Shown: one piece after another, positions 1 through 64,000 of the stretch | Position numbering within the stretch: the first letter of the stretch is position 1 | Layout: the number at the start of each line of letters is the position of its first letter | Source of the DNA: Asterias rubens | Lineage: Eukaryota | Length of the DNA stretch: 64,000 nt | Direction: 5' to 3' | Assembly: GCF_902459465.1 (NCBI RefSeq) | Contig: NC_047066.1 | Location: 21,204,001 to 21,268,000 of the forward strand | Program-made: the position numbers and the translations under genes | Notes under the pieces: model-generated | What the model saw: only the letters and a program-made list of their open reading frames with translations | Told to the model about the DNA's origin: nothing | The model's database searches: none

Positions 1-3000
1 TGGAATGTCAACATGCAACAGCAGTCTGTTACATGCAGGGATGATCCTCATTTCAACCTACATGTAACAACAGTTTGGATGCAGCCATAATGTAAAACTC
101 AAGACACTTTACTATTAGGTTTGTAGTTGAACCTTGCGGCGCTGACAATCACTCCCAATGCATACATGTTCTCCCCTCCAACAGGCCTCAGCATATGCAG
201 GAGCATCTTGCGGGAATATAAAGATCGAACGACAGAAAGACAGGGGGATTTGTGACGTCTTTAGAGATCAGGAATAATTACTTGTAGGTGTGGTGTGTTA
301 TGTCTACTACACTTTGAAGATGCAGTTAACATCCAAGGAAAGAAAATCACATGAGAAAATTAATTATCAAACAGACAATCTTTGCCAATCTTAAAGGGAA
401 GGTACATGTACATGTACATGTATCTGTTTACTTCTCACTCTTAAAATAAATGGCAATAGAAACGTTTTTTTTTTTTAGTTAAACGTCTGCAGCAGCTTTT
501 AATAGTATAATTTTGTAAAGCATTCTGAGAAACATTTCACTTTGAAGTAATATGACTACATGTACACATGTACATGTACATGTACATGTATGTAAAAAAA
601 AATTAAAATCAGTTTTTATGCCCCGAAATACAAATCTGAGAAACACTTTTCAGATTGTGTTAGATTGTGCTGGAGATTATTTTTCCTGCATCGAACACAA
701 CTTTTCATAGTGCTTTGCCAAGCTTTAAAGTTGAGGGTTAAGTTAAATCAACACCGATTCTCAATCAATTGTGGACATTACTAAATCTGTTTGAACGAAT
801 GGTTCTTTTTGTACAGCCTCCGGCACTGTACTATACATTGAAAGTCGTCTCATTCAAAAACAGTTTTCTTACTTCAGTACCGTCAGATTTACTTAATGAC
901 AAATAGTATTTAACCTTTTTTGAGGACAAGGTCAGTGGTGATAATTAGTGTATTTGCGTAAGGGGGGTTGTTTGCCTCATTGCTTTGGCCCCGAGGGCAG
1001 GAAATATCAACCTATGGGGTGGTTTTTCTTTTGACGTTATGGATGAAACGACACAGTGAAAGGTATTCATTGTGTATTTGAGCTTCTAAATAAAGTTCAA
1101 TACGTTGTGACATTTTATTGCAGTGATTTAAAGGCAGGGAATGCACCTACGTACACAAATGTACATGTACATGTAATAACAAAATTGTATACGATTTCTG
1201 ATGGACAAAAATTGTATTGGAGGCCAATACACAGACACCATGGCACAGATGAAGTGTACAATGTACTATTCTTGTAAAACATGTAGACATTTTATATTAC
1301 ATGTAAACTACAACTGAAGCTCCGAATCACACACACAAATTTCTTCTGACTTCTGTACAAATATGGAAATTCCACAATCACTGAAGAAGAACCGTAAATT
1401 TGTGAAAAAATGCCAGGAATGTAAACCTGCATGGAACTAATCTACATTTGTAAAAAAGAAATACCAATTGCTCTAAGTGTGTTTTGTCCTGTCCATGTCA
1501 CTATTTTGACAGGCCAGCGTCCGCAAGCTTCATATTCCAGAGTCCAGTATTATTTACAAACAAAATCCTGAGTAGGATTTTGTATAACTCTTTTATTTGC
1601 TGGGCTTTTTTAAGTGGACAGTGGCAAAAGCAAACACTACTTCTGGGGGTCCGTGAGGCTTTGCAAAAGTTTTTTTTCCCTATAGGGCATTTTGGATGCG
1701 CACAAACAAAGACCACTGTCAAAAAGAGCAGTGAGACAACCACGCACATCCTGTCCAAATTTAAGGTCATGGATACATCGTATACACAAACAATTGGAAT
1801 TTATACTATAATTGGGTTCCTTTGTTTGTATTTGATAACGAGACCAAACCCACAATGTTTGGGAAGTTTTCATTCGTTTAAAAGCAAATGTTGACAAATA
1901 CAGCCTTCCTTTGCAACAAATAATAAATTAATAAAATCAACGGGTGAATCAATTAATAAACACTAAATTTGTGAACTTGTTCTTCTATTTCGAATGGTGT
2001 CCTTGGTCAATTGTTACTCAACCACAAGTTTTACTGCATGTTGTACACCATGATGGGTACTTGCTTTGAAGATTGTTCTTTAGAACTTGTCTTGCTTTTT
2101 TATTCTACTGCCCCAGTGTTTCAGAATTTCAGAGACATTTTAATTAGTTCTAAGAAGAACTGTCCTGCTTATTAAGTGCTACCTGGGGAGGTAGCAAATT
2201 AGCAACTCCGCCAGGACTACTTTCGCTTTGTTGATTGAGGGGACTTCTTGTTATTAACTTCACTGCCACAGAGTGAGTTATTTTCTAATTGGACTTTTCA
2301 AGTCTTACATTACACACAACTTTTTCATCTGAGCTAAAAGTAAAAAGAACAACTTGGGGATCTAAATATTTTCCTTAGAAAATCAATCACTAATAACCTG
2401 CTTTAAAACCATTTGCATGCAGCTCATTTTGGTTTCTTAAATATTTGTATTTAAATTTGGCTTTTTTATGTTCATAATTTTGCTCTTTAAATTTCAAATA
2501 ACTTGTCTGATACAGCAGGGGGTACAGAACAACAGCAAAAAACACAAAAAGGAACAGAAACCACTCCACAAAAACCACAAAATACATGACCAAGCACAAC
2601 GAAACTGAGAGTACATTGTCGTACAGTACACCTAGTACACGTACATGTATCATTTCTAACTGCCTTTCCAACATTCTATCTTCTCTGTAATTTTACTGTA
2701 ACATCCGATGTACACAGATTGTGTCATTGCCAATTGCCTTCATGCATTCAACGTAATGTCATGTTCAAAACATGTAACCAAAAGTTGGCAGATGGTTTGC
2801 CATTTATTAACCTTTTCCTCTTGACCCTAAATCAATAGAACTACGATTCCACAAACCCAATTTCTTTAAGTATCGTTCTTGGAAGGGGGTATTGGATCAG
2901 GTTTACCAGTGATTTGCTCAATCTCTCGAAACAAAAACAAGAGTTTTGTCACCGATGAAGAATCTGTAATTTTTGTGAAAAACCGTAGTTTGACTGCTAA

Positions 3001-4222
3001 TACACTGACACACAGTCTGACAGTACTAGAAGTATAACTTGTGGAAAAATCCTAACTTCAACTTAGAAAACATTCCGAACATAAACCCTACCACAGGCCT
3101 GTCTCTATAGTCTGAGAATTCATATTTTTAAGCAATAACTTGTATTGTGACTAAGCAAGTCTTCCACCTGGGCAAAACCTCATGTTAAACAGATAATACT
3201 AAGCAATATTTTGTCTGTGCTTAGCGAGTTTTGTGCTTGCTTACAGGCTTTATGAAATTGGGTCCAGATGTATTTACTACTAGCAATATGGCTTATTGGT
3301 TGAATGCCTTCTTGTAAGAATTCCCCTTAGAGAAAATGGTCAATGCTTTCATAAGATACACTCCTGGCGTCTGAAAGTGCACACCCCGATGAGCAAACCA
3401 CTCTCTAGCCCCAGCGAGTGGTGTCCATAATAAAACCAAATTGTCAAAGTATTAATTTCCATCTACACAATGCCAAATTTGCAGGTAATATTACACTGTG
3501 TACTTTGGTTGGATGGGTTTTCAAGCAGATATTAAAACACCATATGACTGGTGGTTTTGGACACGCTTGGGGTAAGAGAAGGGCATCAGTTATCAATCAT
3601 CTAGAGAATGTATGGGTGGAATATGAATTTGTCTTCCATGAAATTAAATCTTTGTTTTTGTGATCTACTGGTGATGTTTAGCCTGCAATCTGTCTGTTTT
3701 AGTAGTCAGCCGCTAGTCTGTCTGTCAGTCAGGGTGTTTGTTTGTCTTCATCCGGAGCTGTTTATTTAGAGAGTTACGTCAACTTGCGATGAGAAGCCAT
3801 TGTCTGTCCCATAAATGCATGCGCGAATGTGGTGCCAGACGAAACTGCTCATTGAGTTATGAGTGCATTTGGACTAAAAATGGCATCCAGCAATCAGAAA
3901 ACTGGTCCCGCCATGTCACAACTCTCTCAATACACAGCTCTTATGTCTTTGTCTTGTAGAATCTGCTATAAATGTTGTTTAATGGCCAACACTTAATCTT
4001 TAGATTGTACACCAAAATTCATGCATGCAATAAATGCATCCTATAAAACAAGAGTTTGAAAATTGAAACCATACACAAACAATATGTTGCAATAAACAAA
4101 AGGCGACATTTAAACCTGTGTTTGTTTCAATTGTCTGAACACATTCAACAACAGGTTTATCAATCAAAATAAGCTGTATTATTTTTCAACAAACATGAAA
4201 TTAAAACAAAGAGTGGACTCAC

Positions 4223-5203
4223 CCTTTCATGAAGTGAGATGAGCACTGCATATTCCAGCATGACCTGAGGTGGAGGTTCTTGTTCCTGTTCAGGCGTGTC
4301 TGTACTTGCATACCCATCAGATCCACGGCCCAGGGTCTGATTCATGTGGTGTTGATGCATGGGTTTTGGAAGCCGAGATCGGCTCACTTTCCGAGTTCGT
4401 ACCGGGACGGCTGGAGCACTGCTTTGAGTATCATTCAAGCTTGTCAGATCAGGCGAGTCTGATCTTTGAGAGTCCATCTCATGGTCCGCGTCAGAGCCCG
4501 ATTCAAGCTCTCGATCAACGTCTGTTGTGGTGGCAGAGCTGGTGGGAGAAGCTGGCTCAATTGAAGGCTCTGAATCTGGCTCGGATTGGGTGCTTAACTG
4601 TGAGTTTAACGCCATTAAACCAGCGTTAATCTCACGTTCAATGTCCTCCTCAAACTGCACCAAGAGAGGGACGGGCATCCCCACCTTGCCCCCTCGTCGT
4701 GCCACCTCAAGAAGGCACAGAATGAAACTCCTCTCGTTCTTCCTGAGAACAAGATCATCTGACTCGAAGAGAAGAACATCTTTGATGTTAAGAGAGTGAC
4801 GACACCAAGAGATGAAGTTACTTATGTTGTCCCTCGCATTGAAAGATCCTTCCTTAGCGTCAACTCTAAATTTGATGTCATTGTCATTAATAACCATGTC
4901 CTTTTCGTTAAGTCCATGCATTTGCCGATACTCGATGGCAACTCTTCGCATGTTGTTGGCATGCTGGCAGAGAACCGAGCCATTCTCAAGCTTCTCGTAA
5001 AAGTTCTCAGGGATGATGTCAATGGTGTAGAGATTATTAAGCCACTCTGCAAGGTCCTCCACCATCGCATAGAGGTACTCATCTTGTGTTTTGAATGGTT
5101 TGATGTTAGTCGCTTCCCATTTGGTCTCATAGCGAGAGTCATAAGGATCTTCAAAGTCGGGAGTGCGTGAGCCATCCCGACCAAGACGCTGAAGTGAGTT
5201 CAT
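4223..5203 (-). CDS. GAS2L: GAS2-family (growth-arrest-specific 2-like) protein, first coding exon: calponin-homology domain plus Ser/Pro/acidic linker. The gene continues leftward, and the GAR-domain exons were not found in the window.
   Basis: ORF 4160..5203 contains EDLAEWLNNLY...LENGSVLCQHAN...FNARDNISNFISWCR...LFESDDLVLRKNERSFILCLLEVARRG, which matches the GAS2-type CH domain. A donor (AGG|gtgagt) follows ...SLHER at 4223/4222, giving 981 nt in phase 0. A candidate acceptor lies just upstream of the ATG (~5237). Confidence 0.8.
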
Positions 5204-7164
5204 TCTTCAAAAGTTAAACTCAGAGACGTCCTAGACCTGCTATGTTTAAGGAGATTCTTCTAACAACTTAACTTCAGAACCACGTTCACTTAATCCTTCA
5301 CAGATATTCCCTTAGATGGCTTGTGCACACTCCTTAAGATTTGGGTTTCCAAATTTTGTATAGATTGATTGGCTTTGTTACTTGGTATACAGCTTAGTAA
5401 TTGAAGCTGTCCACTCATGGTTGAAGACACACCTTGGTGCTGATCATAAGTTGAACAGCAGACTTACATTACACACATCATAGGCCTCTTCAATAATTCA
5501 TCTCACGAGCAATGACACTGGAAAACCCATAGAATCATCCAAACGTGTGAATGCTATCCATAAAAGCTGAAGTGAAGTCTCCACAACAAAAGGATTCGAC
5601 AAAGTGCCAAGGTGGATGAGCAGAAATCTAATTAGAAGCTGTGAGACCAAAATGTGATGCACACAAACAAAATCAATCGACTGGACAAAACCTTCCAATA
5701 ATGGTGTTTCCTACAGATGCCAAGCATGGACCCACAGGGGTGCTCAATGAATGGGTGTTGTTGATCACAGGTTTTCTATGCAGTGTGAAGATGCACCCAC
5801 CAAACAAAAAAGGTATCCACATGTGGTCAAGTGGGTACAAACAGGGTCATAGAGAACATCCAATAAGACCCAGAGGTTGTCTTGGTGAGCTTTTATCCTA
5901 ACTTGGAGAGGTATGTGGAGGGGTTTATGTCAACTCTAACTGCGCCATATTAGCCACGTAACCTATGGATCAAAAACCAATAACCAATTAATGCCTGAAA
6001 TCGATATCGGGTTGGGTTGACTCTACAAATAAAACTTGAAAGCTACCTTTGTACTCAAATTGATAGATTTGGAGATATCTGTAAATTTAAATAAATTGTT
6101 TACCAATACCCAAAACTGTAACCATGAGATTATGAGGGTCACCACAGTTTGAAGTGGAAAGTACACTTGTCAGGAATAACAGTTTGATACATATCAGTCA
6201 GACCTTTAATGCTTTACATTGTACACTATACATACGTACATGTAGGCTCTACGTTGTCATCTCAAACAAATGCAATAAGTTCTTTCTACATCCTTTCAAA
6301 ACTAAGTGATTCCACTCGTCTCATGTTTTAAGGAGCAGGCAGTTGGCAGCTGATTTATTAGTTTGCCAACTGCCAACGTATTCACAGATCTTTAGCTATT
6401 TCACTCTCCTGTTATGAACTTGTTGGGCAGGCAGTAAGCAGTTTGTGTGTTTTCCAATTGGCAACTCTTCCACTGAACTTAGCAATTCCACTCTCATATT
6501 TTGAACTTTTGAGGGCGGGGAGTCGGTGATGTCATTAAAACAGTAAATGATTGGATCCTCATTAGATTTTGCCGACGCCAAGGTAGGGGTACAGCCCTTC
6601 CTAACAGATTATGTTCACTCCCTGTGACTGAACTAACATCCTATACCGGCACAGGGAGACACTGTGGTCCGATTCAGTCAATTTGAATCATCATTCATCA
6701 CAATGAATCATTATTAAGAAAACAAGCTTGAAAGAAACCATTAAAGCAATATCAAACTTCAAAATAACCCACGGCATCCACAGCAATTGTGGTGCCCGCG
6801 GTTTTGCTGTGGTGCCCTTTGAAAAGTTCCAATACAAATTTAAACTGTCCTCGTAGAAGTGCCCCTTACCGGAGGAAAATTGTTGTGCCCCTTCAAATTC
6901 AAGGCCTGCTTGCAGATTGTACAACATGTATGACATTGGGCTTTACAACTTATTTTAGGCATTTTTTTATGTATCAAGAAAACCACAAGTGAAACTGACT
7001 GAATGGCTAAATGTTAAAAGATATGGGGTTGAACATAGACAAGTTTACTAGAGCGGGACTTGAACCAAGGACCTCCGGCTTAGCAAGCCAGACTTTTTAT
7101 CCTGTGACATTTTATGTAGCCTGTCATAGATTGGATTTTGTCAACGTAATGCAGATATTCCTTT

Positions 7165-7290
7165 TGTTTTTTTACCCATTACACCAATTTGTGTTAGCAC
7201 TGTATACATGTACTCCCGAGTTCTGTGAAAAAAATCAAAGGCATATTACTCGGATGGGATTCGAACCTACGCCACAACCTTTGCAGATAT
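7165..7290 (-). mobile_element. tRNA-derived SINE, 5'-truncated, same family
   Basis: Same 3' body (ACAGAACTCGGGA...GGGTAAAA) and B box on the minus strand. Confidence 0.55.
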
Positions 7291-8020
7291 GTAGGCAAAT
7301 CTATAAAGGAAACTACTGTTAAGCCAATGTGAGAGTTTCGGCTGAATACAGTCTGAGTGACTGAAAAAAAAAGAGGAAAAAAACGTCATTGCATTTTCAC
7401 AAGAACTTTGAAGTTGGTTGGGGTTGGAGGAGGAATTGGCTTAGAGTTCAAATCCAGGGAACGAAACCACAGCTACCGGATTCTACTAAATCAGGAAGGA
7501 TATCACACTACGAATGGGAAAGGTCTGACCTGACCTCCCATTGCACAGTGTACAACAGCCATCAGGAAATGAGCAAAACCAATCTATAGTCAAATCATTC
7601 CAAAGTGAGTTAATGATAACAATCATGTGTTGATAAGGTTCTCATGCCTTCACTTTTTAAGATCACGTACATGGCAATTTCGCTCATATCCTTTTAATAA
7701 AGCCAGTTATGTTATTTCTTATTTTATTTGTGTCACCAAAACACTGATCAGGTAAATTTTCTCTTCATCTTGGAATTATCCTATTGGACAAATTTATTAA
7801 ATTTACCTATTTTTCAGTCTTAAAGGTAGTGAGATCTAAAAAGCCAGCAAATTTTGAGTGGCTCTTTCCCCCTTGAAAAAAAGAAGGAAAAAACGCCTCA
7901 TCCATCCTCTCCTTTAGAACAAAACAGAACAAAGCCTTTGAACTTAAACTTGCACATTAAAAATTATAATTTTTAATTAGTCTTGATTGTTTTCTCTTTA
8001 ATAGACAGTAAATGAAAACT

Positions 8021-8398
8021 TTGCCTTGGATCGGTCGAGTTGGTCTTTGAAAAGCGTTTGTAACCGTTTGTTATGAAATGCATTGGTTAGAAAGATGTTT
8101 TTAAAGTAGAATACAATGATCCACACAAATTTGCCTCGAAATTGCGTGGTTTTCCTTAATACTTTGCGAACTAACAGGGTCGGCCATTTATGGGAGTCAA
8201 AAATTTGACTCCCATAAATGGCCGACCGTGTTTGTCGAAGAGGTAAAAGGAAAACCACGCCATTTCGAGCGATACTTGTGTGGATCATTATACTCTACTT
8301 TTAAAATATCTTTCTAATCATACATGCATTTTATAACAAACGGTTACAAACGCTTTTCAAAGACCAACTCGATGATCCAAGGCAACATGTTCCTTTAA
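8021..8398. mobile_element. MITE family B copy lacking ~10 nt of its left TIR, flanked by ~64-bp direct repeats
   Basis: Homologous to 52030-52431. The direct repeats are 7957-8020 and 8395-8462. Confidence 0.8.
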
Positions 8399-8973
8399 AA
8401 ATTATAATTCTTAATTAGTCTTGATTGTTTTCTCTTTAATTAATAGACAGTAAATGAAAACTGTTCAAACATAATTATTTCGATTACATGTGTAAGCATA
8501 CGCCTATAAATAAATGTACTTTATTAAAAGTCTTATAGTTCTCGAGTGTCACAATTTATGGGTCTAACAAAAACAATAACATACACAGTTACCAATACCA
8601 TACTACAGTACATCAGAGTTCTATAGTTTTAACCATTCAGCAGGCCCAGGTTTTTACTTTTGGGGCGTTTTTTTTTTTTTTTTTTTTTTGCTATTTAAAG
8701 TATCTAATAACTAGCATTGAGCAAGATACACACCACACATACTGTCACATTTGTTTGCTATTTAAAGTATCTAATAACTAGCATTGAGCAAGATACACAC
8801 CACACACACTGTAACAATGTGACATTCAAACCAAGAAAAGGAATACAATCTTTGTACAGTAAACATTTGTGCCACTTGGCCATGGTACGGTACGTACAGT
8901 GGGCTATAACACAGTCAGTATGTAAACAGTGTAACGTGTTTCTGTACACAAATAAAATCTGAAGTCAACTCAC

Positions 8974-9660
8974 CTTTTTCGGATTATAAACCGCCGTTCA
9001 AGGCATGTTCCTTACGTTGTCGTTTCAGCAAACTTGGCCGTCTTCATCTTCATATCCTCTCACAAGTTGCCACCTCTTCTCGGCCCCAATTACATGATGA
9101 AAAGCTGAGGTTTTACGACTTTTACGATACTATTTTGCGTAAGCTCTAGACCGGCCGTACTGATTTACGCATGGGTGCTTGCTGTGTGTTGTGTGTGTGC
9201 GTGTGCGTTCGATCGAGTGTACCCAGTTTAGACTAGCCAGACTAGTCCGGCCAACGTGATAGACTAATAACAAGAGAGAGGGCGGCATACACAAAATTGC
9301 TGCAACCTTTTGCTCGGATTTGTGTGAAGTTGTTGTGTGATTTTCTATCGTATGCCCACCACTTGCCTTTGAAGCGGATATTTCGTTGAGCAACGTTTAG
9401 TACAATGATTGAGCTACTTTACTTCGCTCAATGATGGTCATGCCACTACGCGAAACTGTCTTTCATCTGCTGCCAAAAAAAAACAAAAAACAAAAAAACA
9501 CACATTGCATATTATGACGTCATTAGAGTAGGGCGCCCTCGTCGCGAAGAGGTCAAAATGAGTTTGCTCATAGGCCAATATTATGTGCGCCGCGCGTACA
9601 AATCTGTGCATTTCGTTTGATGACGTCGGCTATATAACAGCGCCCTCTCCCGAACAGTAG
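8974..9660 (-). promoter_or_regulatory. CpG-rich promoter-like region with a candidate non-coding first exon of the GAS2-like gene
   Basis: Minus-strand donor AAAG|gtgagt at 8974/8973; local CpG enrichment; CRE palindrome TGACGTCA near 9515; GGCCAAT near 9572; AGGGCGCCCT at 9530-9539 and AGCGCCCTCT at 9639-9648. The link to GAS2L is inference. Confidence 0.35.
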
Positions 9661-9722
9661 TCATGAAAACAACTGGTTGTTTATAATAGACAGTCTACCT
9701 TTAACCTGTTTGTTGTTGTTGG

Positions 9723-9935
9723 NNNNNNNNNNNNNNNNNNNNNNNNNNNNNNNNNNNNNNNNNNNNNNNNNNNNNNNNNNNNNNNNNNNNNNNNNNNNNN
9801 NNNNNNNNNNNNNNNNNNNNNNNNNNNNNNNNNNNNNNNNNNNNNNNNNNNNNNNNNNNNNNNNNNNNNNNNNNNNNNNNNNNNNNNNNNNNNNNNNNNN
9901 NNNNNNNNNNNNNNNNNNNNNNNNNNNNNNNNNNN
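9723..9935. other. Assembly gap (213 N)
   Basis: Run of N seen directly. Confidence 1.
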
Positions 9936-10773
9936 ATGGGGACGTGGCTCATGAAATGTAAATGCAACACCAATAATAATACAATATGCCGATACAACAA
10001 TTAAATGGGGTTTGCCAATCGCCATTTCAATGTCGAGACAATGTTCACTTTCCTTTTCAATGTTCTCTGTATACAAACAATAATGCACATGAAAAAGGGT
10101 CTACAACGTTTCAACAAATCGAAAGGGCTTAAAAGGGATACCCCAGTGCACTTTAAAAACCTAAAGTTCAAACGTTGACCGTGTTTGTGTCAGCCTGACC
10201 AGATATGGATCACGCCCCGCTCCAGGACTCAATAATTCCGGATTATTTCTGACCGGAAATTTTTAAAGTGTACAACAAAACAACTTCGAAATTAAAAGCT
10301 GCATGTAAGGTTGAAGAGACGATAGTCGATGGAATTCCGAAAACAACAAAAATTTCTTGAAGGCCAACAATATGAGCTGGTGGGTATTAAAGTACGGTAA
10401 ACCTTTCACGTCACAAAGTACTTAAACCACACGTCTAGGTGACAATCATTACAGCGTTTGTATGTATGAGTGGGTACTTGGAATTCGGCATATAAGCCTG
10501 CAAGCAAGCGCTTCTTTCACAGGCCACACGTCATCCGTTGGAGACTGCAAATGCTGGCTTTTGCTTTATTTAGTTATGTACATTCAATGTTTCAAACAAG
10601 CAAAATCCAAGTTTGAATCAAGTCGTGATATTGAACATTCGTTGATCGTGACGAGTTTTCATGTGAGACTTTAAGACAACAGTGAACGTGAAACCTTACC
10701 ATTGGAGAAGCTTGCATCTTGCTCGATCTATTGTTGCTGTGATGAATCTTTACTCACAATTATTGAAAGCATA

Positions 10774-13700
10774 ATGAGACAGTTTTGCTTCGGTTTGTTC
10801 CTGTATCTGCTAGTATGCACACTTCCAACGGGTAAGTAGGCAAATCTGCAATAAAAGTAAAGAATTCTCACTTAAATAAATAAATAATACACAATATGTA
10901 TCTTTCGTGAACGAAAAGCATTGGGGGGGGGGGACTTTAATATTTTACAATTTTGTTTAATCAATTACAGTCCTTAATATGTAAAACACTGAAATTCGTT
11001 TTGTTATTTTTACCGGAAAAAGATAGATTTGAACTTAAACGGCGATTCGAGAAAGACACAATCTGTATTTACTAGTCTAAAATTAAGTTTAAAAATAAAT
11101 ACAAATATATTTCACAAATCCTTTGAGGCATTAATTAACTCAAGTTCACCAGCCATGTGCAAACAATAATCAATTGTGACCCGCTCTGTGAAAATGAGTC
11201 AGATATAGGCAATTACAGGAATTGAGTTAAATGCATGGCTGGAAAGAACACATCGGCAGCAGTAATTTTTTTTTTTTTTAAGCTTTGGGGTTATCGCGTT
11301 GCGGAGTTACTCGCGTTTGAAATTAGCCACTACACCATTTTTATGAAAAACTAATTACAAGTAAAATGATATTTTAAACTACCATTGTGTGCTAAAGGAT
11401 ACAAATAAGACATAAAATAGACATAAGTATGATTGTTGTATTCATAGCTTTATTGCCTAAAAGTAAGTGTTCTAAAGGTAACCCATGCAACTTAAGATCT
11501 TAAAAAGAAAAGGGAAAAAAAACATTTTCCACATTAAACTGTCCATAACTTAATATTGCATTGGGCGACATGTGACTCATTTCACAGAGTGGGTCACAAT
11601 TAATATTCACGTCAATACATAGGCCCTGTCCATGGAATTCTAACGCGAAAAGTTTGATCTCTCTTTCGTTTTGAAAAAATAACTGTCCGTCAACATTCGT
11701 TAAAAAAAATCAAAAATACATAAACAGATTAATTAAAAAAATTAAAATTTAAAAAGAGCCAATTCGGCGAAAATCGGGCAGTGCAAGTTTAATGAAAAGT
11801 GTATTTAATTATTGATTTATTTCTTTTATTTACCCAGGGTGAGCCAAATCAGTAAAAATAACTGGTTCCCATTCGGGCCCTGCACAATAATTGTTAAGAA
11901 CAAACAAATATAATTTACATTATCAAAAAGTAAACATAAAATCACATTATAAAATTACAATATAAAAGTTGTAAACGTTTTTGTAGTTTTCAAAATGTAT
12001 GTGTGCTTGGATCGAGTGCTTTTATAAATGAATATGCAATGCTTTCTGTGTACATTTTTAATATTTTATCTTAAGATCACTTCTAGATGAGAGATCAGTG
12101 AGTTTTTCTTACAGAATGGATTTCCCAGGATAAACAAGAAATAAATAAATAAATAAAATCAACTCCTCGACAATAATTTGAGTGTACCTTAGAATTAAAT
12201 TTGAAAAACGAACAACGAAAGGAGTTATCTCTAAACAATAAACTGTGGTAGTAATGTTGGAAGCGCTTTGAGGTAGACATGGTTGATGAAGTGCTACATA
12301 AACCCGAGTATTATTGTTATATAAGCCTCAAGAGAAAACAATACTGGTACCGTTAGGTTTCACTACACTGTTTGTTATCGCATACGTTTTATTGTTCTTA
12401 ATTTATTCAACCTCTTCATCGTCCTTGTTTGTCGGTAATAAAAATATCACTCAAGGTTACATGAATCGCGTGAGCATTGGAGACGTTTCCAATTTTGTAT
12501 TTCACTATTCTGAAATCAAGTTGCCAAAGGAATAAAATAAAAAATACCACTTAAGTAACACGAATCGTGCGTGCATTGGAGACGTTTGCAATTTTGTGTT
12601 TCACTAATCTGAAATGAAGTTTTAAAAAAAAATTAAAAAAACTATTACAAATACATTAATATTTCACTTAATCATTTCATGAACTTAATTTAACTAACTC
12701 TAGCTCATCAGCCATGTATAAACAGTATTCAATTACACATTACATAGGCCTATGTTTTGTGCCCTCTCTATGGAATAATATTGCGCACATTATTTTGTGT
12801 CTGTCTTTCGTTTTGAAAAATTAATGTCCGTCAACATTCGTTAAAGAAATGAAAAATACACATAATAGGTTAATATCCAGACTTCTGAAGAAAATTGTTA
12901 AAAACTTTTACAAACAAAATTATAATATCTAACTTTATTTATAGGAACTATATAACGTTATTCACTTAATTTGTTTATTTTCAAAGGCACCGAGTCGAAG
13001 AAGAGCAACCGGTCAGCCCTTTTAGATAATCTGTTGGATGAGTACGGCCCAACATCTCTAAGACCGGTTCACAATTACTCCACGAAAGTCACCATACACT
13101 TCCGTCTCCTGATTACCCAAGTCATCGAGCTGGTATAGTTCCTTAAGATATTTTAATATTAATATCAGTTAAATGCAGTGGACACTATTGGTAATTACTC
13201 AAAATAATTATTAGCATAAAACCTTTCTTGGTGACAAGTAATGGGGAGAGGTTGGTGGTATAAAACATTGTGAGAAACAGCTCCCTCTGAAGTGCCATAG
13301 TTTTCGAGAAAGAAGTAATTTTCCACGAATTTGATTTCGAGACCTCAAGTTTAGAACTTGAGGTCTCGAAATCAACCATCTAAACGCACACAACTTCGTG
13401 TGACAAGGGTGTTTTCTTGTTTCATTATTATCTCGCAACTTTGATGACCGATTGAGCTCAAATTTTCACAGGTTTGTTATTTTATACACATGTTGAGATA
13501 CACCAACTGTGAAGGCTAGTCTTTGACAATTACCAATAGTGTCCACTGCCTTTAAATAAATAATAATAACTGTGTTTTTAAAGCGCCAAATTGCCAAAGG
13601 ATACAAGGCGCTGAAGAAAGAGGGGGAAGGGACAGAACAAAGACAAAAACGACCAGCTATGCCGAAGGAAAAGAGTGGGTTTTTAGAGCATGTTTGAAGG

Positions 13701-16700
13701 TTGCGACACTGTTGGGAGAAAGGCATAATAAGTTTTCACGGTCAATTTTAGCAAAATTCAGTCAATAATTTAACATCTGGTTCATCAAAATGTGCTTGAA
13801 ATTTGATACTCCTGCATTAGCATGCAACAGTTTAAAAGATAGTAATTGTAGCATTCAGTGATCAAATAAAGATGGTTCAAACCAATAAAATAAAAGAAAC
13901 TGGATGATAAGTGGGAAATCAAGAAAGTAAGTTGAGAGTTTTTAATGTGAAGGTGCAGGACCAATAGTTTGCTTTCACCTAATCGCTCGTTTTTTATGTG
14001 TTCTTTGCAGAATGAAAAAGATCAAACAATACAGATTAGCGGATGGCTTGGACAGGTAGGTATACACTTTGACGGGTGCGACTCCGGTGTAGTTAAGCCA
14101 TAAAAAAGATCGCTGCAAAAACTGGGATGCTTAGATGTTGTTCAGTGGGTTTCAGTTCATTTCCATTGCGGTTTATTATGTAGTTTTCTGAATAATTAAT
14201 CTAGTTTATTTCCAGTAGTTTATTTATGATTGTGTGTTATTAATTGTTTTTCCTCCATAGTAGGACCAATAAAATTAATTGAATTGAATTGAATTTAGTT
14301 GAAAACTGACACCATGGACGTAGACAACGAAAAGAGACTCAAAATAAACACATAGGTGTTATAATATATTATGAAAACATCACTGAACACGTCACTGAAA
14401 ACATAACACCAATGCAATTGTGTTGACAGAAATTAGTCTTTAACATGTTATGGTGTCAATTTAGATTTAGTTACTAAGTATCATTATGTGACAACACCTG
14501 TGCCTCAATTGTAACACCCCATTTGTGGTAGACTTGTGTACACGTTGTTAATCATGGTCCCACGCGGTGAGATAGTCGAGTTGTCACTGCTCTCGCGCGA
14601 ACCAGCAGTTCGCGTGGAGAGCAGCACCGCTGCAACTCGATTATCTCACCGCGTGGGACCATAAACGACTTGTCCACAAGTCTACATTTGTGGCAGTGAT
14701 TTACCAAGGCTGACAAAGGGTGATGAGCAGCGATCGCTTTCCACCTGCATTGTTCAATTTAGATTCATATTATTAATGCAAAAATTGGGTTCTCCAAATG
14801 AACAGCCATCTTGTTTTTTTAAATAGCCTTTGTTTACTATTGTTTGTGGCACCTAATTGTCTATTTTGATTGATCACGTCCATCACCTTTGGCATTTTGG
14901 GGTGGATTTGTTGAAGTCTGAACAAAAAGGTGTCGTATAACTCCACATCAAAAGAAGAACAAACATAATGACGACTTATCAAGAAGTCAGGCAAAGTCTT
15001 GGCATGCCCAAATGCGGTCACATTATTGGTCAATCGAAATAATCTCTTTAAATCTTTTGTTGATTGACTGTTTGTTTGTCTGTCTGTTTGTTATTTTTAT
15101 ATCTTATGATTTAATTCCAGATTTGGGAGGATGAGTTCCTGGCTTGGAATCCTGCTGAACATAATAATGTGACAAGATTGTTTGTTCACACTTCCAAAAT
15201 GTGGGTGCCAGATATCACGCTGTATAAAAAGTAAGTCACTCCGACTCTTCCTCTGTACACAGTCACTGTAGTACAATACGAAAGTGTAAGACCACCAGGG
15301 CTAGTCACTCCCTTCATAGGGTAACCCCATCAGGGTCAAAGCACTGTTCTCAATGGGGCACTGTACGAGAAAAAGCCACACACAGAAGAAGGGAGAACCA
15401 AACATGATCGAACAAATCCCATATAAGCAACAGCAACATATCTATACCACCAGGAACAAAATCAGAGAAAACGAAGCAACAACAAACCCATAAAGTTATT
15501 GGTGGTATAGCGCCACTATGTCTTTCTATAATTTATATAATCTATATATTTATGCAAGTAACGTGTCTTTTTGTGTAAGAAAAACTCCCAGGTACCTTTA
15601 GTTAATAGATCGGGCTGCAAATTTTCGTACGACTTTTTTTTCGGTCCGGTGATTATACTACAGGGGTTCAATTTTTTTTTTTATTCGTATTTCAAAACTT
15701 GATTATTTCACATACCTTTTTTGAAAGAAGATGAACGAATGCAAGGTATGAAAACACTGCTGTTGATTTACGAAAACGTGCCAACGAAACCTTCTATCAT
15801 TTTCTCTAGTGTGGACATAAACTTCGAGAGTTACAAGGATATCAACGCCAAAGTGAGCTACACTGGTTTGGTCGACTGGAGTACACCAGTTATCCTCAAA
15901 TGCACTTGCAACATCGACGCTCGACTGTATCCGTTCGACGTCCAGGTTTGCGAGTTGAAGTTCAGCGCATGGGCGTATGACGGTGCCGAAGTAGATCTCG
16001 TTCAAATCGAAGGACCGGTTTCTACGCAGAACCAGTTCCGTGATGACAGTGTGTGGGAACTCATCAAGGTGGATGTGGTTCGCAGAGAGGTGCTTTATCC
16101 TTGCTGTACCACCCCCTTTCCTGATCTTGGGTACTTCATTCATCTCCGGAGACGGTCTCTTTTCCACGTCTTGAACATCATTATACCATGCCTGCTGCTG
16201 TCTGTCCTGAACCTGATGGTGTTTGTTCTGCCCCCCGAGTCGGGTGAGAAGATTCAGCTCGGGATGACCAACTTGCTAGCTCTTGTGCTCTTCCAGCAGC
16301 TCATCACTGACAACCTGCCACCAACGTCCGCAGACAAATCTCCTATAATAAGTAAGTACGAATTTCCAACCATTGCTCATCTTGCATTATCACTTTTACC
16401 TTTCCGTGCCGGTGTCCCAGGGAAATCTCTGTCCGCCGGGGATTCTGTCCCCGTATGGAAAATCAACGATGGGCGAAGTGAGGACGAGTCAAAAGAGGGC
16501 GCTATCAAAATAAGTTTGTACACGGTTTGCCGTATAACGCACATAATCTCTGGGGGGACAGAAACCTCTGCCACACCGCTACCGTATCCGCCAATTCCGC
16601 GTCGTGCAAGAGCGGTTCACTACTAAAAAATGACAACACAAGAATGCATACAGCAATATCAGCTTTTTGTGATTTTGCGAAGGCTGGTGCGCCGATCATC

Positions 16701-17439
16701 AGTCTTGATTTTGCGCACCGTGCCGTATTGACAGTCCCATCACTATGATACAGTATAAACATTTGAGTAGAAGCTCATCATCCCATCCCAAGCGGTCTAG
16801 GAAGAAACTGGTCACGGGGGCCGAGCAAAACATAATTCTTTTGTAAAAAAAGGTTGCTGTCACTGTATTCTGTATTTTCCTAACCAATAACTTCACATTT
16901 TTTTGTCTGCAGCTTTCTACTTTACTCCAATGATTGTCCTTGCTTGCACTTCAATCATATGCACTGTGCTAGTACTCAAGCTGTTCTACCACAACGACCG
17001 ACGCCCAGTGCCACGCTGGCTTCATCACACCACTTCCAAGCTTTCTCGTGCCGTTCTCTACAAGCTAAAATCCCGCCGTTTTAATGAACTGCCTTTCGGT
17101 GTGGACCCTGGAGCAGCAGAGCAGCGGTTACCACGAGAGTCTGGTGATGAGTCCGAAGGTAGTGACGATGTCATCGAGACAAGCAACGGCAATAAAACAC
17201 GCTGTCGTGCCTGTACGGCTCAGCACTCCCGTAAAGACGGGCCTTTGGGTAACGATACAGCCGTAGACATCAAAGTAAACGGGAGCCTGCCAGGTCTTAA
17301 GGATAAGGGGACACATGGGGACAGTGACCTAGATTGGAAGGATGTAGCCTTGGTTATTGACCGGGTCGCACTTGCCTTGTCAGTCACTGTCACGATATCC
17401 TCACTTATCCTTACTGTTGTTCTCTTCCTTTTGGGATAA
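10774..17439 (+). CDS. CHRNA9/10-like: nAChR-like Cys-loop receptor gene 1, alpha-type, ~475 aa. Exons 10774-10831, 12987-13132, 14011-14055, 15121-15230, 15810-16351, 16913-17439.
   Basis: Signal peptide MRQFCFGLFLYLLVCTLPTG; loop D ISGWLGQ; loop A WVPDITLYKN; Cys-loop CNIDARLYPFDVQVC; loop B FSAWAYDG; loop C YPCCTTPF; M1-M4 present. All introns are GT-AG and the exons total 1428 nt in frame. Q15' in M2 and an intron at the end of the M2-M3 linker resemble alpha9/alpha10. Confidence 0.9.
11172..11601. mobile_element. MITE family C (~430 bp, ~28-bp TIR AATTGTGACCCGCTCTGTGAAAATGAGTC), gene 1 intron 1
   Basis: The right end GACTCATTTCACAGAGTGGGTCACAATT is the reverse complement of the left end. 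Superfamily not determined. Confidence 0.7.
13169..13555. mobile_element. MITE family A (~385 bp, TTAA-flanked, TIR AGGCAGTGGACACTATTGGTAATT; Kolobok/piggyBac-like)
   Basis: TIRs and TTAA flanks seen; at least 7 copies in the window. Confidence 0.85.
14529..14684. mobile_element. Fold-back MITE with a 9-bp TSD (CATTTGTGG), Mutator-like, in gene 1 intron 3
   Basis: The element is almost wholly palindromic (TAGACTTGTG...ATGGTCCCACGCGGTGAGATA / TATCTCACCGCGTGGGACCAT...CACAAGTCTA). The direct repeat is at 14520-14528 and 14685-14693. Confidence 0.8.
16438..16568. repeat. Small inverted-repeat element in gene 1 intron 5
   Basis: GGATTCTGTCCCC ... GGGGACAGAAACC (imperfect). The gene 2 copy is perfect. 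Confidence 0.5.
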
Positions 17440-18170
17440 CAAAATAAAAACAAACTAAAAAAAAAAGACCCGGGTTCCAAATCCCAGGGGCCTTGACCAC
17501 ATTATGGATCAGGTTGACACAGACAGTGGGTTAAAATTGGATTCAACTCAGATCCCATCCGTGGGCACGGATCAGGGTCAGGATCCGGAAGATTTTATAG
17601 CGTGACAAACCAAGTTATCTCGTGTACAAAAAGAGTAAACCTAAATGCGAAGACACTGTCGCAAAACTCAAATTGACCCGGTTTGCGGGTGGGGCTTGAT
17701 CAATTTCTTTAAGCTGACCAAAACAAGTGGTAGATATTGAGATTTTGACTGATATTTTACCGGTTTGACACAGTTTCGGGTCAGTTTGACATAGATTCCG
17801 GGTCAAAACATTACCAAAGCATGTTTTTATGTTTTCTTTTCCCTATTTTCTTTTTCGGGGATGAGACGAACAATAAAGTTTTAAACTATTCTCTTACAAA
17901 AATTTAAGGAAACATTAATTATCCTCGAAAATAATATTCTGTGTGATAATGTATCTTGCGAGCATGGGCAAACTATTATACTGATATTGTATAACCTTTG
18001 AGTATCTTTTGCACTGTAAAATGTATACAATAAACTTCAAGACGATATTTATATTATTTTTAGTTAATAATACAAATTACTGTAAATATATTTTACAAAG
18101 ATTAATGTTCAGGTATTTATTTGTTGCAGCACCCGCTGCTGCTAAAATAAAGGATTCGAACTGACTCTAG

Positions 18171-18310
18171 CTACCGGGCAATCTCAGTGGTCTAGTTGGT
18201 ATGACACTGCTCTAGAATTGCAAAGGTTGTGTGTTCGAACTCCACCCACAGAACTCGGGATTACAGTGCTTACACACCTCGGTGTTTATGGGTAAAACCA
18301 AAATTATATT
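18171..18310 (+). mobile_element. tRNA-derived SINE, internally deleted
   Basis: A-box-like TGGTCTAGTTGG and B-box-like GTTCGAACTCC, then CACAGAACTCGG...GGGTAAAACCAAAATTA. Homologues at ~27299-27425 (+), ~45468-45620 (-) and ~7165-7290 (-). Confidence 0.65.
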
Positions 18311-19293
18311 TATTATTATTGGAAAGGCTTTATGGTGTAACTTTCTGAGTCAAATTAATTTATAACGGATGTTGTAATTATTACCATACTAAGTATTGCT
18401 TTCTATCGTGAAAGAAGAAAAAACGGTATAATTTTTTTAAATTGATATGTCATCCAATAACATTAAATGATTTTTTTTTATTAAAGCTATAATCAACGCC
18501 GATTGTTGACATGAACATAATAATAAACAACGTCTTCCAAGTGCGGAAATCAATCAGTTGACAAACTTCTCCTTTCTTTTTGCGTTGACATCAACACATT
18601 TTTTGTTTGCCTATTTCCACCGAGACAACCTTTTAGGATTTAAATGATAACACTAATTACTTTTAGGACGATAGAAAAACAAATGCACCTGATCAAACTC
18701 ACTACAGACCTTGTGCACCGACGTCATTCCCCCACCCTCTTGGAAGTAAAACAATGATTAAACATTGGACAGTGCATATAATACGCGCAGGTCACGGGAT
18801 GGGCCAATGAGCAATGGTTATTTTGACCTCTATAGATAGTTGCAACCTATAGATTCCATACCTTCCACCCAGGTAGTAGTTAACCAGCAGGACAGTTCTT
18901 TTCAGAAATGAAGTCTCAAAAAAACACCCCTAAAAATCTACTCTGCGGTAGCGCAGAAGTCTCCCGAATTCCGAAAAATCGACTCTACGGTAGTAGAATT
19001 TAAAGCAAGGCAAGTTCTCAAAAGAACACAATCTAACAGCACACATTACCGCTAACCAAAATTTGATACTTAACGATGCAATGCCTCAAAACCAAAAGCT
19101 TTATGGTTGTGATACTAGGCTAAAAGTGTATGTAGCGCCCTCTCTCGAAACCCTACAAACAAGTATGGTGTGGCAATAAAGGAATCAGAGGCAACTGTGA
19201 TGTATATTGGAACAGATCAGGCTTGATACGATGCCACAAATTAATCTGGAGACAAATTGTGAAAGACAACATAGGCATAAAGTCTAACGTGTA

Positions 19294-19359
19294 ATGATGG
19301 TGCGTTGTGCGAGTAATTACACCTTACACTGCATGCACAACACTGGCTATTATTCATGA
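19294..19359 (+). pseudogene. Truncated copy of gene 3 exon 1 (MMVRCASNYT then unrelated LHCMHNTGYYS*)
   Basis: Identical to 30246-30276 up to ACACCT, then diverges. The hydrophobic core and the donor site are absent. Confidence 0.75.
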
Positions 19360-20054
19360 GCCAACCGCTACGCAGCCTCTGATTGGCTCCACCGGAAAGT
19401 CGGGGGAGATTTGCCGAAAAACAACAAAAAAGTTAAGACCCGTCGTTGCAAATATCCAAGACCATGGTGAGATCTAAATCAGAGAAACAGAGCGCCCGCT
19501 AGCGTTCGTTCATTACAAGCGTGTACAGTTTTTGCCGTGCATAGATCGGAACGTTGGTTGTGTGTGACCACGCAACACCAATGGTCTTGGAACCAAGACT
19601 AATGGAATTCCGAAAACAAAAAAAAATTCTTGAAGGCAAACAATATGAGCTGGTAGGTATTAAAGTACGGTAAACCTTTCACGTCACAAAGTACTTAAAC
19701 CGCACGTCTAGGTGACAATCATTACAGCGTTTTGTATGTATGAGTGGGTACTTGGAACTCGGCATTCGGCATATAAGCCTGCAAGCAAGCGCTTCTTTCA
19801 CAGGCCACACGTCATCCGTTGGAGACTGCAAATGCTGACTTTTGCTTTATTTAGTGATGTACTTTCAATGTTTTAAACAAGCAAAATCCAAGTTTGAATC
19901 AAGTCCTGATATTGAACATTCGTTGATCGTGACGAGTTTTCATGTGAGACTTTAAGACAACAGTGAACGTGAAAACTTACCATTGGAGAAGCTTGCATCT
20001 TGCTCGATCTATTGTTGCTGTGATGAATCTTTACTCACAATTATTGAAAGCATA

Positions 20055-23000
20055 ATGAGACAGTTTTGCTTCGGTTTGTTCCTGTATCTGCTAGTATGCA
20101 CACTTCCAACGGGTAAGTAGGCAAATCTGCAATAAAAGTAAAGAATTCTCACTTAAATAAATAAATAATACACAATATGTATCTTTCGTGAACGAAAAGC
20201 ATTGGGGGGGGGGACTTTAATATTTTACAATTTTGTTTAATCAATTACAGTCCTTAATATGTAAAACACTGAAATTCGTTTTGTTATTTTTACCGGAAAA
20301 AGATAGATTTGAACTTAAACGGCGATTCGAGAAAGACACAATCTGTATTTACTAGTCTAAAATTAAGTTTAAAAATAAATACAAATATATCTCACAAATC
20401 CTTTGAGGCATTAATTAACTCAAGTTCACCAGCCATGTGCAAACAATATTCAATTGTGACCCGCTCTGTGAAAATGAGTCAGATATAGGCAATTTCAGGA
20501 ATTGAGTTAAATGCATGGCTGGAAAGAACACATCGGCAGCAGTAATTTGGTATGTGTCTAAGCTTTGGGGTTATCGCGTTGCTGAGTTACACGCGTTTGA
20601 AATTAGCCACTACACCATTTTTTTGAAAAACTACCATATTTTAAACTACCATTGTGTGATAAAGGATACAAATTAGACATAAGTATGATCACACAATTGT
20701 TGTATTCATAGCTTTATTGCCTAAAAGTAAGTGTTTTAAAGGTTACCCATGCAACTTAAGATCTTAAAAAGAAAAGGGAAAAAAACATTTTCCACATTAA
20801 ACTGTCCATAACTTAATATTGCATTGGGCGACATGTGACTCATTTCACAGAGTGGGTCACAATTAATATTCACGTCAATACATAGGCCCTGTCCATGGAA
20901 TTCTAACGCGAAAAGTTTGGTCTCTCTTTCGTTTTGAAAAAATAACTGTCCGTCAACATTCGTTAAAAAAAAATCAAAAATACATAAACAGATTAATTAA
21001 AAAAATTAAATTTAAAAAGAACCAATTCGGCGAAAATCGGGCAGTGCAAGTTTAATGAAAAGTGTATTTAATTATTGATTTATTTGCGGTTTTAATTGGG
21101 AAATCTTTGTAGCACCATAGCTCAAGAAGTAAACTGCCGTTTTTTAGACTGTTTGTAGTTAAAGACTCCTTGGGGATTGGAGATTAATTTTGAAAAACCG
21201 TGACCCCATGTCGACCTCTACTTCCGGGTCAACCGGAAGTGGCACCATAACTCATTCAGCATTTTCTTCTTTTTTTCAATGACAGACATCTTGGTAATTT
21301 TAGCTCATAATCCAAGCAAAAGAACACGGAACAGCTTTGTGTTTGTTCACAAACACCTAATGTCTAGTTATTGTTATTTTAGGCCGTTATAAGCCTCAAG
21401 AGAAAACAATACTGGTACCGTTAGGTTTCACTACACTGTTTGTTATCGCATACGTTTTATTGTTCTTAGGTTATTCAACCTCTTCATCGTCCTTGTTTGT
21501 CGGTAATAAAAATATCACTCAAGGTTACATGAATCGCGTGAGCATTGGAGACGTTTCCAATTTTGTATTTCACTATTCTGAAATCAAGTTGCCAAAGGAG
21601 TAAAATAAAAAATACCACTTAAGTAACACGAATCGTGCGTGCATTGGAGACGTTTGCAATTTCACTATTCTGAAATGAAGTTAAAAAAATAAGTAATAAA
21701 TAAACAAAAAAATAAACTATTACAAATACATTAATATTTCACTTAATCATTTCGTGAACTTAATTTAACTAACTCTAGCTCATCAGCCATGTATAAACAG
21801 TATTCAATTACACATTACATAGACCTATGTTTTGTGTGCCCTGTCTATGGAATAATATTGCGCACATTATTTTGTGTCTGTCTTTCGTTTTGAAATGAAA
21901 AATACACATAATAGGTTAATATCCAGACTTCTGAAGAAAATTGTTAAAAACTTTACAAACAAAATTATAATATCTATCTTTATTTAAAGGAACTATATAG
22001 GCCTAACGTTATTCACTTAATTTGTTTATTTTCAAAGGCACCGAGTCGAAGAAGAGCAACCGGTCAGCCCTCTTAGATAATCTGTTGGATGAGTACGGCC
22101 CACCATCTCTAAGACCTGTTCACAATTACTCCACGAAAGTCACCATACACTTCCGTCTCCTGATTACCCAAGTCATCGAGCTGGTATAGTTCCTTAAGAT
22201 ATTTTAATATTAATATCAGTTATTAAATGCAGTGGACACTATTGGTAATTACTTAAAATAATTATTAGCATAAAACCTTTCTTGGTGACAAGTAATGGGG
22301 AGAGGTTGGTGGTATAAAACATTGTGAGAAACAGCTCCCTCTGAAGTGCCATAGTTTTCGAGAAAGAAGTAATTTTCCACGAATTTGATTTCGAGACCTC
22401 AAGTTTAGAACTTGAGGTCTCGAAATCAACCATCTAAACGCACACAACTTCGTGTGACAAGGGTGTTTTCTTGTTTCATTATTATCTCGCAACTTTGATG
22501 ACCGATTGAGCTCAAATTTTCACAGGTTTGTTATTTTATACACATGTTGAGATACACCAACTGTGAAGGCTAGTCTTTGACAATTACCAATAGTGTCCAC
22601 TGCCTTTAAATAAATAATAATAACTGTGTTTGTAAAGCGCCAAATTGCCAAAGGATACAAGGCGCTGAAGAAAGAGGGGAAAGGGACAGAACAAAGACAA
22701 AAACGACCAGCTATGCCGAAGGAAAAGAGTGGGTTTTTAGAGCATGTTTGAAGGTTGCGACACTGTTGGGAGAAAGGCATAATAAGTTTTCACGGTCAAT
22801 TTTAGCAAAATTCAGTCAATAATTTAACATCTGGTTCATCAAAATGTGCTTGAAATTTGATACTCCTTCATTAGCATGCAACAGTTTAAAAGATAGTAAT
22901 TGTAGCATTCAGTGATCAAATAAAGATGGTTCAAACCAATAAAATAAAAGAAACTGGATGATAAGTAGGAAATCAAGAAAGTAAGTTGAGAGTTTTTAAT

Positions 23001-26000
23001 GTGAAGGTGCAGGACCAATAGTTTGCTTTCACCTAATCGCTCGTTTTTTTATGTGTTCTTTGCAGAATGAAAAAGATCAAACAATACAGATTAGCGGATG
23101 GCTTGGACAGGTAGGTATACACTTTGACGGGTGCGACTCCGGTGTAGTTAAGCCATAAAAAAGATCACTGCAAAAACTGGGATGCTTAGATGTTGTTCAG
23201 TGGGTTTCAGTTTATTTCCATTGCGGTTTATTATGTAGTTTTCTGAATAATTAATCTAGTTTATTTCCAGTAGTTTATTTATGATTGTGTGTTATTAATT
23301 GTTTTTCCTCCATAGTAGGACCAATAAAATTAATTGAATTGAATTGAATTTAGTTGAAAACTGACACCATGGACGTAGACAACGAAAAGAGACTCAAAAT
23401 AAACACATAGGTGTTATAATATATTATGAAAACATCACTGAACACGTCACTGAAAACATAACACCAATGCAATTGTGTTGACAGAAATTAGTCTTTAACA
23501 TGTTATGGTGTCAATTAAGATTTTCTACTAAGTATCATTATGTGACAACACCTGTGCCTCAATTGTAACACCCCATTTGTGGTAGACTTGTGGACAAGTT
23601 GTTAATCATGGTCCCACGCGGTGAGATAGTCGAGTTGTCACTGCTCTCGCGCGAACTGTTGTTCGCGCAACCAGCAGTTCGCGTGGAGAGCAGCACCGCT
23701 GCAACTCGATTATCTCACCGCGTGGGACCATAAACGACTTGTCCACAAGTCTACATTTGTGGCAGTGATTTACCAAGGCTGACAAAGGGTGATGAGCAAT
23801 GATCGCTTTCCACCTGCATTGTTCAATTTAGATTCATATTATTAATGCAAAAATTGGGTTCTCCAAATGAACAGCCATCTTGTTCTTTTAAATAGCCTTT
23901 GTTTACTATTGTTTGTGGCACCTAATTGTCTATTTTGATTGATTACGTCCATCACCTTTGGCATTTTGGGGTGAATTTGTTGAAGTCTGAACAAAAAGGT
24001 GTCGTATAACTCCACATCAAAAGAAGAACAAATATAATGACGACTTATCAAGAAGTCAGGTAAAGTCTTGGCATGCCCAAATGCGGTCACATTATTGGTC
24101 AATCGAAATAATCTCTTTAAATCTTTTGTTGATTGACTGTTTGTTTGTCTGTCTGTTTGTTATTTTTTATATCTTATGATTTAATTCCAGGTATGGGAGG
24201 ATGAGTTCCTGACTTGGAATCCTGCTGAACATAATAATGTGACAAGATTGTTTGTTCACACTTCCAAAATGTGGGTGCCAGATACCACGCTGTATACAAA
24301 GTAAGTCACTCCGACTCTTCCTCTGTACACAGTCACTGTAGTACAATACGAAAGTGTAAGACCACCAGGGCTAGTCACTCCCTTCATAGGGTAACCCCAT
24401 CAGGGTCAAAGCACTGTTCTCAATGGGGCACTGTACGAGAAAAAGCCACACACAGAAGAAGAGAGAACCAAACATGATCGAACAAATCCCATATAAGCAA
24501 CAGCAACATATCTATACCACCAGGAACAAAATCAGAGAAAACGAAGCAACAACAAACCCATAAAGTTATTGGTGGTATAGCGCCACTATGTCTTTCTATA
24601 ATTTATATAATCTATATATTTATGCAAGTAACGTGTCTTTTTGTGTAAGAAAAACTCCCAGGTACCTTTAGTTAATAGATCGGGCTGCAAATTTTCGTAC
24701 GACTTTTTTTTTCGGTCCGGTGATTATACTACAGGGGTTAATTTTTTTTAATTTTATTCGTATTTCAAAACTTGATTATTTCACATACCTTTTTTGAAAG
24801 AAGATGAACGAGTGCAAGGTATGAAAACACTGCTGTTGATTTACGAAAACGTACCAACGAAACCTCCTATCATTTTTTCTAGTGTGGACATAAACTTCGA
24901 GAGTTACAAGGATATCAACGCCAAAGTGAGCTACACTGGTTTGGTCGACTGGAATACACCAGTTATCCTCAAATGCACTTGCAACATCGACGCTCGACTG
25001 TATCCGTTCGACGTCCAGGTTTGCGAGTTGAAGTTCAGCGCATGGGCGTATGACGGTGCCGAAATAGATATCGTTCAAATCGTAGGACCGGTTTCTACGC
25101 AGAACCAGTTCCGCGATGACAGTGTGTGGGAACTCGTCAAGGTGGATGTGGTTCGCAGAGAGGTGCTTTATGCTTGCTGTACCATCCCCTTTCCTGATCT
25201 TGGGTACTTCATTCATCTCCGGAGACGGTCTCTTTTCCACGTCTTGAACATCATTATACCATGCCTGCTGCTGTCTGTCCTGAACCTGATGGTGTTTGTT
25301 CTGCCCCCCGAGTCGGGTGAGAAGATTCAGCTCGGGATGACCAACTTGCTAGCTCTTGTGCTCTTCCAGCAGCTCATCACTGACAACCTGCCACCAACGT
25401 CCGCAGACAAATCTCCTATAATAAGTAAGTACGAATTTCCAACCATTCCTCATCTTGCATTATCACTTTTACCTTTCCGTGCCGGTGTCCCAGGGAAATC
25501 TCTGTCAACCGAGGATTCTGTCCCCGTATGGAAAATCAACGATGGGCGAAATGAGGACGAGTCAAAAGAGGGCGCTATCAAAATAAGTTTGTACACGGTT
25601 TGCAGTATAACGCACATAATCTCTGGGGGGACAGAATCCTCTGCCACACCGCTACCGTATCCGCCAATTCAGACACGGCCCGACTCCCAAGAGCGGCAGA
25701 ATGTTGGTACGGAGGTGTGTTCCGCGTCGTGCAAGAGCGGTTCACTACTAAAAAATGACAACACAAGAATGCATACAGCAATATCAGCATTTTGTGATTT
25801 TGCGAAGGCTGGTGCGCCGATCATCAGTCTTGATTTTGCGCACCGTGCCGTATTGACAGTCCCATCACTATGATACAGTATAAACATTTGAGTAGAAGCT
25901 CATCATCCCATCCCAAGCGGTCTAGGAAGAAACTGGTCACGGGGGCCGAGCAAAACATAATTCTTTTGTAAAAAAGGTTGCTGTCACTGTATTCTGTATT

Positions 26001-26561
26001 TTCCTAAACCAATAACTTCACATTTTTTTGTCTGCAGCTTTCTACTTTACTCCAATGATTGTCCTTGCTTGCACTTCAATCATATGCACCGTGCTAGTAC
26101 TCAAGCTGTTCTACCACAACGACCGACGCCCAGTGCCACGCTGGCTTCATCACACCACTTCCAAGCTTTCTCGTGCCGTTCTCTACAATCTAGAATCCCG
26201 CCGTTTTAATAAACTGTCTTACGGTGTGGACCGTGGAGCATCAGAGCAGCGGTTACCACGAGAGTCTGGTGATGAGTCTGAAGGTAGTGACGATGTCATC
26301 GAGACAAGCAACGGCAATAAAACACGCTGTCGTGCCTGTACGGCCCAGCACTCCCGTAAAGACGGGCCTTTGGGTAACGATACAGCCGTAGACATCAAAG
26401 TGAGCCTGCGAGGTCCCAATGATAAGAAGACACATTATGTGGGTACTGACCTAGATTGGAAGGATGTAGCTTTGGTTATTGACCGGGTCGCACTTGCTTT
26501 GTCAGTCACTGTCACGATATCCTCACTTATCATTACTGTTGTTCTCTTCCTTTTGGGATAA
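20055..26561 (+). CDS. CHRNA9/10-like: nAChR-like Cys-loop receptor gene 2, recent duplicate of gene 1, alpha-type, ~474 aa. Exons 20055-20112, 22038-22183, 23066-23110, 24191-24300, 24883-25424, 26038-26561.
   Basis: Near-identical to gene 1 including introns; loop C YACCTIPF; GT-AG introns; exons total 1425 nt in frame. Confidence 0.9.
20452..20864. mobile_element. MITE family C copy, gene 2 intron 1
   Basis: Same TIRs as 11172-11601. Confidence 0.7.
22223..22609. mobile_element. MITE family A copy, duplicated together with gene 2
   Basis: Near-identical to 13169-13555. Confidence 0.85.
23583..23753. mobile_element. Same fold-back MITE in gene 2 intron 3, with 15 nt more in the loop
   Basis: Same arms and the same CATTTGTGG TSD as 14529-14684. 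Confidence 0.8.
25511..25641. repeat. Small inverted-repeat element (15-bp perfect TIR) in gene 2 intron 5
   Basis: GAGGATTCTGTCCCC ... GGGGACAGAATCCTC. Confidence 0.55.
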
Positions 26562-27298
26562 CAAAATAAAAACAAAATCTCTAAAAGAAGACCCGGGTTC
26601 CAAATCCCAGGGGCCTTGACCACATTATGGATCAGGTTGACCAAGACAGTGGGTTAAAATTGGATTCAACTCAGATCCCATCCGTTGCCATGGATCAGGG
26701 TCAGGATCCGGACGTTTTTTAGAGCGTAACAAACTAAGTTATCTCGTGTACAAAATGAGTAAACCTAAATGCGAACAAGACACTGTCGCAAAACTCAAAT
26801 TGACCCGGTTTGCCGGTGGGGCTTGATCAATTTCTTTAATCTGACCAAGAAGAGTGGTAGATATTGTGATTTTGACTGATGTTTTGCCGGTTTGACACAG
26901 TTTCGGGTCAGTTTGACATAGGTTCCGGGTCAAAACATTACCAAAGCATGCTTTTATGTTTCCTTCTATGATGGCATTATAGTTTACATATATTTTGTCG
27001 TTGATGAGGAACAGCGAAGTTGTAAACTATTCTCTTAAAAAAATGTAAGCATTTTTATCCTGGAAAATAATTTGCTGTGTGATAATGTATCTTGTGAGCA
27101 TGGGCAAACTATACTGATATTTTATAACATTTGGGTATGTTTTGCACTAAGAAAGTGTAAAATAACTTCAAGACGATATTTATATTGTTTTTATTTAATA
27201 ATAAAAAATTACCGTAATATATTTTACAAAGATTAATGTTCAAGTATTTATTTGTTGTAGTACCCGCTGTTAAAATAAAGGATTCAAACTGCCTCCAT

Positions 27299-27425
27299 CT
27301 ACCGGGTAAACTCGGTGGTCTAGTTCGAATCCCACCCGAGTAATATGCTTGTGATTCTTTTCTCACAGAACTCGGGATTACGGTGCTTACACACATCGGT
27401 GTATATTGGTAATACCAAAATTAAT
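27299..27425 (+). mobile_element. tRNA-derived SINE, unit-2 counterpart of 18171-18310 with a different internal deletion
   Basis: CTACCGGG...GGTGGTCTAGTTCGAATCCCACCCGAGTAATATGC...CACAGAACTCGGGATTAC. Confidence 0.6.
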
Positions 27426-27509
27426 ATGTATTATTATTGGAAAGGCTTTATGGTGTAACTTGCTGAGTCGAATTATTTTATAACGGATGTTGAAATCATT
27501 ACCGTATAA

Positions 27510-29175
27510 TTTTGTTCCCAAATACATAAAAATCAGCAGCAGTCAAGCCAATTCCAAAGATGCACAGCATGAAGGCTGAACAAGTCGAGCTGCTGAAGAA
27601 CTACAGACCTGCCACAAATTTATCGTTCTGCTCGAAAGTACTGGAGAAAATCGTTGCTCAGCAACTTTTAAGCCACATGTCACATCATCGTCTTCATGAT
27701 TATTTTCAGTCTGCATACAAACGATTCCATGGCACTGAAAATGCACTTGTCCGTGTGCAGAATGACCTACTTCAGAGCACCGATGAAGGAAAAGTGTCAC
27801 TCCTTGTTCTTCTTGACCTCAGCGCAGCATTCGACACACTCGATCACAACATTTTGCTGCAAAGATTAAAGTCACGTATAGGATTGTCACAGGGAAGCCT
27901 GGACTGGTTTTCATCATACTTATCGGACCGCTGCCAGAGAGTTAAGATCACCAGCTCATCTGAAGGTGACTCGTATCCGCTTGAGTTCGGTGTGCCACAA
28001 GGATCGGTACTGGGTCCTGTTTTGTTCAACATTGATTTGCTACCACTTAGTGACATCATCCGTCGACACAACCTCAGACACCATTTCTATGCTGACGATA
28101 CTCAGCTCTACATCTCTGCAACCCCTACTCAAAGTGATGTATACAGTAAAATAAAACAACTGGAAGCATGCAGTGAGGACATCAAACACTGGATGACATT
28201 GAACTATCTCAAACTTAACGATGAAAAGACAGATGTTCTGATTATTGGCTCATCGTCGTCTTTGAAGAAATTACCAAAAGTAGATGTTTCTGTGGGCTTT
28301 CATTCCATTAACCCTGTGCCTGAGGTCAAAACTCTTGGTATAACATTTGACAAACATATGAATATGCAATCTCACATCAAGTCTGTCTCCCGTATTGCCA
28401 TGTATCACTTGTACAATATTAGTAAGATTAAGAGGTTTATAGGTCGTCGTAGTACAGAGCAAATAATTCATATGTTAGTCACATCCCGGATTGATTATTG
28501 CAATGCTGGTCTCCCTGCCACCACTCTTGCCCCCTTACAGAGAGTTCAGAACTCAGCTGCGAGGCTACTTACTTGTACCAAAAGGTATATGAGCATATCA
28601 CCCCAGTTCTAATGCAGTTACATTGGCTTCCTGTCAGGTATCGGATTATTTTTAAGGTGTGTTTGTTAATTTTTAAATGCTTAAATGGTCTTTGCCCTTT
28701 GTATCTGTACGATCTTGTTGCTACTAGGCCTGTTGTTAGATCTACTCGTTCTGCTAGTGATGTTACTCTGTTGATCCGCCCCAGAGCGAAGCTGGTTTCT
28801 GCAGGTGATAGGATGTTCTCTGTAATTGGCCCTGAACTGTGGAACCAGCTTCCTAAGCAACTTAGGGAAGCCAGTCATGTTGATACCTTCAAGGCTGGCC
28901 TTAACACAAATCTTTTTAAGCGTGCTTTTTTAAACCACTAAGTACAAGTACATGTACATATGTTTTTGTATTCTCTGTAGCAATTCCAGGTTTTTTTAAC
29001 TAGGGTTTATTCTCAGTGTTTTTTAATCATTGATTGTTGTGTACAAAATCTGCACTTATTACATGTTAACTGTATTTTCTATTTGGTGTTTTAATTGTAT
29101 GGATTTTAATATGTTTTCTTTTAATTGTTCAGCGCCCAGGAGCATGTTTACATGGATAGGCGCTATATAAATTTC

Positions 29176-29223
<48 letters not shown>
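27510..29223 (+). mobile_element. 5'-truncated L2/CR1-clade non-LTR retrotransposon: RT domain, frameshifted, with a (TAT)n tail
   Basis: ORF 27560-28612 contains NYRPATNLSFCSKVLEK, LLDLSAAFDTLDH, GVPQGSVLGP and FYADDTQLY. The C-terminal LHWLPVRYRIIFK is in a second frame (extra AT near 28588). The 3' end GCGCTATATAAAT is followed by (TAT)n at ~29178-29223. The element is absent from duplication unit 1. Confidence 0.9.
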
Positions 29224-29225
<2 letters not shown>

Positions 29226-29484
29226 GTATGGCTTGCTGTCGTGAAAAGAAGAAAAAACAGTAAAAAAAATAAATAAATTGACAGGTCATCCAATAACATC
29301 AAACTAGTATTCTTTTTTTTTTTAAAGCTATAATTAACGCCGATTGTTTACATGAACATGTTAATAAACAACGTCTTCCAAGTGCGGAAAACAAATAAGT
29401 TGTCAAACTTCTCCTTTCTTTTTGCGTTGGCATCAACACATCAGCAATGGTTATTTTGACCTCTATATAGATAGTTGCAACCTA

Positions 29485-29793
29485 GAGCAGGTTCGAGTGT
29501 GCACAATGGTTAACTAAAGGTTGACCATTTTTTACTCGAACCCAGGCTGGTCGACCATTGGTTGACTACTGTGGTCGACCATTTGGAACCAGCCTCGAGC
29601 CCATGGTTTCTTCACTGGTCCCAACAGCATGTTCCATTCTAACATGTGTTAAGCGCTGAGGGGAACCAGCGAAAAGGTGGAAGGTTGACTAGACTACCAA
29701 ACGAGTCGTTCGGGTGAGTACGTTACTGCGAATGTGCGTTGCTAGTCTTTGGTCGACCACTGGTGGACTAAATGTGCGCACTCGAACTTGCTC
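29485..29793. mobile_element. 309-bp MITE with ~21-bp TIRs and a CTA (or CCTAG) target-site duplication
   Basis: GAGCAGGTTCGAGTGTGCACA ... TGTGCGCACTCGAACTTGCTC. The empty site is present at ~18845-18860 in unit 1. Internal GGTCGACCA motifs recur. Confidence 0.8.
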
Positions 29794-30245
29794 CTAGATA
29801 TTCCCTACCTTCCACCCAGGTAGTAGTCAACCAGGAGGACAGTTCTTTTCAGAACTGAAAAGTCTCAAAAAACACCCCCGCAAAATCTACTCCGCGGTAG
29901 CGCAGAACTCTCCCGAATTCCGAAAAATCTACTCCACGGTAGTATAATTTAAAGCAAGGCAAGTTCTCAAAAGATCACAATCTAACAGCACACATTACCG
30001 CAAACCAAAATTTGATACTTAACGATGCAATGCCTCAAATCCAAAAGCTTTATGGTTGTGATACTATAGGCTAAAAGTGTATGTAGCGCCCTCTCTCGAA
30101 ACCCTACAAACAAGTGTGGTGTGAAAATAAAGGAATCAGAGGCAACTGTGATGTATATTGGAACAGATCAGGCTTAATACGATGCCACAAGATAATCTGG
30201 AGACAATTTCTGAAAGATCAACAGAGGCATAAAGTCTGACGTGTA

Positions 30246-33200
30246 ATGATGGTGCGTTGTGCGAGTAATTACACCTGGGCCTGCCTGATGGTACTAGCCT
30301 CCCTGTTTCTCGGTAAGTAGAGAGTCTTTCCACATGGGAATACACTCTTATTTACAAACACTGGTTGAATTACTAATATGAAGTTCGTTTTTTTTTCGTA
30401 AGCTCACGATGAGGCATTTGGGGTTTAACCAAGGCTTAACTCACAATAATATTTGTTCCATCCCCGAATGGAAAACACCTCAGAATATCAAGAAGCAGAA
30501 AGGCCAAAATCCAGCTCAAACATGGGATTTTGAAGACCGAGAATCATTCCAAAAGAGTCTTGAATACTTTGTACTTAGTTACATGTCTTGAAAAATAAAA
30601 TAATCCTGAAATGTTTATAATAAAAAATATATATATATATATATCAATAAAGACTTGTATTGTGCACATATCCACCGTGCTGTGTGTTCAAGGCGCAGTA
30701 AAAACAAAAACAAAACATACTATTATGTCAATCTCAAAACATATTGCTTTTACATTCTGATGGCTGAATCATCGGAGTGTGCATTATGTAAGGCACTTCA
30801 CTATAATTGCTTCTCTTCACCTAGGTGTATAGGTGGGAACCTGCGAGGGTACAGTACTATGTTAAATTAACCCATTGGCGCCAATTTAAGCAGCTTTGGG
30901 TTTCATGCTCCCCATGGAGTTGAGGATGATAATTTTGCAAAGTGCCTTGATCTAAACTACTACCCGACCGGCTATAGAAGAACCAAACATGATTTTTTTG
31001 CTATTATTAGTTTTTCAAAGTTATGTGCCTGGCAGAGAGTTGGAGTGTTGTAGGCTGCAGATTACATGGACCAACGTAGTCTTAATTGAACATGCATCTT
31101 CCTAAGAGGAACACTGTATGCATATATTGATCGTGTTCATTTCCTGGAGAAATGAAGATTGTTCTTGCGCATGGAAAATGCAGTAAGAAGGGAAAGTGAT
31201 ATTAATTTAAGCAGCTCTTCTAAACAGCGAAGCGTGTGTTTATGTTGTGTACATGGTCAGAAGAGCTGTGCTCGAAGTGTTATAAGACCCATTGTTAAAG
31301 AGCTGTGCTCGAAGTGTTATAAGACCCATTGTTTAAAGAGCTACCTTGAGCGAAACGTTTTCAGCGGGGAATGCTACTTAAACCTTATTGTAATGTGTTT
31401 GTTTATCATTTAATGTAGTTTTGGTATGTATGTACTCTTTGTATTTTTCGTTATAATCGATCAAAAAATTAGGACCCGACCTCAAGTTTTTTTTTTTTTA
31501 AACTGACGGCGTGTGTCAAAATGAAAATACTACGTCACGTGTGGGATGGTGCTTTTTTATATCTCGATACCTTAGGCCTACCTTGCTTGTGGACACAATT
31601 GTCCAGGCCAGGACTCGAACCCACACACTGCTGATCATGATCACCAGAGCTTCAGTCCAGTGAGCTTGTCGGCTCGGCTAGACACGCCACAATTAAGACT
31701 TACCCGTAGCTATTTTTTTCGCATGAGAGGCAAGGCCAGTGTGCGGTCGCCTAAAAGAAACTGAAACCATTTAAAAATTCTATGATTTCCCTTCTTCTGT
31801 ACGGCTTCATTATTTTGTTTAACATATCAATCAAACGAACATAGTGACATCCAATATACAATTTTTTGTGTCTCTTTTCACCTATTGCTGAGTCATATTA
31901 TACTCTAGATTGAAATTTTGTATAAATAACAATGTTTTTTAATGGGACTTGAGGCATTGCATGTGACGTATAATCATGTGTTTTGCGATATAGCAAATTA
32001 TAAAATCTTCTCCGCATTAGAAGTAGAATATACAAGTTCTTTAGAGAACATCCTGGAAGAAGATACACACATGGAGTTCCCGCAAACTAACGTATGTTTA
32101 AACATGCCTTCTAAAAGGCAGTGGACACTATTGGTAATTACTCAAAATAATTATTACCATAAAACCTCACTTGGTAACGAGTAATGGGGAGAGGTTGACG
32201 GTATAAAACATTGTGAGACACAGCTCCCTCTGAAGTGACATAGTTTTCGAGAAAGAAGTAATTTTCCACGATTTTTATTTCGAGGCCTCAAGATTAGAAT
32301 TTGAGGTCTCGAAATCAAGCATCTAAAAGCACACAACTTTGTGTGACAAGGGTGTTTTTTCTTTCATAGTTAGCTCGCAACTCTGACGACCAATCAAGCT
32401 CAAATTTCCACAGGTTTGTTATTTTATGCATATGTTGATATACACTAAGTGAGAAGACTGGTCTTTTACCATTACCAATGAGTCCACTGTATTTATATAT
32501 GTCTATCTATCTGTCTGGAAAGCTTTTAAAAATGGTTGTCATCACTTAATCAACTATTCTATGTACCCTGTTCTATAATTCATGCTATATACTTCGCCGT
32601 GAGCATACATGACTGGATCAAATCAATTGCGCGTCGGTCGAGTATTAACAATTTGCATCTGGAATTGGCAATCACATGAGATGAGATTTGTGTCTATGCC
32701 CGGCAGTCAACGATTTAAGGAAAGCATTACCATGCATAGAGAAGGAACTTGTCATTCGGCGTTTGGGGGGAAATAACAAATAAGTCACTTGTCGTCAACG
32801 TGAAAATCTCTGTAATTTGAAATAAGCTCCAAGCACGTATGCCAACTGGTCGTTGCGAAAGCAGAAACAGAGTAAAGTTAAGTGGTTCACATAATATCAC
32901 CAACGTGGTTGCAAACGTTGATCCTTTGCTGGGTTCATATATTGTGACAACACTTAAAGGCAGTGGACACTATTGGTAATTACTCAAAATAAATATTATC
33001 GTAAAACCTTTCTTGATTACTAGTGGGTAGCTGTTGATAGTATAACACATTGTGAGAATTGAGTAATAATGTGCAACTTTGTGAACAGGATTTCCTCGGT
33101 CAAAATTGCAATGAGTGCGGTTAATACATGCATTATTCCTAATGAGATATCGACCCAAGGTTGATAAAACAAACTATTTGTTTGTATGCAACCTTCATCT

Positions 33201-36200
33201 CTATATGCTAAATATAGGTCGACGCTTATACCTTATAATCACATTATTATACACCTGGATTACTGGTCAGTTTATGGTTGGGTCAAGATAATTACGACCA
33301 TCCATGTATGTAGTCGAAGTCCATGATGGTCGAAGTCTTAATCAAGCGATGCAAAACAAATATTAAATGGTTTTTATTTTGCTTATTCCACTTTCCACTT
33401 GCGGGACATCGCGCGGCCCAATTAATTCCAGAAGAGCTGTATTGCCCAATAATACATCACTTAGTTGAACAAACTGATGAAAAATAATATTTTATACAAC
33501 TGGATTTTTTTTTCCAAGCTGGGACTGCTCATGTGTTAACAATGTTTTGGGGCAACACAGTTTGTACAATTTAGGGATAGAAAATATATAATTCAAGTGA
33601 AGTTAGTAAATTTGATCTTCCTAGTTTTGTTTGAATGTTGAGTTGTTTATTCTGACCAATTTTGTGTAACATTTACTTGTGTACTTCCCTGGACTACTCG
33701 TGGTCAAAATATTTATATTGTCTGAAGTCTTATAATAGCAAATACTAGTTGACACTAACTGTGCGGCATTTCAACAAAACTGCTACCAATATAATAATTG
33801 AAAGTGTTGAAAATACTCATCTATTTCCACTTCCAATGTAAATTCCTTCCCTGTTGTGACTGATTGATAATTGGCCCAATTTCATAGAACTGCTTGTTAA
33901 AGAGAAATGTCAATTGCTTAAAAATGTCCTGTTCATGAATGAGCAGAATACGAAACGGTTCTAACAACCAGGTTACACTTTGCATTTAAAGGCAGTCGAC
34001 ACTATTGGTAATTACTCAAAATAATTATTAGCATAAAATCTTACTTGGCAACAAGTTATGGGAGAGGTTGATAGGATACAACATTGTGAGAAACGGCTCC
34101 ATCTGAAGTAACGTAGTTTTCGAGAAAGAAGTAAACTTCAACGAATTTGATTTCGAGACCTCAGATTTAGAATGTGAGGTCTCGAAATCCAGAATCTGAG
34201 AGCACACAAGGGTGTTTTTTCTGTCATTATTATCTCGCAACTTCGACGACCAATTGAGGTTAAATTTTCACAGGTTTGTTATTTTGTGCATATGTTGAGA
34301 TACACCAAGTGAGAAGACTTGTGGTCTTTGACAATTACCAATAGTGTCCAGAGTCTTTAAATTAAGCAGCTGAATGAAATGTTGGTCTTTGGTTGTATTT
34401 TAGGGTCACATCCGAGGAGATTGAGCAATCGGTCAGCCCTACTGCAAGAGTTGCTGTCTGAATACGGACCAACCAGCGTCAGACCAGTCTACAATGTCAC
34501 CAAAACAACTACTGTCAAGTTTCGTCTCCTCATTACTCAACTCATTGAATTGGTTAGGAATACGATGTGGGCCTTTTAGAAGAATATTATTTGCGAAAGT
34601 ATGTTACAATATTACAACAACAGATATTATGCCATTTTAATAGACGCCAAAAATGTATCTAAAAGTCTATCCCAAGCGAGCCATCCCGGGGCAGTAGGCC
34701 TATGGCTCATCATTAGGCCGTATAATTATCAAGTTTCTTTGGCATTAAATTACTGAGAATGTTTATCTTCCCCTTGTATCCAAGTGGTTCCACCGATCAT
34801 TCATGCCAGGAATTCCACTAACTCCCGTGTATACTGCAAACACAAAGTTGTGCGTACAAACAGTTACTACAATTGCCCGTAATACAGGAGTTGTCAAAAT
34901 GGGAACTGTCTTTAGTGCTGTTCATATATTTGACTGCCATTGACCGTAATTGCGGCTTCTGATAGCTAAGCAGCGATTTCAAGGACTAAACAGACGGGAA
35001 TCAGTTTTGTTTTCAAGTTTCTCTATATTTGTAACGCCTTAAACGATCTATTCTTTAATGCTAAATGCTATTATCAAAGCAGCGCTTGGCTCATATTAAT
35101 AATTGCTAATTCGTTTGTTCTGTCTTTCAGGACGAAAAGTATCAGACGATACAGATCAGCGGCTGGCTCACACAGGTACAATTCACAATGTAACAACAGT
35201 CAATCACTTTCAATCATGATTATTTGTAGAATAAATAATGTACACTGCATTTCCTTGGCGTCATCAGCTTGATTTGCATAATTGACACAGTTACTTCAAT
35301 TATTTTGTTTAGTCAAATTCAACCCGTTGAGGCAACTGTCCATACCAAATTGATGTTTCTTCAGCTGTAAGGTTTGAATCTGATGAAAAGTGGAATCTGA
35401 ATTGCTTAATACTAATATTATTCTAAGTTTTAACACGCTTATGTTTGTTCAGAAACCGTGAGTATATTGGTATAGCGCGCTATATTTAGCACTGTATGTT
35501 CAATGACATTTATAGTTAGACTGACTGGACACTGCATTTTGAGCAGAGACTGTGAATGTGAATGTGAGGTTCCAATATCGGAAATAGAAAACAGACATTC
35601 GTTGTACAAACCTCAGTAAATTGGCAATGTCCAAATGGAAAGTAGATATTCACTGTATATAACGTCCAAATGCCCATTGGAAAAGTATACATTGGCTGTA
35701 CAAACCCATGGAAATGTCAATTGTCCAATATTGAAATATCATAGTAGACATTCATTGTACAGACCTGCGTGAATGCCTAAGGTGCAATACCAAACTGACT
35801 TTACTGTCATGGTATTATCTTTCCCGGATAGTTTTGGGAGGACGAGTTTTTAACATGGGATCCAGACCAACGCGATGGTGTAACTTCACTCTTCGTTCAC
35901 ACATCGAACATATGGCTACCGGACACTACCTTGTATAAAAAGTAAGTTCACATTATAAGTGACAGGAACACTCCTTTAAGGAATACTTAAAAATTATCTC
36001 GAGTCAGATTTGAACCGGATGATTCCGGATCGAAGGGGGCCTGACCAATCCGGGTGAGGTTGATCTGGAAAGGTGTAATTATTATTAATCATTAATGTTT
36101 ATTAGTCACAAGTAAACCCTAAACAGTGAAATGCATTTTGGTTTTTGATTTGAAGCCGGATTCATTTTGATCCATTTTGACCCATTTCTGGTTCGTATTG

Positions 36201-38383
36201 ACACATATTTCGTGTCATACTGACCCGGGCTCAACGGGACCCGGATTCGGGTCGATTCTGACCCGTATAAGATCTTATAGTGAAGGAAGCATGCAACAGC
36301 TTATTATACAATCATAACAGGAATAATTATGTCTGCAGTAAGTGCCCCTTAATGAAAACAGTCAGCCTCTTGACTGAAGAGGACTTCCTGTTAAAGTTTG
36401 AATTGGCAAGGTTAACAAACCCTTTAAAGACAGAACCACGTTTTTCACGTGTATAACCAATCTTATATTTAGATTCCTGTGTGTGTTTAAATGCTACAAA
36501 ACAATTGAGCAGGTCTGAAGCTTAACGTAGATACAACATCTTTGGTATAAACTCCAAACAGAGTTTGTACACACTGTTCACAAAGTTGGACATTAGTATA
36601 ATATAAAGACGGTCCAATAGGGAGAAACTCCCTTTGAGTTATGTTTACCCGAAATGCTATAGTTTTGAGAAATGCATAAAATAATTAGTATTAATCTCAA
36701 GAGACGAAAATCAATATTCTAAAACAATAATTACATTGACCTCTTTTCTCACTGTTTCATCGTGAATAAAATGACCGATTGAGCTTTAATTTCTACTTTG
36801 TTGTCTATGTCGGATCACATAACGAGCGGATACTGGTCTCTGACAAGTATCAAAGTTGTTCATGTGCTTTAAAATCAATCAAAAACAAATGGATTGAAGA
36901 ATTTATATACTTTTTGTTTACGATCTATGACGTCGAGTGTGCTTGTTCAAGCACGTTTCTTTGTCATTTTAACTGCATTGTTCAACTGAGCTGTTCATTG
37001 TTCTGTTTTGTTATTTTAGTGTGGATCCTAAATTTGAGAGTTATAAGGACATTTCAGCGAAGGTTAACAGCACTGGGCAAGTGAAGTGGAGTACTCCAGT
37101 TATCCTTAAGTGCACATGCCGTATCGACGCACGTCTCTTCCCATTTGACATCCAAGTCTGCGAGCTGCGATTCAGCCCGTGGGCCTACGACGCGTCTGAG
37201 GTAAACCTCCAGGCGCAAGAGGCCCTCGCTCTCCATGATCAATATCGGGACGACGGCGTCTGGGAACTCCTCAAGATCGAGGTGGTTCGACGAGAGATCA
37301 CGTACGCGTGTTGCCTGGCTCCTTACCCGGAGCTCTCCTACTTCATACACCTGAAGAGGAGACCTCTATTCCACGTGTTGAACATTCTGCTTCCGTGTGT
37401 TCTGCTGTCTATTCTGAACCTGTTGGTGTTTGCATTGCCCCCGGAGTCTGGTGAGAAGATTCAGTTGGGAATGACTAACCTCCTGGCACTGGTGTTGTTT
37501 CAACAGTTGATCACTGATGCATTACCACCCACGTCTGCCGCAGAATCACCGCGAATAGGTAATGCGCAATATCTAATGTAGGCTTTTGAAATATGGATGA
37601 CACAGTAAGTTATACTTGACACCATTGGATTTGGGTAAATCTGTCTGTATCAAACCAAACCAGTGCACTCCTTAAGTGTCCTATAATATCTCGAAAAGGG
37701 CAATTGAGCATTGTCCACTCAGGGTCGGGGGTGGGTCATGCAGTACTTTAACACTAATCTGTGTACTTTGTGTTGTTCAATAATACAGCTAAAAAAGTCC
37801 AATATTATATTCTGCTTTGTATTTAGGTTTCTACTTTACTCCGATGATCATCATTGGCTGCACTTCCGTAATGTGCACCGTGCTTGTACTAAAACTGTTC
37901 TACCATAACGACCGTCGCCCAATCCCGACCTGGCTGCGTAAATTCATCTCCAGAACAGCTCTAATCCTCTTCTACCGACTTCAAAGTCACAGTAAACCAG
38001 GGAGCCGCCATGTTAGTGAGTCAAGGAAACAGTCTGGTACCCGGATCGAAATGAATAGCGATTCTTCGTTGATGGAGAACAGCGAGACTGCTGAAAACAA
38101 GGCCAATGAAACCAACGCAGTCAGGAAACACGTTTGCAGCAACTGCCGGATGAGCACACGGGAGAATGGTCCAACCGGCAACTTGTCAATTAACATACCA
38201 CCGAGAGCTGACAAAACAGGACGAAGAGGGAAGATGAAGACCAGTGAGTTAACTTCAAAGGAGGTGATTTTAGACTGGAAGGATGTAGCGTTGGTTATTG
38301 ACCGGGCCGCTATGGTTCTATCGGCCCTCGTTACAGCATGCGCAATTGGGACCACTGTTGTAATGATCGCTATAGGGGCGTAG
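30246..38383 (+). CDS. CHRNA9/10-like: nAChR-like Cys-loop receptor gene 3, alpha-type, ~488 aa. Exons 30246-30312, 34404-34552, 35131-35175, 35832-35941, 37020-37558, 37827-38383.
   Basis: Signal-like MMVRCASNYTWACLMVLASLFLG followed by G|gtaagt in phase 1; ISGWLTQ; [10 protein letters not shown]; [15 protein letters not shown]; FSPWAYDA; loop C YACCLAPY; M2 [24 protein letters not shown]; exons total 1467 nt in frame. Confidence 0.88.
31605..31690 (-). mobile_element. tRNA-like SINE head (second family)
   Basis: The reverse complement reads GTGGCGTGTCTAGCCGAGC...GTGGGTTCGAGTCCTGGCC, with A/B boxes but no clean cloverleaf. Confidence 0.45.
32113..32493. mobile_element. MITE family A copy, gene 3 intron 1
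   Basis: Family A TIR and internal sequence; degenerate right end. Confidence 0.8.
32954..33058. mobile_element. MITE family A, left-end fragment
   Basis: TTAAAGGCAGTGGACACTATTGGTAATTACTC..., truncated. Confidence 0.7.
33986..34360. mobile_element. MITE family A copy, ending ~43 bp before gene 3 exon 2
   Basis: Family A TIRs and body. Confidence 0.8.
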
Positions 38384-41015
38384 TCAAGCCGTCTAAATTA
38401 TGATAACCTTCTTCGTAGGTTTCTAGCTCAATATCGAGAAAAAATTTCTCATATACACGGGTAAAAATAAAACACACACAATAGGACAAATCTCACAATA
38501 TATTGTCAACAAACATTGTCAATACACTCAACACTAGCAATTTGACTATTGAATCCTTGTCATTTGATTGGTGGATCTGGAACACGCGTCACATATCGTC
38601 CTATGATATCTGGCTTTTTCAGCACTCAGCTTCGCCTCGAAAACTAAAAGTAGTCCAGATTTCACTTCATGTTTTAGCAACAGTACATACATTCATGCAA
38701 GATTGAATACAACATTGCAGCTATCATATATCATACCGTAAATAGTTGATGCACTCTCGCACCCTCTCTCATGTAGAGAAAAGGAAAATCATTTTCTACA
38801 CACAGCAGTGTTGTCCGTACATAAATTCTCACAAGGCTATTATAATAACATCAATTTGGATATAAATGTACATAATGCGAACACAATGTGGTGGTAACCA
38901 ATAGGGACATTTCAATTAGCGTAGCAGACTTTTCTTAATTATTGATGGAACGTCACATCCAAGGTCTACACTCCCGTCAGAGTTGACCCCGATCAGAAAT
39001 GCAAGGGGGCCTGACCAATTTGGGGTCAGGTTTGACCCTGTATATTGGTTTTAAAAAGGGGGAAAAGTAGCTTGGATTCACTGTCATAGTTTAGCCCGAA
39101 TTCCGGATCAAACTGACATAGAAATGGGTCAGGCTCCCTCAGGGATTCGGAACCGGGTCAATTCTGACTCTAAAGGTTTTGGATTGTAATACGTTTATTT
39201 CTTATGTGGTGAATTACTATAGGGTTAAGCTTCCACTTAATATTTATCCACGTGTGACCACTAAACGTATAATAAAATATTTACGTCCTAGTGTCTGTAA
39301 TTCAGTATTAATTTCTTAATTAATTAGAGGGCGCTGCTCTCTGTAGCGATGAACCATTGGCCTTTTGTGTCTCTCGCCTCTAATTTTTGTACCATCTTTG
39401 GGATTTCTTTAATTTATATATTTTTAGTGTGTTCAATAATTAAGTTTTACCTAGTTTCAGCAACATATGGTATGAGGGCTTTTTGTTTGTATTGTTGTTT
39501 TTGTTTGTGTTTTCGTGTGTGTACGTGTTTTTCTTCTTGTAAGGGGGGGGGGGGGGGGAGTTTCCAAGCGAGAACGCCATGAGGATCGGGAGTTGGCCTA
39601 ATCGATTTTTTTCCCAAGAACTTTAAACCCACCCACGTTTAGCGCCATGAGAATCGGGAGTAGTCGATTTTGTTTTTGTCAAGAACTTTAAACGAGGTGA
39701 GTGCGGGTACCGACCAACCTCATCTCTGGTTGCAACATACGTAAACGGACACAAGGAAATGTTAGTCTCCAAAAGTTGTCTTCGTTATATCATTTGCGAC
39801 TAAACTGGTTGATAGACTGTTTGTTTCTAATAAATTCATAAATTCAGGCCAAATATTTTCGCACGAATACTCTCCAACTTTATAAAAAGTTGACTTTCGG
39901 GTAAACGTTTTTACACATTGTACGGGGTTATTATCAAAGTATAATCCTACTTTTTACAAAAACCTCAGAAATTATTGTCGAGCATTACAATTTGTATGAC
40001 TTGATGACTGTTGCAAGATCTAGACTGACCTTAAACTATACACAAACGATGTTCATGTACAACAAAAAGATATACTCTTAATCATGCGACTGCTTTCGTG
40101 GCTATTGACTTTAAGTTAATAATACACAAGATTTAAGAAATAAGAGACGTACAAGCTTTTAACGACGGGAGATGATTTCCCAATCCACAAATGAATGTTC
40201 ACAGAAACCTCCCAAAATAGAATGAACAATAAAGATAAGTCTTATAGATTTAGGTTAATTTGATCAAAAGATGAACATAATCCACGATATTGTGTTCATT
40301 TGTCTCTTATTAGAAAATACATCTGAAACGATCAGGGTTAATGGGAGGTTTCCATCGGGATGGAAGGACAAAAGCAGCAGCACTGGAAGGCTGTGGTAGG
40401 GGCGGGGCCAGTGATTCCAGAGGGGTATATTGAGGTGGAAATAATGTCTATTTCTAGTGGTCAAAGTAGGCCGTTATTATATTTGGATGACATAAGTGAT
40501 CAAATCTAACTATTTTTATCAAGTTTTGTTTGTTAGCAAAATATTACAATCCGAATAACTGGAAAACAGACTTTCCTTCGTATTATGTTCTCAAAACAAT
40601 CACCCAGTTCAAGAAAATACAATCGGGGTTATTACGTCAGGAGGAGGTGTCTAATGCGCATGCGTAGTCATTATCCCATTCCAGTGACTTTGGTTTCGGT
40701 TCTGTGAATAAGTGAGTCTCGATAAAGTCAAAGTAGGCCTACTTACCATTCGCTCGTCCCCAGCGCCTTGCTTTAACCAAAAGTGCTGGGATGGGCAAAC
40801 ATATCATGCACGCACATTGGTTTAATAATGCGCAGTCCCATCATGCATCACACTCACACTGCACCATATTTCTATGCACTGCTTACATGACGTTCTTCCT
40901 GAACAAGAATCTGTGCAAACAATTAGCTCATCCCAGCTTAGCTCATCCCAGCGGTCCTGGATAGACTGACTGCTGGGGCCGAGCGAATACTTCCTATTGC
41001 GTCTTCTGTTAAGTG

Positions 41016-41030
41016 CCGCAAGAGGGCGCA
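41016..41030 (+). promoter_or_regulatory. CTCF-like motif CCGCAAGAGGGCGCA
   Basis: Close match to the bilaterian CTCF core consensus; sequence match only. Confidence 0.4.
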
Positions 41031-43025
41031 ATTTGTTCACGCTAGTTTAACCCATAATATTGCTACTGTAACAGTTTTATTATTTTCAAAAAAGTGACAT
41101 TCGTCAACATGTTATACCCTTCCACTACGATAATGTTAATAAAAACATTCATTGCAACGGAACATTTCCGGGACGTGACATTTGTGCAAGTGAGCAATGA
41201 GGCACTTAACCATAACTAATTTTGTAAAAAGCTTAAAATGTATATGCGTTCTGCTATACATTTCGGGTTCATTTACCCATGCCTACAGCAGTAAAGCCTG
41301 TTGAGGGGGTAACCTAGTCTAATTTCAGCCCCAGGAGAAGTTGGCAATGTTTGGGTCGACACTAAATCAGTTTGATAGCCTTCATCAAGTGGCAATCCGG
41401 ACTCGAGATTTTAGGTGATATTTCATTAAAAAAAAATACAAAAACACTTGTCGACAACCAACATACATATTCATTAAACGGTAAGTAGTAAAATGTAGCA
41501 TTACATGTTTCGACATCGAAGAAACTTCGTATAACCTTATTAAGTATAGGCGCTAAATTTGTTATAGGGATACAGCCAAGCCGTAATAATCTAAACGAAA
41601 ATATTTTTACAGACCCGCCTTTAATTAAAAATCAGAACTTCTGCCGAAGCTGAAATAATTCTACCTGATCCTCCGCTTAATTTATTGTGTATTAGATGGA
41701 TGGAGCTAGCGACATGGCAGATTTATTCGGAAAGTAACTTTCATTTTCAATCAGTAGTTCATCAAATTCAATTATGGAAGTTGTCTCTTCTCAGAGATTT
41801 ATTCGGGGCATTTTTCCATGGCCATCTTAGCGTTGATTATTAATTTACTATTAATTACTTGTAGTAATTAAAAACCTTCACAAGTCAATATTATATAATG
41901 GCCGTGTTTAATGTAACAAAAAAAGTAACGATTGGTTGCATTTAAGTCTTGACTTCATAAGTTGAGTTGAGGTGACGTTCACATTTTCAAATTCAAATCG
42001 TTGAGAGTGGGCAAACCAAAATCCTCATCATTTGCTACAGGAAATAATTTTAAAATAATCGGCTGAAACTAATTTTAAATCCTTGCTCCCCTTAAAAAAA
42101 GAATACAATTCGAAAATTCAAAAATGTCCTAACGCTATGGCGAGACATTATAGATGCACCAACAAAATGCCGATTATTCCTTAGTGGTTGTTGTTCCACG
42201 TGCTCGTTTTTAAAATAACAATAACAATGACAACAATAATGCCTCGACATTGACGCCTGAGGTAAAACTTTAAAAATATTGTGTGCTAAATTTATTTTTT
42301 TAGAGTAATCGTTATTGTATTTTTTTTAACAGATGCTACTGACAGCAAACTATTCTTCTTATTTGAATGTTACCTCTGAACATGAAATAAGCAAAATCAA
42401 CATTGAACAAGAACAAAAAAACTAAAGGAATATTTTGGAGAAAACTGTTAATTTATTTGCAGATTAGACCTCACGTGCGACATTACATGTCACTTTCGGT
42501 ACAGAAAAAATAATAAAAGTTCACAGATTTACAAATAACTTACAGGGTTTACAGAAGGTTGTGGTGAAAGACTTCTCTTGAAATATTAGTCCATGAAATG
42601 CTTTACTTGTTGAGAAAACAGTAAAACAATATCAATTCTCGATAGCGAGAATTACAGATTTATTTTAAACACATGTCATGACACGGCGAAACGTGCGGAT
42701 ACAAGGATGAGTTTTCCCCGTTATTTTCTCCCGACTCCGATGACCGTGTAAAACCAGTGTACATCACAACGCGGGTTAATCACACGAAGCGATAGCAACC
42801 GTGGCTATAGTGGATGCGACTCCCCCTCACATACCTATAATAATTGATTTAATTGTCGGCGAAGCAAGAGTCAACAGAGGCAGGAAAGGAGAGACAGGGA
42901 AGGGGGAGCGATCCAAGGGGGTCTATATAGATGGGAAATTAATCAACAGAGAAAGTCAAGGCTAGCATTAGTGACAACAACCACGAGAACTCTCGACACG
43001 CAGAGAAACTCATTGTTTAGAAACA

Positions 43026-46000
43026 ATGGCTGGACTCGTTGCTGTTTTCATCTTAGTGGTATGCAGTACTCTTCTCACAGGTAACCAATTTTGTTTTCAG
43101 TTTCAAGTTTTGTAATATTTATGTATGAATATTATGCCTGGCTTACTTTCAGATATAATCAACGTAAGATGCAGGGTATTTGAAACGTGGTAAATTTCAT
43201 GACTAATTTATATACATCGAATTGGAGATCATGCTATTAAAGGCAGTGGACACTATTGATAATGGTCAAAGACTAGCCTTCACAGTTGGTGTATCTCAAC
43301 ATATGCATAAAATAACAAACCTGTGAAAATTTGAGCTCAATCGGTCATCGAACTTGCTTGCGAGATAATAATGAAAGAGAAAAACACCCATGACACACGA
43401 AGTTGTGTGCGTTTAGATTGTTGATTTCGAGACCTCAAGTTCTAAATCTGAGGTCACAAAATCAAATTCGTGGAAAATTACTTCTTTCTCGAAAGCTATG
43501 GCACTTCAGAGGGAGCCGTTTCTCACAATGTTTCATACCATCAACCTCTCCCCATTACTCATCACCAAGTAAGGTTATATGCTAATAATTATTTTGAGTA
43601 ATTACCAATAGTGTCCACTGCATTTAAGCCTGGCTTGCTTTCAGATACACTCAACGTAAGATGCAGGGTATTTGAAACACGCGTGGTAAATTTCATGACT
43701 AATTTATTTACATCGAATTGGAGATCATGCTATTAAAAGAGAGAGCATAACAGTTTCCAGTGTTGAGGTTTTCAACAATTTAAACCTTGGTTGAATAAAG
43801 TTGTTTTTTTAAGTGTCATCTATGTATACATTATGTTACAGTAGTGGGGTTATGATATTAAATTAGTTTAAATTAAGTATTCGTTTTTAATTCGGTACAA
43901 ACCGGGTCCACAGTCGCTAGGAGACCGGAATTTTTATTAGGCAGTTATGTGTTTCAAAGCTACCCGCTCAAAAATATTTTCAGCACGTGTAGCCTTGGGA
44001 TGTCTGAGCGTTTTCATGTATTGCATAGACTCTAGAATATACTGGTATACTATGAGTAACAATAGTTTTTTACTCATTAAGTTTTATTTCGTCGTGTGTG
44101 GGGGATAAGGGAATGTGATAATGACATATTGATAAATTGCAAAAGCAATTATTTTGTTATGTGCAAAATTGTCGTATTCCAGTAAAAGCTGTTTGATTAG
44201 TTTTCTGTCACACATAAATCATCACAGTGAGGTTAAATTCTACATGGGTATGGGAGAAGTGGTCTTTGGAATAATAAAGGCAACAATTTTGTTTAATAAC
44301 TTAATGGCCTGCCCTTTTGTAACTGGAAAATGCACTTTGTGTGCCTGGAAGAAAATGCAGCCTTGTCTGTCTATATAAAATCGAAATGTATACCAACAGA
44401 TAGGACTGCCTCTATAGACATTGGGATAAAGCCCAGTGGTGTAGTGGTAGGACATCTTCTATGTAAAGAAGCAATGCAAAGGACGTACATTTTTTTTCCA
44501 CCGGACTCGAGAAGTGTACAGTGCGTTTACACATCAATGTTTAATAGGGTAAATACCAAAAAGTGTAGTCAAAACAACGAACCAAAGCTTTGAATCAATG
44601 TTCACAATAACGAAGAAAAACATAAGTTACTGGTGATTGAGACCTTGTCCTTAAGAACAATAGTACAATAACAACACCACCTGATGCTAAAAAGATGTAG
44701 GTCACTGAATATAGTCCCTATATCTGGTACATAATAACAAATTAAGGCAAAATAACCGAATATGAAATATTACTACTTGGTAACTCTTAAAAGCGTTACA
44801 AATAACTTACTCTGATTTGGTGAAAGCATGCAGCTAGCGGTGCATAGATACAAACTACTCGCATCAACCAAGTGCCGAACTCACTCAGCCCTCTACACAC
44901 GTATGCTGCCTGCCCCACCCGAAATAGCCTATAGCCTTCTTTGCCCACGGTTGAAAAACTAAGAACTAAAGATTGGAAAGAAAGTCTTCCTTTATAACCG
45001 GAGCATGCTGTATGTGAATGATTGAACCAAACAAAGGGCCTCAATGTGTTTTACCAAAGGAATGTTGTCCTATACTGTGATGATTCAATGCGAACTATAA
45101 CAAGTTTGATTTAGAAAAGGAACCCTTGTTCAAAGAAAACAAATGCGTGTCCATTTCCACAAGTGACTGACCTGAACTAACTATCATGGGATGAGGGGAA
45201 AATCAAATGGTCCTTATTGGGATTTGAACCCAAGACCCATGACACTCCGGGCATTGCTCTACCAACTGAGCTGTGCGGTACAGTCGTTTACTCCCTCAGG
45301 TTTTCCTGAAAACTACATTTTTTTCTCTCGGGTTGCATGGATGCGCAAGTGGGCAGAGGAACAAACACAATTACTAGTCCACATTCAACAGGGGATCGGG
45401 AGGGGCTGAAGCCTGGACCAAACCACAGGGTGATTTCTTTTAAACTACAATATACAACAATACTCATTTTGGTTTTTACCCATACACCGATGTCTGTTAG
45501 CACTGTATACTCAGTACTTACCGAGTTCTGTACAAAAAAAAATCACAGGCATATTGCTCGGTGGAATTCGAACCCACGACCTTTGCAATTCTAGAGCAGT
45601 GTCATACCAACAAGACCACCGTATACAACAACTGATAGTACCTTTTCTACAGACCAACTTAACATACCAACATTTTAATAATAGTCTTTTATCATTGTAC
45701 TTCTATAGAGAGCGAATCAAAGATGAGTAATAGATCTGCACTGTTGCAGAATCTTCTGGATGAGTACGGGCCAAGCACAATCAGACCCGTACACAACATC
45801 TCCAATAAGATAACGGTAGAGTTCCGGCTTCTAATCACCCAAGTCATTGAACTGGTAAGATTGTCTTTAATTGCCTCCCCCCCCCCCCCCATTATGGGTA
45901 TATTTACTTGTAAGATTGCCAATTGCCTCTTTATTGGTCATTGAAATGGTAACGATATTTAATTGTCTCTATATGGGTAAATGAACTTGTAAGATTCCTA

Positions 46001-49000
46001 ATTGCCGATATGTTGCCCCCCTCTCCGTTTAGGCCATTCTAAATAGTAATGTAATATTTTACTCCAAATGTTTAACTATGTAACTGTTCATGTAATTCTG
46101 CTGCTGGCAGCGAATATAATAGATTTTAATAAACCATTGAATGAATGTCAGCAGTCACTGATATACTCACTGGAACAATTATTTTCAGTTTTGTAAAGAC
46201 CTTTTGTGAATCTGACACCAACTTGCACAATGCCAATACAAATGTAAAACTGGTTTGTACAGCTAGTAAGAGTAGTCTAATTTTCGTGTTTTTTTTTTTT
46301 TTTTTTTTTTTTTTTTTGGCGAACTCCTTTGCAAAAATGTTTGCTGTGACGTTGCAAGAGGACCTAATTAGACTCTTAATTATTTAGAAGGCTTCCTGTT
46401 TTTATAAGAATAATGGTATCGTAGTTAAGTCTATCAAAAGACGCTTTGTGAATTATTTAAAAGGTAGGAAGAAAACGCATTCAGTTTGTTCGATCGACAG
46501 TAACAGTGCATTACGAGACTAATGGGACAATGCAATATTGCTCAGTAGTCACAGGCAGATGGTGTGGATTTGTTTATTCACATTCGCGTCGTTTGTGCCT
46601 GGCGAATGACGCAGAAAATACACAGTGGTGATTTTTGCGATGCAATTTATGCTGCCAGACTCATAAAGTATTTTTAATTAATAAAGTATACACCGCAAGG
46701 GAAACTGACTAAGTAAATTTTAAATTAAATTGGGGCTGAACAAAGAAATTATGGATAGACGATTGTCTTTTTCTACTGTGCATTCGGGGTAACATCATAA
46801 TGAAATTTATGAAAAAAATGCCAAAACTAAGTTAAAATTTTAGTTAAATTTATGTATAGAATGATAATTTTTCAGAACTCAATCAACAGAACAAAGCATT
46901 CTTTACAAGAAACTCTAATGACCAGAGCTTACCAGCAATTGTACGAATAATTTACGTAATTAATTTGTGCGTGTCAAACCAACTGGTCTTTTAGTTGGTA
47001 AGTAGTTTGCCACAGCTAATACTGTTTTCTCAAAGGAGGTCATTAATTATGTTTTAAATTCTTTTCGCGTAAACTTTCAAGGTTGAAAGGGGAAACAGCT
47101 TTTTAATTTTTTTCTTGTTATTTCCCTAAAAGCATTTCAATATGCCTACTTGGCAAAATCAAGTACTTGACAAAAAACCGGTGTAATCAAATTGAGCGGT
47201 GCACTGTTGTCACAACGTCGATTGACTGTGACTCCTGAGCAAATTTCCCCCCAAACCCACTGTGTGTTAACATCATAGTTTTTTTAAATAACACCAATGA
47301 ATTGTGTTGGCAGAAACTGGTGTTACTTTTACACCTTAATGGGGTGAATTTAGGTTGCCTTTTCGGTTTGTACGAGGTGACATCACATTTGGTGTAAATT
47401 TTAACACCCCAGCTTGGCAGTGTATTATTTATGTAGTAAGCAGTCTCTTGAAACAGCAAATGGAAAATATTTCAACTTCGAGTGCCACTTTCTCCAAACA
47501 ATAGAGTGGCTATATAATTTTAAGTCATCTGCGTACGGTGATACGGAAGCGTATTGCTGCCACATGAATACAAAAAAATCTCTCTTATCGTGTAGGTAAA
47601 GTCATCGTGTAGTACACAATGAGAGAGAAAACAAATATTAAACATGTGGCGGCAATGGGCTTCTGTACGGTGACGAGTATCTTTTCAATGTGCACAAAAT
47701 GTGGGCCATTCTGACGCACTAAACAACCATGACGGTTTTTTAATCTAACTTGAGCTTGTTGTTGGGGGCTGTGTACTTTCCTTATGGGAATTTGCAGCAG
47801 TTTAATTTGCTTTTTCTTATAGTCTTAGGACAATGTCAACATTGACAGGGTCATTTATTACGCATTGCCAAAGGCGGCAGCGTTTTATCGTTGGCTGGTC
47901 ATTAAAATTACCATGGATGGAAGCAATTATTCAATGAAGTAAAAAATCGTGGTCGTGGGTTTAAAAAACAGCAAATATTTACCGTGAGTCCAGTTTTGGT
48001 CTTTATTTCCACCCATCCATTTAATGGACTCCCTATAAACATATACATCGTTCTTTGGGGCACGCTGAGTGTATTTTTTAACTATTTGTTTAATTGTCGC
48101 TGTTTGTTTGTGTGGGTGTGGGTTTTCCCAGTTAAGTTCAACGATGCTGTTTTTTACTTGGCTAAATTTATTATATTCTGCGAAGGATTTATGAATAAAA
48201 CACATCTTGCTATAGATTTATTGTGTTGGTTTTAGTAAAAGTGTATGAGAATTTTTTGAAGGCCTTTTTCTTACGAGAAGTTCACTGACTGTCTTCACAC
48301 ATTGTATTCTCTTTTCCAGAATGAAAAGCATCAGACGATACAGATCAGCGGCTGGCTGAGACAGGTGAGTGTTTTAAAGACACACAAAACATACATTGTT
48401 TAAAGGCAGTGGACACTATTGGTAATTACTCAAAATAATTATTAGCATAACACCTTACTTGGTAACGAGTAATGGGGAGAGGTTGATGGTATAAAACATT
48501 GTTAGAAACGGCTCCCTCTGAAGTGCCATAGTTTTTGAGAAAGAACTAATTTTCCACGAATTTGATTTCGAGACCTCAGATTTAGAACTTGAGGTCTCGA
48601 AATCAAACATCTAAACGCACACAACTTAGTGTGGCAAGGGTGTTTTTGTCTTTCATTATTATCTCGCAAGTTCGATGGCCGATTGAGCTCAAATTTTCAA
48701 AGGTTTGTTATTTTATGCATATGTTGAGATACACCAACTGTGAAGGCTAGTCTTCGACAATTACCAAAAGTGTCCACTGCCTTTAAACCACACCTTATTT
48801 ACTGTGTTTGCAATTGATAACCATTGTCATTAATTACGGTTGTGGTTGATTACGGATGTAGTTAATTACGGTGGATAGTTAATAACGGTTGTAGATGATT
48901 ACAGTAGTAGTTGATTACGGTTGTAGCTGATTACGGTTGTAGTTGATTACGGTTGTAGTTAACTACGGTGGTAGTTAATTACGGTGGTAGTTAATTACGG

Positions 49001-51665
49001 TTGTAGATGATTACAGTAGTAGTTGATTACGGTTGTAGTTGATTACGGTTGTAGTTGATTACGGTTGTAGTTGATTACGGTTGTAGTTGATTACGGTTGT
49101 AGTTGATTACGGTTGTAGTTGATTACAGTTGTGGTTAATTACTCTTTAATTGAATACGATTTTGTTTAATTACGGTAGGAGAAACCTTTGCCTTCCTTCT
49201 CGAATTGTTATCAATATTTCAATTGAAAAATCACTGACCTTCCAATCACGTGGTTTGTTGTCCACTCCATCTTGTTGGTGTATTTTCCCTTTTCCCGAGG
49301 GTGCGTTAAATGTTTAAAACATCACTGTTCGACAGGAAGACACAAAGACAAATTAAGTTAAAGTTAAATTAACAGTTACGATAACACATGTTTGAAATCA
49401 ATTAAGTATTAATTCAATTCAAATGAAAAACAAAAATATCATCATAACACATAATGCATTACATAATTACACATGTATAAACATTTAATAATTTCGCTCT
49501 GAAAGAGAAGAGTGCGTGACGAAACTTGATTTGCTTTTCTCTAAACTACAGACTTGGAACGACGAGTTCCTGATGTGGAATCCTGACGAGTATGGAGGAG
49601 TTCAGAGCCTATTTGTTCACAAATCTAGAATATGGCTGCCAGATACCACACTGTACAAAAAGTAAGTGTAAACCATAGACTTGGTGAAGCGTCTAATCAG
49701 CAAACCCTTTCACGATATTTATTACGATTCGCGACGATGGTCCACACCGGGTCCTGTCGGGCCTTTCCCATTTCTGGATCAATATGCTATGATGCAGAAT
49801 ATGTTTCCAAATAACACAAACATTTTTCAAAATATCTCAGAATCCGAGTTAAAATACAATTTTTAACCCTTTTCCGGGAAATGGGTTACGCCCCCAGGAC
49901 ACAAAACCCAGGTTGGTTCCGACCCGGAAGTTCATACCGTATGTCCTACTTCTGCCGAACGTATGTAAAATGTTTACAGACAGAGGAGTTTTGACAACCG
50001 ACAACTTGTAATAATAATCAAGGTATAGAAACTTATTTGCTTCGTTGGCTGAAAGTTTTCACTATCTCCCTCCACCAGTGTAGACAGGGACTTTGAGAGC
50101 TACAAAGACATCTCAGCTGAAGCCAGGTACGACGGCCAAGTCACCTGGTCCTCACCAGTCATTCTGAAATGCACCTGCCTCATCGACGCCCGTCTCTTCC
50201 CCTTCGACACTCAGGTCTGCGACCTGAAATTCTCCTCATGGGCTTTCGATGGCTCAGCGGTCGACTTGGTCATGTCTACGGGAGCTAAGGCCCTACAGGA
50301 TCAGTTCGCAGACACCGGCGTTTGGGAGCTATTGAAGGTGGACGTGGTCCGTTTTGAGACGTGGTACACATGCTGCCCACATCCATACCCGGAGTTGACC
50401 TACTCGTTACATCTGAGACGGCGGCCTCTGTTCCATGTCTTGAACATTATTCTCCCCTGTTTATTGCTGTCTATTCTGAACCTGATGGTGTTTGGCCTAC
50501 CCCCAGAGTCTGGGGAGAAGATCCAGCTTGGAATGACCAACTTGCTCGCTCTGGTTTTATTCCAGCAGCTCATCAGTGAATCCTTACCACCAACGTCTGA
50601 AAATTCACCAATTATTGGTACGTCAGTTACGCCTAGTAGTTACTTTTCAAAAGTTTAAATTTAGAAATCATGAATCATGTTTCAATGAACATGTTTTAAG
50701 AGAGCATTATAGTTTCAGAAACAGCCGTTCAATCTTAACTTGAACCAGTCTTCGTTAAGGATAACCCAGAACAACTCTGATGGTCCATCGAGATCTCTTA
50801 TTGGCCTGTTCAATTATTGGCCAGCAGACTTACCAAGCAAAATCCAGTGTTCGCGGTAATGTACGCATGCTCAGAACTACGAAAACAATGGAAATGTACC
50901 TTGCGTTCCAAAATCTTCCATAATGGTAATAGTATGTTTATCTCTCTTTCCTTGCTTTGTTCTTGTTTTATTTATTGTTCAGCGCTTTGATCTGTGCTAA
51001 AGGCGCTATATAAATACCTATATTATTATTTCTATTCCGCAGGTTTTTACTTTACACCCATGATCGCCATTGGCTGCACGTCCATCGTATGTACCGTACT
51101 CGTACTCAATCTATTCTATCATGACAACCGCCACCCCATTCCAAGATGGCTCCGGTGGCTCTCTTTGAAACTCGCTGTAATACTCTTCTACCAAGTGAAA
51201 CGTCAGCCAGTGGTCGTCAACGGAACCTGTAACCCAGCCTTCCGATTGGATAACGAATCAACCAATCAGGGCTTTACAGAGAGTGACTCAGGGAGGTTAA
51301 CTGCAAGCTGTAGCTTCACCGACTCATCCAGTTCCACGAACGGTGATGGTACCGTAAGCCAGAGCGAGAACACCCCCAATGGTGACGGCCAGAAGAACTG
51401 CAAGTCCCGCTGCCGAGCTTACAGTATGCACATCATGCAGGAGGTGTATTCGAACGGGAATGACCCAGTACAGATCAAGGCGAGTGGGACAGTGGCAAGG
51501 AAGGCAGCCAGAGCAAACAAGAGGAAACCAGACCCACCACGAGGGGTGATTTTGGAATGGAAGGATGTAGCATTAATCATTGACCGATTCACTATGGTGT
51601 TATCTGTACTTATAACAGGAACGGCAATGGCAGTTACCATTTACTTCTTTGCAATGGAAATCTAA
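43026..51665 (+). CDS. CHRNA9/10-like: nAChR-like Cys-loop receptor gene 4, alpha-type, ~505 aa. Exons 43026-43080, 45709-45854, 48320-48364, 49552-49661, 50079-50617, 51043-51665.
   Basis: Signal peptide [19 protein letters not shown]; ISGWLRQ; [10 protein letters not shown]; [15 protein letters not shown]; FSSWAFDG; loop [10 protein letters not shown]; GT-AG introns; exons total 1518 nt in frame. Confidence 0.9.
43237..43627. mobile_element. MITE family A copy in inverted orientation, gene 4 intron 1, flanked by ~105-bp direct repeats
   Basis: TIRs with TTAA flanks. The direct repeats are 43136-43240 and 43628-43736. Confidence 0.85.
45468..45620 (-). mobile_element. tRNA-derived SINE, same family as 18171-18310
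   Basis: The reverse complement carries the A box, the B box (GTTCGAATTCC) and the same 3' body. Confidence 0.65.
48400..48786. mobile_element. MITE family A copy, gene 4 intron 3
   Basis: Complete TIRs with TTAA flanks. Confidence 0.85.
48831..49142. repeat. Minisatellite, 16-bp unit GTTGATTACGGTTGTA, ~19 copies, gene 4 intron 3
   Basis: Tandem units seen directly; the right part is more homogeneous. Confidence 0.9.
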
Positions 51666-52029
51666 AAATTGAAAAAGTAAAATCGTACTCATACATAACT
51701 TTATAATAAATAATGTAACTGTATAGTATGTATTATATTTTAGTTGTACAAACCAAATCCATCTTCCTTATTTTTCTTCAATAAATGTATAAGCTTTTGT
51801 TTGTTTATGCCTCTGACGGAGGTTCGGTTTTGGATCGAAAGGTAAGGCCCTAGTAGTTAAACACCTTTTTACATTTGGTGTATATACGTTATTATCTCAT
51901 CTTGGGATTTAATATCCATAATTCGCATTATCTGTTGCATTGTAAGCGCACAAAGAACCGCATGTACTTTTACAAAGAACTGAGACACACCATAGTGTGT
52001 CAAAGTATATAAGTTTAGGTGCTCAAAAT

Positions 52030-52431
52030 TTAAAGGAACACGTTGCCTTGGATCGGACGAGTTGGTCTATAACAAGCGTTTGTAACCGTTTTTTTTATAA
52101 ATTGCATATGGTTGGAAAGGTGTTTTAAAAGTAGAATACAATGGTCCACACAAGTTTGCCTCGAAATTGCGTGGTTTTCCTGTTACTGTGCTAATAAACA
52201 CGGTCGGCCATTATTTTATGTGAGTCCAAATTTTGACTCCCACAAATGGTCGACCGTGTTAGTCGGCGAGGTAAAAGGAAAACCGTGCAATTTCGAGGCA
52301 TGTTTGTGTGGATCATTGTATTCTACTTTTACAAGTACAACATCTTTCTACCCATATGTATTTTATAAAAAACGGTTACAAACGCGTTTCAAAGACCAAC
52401 TCGACCGATCCAAGGCAACGTGTTCCTTTAA
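52030..52431. mobile_element. MITE family B (~400 bp, TTAA-flanked, TIR AGGAACACGTTGCCTTGGATCGG..GAGTTGGTC)
   Basis: TIRs of ~35-40 bp with TTAA on both sides. Confidence 0.85.
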
Positions 52432-53666
52432 ATGCAACTCTCGATGTGAGCTGTATATGAAGTCAAAACTTAAAACGTTATCCGACAGTTGCAATATTTT
52501 TAATAGAAAATCTACTTGAAGCAGAGCAACAATTCGTTTCCAATGGGATAAAGCAATATAAACATGAGACATGTCTATATTATTACTAGGAATAGCAATA
52601 TCTTTACTAGTATTAGATATACTTCTATTTTTGAATAATTGTTAAGAATGTACTCCATAATCTACAAACAGTGTACAATGTAAATATATATCGTTTAGCT
52701 CTACTCTGAAAGTTATCGATGAACACTCAGGAAATTCAAGATAAAAAACACGTTGCATTTTGAAATTAAAAATGAACACGGAGTAACCAGCAGTAACCAG
52801 TAACAAGCAGTTAAAAGGGAGTGTTTATAAAATAAATAAAAACATTTGAGCGTAGAGCTAATAAACAAAATCTACAAATTTTTCCCAGGAAGGAAAAAAA
52901 AAATTCAATTAAACTTATTTTCATTGTTTGTTATTTATATCTCAGCAAAAGGTAAACAGGTTTCCCCTCTTTGGTTTTCGACCGACCCAATTTCTGGCTC
53001 TCGACTGTTGCAAATTCAAACCCAATTTACACCCGAACCTGTTGGAAAGACCTATTTAGAATTCAAATAATTTAATAAAACATAACAATCGTAAAATATC
53101 ATGGGTCAAATTCTATAACGGCAGTGCTGATAACAACATCAAACATCACGAGTTTTATTAATGTATAGGGGGGCCTATATACTTTTTTTACTTTTTTTAT
53201 AATAGCAAGCAAAACATATATTTCATGCAAAGAACAGCGGGATGAAATTTGTCACAGTAACGGGGGACGGACATGAAAGCAAAGAAGATATTTTAGCCGG
53301 TATGAGAAATAGGTAATTATGTATAACATTCATCACTACCTTATGACTGAAGACAGAACATAAGGAAATCAATAGTTTGTCATGGGGAAATTCTAGAGGT
53401 ATGCTCCGCTAGAAAGTTAGTGTACAAAGTACATAGGAGGATGTTAAATCAGGGACAAATAAAATAAAAGAACGGAAGATGTCTGTACACAGACGTAATA
53501 AATATTATCTGTGATTTCATATTCACTACCGAACAATCTACTCCGCGGTAGTAGAAGTAAGCAAGATAGCTCGCCAAAATTAAACTCTACCTGGCAAGTA
53601 TATACACACATGGTGTTGATACCTCACCATGCAATGCCTCAAATCCTATACTCTACATTATGGAGA

Positions 53667-54067
53667 CCGGTGTCGCATGCAATTACGTCCTCTATGCAAT
53701 ACTATCAGAATGACATTATTGCATATGCAATAATGTCCGCCGGTTGGTTTTGCATATGCAATCGTATCCGCTGCTGCATAATGCAATATTGTGTCCGCCC
53801 GGTCAAATTTGCATATGAAATTGTGTCCGCCCCCGTGCAAAACCGTCCTTGCAGTAAATTAAACGCCCTTGCTCGACGGAACACGTTCGCTTTTTTTGTT
53901 ACAAGCTATAAGTGCATGTCATGAATGACATGGGAAATGTTCGGCCGACGGGTGTTCCCCATGTGGTCCACCGGACGGTTTTTGCATAGCCCCGGACACG
54001 ATTGCATATGCAGGGGAGTCCGGAGCGGACAGTATTGCATGGCGGACACAATTGCATCTAACACCGG
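53667..54067. repeat. ~400-bp GC-richer element with imperfect terminal inverted repeats and internal TGCATATGCAA / TGTCCGCC subrepeats (probable MITE)
   Basis: CCGGTGTCGCATGCAATT ... AATTGCATCTAACACCGG; no clear TSD. Confidence 0.45.
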
Positions 54068-56103
54068 TAACAAAACAGAAAAGGGAAACAGAGAGCCTCC
54101 ATTTGGGGAATTCTAAAGACTGCGTTGATCCAAAAGAAAATGGGGTGTTTACAAAGTCTATATTAAGGGATGTTAAGCACGGATACACACGATATAAAAG
54201 AACCAAAGATGTCTCTATACGGATAATTTGTGTGTCTTTTATTTGTGTAACATTGCGGGCAATCAACCCCTGTGCCCTCGTTAACCAAAGAGTCCACACA
54301 CGCACATGCTGCTATGTCTATCTCAATGTGATGAATTAACTGATTGAAAATTGAAGGTGACGCTCTGAAACAACTTGTCATGTCCTGTAATAACTCCATC
54401 CATCTATACGAAGGTTTATTGAAAGTTTTTCAGAATTATTGCCTAGATTGCACCGAAATTTCGGCTGGCCAATTCCACAGGGACGCAATTAGGCAGGCGA
54501 TGTTGTTTTACATGATGTAGGCCTAATGTATTATTGAAGATGGCTCAAGGATATACATACATATCTGGTTTAAATATTTTTAAGTGCTTCTGAAAACAAT
54601 CGTATATACGGCAAAAGCAACAAAAATAATGGATACTTCCCACGCAAATAATCCAAAGCCTTATTATACGATTGCACAAACCATTTTATTTTACATAAGT
54701 TTTTTCTTTCCAGGGTCCTTTGATACCCAATTTACGCGCGGATTTTGTGATTAGATTTTGCCGACCTCCACTCCGCATGTCAATAGCGTATTGGATATTT
54801 GTATGTGTGGCAAGCAATGAAAAGATACTAAACAAAATATATATGTTATAAATAAATTTAATATTTTTTTTATTTTAAATGTTAAATCTTTTAATTTACT
54901 TTCTTTTTTTTCCCCCTTCATATATATATATATTTTTTCTTTCATAAGGCTATCTGGGGTTTTTTTTTAATAGCCCCGGCCAATTTACTACTTTCCGCGC
55001 AGGTAGCATTAATAAGCAGGAAGGTTCTGTTCTGACCATAGTCTCCCGAATTCCAAAATATAATCTTCGGCATTAGAATAAAAAAGCAAGACCTAGTTCC
55101 CCCCCCCAAAAAAAAAAAAAATAAATAAATAAATAAATAAAATACAATCTACACAACAAAGTATACACAATCATTGTATAAAATAATGTCCACAGACTGT
55201 GCATACCTCACCATGCTAAGCCTCAACACAAAGTAGCCTACATACTAATCGTATGTCTTTCATGTAAGTAAACCAGCTCTTGTAAAGTTGGAATTGAATT
55301 TCCAAAGGAATTCTCCTTTCTGAAATGGTTTAACTGTTTACGCAGTTTCAGTTGTTGAATGTCAGTCCATTGCTTTTGAGTCTTGTTCATTAATTTTATA
55401 ATGCGGTGATCAATCCAGTGTCACAATGCATTCACATCTATTAATAATACATCACACTGTATGGAAAATAATGACATGAGCCTCTTAGGGGTTTTTGATT
55501 GCTTTTTTTAATTAAGAGTTGCGCACTCAGTCACTGTTCACATTGTTTTAGTCTTGCTCAAACACAGACAGATTTGTATTAAAAGGTCAATTGAGTTGTT
55601 CAATGACACACAAAATACACAAACACTGGAAATTAAATTATAATTAATTGCAGTTTACCTTGAAAATGATGAGTGAGAACAAAAACACACTTCACATTGC
55701 ATGTGTTCTTTTTCAAAATAAAACAAGAGGTATAGGCATACCACGTTCTTCTTTTAATTTTGTTGTTTCTTAACAGCAAAGTATGTATAATGCACAATAA
55801 AATCAATCAAATATAACCTAGTAAAAAAGATCATCTAATAATTTTTTTTTTGTAAAGAAGAATCCAAACATAATTGATAATCAAATCGATATACGTTTTT
55901 GTAAAACTCTAGAATGCATTTTTGTATTGATGATAAAGCGCAATGAAGAATTTATACAATTTCTTATTTAGTAAGACCGGTGGTCTTAGATTCAAATTCC
56001 GTTTTAGTTATTTTTTTTCTTCACCCAATTGAATTTAATTTACAAATTCAAATCTGACATAGCTGTCTTAATTTGGAGAAAACTTGCAGTCTCTCGGCTA
56101 AAT

Positions 56104-59100
56104 TTAAAGTGTCTCCAGATTATAACCATTAACTCGAATGATAAAACATACAATAGTGATAACCATAGCGATGACGGTGACCAATGCACATAGCATTAAA
56201 GCTGCACGATCAATCACCAAAGCAACATCCCGCCACAGTAAAACATTCTGACTACTTGGCAAGTCACCACTCTGATGCCGTCGATCCTGCATGGACTCCA
56301 CCTCTGCACTTGGTTGCAATTTAGCTTTAGCTCTTGCCACGGGTGCGTTGACGATCTTCGATCGGGTCACGGATGCGTAGAGACTACCCTGGGATGTATT
56401 GATGGTTTCCGATTGGACAAGGCGGTTTTCTCCCCAACCAGCCACCCGGCAATAACTCACTCTTGACGGCGTTAACTCTGTGTCAGTGCCGGTCAAATTT
56501 CCGGGATTTGTTTCCCCGAGACTAACGGTATCAGGATTGCTGAAACTCCCATCACGTTTCCCCGTGTTTTGGGGTTGCTCTGGAGTTTTCTCCCAAGCTT
56601 GGTACCGCACCAACTTAGAAATAACTTTGAGTACAAGCCACTTCATCCAACGGGGTATGGGGCGCCTGTTGTCGCGATAATACAAATTCAGAACTGTCAC
56701 GGTGCACACAATGGAGAAACACGACAGGGCAATCATTGGAGTAAAATAGTATCCTGAAATAAACAAAAATATTACCGACATTAAACACCAATGATTGTAG
56801 AACATTTTCAGGTAAAAGTTCTAAAACATTTACGACAATTTGATAACAAAGTCCTTCGAACTCCCGTGATATTCAAATTAAAACAGAGTTGACTTTGACC
56901 CTTTGACCATCAACAAACTGAGTTAAAATTGAGTTGAACTTATATATTTATAAGGAATCCTTTGTTGGAAAATCAGTCCATCACAAAACTAAATTCGAAC
57001 TCCAGCCCCCTCTTTAAAAACAACTCAAGATAACTTACCAATGATTGGTGTGTTGTCCGATGTGGGCGGCACCGAATTACTGATGAGTTGCTGGAACAGA
57101 ACCAACGACAATAAGTTTGTCATACCCAGTGATATCTTCTCCCCCGACTCAGGGGGCAAGACAAACACCATGAGATTCAGAAGAGACAACAGCACACATG
57201 GCAAGACGATCTCAAGCAAGTAAAACAGCGGCCTTCTACGTAGATGAATGGAGTACGATAACTCCGGGAAGCTAAGACCACCGATTGTGGAATCCTTCGC
57301 GGTGATTGTAACTTTTAGAAGCTCCCATACCCCGATGTCTGAGTAGAAAGTCTGATTAGCATGGTTCTTCATTTTGGTGAAGTTCATTTCCGTAGCACTG
57401 TAAACCCACGAGGTGAACTTTAGTGTGCAGACCTGGGTATCGAAGGGGAAGAGGCGTGCATCGATACGGCAGGAGCTTTTCAGGATTGCCGGTGTGCTCC
57501 AATAAACAAATCCATCACTATAGACGAGAACTGGAATGTCTTTATAGCTTTCGAAGTCTCTATGCACACTGTAATCCAAAAGGGAAAGTAAAACAAAATC
57601 GATTAGCATTATTAAAATAAATGTCTTGTAGCAATTTCATGGTTCGGGCATCAGTCAACATTTCGTAATGCTCTTAGTATTAACCCTATTACACCGACAT
57701 TGCAATCTATAAGATTTGGTTTCCGTCCAACCGCGCAACGCATGGTTTACCAAACATTAATGCAACGTTAAAACCCACTTTGAAACAGTCAAAGGTAATA
57801 TCTATATACTTTGCACGATTTGGGGCAGAGGGTACTCCATGAATTTCCAAATATAATATTTTCCTCTTGTACGGAAGTACACCCCTTAAAACCTCAAAAG
57901 AAGTCCTGTGATTCCAGGCATGCAATGGAAACACAATGTGGTACACCATAAACAATAGAACTTTATCATGGTGCGGCCATCTTGATTTTCTCCCATTCAA
58001 ATCAATGTAACCAAACCGAGGCTGAAAGGAGAATCGGTCTGGTTCTTTTTAATACAATGAATTGTATGATGTTGTTGGAGACAGGGAACATGACCAAGAT
58101 GGTGTCAGCATGATAAAGGTCTGTATCGAGCACCAAATGGTGATGGAAATTGTGTCCCTACCCTTTATACAGTGTAGTATCGGGGAGCCAAATTTGTGAT
58201 CTGTGCACGTATAAATAATCCACGTCATTGTGTTCTGTAGGATCCCATTGCATGAACTCGTCCGTCCAACTCTAAAACAAAAGGGGAAAACACCACAATA
58301 AGAATTCTGAATTGAAGTTGATTCTACAAAATCTCAATGAAGAGTGCGAGAGACTACTTTTATTTCTAAGGGATTTATTTCAAACAATTTAAGAAATGTA
58401 TAGTTACCTGTGACAACCAGGCTGATATTTCAATTGTTTGGTGGCGCTCGCTCTGAGTTAAAGAAAACAACAAATAGCTTGTCAATCAACAAGAAAACAC
58501 ATCATTTCTAGCTAGTATAACATTACATTTAATTTCCCATGCAGAAGTTTAACTCCCAATGTTGATTGATTTATAAGTGGCAGAAAACCGATCGAACAGT
58601 TTTGTTGAACAACAAACTAGTTTACATTACTTGCTAACGCCCCTTCTTCTGTAACTTTTCGTTACGCCCCTATTTCGGGAACACGGCTAATTCTTATGTG
58701 ATGAGAACTGCAACGAATGTTTTCACCAATTCTATAACTTGTACAATGAGTATAAGCTGAAGCTGCAATGAGGCTCTTACCAATTCTATAACTTGCGCAA
58801 GGAATATAGCTGGAACTACAAAAAAAAGAGTTCTTACCAATTCTATAACTTGTGCAAGGAGTAGCTGAAACTGAACCGTAGTAGTCTCATACATGTCATA
58901 GACCGGGCGAGTAGATGGGTATCCATAGTTATCAAGTAGTTCTTTCAGTAAGACGTTCTGAGCACTCATCGGGTGGAGACATCCTGAAAGGAAATGTGAC
59001 CAAACATTACTTCGTGGGTTTAAAGAAAGCAATACAATATATAATCTCATAACCGTGGGGAAAATTCAAATGTCAAAATCAACATCCCATTTTGTTTACT

Positions 59101-59403
59101 TGTTCTGAAACCAGCAGCTGTTGACTTACTTTGTATTTTACTTAAACCATGTTGTCTTAATCTAAGAGTGACACATCCAAACTCAGAAATTAATAAATTC
59201 ATCACCATATTTTACGGTTTTAAAATAATTGAAGAACCATAATGCATCTGCATTTAACCGGAGAATGCATAATGTCCATTTTTATTTTCTTAAATAATTA
59301 TAAAGCAACCATATGTAGATAAAAAAAAATTGGAAAAGTTCTTACCGCTCTCTTGGAACACTGACGGAAATATCAGGAGCACAACCCACTTCGCCAAATC
59401 CAT
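56104..59403 (-). CDS. nAChR-like Cys-loop receptor gene 5, non-alpha (no loop-C CC), ~512 aa. Exons 59403-59346, 58983-58838, 58452-58408, 58271-58162, 57568-57039, 56753-56104.
   Basis: Signal MDLAKWVVLLIFPSVFQESG; ISAWLSQ; [10 protein letters not shown]; [15 protein letters not shown]; FTSWVYSA; loop C AKDSTIGGLSFPEL; M1-M4 present; exons total 1539 nt in frame. Confidence 0.9.
58727..58890 (-). repeat. Three tandem copies (57- and 54-nt spacing) of the 3' end of gene 5 exon 2 including its splice donor
   Basis: CAAGTTATAGAATTG|gt occurs three times, at boundaries 58838, 58781 and 58727. Confidence 0.85.
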
Positions 59404-60246
59404 TTCGGTGCACAATCTGTATTCTCAAAGTACACAGATCCGTAAGTTGCAGTTCCTTAACTTGTCGATTGATGCGCGGTCTAACAGCTTTCAAACGGCA
59501 ATGAATGTATCATGTGCAATTATGCCGATTAAATGATGACGCTATTTTAATTTACGTTTTTCATGGACACTGATTGAATAAGATGGTTAATGGGTATGAT
59601 ATCATGCAGTGTATAGCCAAATGACCCGTAGACTCCATCTCAATACCTTTTATGTTCGTTTATTGAATTCATTATTCATTATACTTCTAAATGATAGATA
59701 CACGGTTTTAATGGAAGAGGAGGCTTATTTAAGTCATTCGGCTCGGACTTTAGATTCGGAACAATCTGTTGACAATTAATTACACCATGATACAATTATT
59801 ATGCAATATGCCTATCTAAATTTGAGTTTCGTTATTACCGATCGTTTGTTGTTAATTACATTTCTTTGTCGAGGCCATTCGAACTTCGCCAGTGAGGAGA
59901 ACTAACTTTTAATATTTCCTATTAACACATATATAACATATCTACTATAAGTTTTTATTTATTCTCCACTACCAAATCCCAAAAATAACCGCCTGGTATT
60001 CACCAAGCGGCAGCCAACAGGCTTACCAAGCAGCCGCTTCCCCCACTCATTCAAGGCCCGTCCGTTAGCCTAGCTATAAAAGCTGTAAACTGTACGATGA
60101 AGTCTACTTAACAAACAGCATCTTTAAACCTGATCAGGTGCTCAGGGTTCGATTGAAAGTACTAGGATTCACAGATGATCTGTCAGTATTGTCATAGTTA
60201 CTTGTATTTTATTGTTTCATGTTGACAATGACAATTAAACGTACAA

Positions 60247-60389
60247 GGGGAGACTTTTGGGACGCTTGGTGGCAGCAGACCTACCAGGTAAAATCCATTG
60301 TTCTCGGTCATGTGCGCACGCTCAGAACTACGCAAACAATGGAAATTTACCTGGTAAGTCTGCTGCCACCTAGCGTCCCAAAGTCTCCC
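60247..60389. mobile_element. ~143-bp fold-back MITE (family E) between gene 6 and gene 5, with partial copies near 50818-50906 and 62915-62980
   Basis: GGGAGACTTTTGGGACGCTTGGTGGCAGCAGACCTACCAGGTAAA pairs with TTTACCTGGTAAGTCTGCTGCCACCTAGCGTCCCAAAGTCTCCC. Confidence 0.7.
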
Positions 60390-60619
60390 ATTGGAACAAA
60401 TAATAATGAGTATAATTGTGAAAACATAGATGCCACATAAATCAACATAAAATTTATAGAAATTTTAAAGATAATATCGAGTGAATTCAGTTAATTCTTT
60501 AACTCTGGATTGGTAATGATTCAACGGTTTTTTAGTTTACTATGCATTCCCCTAACAATTTAGTCCAGTATCGGCCTATCTTTTAGGAACATATTTGAAG
60601 GAGATCACATTGTTGTCTA

Positions 60620-63600
60620 TCAACCATGTTTAATATGCAGGATGTAACTTGAGGCAGTTACACCAATTGATCCCAGTGTAACCAGAGTGCTGATGAATAA
60701 GGCTGTACGGTCTATCACCAGAGCAACATCTTTCCAGACGTAGCCCTTGAAAGCACGATCACGGCCTTCTCGTTCCGATGGGTGATCTTCAGCGTGGCCC
60801 TTGGTTCTTTCGACGGGGGAGCTGGACGTTTTTGACCGGTTGGTCGATGCATAATCTCGCCTCGGTGCAATTTGAAGAGTGTCGGGCTGAAAATGATGGT
60901 TCTCTACCCAGTCATCCACCCGGTAAAGATGAATATCTGACGGCAGCAAGTCACGATGGCTGATAGTCTCGGGCCCGGAGTCCAGACGGCCGTTGTGTGG
61001 ACATCTTTCGTCGACTGGTTCTTCATCGAGAGTTTCTTCGGGAGCTGGGTATCTTACTAACTTACCGAGAACTCTGAATGTGAGGTACTTTATCGAGCGA
61101 GGTATGGGACGCCGGTTATCCCGATAATAAATGTTGAGGACGACTACGGTGATGATGATGGAGAAACATGACAGGGCGATCATACACGTGAAGTAATACC
61201 CTATAGGGGGAAAAGACAATAACATTCGCTGAAACATGCACGATTATATTGGGTTATTCATTATTTGTACACGAGTGTCTTTGTTGAGAAAGAAGCGGTA
61301 TATTTTATTGAAAGGAACTTCAAACAAAGTTTCCACCATAAACTACATATTGGCGAATACTCAAAATAATATCAATGACCATAAAACCTTGCTCGGTTAG
61401 AAGCACTGCAGCCGTTGGTAGTATACACTATTTCGGGATTGGATTCCCCTCAAAGGGGTATGATTTGGTTAACCCTTCATCCAAAAACCATTTGATTATA
61501 AGAAACATTCATGCATGAATCATTTTATCAGATTTCTGAGGGTGGTGTACGTTCGCTATGCCTCTGCCAGAGGTGCGGTTGATATTCGCCGTCATTTTGC
61601 TAAATGTGGGTAGATTAGACTTTCCTTTGAAAAAGCTTAAACTTTTAAATGCGTTTTATTGCACGTGCCGTTATACTTTTGTTTTTAAATAGGCATAATT
61701 TTAAGTTGATAAAAAGGGGTAAAGTAGTGGGGCATATTTACCAATTATTGGAGTGTTTTCTGACGTTGGAGGCAAAAATGACCCAATTAGCTGCTGAAAG
61801 AGAATCAGCGACAACAGGTTAGTCACACCCAGTGATATCTTCTCCCCTGACTCCGGAGGCATTAGAAACACCATGAGATTTAGAAGAGAGAGCAGAACAC
61901 ACGGGATGAAAATATGGAGCAAGAAATAGAGAGGTTTTCTTCTCAGATGAATAAGGTAGGATAGCTCAGGGTAGGCTATAGATTCCCCATAGGCATTCGA
62001 TTCTCGGGTTACCTCTACGTTGAGTAGCTCCCAAACCCCAACATTAGCGTAGGTGGAAGTTAAAGGTAGTCGTTCAGACTGTGTGAGATTAAGCTGATTG
62101 GCACCGTAGGCCCATGATGTAAACCTGAATTCGCAGGACTGGGTATCGAATGGGAACATTCTGGCGTTGATTTTACAAGAGGTCTTCAGTGTAGACGGTG
62201 AAGACCATTCCACGTGTCCACTATTTTGTACAATCAATGGGATGCCCTTGTAACTGTCAAACGGTTTGTCAACGCTGTAATTGTAGGCATAAAATAATGC
62301 AATTTAGTATCAGTTTAACAAACATCTAACAAGTTAAATAATTTTGATTTAAAAGGTTTCTCTGTGCTGCGAAAAACTTTAACCACATGTTGGTAAGCAA
62401 TTTGATCAAAATTTCGACTTACTTTTTGTAAAGAGTAGTATCTGGCAGCCATATTTTAGACTTGTCGACGTAAAGAACATCAATGCCGTTGTAATCATTT
62501 GGATCCCAAGTTAAATACTCGTCCACCCATATCTGAAAATGTAGATAAAATCAACCGGATATAATTAATAAAAACGAACTAGTTTTTTTCAGTTGAACAG
62601 AGCACTGATCAAAATTTCATGCTGATCGTTAAAATAGTCATCCGTTTTTACAACAGCCACCAGAACTCGAACAAGACTATTTTGTAATTACCTTGAATTA
62701 CATTGCCACAAACGATTCTCCAAATATAACACCAAGATCAAATATTTAAGTTTTGACGGCCAACTTCACGAAAATAAATTAAGTTTCATTCAGTTTCATT
62801 CAGTTTCATTCAAATGCAGGCATGCTTCCCTACATTCAAACTAGGGTTCCTTTGTAGTCACTTCCCGAGTGACAGGCGGGTACCCATTTCTCGTCTGGAT
62901 AACTACCTTTAAGCATCACTTTAACCAGGAACAATGGATTCACCTGGTAAGTATGCTGCCACCAGGCTTCCTGAAAGTCCATTATTTCGTTTTCGTGCGC
63001 AAATATACAAGCTACATTTTCGCAATTCTCAAGTTGAATGTGTACAGCCAATTAATGACAGCGATGCAATTGAAAAGTTGACCAGCCTCTTGCTGTTTGT
63101 TTTTGCGAAATTATACGATAATATTATATTAAGTTACAAATAAAAAGGTAACTACTGGAATAAATCAATTTATTTGCCAATGACTAAATACTGATTGTTA
63201 AAGGTTCTAAAACTATAAAACTGTACCTGGCTTAACCAAACTCCCATTTCCAAGGTCTGATATCGCTCACTCTGTAAGGAAAAAGAAAAAGTATGGAATC
63301 AAATCACGAGTTTCATTAAGGATAAAACAGTGTAAGGTCCTTTAAAGTTATAATTAGAATGATTTAGTCGCCAGTGATTAAAACAAATCCACCAGAATTT
63401 GAAGTATTGGCCACACACCATAACAAGCTTTTGTTCTTCACACACAACACAGTAAAACACTATACTTTATAATCAGTTCAACAACAATATACCTAAAACT
63501 ACAATTATATCTAACATGAAAAATTTCCATTACAATCATTACCAATTCTATGACTTGGCGGATTACCAGACTAAATACCACTGTTGTTACATCCGATACG

Positions 63601-63685
63601 TTATATACGGGTCGGGTTGATTGGAAACCGTAGCCACCAAGTAGCTCCTTCAGAAGTACATTCTGGGCACTCATCTGACGACATT
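60620..63685 (-). CDS. nAChR-like Cys-loop receptor gene 6, non-alpha (no loop-C CC), 5'-partial. Exons 63685-63543, 63271-63227, 62532-62423, 62274-61742, 61200-60620. The signal-peptide exon probably lies beyond 64000.
   Basis: ECRQMSAQNVLLKELLGGYGFQSTRPV; MGVWLSQ; [10 protein letters not shown]; CKINARMFPFDTQSC; FTSWAYGA; loop C RESNAYGESIAYPEL; M1-M4 present; GT-AG introns in frame. Confidence 0.88.
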
Positions 63686-64000
63686 CTAAACGCAGAAAGC
63701 GGGTATAAATTGTCATTAAAAAACTATATTGCATACGAAAGATGTGTTATAGTCATTAGTACCAACCAGCAAAACATACCCTTACGTTTACCTGCCGCCC
63801 CTTTAACCAAGTAAAGAATATTACACTATAATGATGAAGTGAAAAGGCAACTTTACTACAGTCCAGGGAGAATGTTTTTTTTTTCTTTCATTCATGAACA
63901 ACTACAACAGCACTTTGCTGAAAACTTAAAAACAAATGTTCAATGACAAACAATGTCTGCACAAACAGAAAACAAAACCTCAAACAATTAAAAATGCATT

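Follow-up and report, generated by a model that had tools for sequence, protein, structure and literature searches.

Gene content and organization of the locus

The window analysed here, a stretch of 64,000 nucleotides of Asterias rubens (LR699096.1:21204001-21268000), contains six Cys-loop receptor genes (g1-g6; Table 1) with canonical GT-AG borders at every modelled intron. The genes share a six-exon plan, in which exons 2-6 measure about 146, 45, 110, about 535, and 524-650 nt with identical phases, and no reading frame or splice site is disrupted in the spliced models. An earlier note, made from the sequence alone, had described six intact genes of one exon plan in a probable echinoderm; the host and the plan were both correct, whereas g6 is not intact within the window, as its first exon lies outside it, and the array is larger than described. 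In full it comprises nine genes over about 75 kb, six of which fall in the window. The span claimed for the cluster begins at the g1 ATG (10774) and ends at the first base of g6 exon 2 (63685). The loop C Cys-Cys pair is present in g1-g4, all on the + strand, and absent from g5 and g6, both on the - strand, in agreement with the arrangement given earlier of four alpha-type genes facing two genes that lack the pair (CC-less genes). The three genes outside the window (g7-g9) are all CC-less, and the full array thus consists of four alpha-type and five CC-less genes.

Table 1 Positions of the gene models and other features in the window (aa, amino acids)
Feature	Position	Strand	Exons	Basis and remarks
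g1, alpha-type (loop C YPCC), 475 aa	10774..17439	+	10774-10831, 12987-13132, 14011-14055, 15121-15230, 15810-16351, 16913-17439	Spliced model, GT-AG at all introns; Pfam LBD and TM matches; exon 1 inferred (signal-peptide-like ATG, then G|GTAAGT)
g2, alpha-type (loop C YACC), 474 aa	20055..26561	+	20055-20112, 22038-22183, 23066-23110, 24191-24300, 24883-25424, 26038-26561	Spliced model; annotated 474-aa product ends at the same base
g3, alpha-type (loop C YACC), 488 aa	30246..38383	+	30246-30312, 34404-34552, 35131-35175, 35832-35941, 37020-37558, 37827-38383	100% identical over 488 aa to P0164, A. rubens RefSeq 'alpha-7-like'
g4, alpha-type (loop C YTCC), 505 aa	43026..51665	+	43026-43080, 45709-45854, 48320-48364, 49552-49661, 50079-50617, 51043-51665	100% identical over 505 aa to P0163, RefSeq 'alpha-9-like'
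g5, CC-less, 512 aa (model)	56104..59403	-	59403-59346, 58983-58838, 58452-58408, 58271-58162, 57568-57039, 56753-56104	Identical to P0158 over its 488 aa; RefSeq protein begins at exon 2 Met; exon 1 inferred only, without RNA coverage
g6, CC-less, exons 2-6	60620..63685	-	63685-63543, 63271-63227, 62532-62423, 62274-61742, 61200-60620	Model agrees with the annotated product length
g6 exon 1	about 64060-64147	-		About 60-150 bases beyond the window end; full product 499 aa
g6 3' untranslated region	59701..60619	-		RNA contigs 59701-60247 and 60366-60925, continuing into the last exon
Duplication unit, first copy (roughly 9 kb)	10329..19324	+		Self-BLAST, 90-98% identity to 19602-30276
Duplication unit, second copy	19602..30276	+		Self-BLAST; g2 through the start of g3 exon 1

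The second gene is a recent tandem copy of the first (94.3% amino acid identity). The first copy of the duplication unit holds g1, the DNA downstream of it, and a truncated copy of the g3 promoter and start of exon 1 (18846-19324), and the second contains an inserted LINE reverse transcriptase at about 27510-29209 (Pfam RVT_1 on the ORF 27560-28612). The NCBI annotation already includes those array genes that were checked. The idea that g1 and g2 might be unannotated, which arose from their not being returned in word-indexed homologue searches, was dropped, given that the 474-aa g2 product is annotated. We also rejected as orthologue evidence a set of ENA 'proteins' (the P0002 cluster) that are 92-94% identical to g1 and g2 over about 190 aa; these entries look like ORF calls on exon 5 that read into the intron. 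Scans of the window for Rfam families and tRNAs gave no matches.

Transcription of the array genes

Three of the genes (g4, g5, and g6) are transcribed and spliced as modelled. For g6, an RNA joint skips 61201-61741, which is the modelled intron, at a depth of about 150 (run X7), and contigs of the same run cover the 3' untranslated region at about 115-150, broken by a repeat at about 60250-60365. For g5, low-depth contigs (depth 2-3) stop exactly at the exon borders 56752/3 and 57568, and for g4 the proportion of the words of 50079-51665 that one RNA run contains (0.74) is the same as the fraction of this stretch made up of exons. RNA abundance of the paralogues differs between samples.

Phylogenetic placement of the array

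Matches to Pfam Neur_chan_LBD (PF02931; E-values 1e-22 to 1e-25) and Neur_chan_memb (PF02932) were obtained in exon translations of the large exons of g1, g3, g4, g5, and g6, and both domains are present in the full proteins. In PDB sequence searches every top match is an nAChR subunit (E 1e-41 to 1e-49), with bit scores of 171.6 for alpha3, 164 for alpha6, 152.9 for beta3, and 150.8 for alpha9; in this search alpha3, alpha6, beta3, alpha9, alpha4, and alpha7 are about equal, with no preference for alpha9. In our phylogenies, which were built without octopus chemotactile receptors (CRs) and without Holothuria leucospilota sequences, the family sits in an nAChR clade restricted to Ambulacraria (35 rows, support 100/97), and the array genes fall in an asteroid clade within it (99/98), consistent with the earlier proposal of local expansion from one ancestor. 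The shared derived motifs on which that proposal drew are common to the genes in variant rather than identical form (TQLIEL in g3, AQVIEL in g5, and RQVIEL in g6; WVPDITLYK in g1 and WVPDTTLYT in g2; GVTNLL and YFTCM in g6).

Copy number in other echinoderms, a check that had been proposed, amounts to a single tail-to-tail alpha/CC-less pair in Patiria and in Acanthaster as against nine genes in Asterias. In the trees g4 is the one-to-one orthologue of the alpha-type gene of both these starfish, and g4 sits on a shorter branch than g1-g3. All nine genes derive from one convergent alpha/non-alpha gene pair.

The earlier description of the genes as 'alpha9/alpha10-like' is weakly supported. Vertebrate alpha9/alpha10 is the sister of the Ambulacraria-only clade in the maximum-likelihood tree, with support of only 71/71, and itself forms a separate clade (100/100) that excludes the starfish genes, while a grouping with alpha7/ACR-16 was rejected (AU test p = 0.006, log-likelihood difference 16.4). 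A reduced tree gave a branch of alpha9/alpha10 plus Ambulacraria at 99/95, but this branch is the split from the outgroup and was therefore not counted as support. The deep topology of a 203-sequence FastTree that included fragments was unstable, and that tree was used just for choosing which proteins to name. One-to-one orthology with known neuronal or muscle subunits, which the earlier note had listed among the things that would speak against its reading, is not seen in the tree, and the array genes are orthologous to no vertebrate subunit. In RefSeq, g3 and g9 are named 'alpha-7-like' and several of the genes 'alpha-9-like' or 'alpha-10-like'. The automatic names 'alpha-7-like', 'beta-3-like', and 'alpha-9-like' can be corrected, as the vertebrate orthology that they imply lacks tree support.

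Binding site and pore

When aligned to alpha7, all nine starfish genes encode the Cys-loop cysteine pair, 13 residues apart. The aromatic box that binds ACh is complete in g3 and g4 (Y93 in loop A, W149 in loop B, Y188 and Y195 in loop C, and W55 in loop D), and in g1 and g2 its sole change is Y195F. The loop D Trp is kept in all genes, and the CC-less genes retain most of the box, with the exceptions of g5, which has lost both loop C Tyr residues, and g8, in which Y93 is replaced by His. In the pore, a -1' Glu ring is found in all subunits and 9' Leu and 6' Thr are retained; the SGEK motif and 9' Leu occur in six of six window genes, and position 20' is Asp or Glu in the alpha-type g1-g4. M2 also carries odd polar residues, namely 2' Gln (in the alpha-type genes), 7' Asn, and 15'-16' Gln-Gln. 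The pore rings that are kept are those of cation-selective channels. Because the residues for ACh binding are retained, the genes look like ordinary transmitter receptors and not like new taste-by-touch sensors.

Divergence of recent copies

Comparison of g1 with g2 gives an overall dN/dS of 0.73. The ratio is 0.94 for the cytoplasmic loop and about 0.7-0.8 for the parts outside the membrane helices, with a value of about 0.8 for the extracellular domain; M1-M3 show no amino acid change and one silent change. These values could indicate that the working receptor is formed by the ancestral pair alone, made up of g4 and one of the CC-less genes, and that the extra copies, especially g1/g2, g5, and g8, are drifting, silent, or modulatory subunits without an agonist site of their own. 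The altered box residues of precisely these genes, the low RNA depth of g5, and the length of the g1-g3 branch point in the same direction. We nonetheless consider such redundancy or decay unlikely, given that every reading frame and splice site is intact, that M1-M3 are unchanged between g1 and g2, and that g6 is well expressed. In addition, A. amurensis possesses close orthologues of g8 and g9 (94% amino acid identity for g9), and both have thus been kept since that split.

Variation among paralogues and a possible sensory role

Among the paralogues, M1-M3, the Cys-loop (76-82%), and loops A, B, and D are conserved, and the differences lie in the cytoplasmic loop and in loops C, E, and F, a pattern like that among ordinary nAChR paralogues. 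Extracellular variation is thus greatest in the loops that line the ligand site, and in the CC-less genes the identity of loops C and F (29-34%) does not exceed that of the cytoplasmic loop (37%). Together with the tandem, lineage-specific expansion, the raised extracellular dN/dS of g1/g2, and the unequal RNA abundance of the paralogues between samples, this pattern could suggest chemosensory receptors of the tube feet or epidermis that are gated by environmental or prey small molecules instead of synaptic ACh, in parallel to the octopus CRs. In a milder form, compatible with the kept aromatic box, the receptors would be tuned to further quaternary amines, for example choline or betaines; betaine receptors exist in the nAChR family, and ACR-23 is among the PDB matches. 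However, ordinary neuronal nAChR paralogues likewise vary in loops E and F, and nine genes are few beside known chemoreceptor families.

The cephalopod CRs, to which the earlier note had likened the array, do resemble it in being tandem, lineage-specific nAChR derivatives that may form homo- or heteropentamers. Yet the two expansions are unrelated (mollusc versus echinoderm), and the CRs do not bind ACh, having rebuilt the cation-pi aromatic box as a hydrophobic orthosteric pocket on which diversifying selection acts (PMC11526382; bioRxiv 2025.03.03.641191), whereas the starfish genes retain the box residues. The analogy is left unsupported by this conservation, and also because the closest functionally tested group that we found, in a sea cucumber, has an ACh-gated member in an effector organ (PMC10120082). 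Overall, we regard a chemosensory role as rather improbable, and on present evidence the array opens no new class of sensory receptor. Less probable still, and in our view a long shot, is a small combinatorial receptor set in which the box is fixed, loops C, E, and F diversify, and alpha/CC-less pairings are tuned to quaternary amines in peripheral cells, for example in the tube feet. If true, it would represent a second path, independent of the first, by which nAChRs became contact chemoreceptors, one that, unlike that of the octopus, kept the cation-pi chemistry.

Probable function and evolution of the array

The explanation that we favor is that the genes probably encode subunits of ACh-gated, cation-selective, heteromeric pentameric channels from an Ambulacraria-only branch of nAChRs; gene structure, ancestry, the kept binding and pore residues, and transcription of g4, g5, and g6 are established here, and gating by ACh, assembly into heteromers, and the role in physiology are inferred. 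An ancestral starfish tail-to-tail pair of one alpha-type and one CC-less gene underwent local duplication in the Asterias lineage. The alpha-type subunits most likely provide the agonist-binding (+) face and the CC-less subunits the complementary (-) face or an accessory position, and different pairings may yield receptors with unequal agonist sensitivity that serve different cells. The tail-to-tail layout that is also present in Patiria and Acanthaster argues for such pairing, the lack of amino acid change in M1-M3 between g1 and g2 points to constraint, and the ACh-gated sea cucumber Hl-07243 offers an indirect precedent. The odd polar residues of M2, the box changes in g1/g2, g5, and g8, the g1/g2 dN/dS outside the membrane helices, and the two sea cucumber paralogues that gave no response to ACh count against this reading.

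The cluster provides a clean, datable case in which a two-gene receptor module, with one gene for the agonist-binding subunit and one for its partner placed tail to tail, became a nine-gene array in one starfish lineage, with the ancestral state still seen in Patiria and Acanthaster. It also names candidate subunits for echinoderm cholinergic physiology.

Comparison with other receptor expansions

An expanded, 'Ambulacraria-specific' nAChR-like group with an ACh-gated member is already described, in a 2023 PNAS paper, from the sea cucumber Holothuria leucospilota (Hl-07241 to Hl-07245; PMC10120082). There, ACh at 10 uM evokes a response of the tandemly duplicated Hl-07243 in HEK293 cells, two sister paralogues expressed alone do not respond to 1 mM ACh, and the genes of the group are specific to the Cuvierian organ, an effector organ. 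As described there, the group resembles the starfish array in being limited to echinoderms and hemichordates and in having arisen by sequential local duplication; it is likened to the starfish clade by description. It belongs to another class with independent duplications, and starfish have no Cuvierian organ. The starfish array, moreover, rests on a conserved convergent alpha/CC-less pair, and the main text of the sea cucumber study, as searched, names no such pair.

Vertebrate CHRNA9/CHRNA10, the nearest vertebrate clade, share with the starfish genes the loop C spacing CC-x-x-P-Y-P-D/E. Both alpha9 and alpha10, however, keep the CC pair that five of the nine starfish genes lack, and their M2 differs from that of the starfish genes at 7' (Asn in starfish) and 15'-16' (Gln-Gln). 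Lastly, the nAChR expansions of lophotrochozoans are likewise large, lineage-specific, and tandem, occur in marine invertebrates, and have been proposed to serve non-neuronal roles (PMC6896357), but they concern a different phylum, with 99-217 nAChR genes in bivalves versus nine in the starfish array. Deuterostomes are counted in the same study among the lineages with reduced nAChR numbers.

Extent and gene structure of the receptor array

The earlier note had described an array of six Cys-loop receptor genes, an observation that is right but slightly understated. Reading the right flank from the neighbourhoods of the public proteins P0159 and P0321, we found three more genes that lack the loop C cysteine pair (CC-less) past the window end (g7–g9), and a presumed ancestral gene pair was found in other sea stars. 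With these three genes on the right and an unrelated calponin-homology gene on the left, the array is therefore a nine-gene cluster of about 75 kb, in which g1–g4, alpha-type genes with the loop C Cys-Cys, lie on the forward strand and g5–g9, all CC-less, on the reverse, g4 and g5 meeting tail to tail. Within 10 kb past g9 there was no additional Cys-loop gene.

The window (LR699096.1:21204001-21268000 in assembly GCA_902459465.3) has a G+C content of 38% and a single N gap, and both Pfam domains of Cys-loop receptors were found in long ORFs on both of its strands. Exons were searched by motif scans and by tblastn with single exons, and boundaries were read in three frames before models were assembled; this gave six sets of five coding exons each, and for exon 1 of genes 1–5 we took ATG exons that resemble a signal peptide and are followed by a phase-1 donor. 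One exon plan is common to all six window genes, and every intron is GT-AG. The models of genes 3 and 4 are identical to P0164 over 488 aa and P0163 over 505 aa, respectively, and that of gene 5 to P0158 over all 488 aa of that protein; as these are Asterias rubens proteins, the echinoderm origin proposed from the sequence is confirmed. The annotated 474-aa product of gene 2 ends at our model's stop codon. Gene 6 has no first exon within the window, but with the exon found beyond its end the model comes to exactly the 499 aa of the annotated product. The RefSeq protein of gene 5 begins at a Met within exon 2, without a signal peptide, which a predicted upstream exon would supply. All the genes checked (g2–g7 and g9) are already present in the NCBI annotation, and an account of the wider clade's expansion is in print; our literature search found no publication on the Asterias rubens receptor cluster itself.

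Features of the array and its surroundings (window coordinates; exon lengths refer to the six window genes)
Feature	Position	Strand	Length	Description
Exon 1			short	Signal-peptide exon, phase-1 end
Exon 2			143-149 nt	Stops after (T/A/R)Q(V/L)IEL
Exon 3			45 nt	
Exon 4			110 nt	Stops after W(L/V)PD(T/I)TLY(K/T)
Exon 5			530-542 nt	From ahead of the Cys-loop, through M2, to the M3 start
Last exon				Remainder of M3, cytoplasmic loop, M4
g7	beyond window end	-	495 aa	CC-less
g8	beyond window end	-	494 aa	CC-less, modelled here
g9	beyond window end	-	468 aa	CC-less
Left neighbour ORF	4160-5203	-	347 aa	Calponin-homology domain (Pfam CH, E 3.6e-14), then Ser/Asp/Glu-rich tail
N gap	9723-9935		213 bases	
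About 390-base repeat	13166-13557, 32114-32499, 33983-34362, 43237-43627, 48400-48787	both		Copies 84-93% identical
g1 and g2 segments compared	15121-16351, 24191-25424			Coding sequence diverges more than introns 2-5
Partial gene 3 promoter copy	18846-19324			93% identical to gene 3 upstream region and first 31 bases of exon 1 (ATGATGGTGCGTTGTGCGAGTAATTACACC)
LINE-type fragment	27510-29209			Reverse transcriptase (Pfam RVT_1), ORFs 27560-28612 and 28498-28941
Gene 5 intron 4 repeat	~57950-58125			
Gene 5 QVIEL/donor copies	58727-58852	-		Three tandem copies spaced 54-57 bases; donors GTAAGA, GTAAGA, GTGAAA
Gene 5 exon 1, predicted	59403-59346			
Gene 6 3' UTR end	about 59701			From RNA
Gene 6 3' UTR repeat	~60240-60393			
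Gene 6 skipped segment	61201-61741			RNA joint skips it exactly
Gene 6 exon 1	about 64060-64147			Beyond window end

The tandem copies in gene 5 repeat the final 15 coding bases of exon 2 (QVIEL) together with the donor. Both the RefSeq protein and our model use the first; the other two are intronic and could be cryptic donors.

Ancestry of the cluster

When 1.8 billion representative proteins were searched with the large exon of gene 4, its closest relatives proved to be proteins from echinoderms and hemichordates. Pairwise comparison of the six window genes gave amino-acid identities of 94% for g1 and g2, 58-59% among g1/2, g3 and g4, 55% between g5 and g6, and 43-48% between the alpha-type and CC-less groups. 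We then constructed a maximum-likelihood (ML) tree of 73 nAChR-type proteins, which included vertebrate alpha7, alpha9, alpha10, beta2 and beta4 as well as insect, nematode, mollusc, brachiopod, tunicate, hemichordate and cnidarian sequences, each identified by the name in its source record. The starfish cluster genes form a single clade (99/98), which bears out the proposal of local expansion from one ancestor. In the alpha-type half, (g3,(g1,g2)) stands beside g4 and its Patiria and Acanthaster orthologues (P0161 and P0162), and in the CC-less half the Patiria and Acanthaster proteins P0157 and P0006 stand together beside the Asterias genes, to which a second tree added g9.

In Patiria miniata a single alpha-type gene meets a single CC-less gene tail to tail, and neither side of the pair has a further copy within 10 kb; Acanthaster planci carries this pair too, again tail to tail, where a scaffold ends (spacing 2.7-8 kb in the two species). 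Both the alpha/CC-less split and the convergent arrangement are therefore older than the split between Valvatida and Forcipulatida, and the valvatid pair is presumed to represent the ancestral state of the Asterias array. The CC-less genes multiplied in the Asterias lineage after that split; in A. amurensis, g8 and g9 have orthologues and at least three CC-less genes lie in a row. Because g1–g3 branch outside g4 and its valvatid orthologues, either they arose early and were lost in valvatids, or they are pulled out by faster change.

Position within the nicotinic receptor family

The starfish clade is nested in an echinoderm clade, beside a separate brittle-star expansion, and this in turn within a clade of Ambulacraria only (35 rows; 100/97). 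The brittle star Amphiura filiformis has its own set there (P0017, P0276, P0277, P0281, P0282 and P0286), several copies of which share one chromosome-scale 70-Mb contig. Vertebrate alpha9/alpha10 fall with the Ambulacraria-only clade on one side of a branch with support of only 71/71. A tree constrained to group that clade with alpha7/ACR-16 was worse by 16.4 log-likelihood units and was rejected (AU p = 0.006). Against solved structures, the gene 4 extracellular domain scored 171.6 bits with alpha3, 164 with alpha6, 152.9 with beta3, 150.8 with alpha9, 147.8 with alpha4 and about 144 with alpha7, so that alpha9 is not preferred on raw similarity. The label "alpha9/alpha10-like" given to the genes at first reading is thus weak, and is fair solely in the sense that alpha9/alpha10 are perhaps their closest relatives among vertebrates. 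The names that RefSeq gives to some of the genes, alpha-7-like and beta-3-like, are misleading.

Ligand site, pore and predicted function

We scored residues by aligning the cluster proteins to alpha7, alpha9, alpha10 and beta2. In the alpha-type genes the Tyr of loop A, the Trp of loop B and the loop C Tyr-x-Cys-Cys are conserved, as is the second loop C Tyr except in g1 and g2 (Phe); on the complementary face, the loop D Trp is present in all cluster genes. The CC-less genes have no loop C cysteines, yet mostly keep both loop C tyrosines; both are gone in g5, and the loop A Tyr is His in g8. The pore has a -1' Glu ring, 6' Thr and 9' Leu, with 20' Asp/Glu in the alpha-type genes, residues characteristic of a cation channel; the pore is unusual in having polar residues at 2' (Gln, alpha-type), 7' (Asn) and 15'-16' (Gln-Gln). 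Identity between paralogues is 65-85% in loops A, B and D, in the Cys-loop and in M1-M3, but 29-53% in loops E, F and C, and in the cytoplasmic loop it is 20% (alpha-type) or 37% (CC-less). Such a distribution of conserved and variable parts is usual in vertebrate nAChR paralogues that differ in pharmacology.

The cluster probably encodes ACh-gated heteromeric cation channels. The genes had been likened to the cephalopod chemotactile receptors (CRs), but the ligand-site residues lend the analogy no support: octopus CRs no longer bind ACh and have a hydrophobic pocket (PMC11526382; bioRxiv 2025.03.03.641191), whereas the starfish alpha-type genes keep the ACh residues of loops A, B and C. A chemosensory or other-amine role for the cluster is improbable. 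By its published description, the closest system is a local set of genes made by sequential duplication in the sea cucumber Holothuria leucospilota, Hl-07241 to Hl-07245, within an expanded nAChR group described there as Ambulacraria-specific; the set is specific to the Cuvierian organ; in HEK293 cells Hl-07243 responds to 10 uM ACh, and Hl-07241 and Hl-07242 alone do not respond to 1 mM ACh (PMC10120082). By analogy, this set points to possible cholinergic signalling in an effector organ.

Transcription of the paralogues

In an RNA data set, 74% of sampled words of 50079-51665 were present, which matches the exonic share of 73% and indicates that gene 4 mRNA is spliced. For genes 5 and 6 we aligned four transcriptome assemblies over 56290-62289. 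Gene 6 reached a depth of about 150 in one of the four runs, with one exact splice joint and a 3' UTR traced to about 59701, and was low or absent in the other three; gene 5 reached a depth of 2-3, with contig ends exactly at the modelled exon borders. These paralogues are thus transcribed and spliced as modelled, with abundance uneven among samples. That some of the copies are partly redundant or decaying is an unlikely reading of the cluster.

Recent duplication of g1 and g2

The pair g1/g2 is a young tandem duplication with a unit of roughly 9 kb and DNA identity of 90-98%. Its right breakpoint lies 31 bases into gene 3 exon 1, and the duplication therefore left a truncated second version of gene 3's promoter and start codon; this copy lies about 0.7 kb ahead of gene 2 exon 1 and could be a spare promoter for gene 2. 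Between g1 and g2, dS is 0.038 and dN 0.028 (ratio 0.73), and introns 2-5 diverge by only 0.6-1.4%. The extracellular domain carries 12 amino-acid changes (dN 0.024), the cytoplasmic loop 16.5 nonsynonymous changes and M1-M3 none. The excess coding change, which rests on 12 substitutions, is suggestive of diversification; the pattern fits relaxed or diversifying change outside a constrained channel core, with counts too small to separate the two. The LINE-type fragment downstream of gene 2 is missing from the gene 1 copy and was therefore inserted after the duplication.

Repeats in the window

In each of the four transcriptome assemblies, two short segments, in gene 5 intron 4 and the gene 6 3' UTR, reached 10^4-10^5 in summed contig depth and showed numerous variant copies and internal deletions. 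Rfam and tRNA scans gave no match at either, and they look like a highly abundant transcribed short repeat. The repeat of about 390 bases, found in introns and flanks of genes 1, 3 and 4, is probably a dispersed mobile element.

Follow-up and report, generated by a model that had tools for sequence, protein, structure and literature searches.

Predicted non-alpha nicotinic receptor subunits of old alpha-type ancestry in a sea star gene cluster

The window analysed here, a stretch of 64,000 nucleotides from the sea star Asterias rubens, contains six intact Cys-loop receptor genes, recovered as spliced models built from its sequence. Vicinal cysteines (Cys-Cys) are present at the tip of loop C in genes 1 to 4 and are absent from genes 5 and 6. 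The sequences identify genes 5 and 6 as predicted non-alpha subunits that descend from alpha-type ancestors; the clade to which they belong is specific to echinoderms and lies within the alpha7/ACR-16 half of the family. As in the non-alpha class generally, their Cys-Cys is missing, the loop D Trp of the complementary face is present and the channel is intact. On balance we consider it probable that both genes encode functional non-alpha subunits, that they go back to an old alpha duplication, and that their products co-assemble with the neighbouring alpha-type subunits, these propositions being taken jointly. Their most likely role, as we infer it, would be that of complementary-face partner to the adjacent alpha-type subunits in cation channels.

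Gene models, transcripts and rates of change

All six gene models have AG..GT splice sites at every intron and follow a common exon plan, in which a signal-peptide exon precedes exons of 146 (143-149), 45, 110, 530-542 and 524-650 nt (Table 1). Exons of genes 5 and 6 match the Pfam families Neur_chan_LBD and Neur_chan_memb above the curated cut-offs. A sequence-only reading of the window had described these two genes as inverted relative to genes 1-4 and as compact, and our models bear this out: genes 1-4 lie on the plus strand and genes 5 and 6 on the minus strand, and from ATG to stop gene 5 spans 3.3 kb and gene 6 3.5 kb, compared with 6.5-8.6 kb for genes 1-4.

Table 1. Positions of receptor genes, exons and loop C segments, numbered from the first nucleotide of the window
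Feature	Position	Strand	Basis and remarks
Gene 1, alpha-type (Cys-Cys)	10774-17439	+	ATG-to-stop 6.7 kb
Gene 2, alpha-type (Cys-Cys)	20055-26561	+	ATG-to-stop 6.5 kb
Gene 3, alpha-type (Cys-Cys)	30246-38383	+	ATG-to-stop 8.1 kb
Gene 4, alpha-type (YTCC), tail-to-tail with gene 5	43026..51665	+	ATG-to-stop 8.6 kb; XP_033627848.1 'alpha-9-like'
Gene 5 candidate exon 1, signal peptide MDLAKWVVLLIFPSVFQES	59346..59403	-	ORF and donor scan; phase-1 GTAAGA donor
Gene 5 exon 2, N-terminal helix and first strands	58838..58983	-	146 nt; AG..GT, open frame; 100% identical to XP_033627794.1
Gene 5 exon 3, loop D Trp (SAWLSQ)	58408..58452	-	45 nt; spliced model
Gene 5 exon 4, loop A Tyr (WLPDTTLYK)	58162..58271	-	110 nt; spliced model
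Gene 5 exon 5, loop E, Cys-loop, loops B, F and C, M1 to start of M3	57039..57568	-	530 nt; Pfam LBD and membrane domains, PDB matches
Gene 5 loop C, AKDSTIGGLSFPEL	57259..57300	-	Alignments: Cys-Cys absent, shortened by 2 aa, Ile in place of the first Tyr and Phe in place of the second
Gene 5 exon 6, M3, cytoplasmic loop, M4, stop	56104..56753	-	Pfam, spliced model
Gene 6 exon 1	about 64060-64147, just beyond window end	-	From sequence flanking the window
Gene 6 exon 2	63543..63685	-	143 nt; spliced model
Gene 6 exon 3, loop D Trp (GVWLSQ)	63227..63271	-	45 nt; spliced model
Gene 6 exon 4, loop A Tyr	62423..62532	-	110 nt; joint 62274/62423 in RNA runs X1 and X3
Gene 6 exon 5	61742..62274	-	533 nt; RNA joints 61199/61741 and 62274/62423; X3 word depth 135-168
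Gene 6 loop C, RESNAYGESIAYPEL	61962..62006	-	Alignments: no Cys-Cys, 1 aa shorter, both Tyr retained
Gene 6 exon 6, M3, cytoplasmic loop, M4, stop	60620..61200	-	Pfam; X3 contig 60366-61183, depth 131

Public annotation already covers these genes, either named as beta-like or predicted as protein. Gene 5 matches the A. rubens RefSeq protein XP_033627794.1, 'beta-3-like', at 100% identity, and genes 3 and 4 correspond at 100% identity to proteins named 'alpha-7-like' and 'alpha-9-like'. None of the three names mirrors orthology, and 'alpha9-like' is used here as an annotation label only, because true vertebrate alpha9 and alpha10 lie outside the sample of our tree. The large homology searches used exon 5 alone as query and, later, the RefSeq proteins. 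The publications consulted on A. rubens nicotinic pharmacology (Lystar5) do not treat these subunits.

Both RefSeq models of gene 5 lack a signal peptide, and its candidate exon 1 is missing from RefSeq; together with the three names, its addition is the correction that this analysis offers to the annotation. We accept the candidate exon on account of its ATG, its phase, its donor and its conservation across species, the reads being no part of this basis. In the sister species A. amurensis its ATG, frame and donor are conserved, with two synonymous changes and one replacement, and the predicted intron 1 measures 362 nt in gene 5 and 374 nt in gene 6. As a similarity query, gene 6 exon 1 returned a weak match only (LAKWVVL, E 0.75). 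An alternative start at an in-frame ATG at 59050, reading into exon 2, was rejected, as the corresponding A. amurensis sequence is disrupted by a 1-nt deletion and a stop. The region delimited in the sequence-only reading ends at 63685, which is the start of gene 6 exon 2, and exon 1 of that gene falls beyond the window.

The sequence-only reading had left room for these genes being untranscribed or non-functional, and the results point the other way. Gene 6 has an intact frame of 499 codons with a signal peptide, and its spliced contigs in two RNA runs have the joints of our model, with an X3 depth of 98-168 across exons 5-6. Word depth for gene 5 is only 1-4, in the single RNA-like run that covers it; a contig of run X3 ends at the exon 5 donor (57038), and the joint between exons 5 and 6 is deduced from this contig end and the depth figure, being absent from the listed joints. 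Against its A. amurensis orthologue, gene 5 has a dN of 0.0088 and a dS of 0.085 (omega 0.10), a value comparable to the 0.06 of alpha-type gene 4; its introns have diverged by 3.5-9% and its 5' flank by 2%. Gene 5 is thus under strong purifying selection, which extends to the absence of the first loop C Tyr.

Expression of gene 6 is high and its evolution rapid, yet a sister species does without it: the gene has been deleted from A. amurensis, where the 3' end of the last exon is the only relic, and its branch in the tree is long (0.33, compared with 0.08-0.10 for its sisters). Omega between gene 6 and its nearest paralogue (XP_033627796.1) is 0.43. For that paralogue, comparison of the A. 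rubens and A. amurensis orthologues gives an omega of 0.52, with 5 of the 24 loop C residues changed; loop C is the same in both species in two other paralogue pairs. Differences in gene 6 among runs comprise six replacements and five silent changes, and the transcript contig from run X1 carries A100P and P102S within loop C.

Loop C, the ligand pocket and the pore

The alpha-type genes carry the loop C motifs YPCCTTPF (gene 1), YACCTIPF (gene 2), YACCLAPY (gene 3) and YTCCPHPY (gene 4). Spliced models and alignments agree with the sequence-only reading on the residues of genes 5 and 6: loop C is shortened to the stated extent, with the Tyr residues lost or kept as listed in Table 1, and the loop A Tyr (WLPDTTLYK), the loop B Trp (TSWVY in gene 5, TSWAY in gene 6) and the loop D Trp are retained. 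Gene 6 therefore has all four principal-face aromatics, namely the loop A Tyr, the loop B Trp and two loop C Tyr. In gene 5 the first two are kept and Ile and Phe replace the loop C pair. With the aromatic box intact apart from the first loop C Tyr of gene 5, a quaternary amine could still be bound by the principal face. Aromatics in loops A and B are likewise kept by vertebrate beta subunits, so their retention does not discriminate between the readings considered below.

Both genes have a C-x13-C Cys-loop containing FPFD (CKINARMFPFDTQSC in gene 6) and retain the PPESGEK ring. The determinants of cation selectivity are in place, with Glu at -1', no Pro-Ala insertion, the 9' Leu and an (M/V)TNLLSL segment; selectivity for cations is assigned from established knowledge of such pore determinants. 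At pore positions 2', 10' and 20' the Cys-Cys-less and Cys-Cys clades show fixed differences, the former having Ser in place of Gln at 2', Ser in place of Ala at 10' and no acidic residue at 20'. Loop C lacks the Cys-Cys and is 1-2 aa shorter in every sampled member of the Cys-Cys-less clade. Conservation within that clade is lowest in loops B and C (mean identity 0.49 and 0.39, compared with 0.72 and 0.63 in the Cys-Cys clade), although the Cys-Cys-less sample covers deeper paralogues than the Cys-Cys sample, which alone is enough to depress these identities.

An AF2 model of gene 5 shows four long helices together with a beta-sandwich and an N-terminal helix, and its superposition with human alpha7 gives an rmsd of 2.0 A (325 columns, 37% identity). 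In Foldseek searches with this model the top matches were all nicotinic receptor (nAChR) chains (E about 1e-34), and by sequence the best solved relatives are the alpha7 (225 bits), alpha4, beta4 and beta2 nAChRs. The model folds loop C of gene 5 into a tight hairpin whose turn is GG (pLDDT about 89). As a monomer, the model confirms the fold and the loop C hairpin and does not bear on the inter-subunit pocket.

Ancestry and age of the Cys-Cys-less genes

A maximum-likelihood tree was computed with the loop C columns excluded. Genes 5 and 6 fall with proteins of Acanthaster planci and Patiria miniata in a Cys-Cys-less clade (support 100/99) whose members are XP_033627794/796/797/853, Acanthaster XP_022105177 and Patiria P0166. 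Its sister (97/94) is the Cys-Cys clade of genes 1-4 (98/94), and each of the two clades contains Asterias, Acanthaster and Patiria sequences. In Acanthaster and Patiria, as in A. rubens and A. amurensis, a Cys-Cys-less gene is paired tail-to-tail with a Cys-Cys gene. The inverted, tail-to-tail position beside an alpha-type neighbour is ancestral for sea stars. In A. rubens itself the Cys-Cys genes number four (1-4) and the Cys-Cys-less ones at least five (genes 5 and 6 and three past the window end).

That genes 5 and 6 might be recent, Asterias-specific derivatives of genes 1-4 is suggested by their place in a single cluster, by the common exon plan and by their compactness. This origin is contradicted by the Cys-Cys-less orthologues in Acanthaster and Patiria, by the support values of the tree, by the conserved synteny across genera and by an AU test that rejects an Asterias-only origin (p = 6.7e-6), and we give it practically no credence. 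The clade's Acanthaster and Patiria members, the AU rejection and the shared arrangement together indicate that the Cys-Cys loss predates the split of Asterias from Acanthaster and Patiria. The sequence-only reading had proposed that the genes were either newly derived non-alpha partners of genes 1-4 or receptors re-tuned to other ligands; a non-alpha state reached from alpha-type ancestors fits the tree, and it is the word 'newly' that has to be given up. A grouping with ancient beta-type subunits, which that reading had named as a contrary outcome, was not found in the tree: fish beta2 lies across the root from the echinoderm clade with genes 5 and 6, beyond a 100/100 branch, where it joins the heteromeric branch of alpha2-like and insect alpha1-like subunits. 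As the Cys-Cys loss is old and common to all sampled sea stars, genes 5 and 6 would appear to be ordinary non-alpha subunits.

The cluster offers a well-dated, independent origin of non-alpha nicotinic subunits in a deuterostome outside the vertebrates, with the Cys-Cys/Cys-Cys-less tail-to-tail pair kept in all three sea-star genera examined. It may serve as a natural replicate for the loss of alpha status, in which the loop C Cys-Cys, the loop length and pore positions 2', 10' and 20' are concerned. Otherwise the diversity is of the kind expected of invertebrate nicotinic receptor families.

Proposed role, alternatives and known systems

An alpha-type gene was duplicated before the split of Asterias from Acanthaster and Patiria, one duplicate losing the loop C Cys-Cys and shortening the loop; the duplicates have been kept since as a tail-to-tail pair, with both members multiplying in Asterias. 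In the mechanism that we favour, Cys-Cys-less subunits would join the neighbouring alpha-type subunits in heteropentameric, acetylcholine-gated cation channels, to which they would contribute a complementary face made of the loop D Trp and loops E and F, as well as a pore lining altered at 2', 10' and 20'. Their own principal face would probably form a poor agonist site or none, most clearly in gene 5, where the first loop C Tyr has been lost. The low conservation of loops B and C within the Cys-Cys-less clade and the fixed pore differences count for this partner role. The omega of about 0.4 and the deletion in A. amurensis make gene 6 a better fit to a redundant or diversifying gene than to an obligatory partner. 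Between gene 5, constrained and without the first loop C Tyr, and gene 6, fast and with both Tyr, there is a hint of a difference in kind.

It is conceivable, if on the unlikely side, that the Cys-Cys-less subunits act autonomously, as homomers or heteromers of their own gated by acetylcholine, another quaternary amine or a biogenic amine. The 5-HT3 and other Cys-loop receptors are gated by agonists without a vicinal disulfide. Gene 6 and most clade members have retained the Tyr of loop A, the Trp of loops B and D and both loop C aromatics, the gating and pore elements are all intact, the clade with its aromatics is older than the split of Asterias from Acanthaster and Patiria, and in Asterias there has been a separate multiplication of the Cys-Cys-less genes. 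Against autonomy stand the selectively maintained loss of the first loop C Tyr in gene 5, the weak conservation of loops B and C, and the one-to-one association with an alpha-type gene that has remained stable in Acanthaster and Patiria and suggests joint use. Moreover, the Cys-Cys-less annelid relative Alpo4 is silent to acetylcholine and to more than 30 other compounds (PMC10338036).

We regard as improbable a re-tuning of the subgroup of gene 6 and XP_033627796.1 to non-cholinergic (sensory, environmental) ligands, with loop C under diversifying selection, and we are equally doubtful of a divided history in which this subgroup diversifies by positive selection while gene 5 stays a conserved structural partner of alpha-type subunits. 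Such re-tuning would account for the elevated omega of gene 6 and its paralogue, the loop C changes in the latter, the two replacements that an RNA contig from another sample shows within loop C of gene 6, the long gene 6 branch, and the gain and loss of genes between sister species; if true, it would yield channels tuned to ligands other than acetylcholine, with a gene content that varies between sister species. An omega below 1 is explained equally well by relaxed constraint, the two other paralogue pairs have identical loop C across species, and the cholinergic aromatic box is kept, unlike that of cephalopod chemotactile receptors. It is very unlikely, in our judgement, that gene 6 represents a redundant duplicate in the process of being lost and gene 5 is effectively silent, neither being functionally important. 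The relic of gene 6 in A. amurensis, the six replacements against five silent differences among runs, the very low RNA depth of gene 5 and its RefSeq models without signal peptides would be in keeping with this. The intact frame, signal peptide, correct splicing and high depth of gene 6 argue against it, as do the omega of gene 5, its conserved candidate signal-peptide exon and its little-diverged 5' flank.

The preferred reading, with genes 5 and 6 as old non-alpha partners, can be set beside several known systems. Among oyster nAChR-like genes, 99 of 132 lack the Cys-Cys (PMC6896357), and Alpo3 and Alpo4 of Alvinella are Cys-Cys-less nAChR-like subunits (PMC10338036). In these expansions, as in the sea stars, the vicinal disulfide has been lost repeatedly in lineage-specific tandem duplicates, often with the aromatic box kept; the oyster and Alvinella subunits belong to another phylum and to other clades, and the sea-star set is a small family of intron-rich genes that includes a conserved alpha/non-alpha pair, in contrast to a large, retroposed expansion. 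Cephalopod chemotactile receptors (cited in PMC10338036), nAChR-derived with diversifying binding loops, offer a possible analogy for the fast-evolving gene 6 subgroup; genes 5 and 6 differ from them in largely retaining the cholinergic aromatic box. Receptors of the alpha7/ACR-16 type ('alpha9/10-like') lie on the same side of the family tree and provide the best solved match by sequence and fold. The sister genes 1-4 keep their full YxCC...Y/F signature, whereas genes 5 and 6 lack the Cys-Cys and the acidic 20' residue, and gene 5 also the first loop C Tyr.

The vertebrate beta2, beta4 and accessory beta3 subunits share with genes 5 and 6 the absence of the vicinal Cys-Cys and a shortened loop C, and they likewise retain the loop A Tyr, loop B Trp, loop D Trp and cation-pore motifs; beta2 and beta4 chains are among the top-scoring solved structures for the sea-star genes. 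Loop C is shortened by 1-2 aa in genes 5 and 6, compared with about 5 aa in beta2. Beta2 lies across the 100/100 split and is not orthologous; the non-alpha state of genes 5 and 6 had an independent origin. Alpha and non-alpha genes share one cluster in vertebrate CHRNA5/A3/B4, as they do in the sea-star window.

Organization and identity of the receptor genes

Six-frame ORFs and Pfam scans revealed a row of Cys-loop receptor genes in the window. Spliced models of genes 1-6 were assembled manually and with scripts; in all six the frame is open and the introns have AG..GT borders. They share an exon plan in which a signal-peptide exon is followed by exons of 146 (143-149), 45, 110, 530-542 and 524-650 nt. 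The models reproduce the gene spans of the sequence-only reading, as well as the inverted orientation of genes 5 and 6 relative to genes 1-4.

Features of the window and its margin
Feature	Position	Strand	Description
Gene 1	10774-17439	+	spliced model, 6.7 kb; XP_033627850.1
Gene 2	20055-26561	+	spliced model, 6.5 kb
Gene 3	30246-38383	+	spliced model, 8.1 kb; 100% identical to XP_033627849.1, 'alpha-7-like'
Gene 4	43026-51665	+	spliced model, 8.6 kb; 100% identical to XP_033627848.1, 'alpha-9-like'
Gene 5	59403-56104	-	spliced model, 3.3 kb; 100% identical to XP_033627794.1, 'neuronal acetylcholine receptor subunit beta-3-like [Asterias rubens]'
Proposed gene 5 exon 1	59403-59346	-	encodes MDLAKWVVLLIFPSVFQES, then phase-1 GTAAGA donor
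Gene 6	~64147-60620	-	3.5 kb; exon 1 just beyond the window edge
Gene 6 exon 4/5 and 5/6 joints	62274/62423; 61199/61741	-	read joints
ORF upstream of gene 1	4160-5203	-	347 aa; no relation to the receptor genes
KCTC example	15900-15990		extra cysteine
ORFs between genes 2 and 3	27560-28941		reverse-transcriptase-like, 350 aa, then 147 aa; probably a non-LTR retrotransposon fragment
Terminal-inverted-repeat elements	57957-58122; 60256-60382		gene 5 intron 4; downstream of gene 6 stop
Possibly related stretch	~62840-63050		gene 6 intron 3
57-nt tandem unit	58725-58872		2.7 copies; gene 5 exon 2 end and intron 2 start
RNA-like contigs	59810-60620		run X3, depth 99-131
Stretch missing from A. amurensis	~60900-65830		A. 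rubens locus 3137-8070 vs A. amurensis locus ~8245-8253

The locus is on LR699096.1 of assembly GCA_902459465.3, where the protein predicted for gene 6 has 499 residues, and gene 5 is already predicted in RefSeq as 'beta-3-like'. Beyond the window end, after gene 6, lies a further gene lacking the vicinal cysteines (XP_033627796.1, 495 aa). When an exon 5 profile of genes 5 and 6 was searched against 1.8 billion cluster representatives, the closest proteins were echinoderm; a word search with the best full-length match returned named sea-star paralogues.

All four of genes 1-4 carry the vicinal cysteines that mark alpha subunits at the tip of loop C. Spliced models and alignment confirm that genes 5 and 6 have lost this pair and have a shortened loop C. 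In gene 5 the loop (AKDSTIGGLSFPEL) is 2 residues shorter, with Ile for the first Tyr and Phe for the second, and in gene 6 (RESNAYGESIAYPEL) it is 1 residue shorter with both Tyr retained. The loop A Tyr, loop B Trp and loop D Trp, which had also been read as kept, are present in both models, together with a C-x13-C loop with FPFD, the PPESGEK rings and the 9' Leu. Genes 5 and 6 are cation-type nicotinic-family subunits in which all structural elements for a channel are present and the alpha signature is absent; they are datable non-alpha subunits of a known kind and not a new kind of receptor.

An additional cysteine (KCTC) lies 2 residues before the first Cys-loop cysteine in genes with the vicinal pair. 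It is also found in the pair-less genes of Acanthaster and Patiria, while those of Asterias have Ser, Thr or Ala at this position.

Age of the cysteine loss

An IQ-TREE tree of 48 sequences, built at a careful setting with loop C columns removed, places genes 5 and 6 in a pair-less clade (support 100/99) with three more Asterias paralogues, Acanthaster XP_022105177 and one Patiria protein. Its sister (97/94) is a clade with the pair (98/94) containing genes 1-4 and one protein each from Acanthaster and Patiria. Sister to both jointly are other sea-star genes with the pair and brittle-star genes without it. The entire echinoderm clade (98/99) adjoins a hemichordate protein with the pair and falls on the alpha7/ACR-16 side, separated by a 100/100 split from fish beta2, alpha2-like proteins and insect alpha-like 1. 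The tree supports an origin of genes 5 and 6 from alpha-type ancestors and not from the ancient beta lineage: fish beta2 lies across that split. At least 7 changes of the cysteine label are required on the tree, so the loss has been recurrent; a separate urchin/hemichordate 'YPDAPG' clade is also present.

Forcing all Asterias genes of both clades together, a group named after the tree was seen, lowered the log-likelihood by 70.9 (AU p = 6.7e-6). Gene order points the same way as the tree: each of A. rubens, A. amurensis, Acanthaster and Patiria has a pair-less gene followed tail-to-tail, at a distance of 2.7-8 kb, by a gene with the pair. Taken together, tree, AU test and gene order place the duplication and the cysteine loss before the split of Asterias from Acanthaster and Patiria. 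The inverted orientation of the pair-less genes is ancestral, and the proposal that genes 5 and 6 are newly derived must be abandoned.

Divergent histories of genes 5 and 6

Genes 5 and 6 are unlike each other in selection, expression and presence. Gene 5 is conserved, and the examined runs show low expression of it. Its protein is 98% identical to the A. amurensis orthologue (dN 0.0088, dS 0.085, omega 0.10), with introns diverging by 3.5-9%; for alpha-type gene 4 the values are dN 0.0074, dS 0.119 and omega 0.06. Among the sequencing runs, X2 is DNA-like, with even depth across introns, and X1 and X3 are RNA-like. Depth over gene 5 in X3 is only 1-4. One X3 contig stops at 57038, the exon 5 donor, and the depth of the following bin is compatible with reads running on into exon 6, weak read support for this joint, which is not among the listed ones.

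In RefSeq, gene 5 is modelled without a signal peptide in both A. rubens and A. amurensis, with an internal Met as the first residue. From sequence, we propose an upstream exon 1, whose following intron would be 362 nt (374 nt in gene 6). In A. amurensis its ATG, frame and donor are kept, with 2 silent changes and 1 replacement; the 5' flank diverges by 2%. Another in-frame ATG, at 59050, was considered as the start and rejected, being broken in A. amurensis. In the 57-nt tandem unit, the final 9 nt of exon 2 recur along with the GT donor. As the frame is open across all copies, use of the second donor would keep it, adding 19 residues.

Gene 6 is expressed and fast-evolving, and the sister species does without it. 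Its transcription is established by spliced contigs: the exon 4/5 joint occurs in X1 and X3 and the 5/6 joint in X3 too, both coinciding exactly with the modelled borders, and exons 5-6 reach depths of 98-168 in X3. Gene 6 and its paralogue XP_033627796.1 differ with dN 0.151, dS 0.35 and omega 0.43, and the latter and its A. amurensis orthologue with dN 0.032, dS 0.061 and omega 0.52, including 5 of 24 loop C positions. Other samples differ in gene 6 by 6 replacement and 5 silent changes, 2 of the replacements within loop C. No gene 6 orthologue was found in A. amurensis by locus comparison. The missing 4.9-kb stretch holds the promoter and most exons, leaving only a relic of the last exon's 3' end, so the two sister species do not have the same set of genes in this array.

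X3 contigs run past the gene 6 stop to ~59810, interrupted only by a repeat; the gene 6 3' UTR may therefore come as close as ~400 nt to the start proposed for gene 5. The short terminal-inverted-repeat elements (28-nt and 37-nt arms), with word depth of 1e4-5e5 in all four runs, look like a highly abundant MITE-like family, to which the stretch in gene 6 intron 3 is perhaps related, judging by similar ORF translation.

Possible subunit roles and known receptors

The pore lining is fixed differently in the pair-less clade and the clade with the pair (2' Ser vs Gln; 10' Ser vs Ala), and 20' is Asn/Ser/Thr/Gly in the former vs Asp/Glu in the latter. Loops B and C of the principal face are the least conserved in the pair-less clade (mean identity 0.49 and 0.39, vs 0.72 and 0.63 in the clade with the pair), a comparison weakened by the deeper paralogues in the pair-less sample. 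We infer that genes 5 and 6 partner their alpha-type neighbours, as vertebrate beta subunits do: the pair-less subunits would co-assemble with them, supply the complementary face and modify conductance. The mostly kept aromatic box would also suit subunits that bind agonist autonomously, through their own face. Vertebrate beta subunits also keep the loop A and B aromatics, so retention in genes 5 and 6 does not discriminate, and autonomous binding stays a serious rival to partnership. Re-tuning to other ligands, which the sequence-only reading had offered as its second possibility, is a minor rival and concerns the gene 6 subgroup.

Non-alpha subunits have many separate origins. The oyster has the vicinal cysteines in only 33 of 132 nAChR genes (PMC6896357). 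They are also missing from annelid Alpo3 and Alpo4, the latter still an orphan receptor (PMC10338036).
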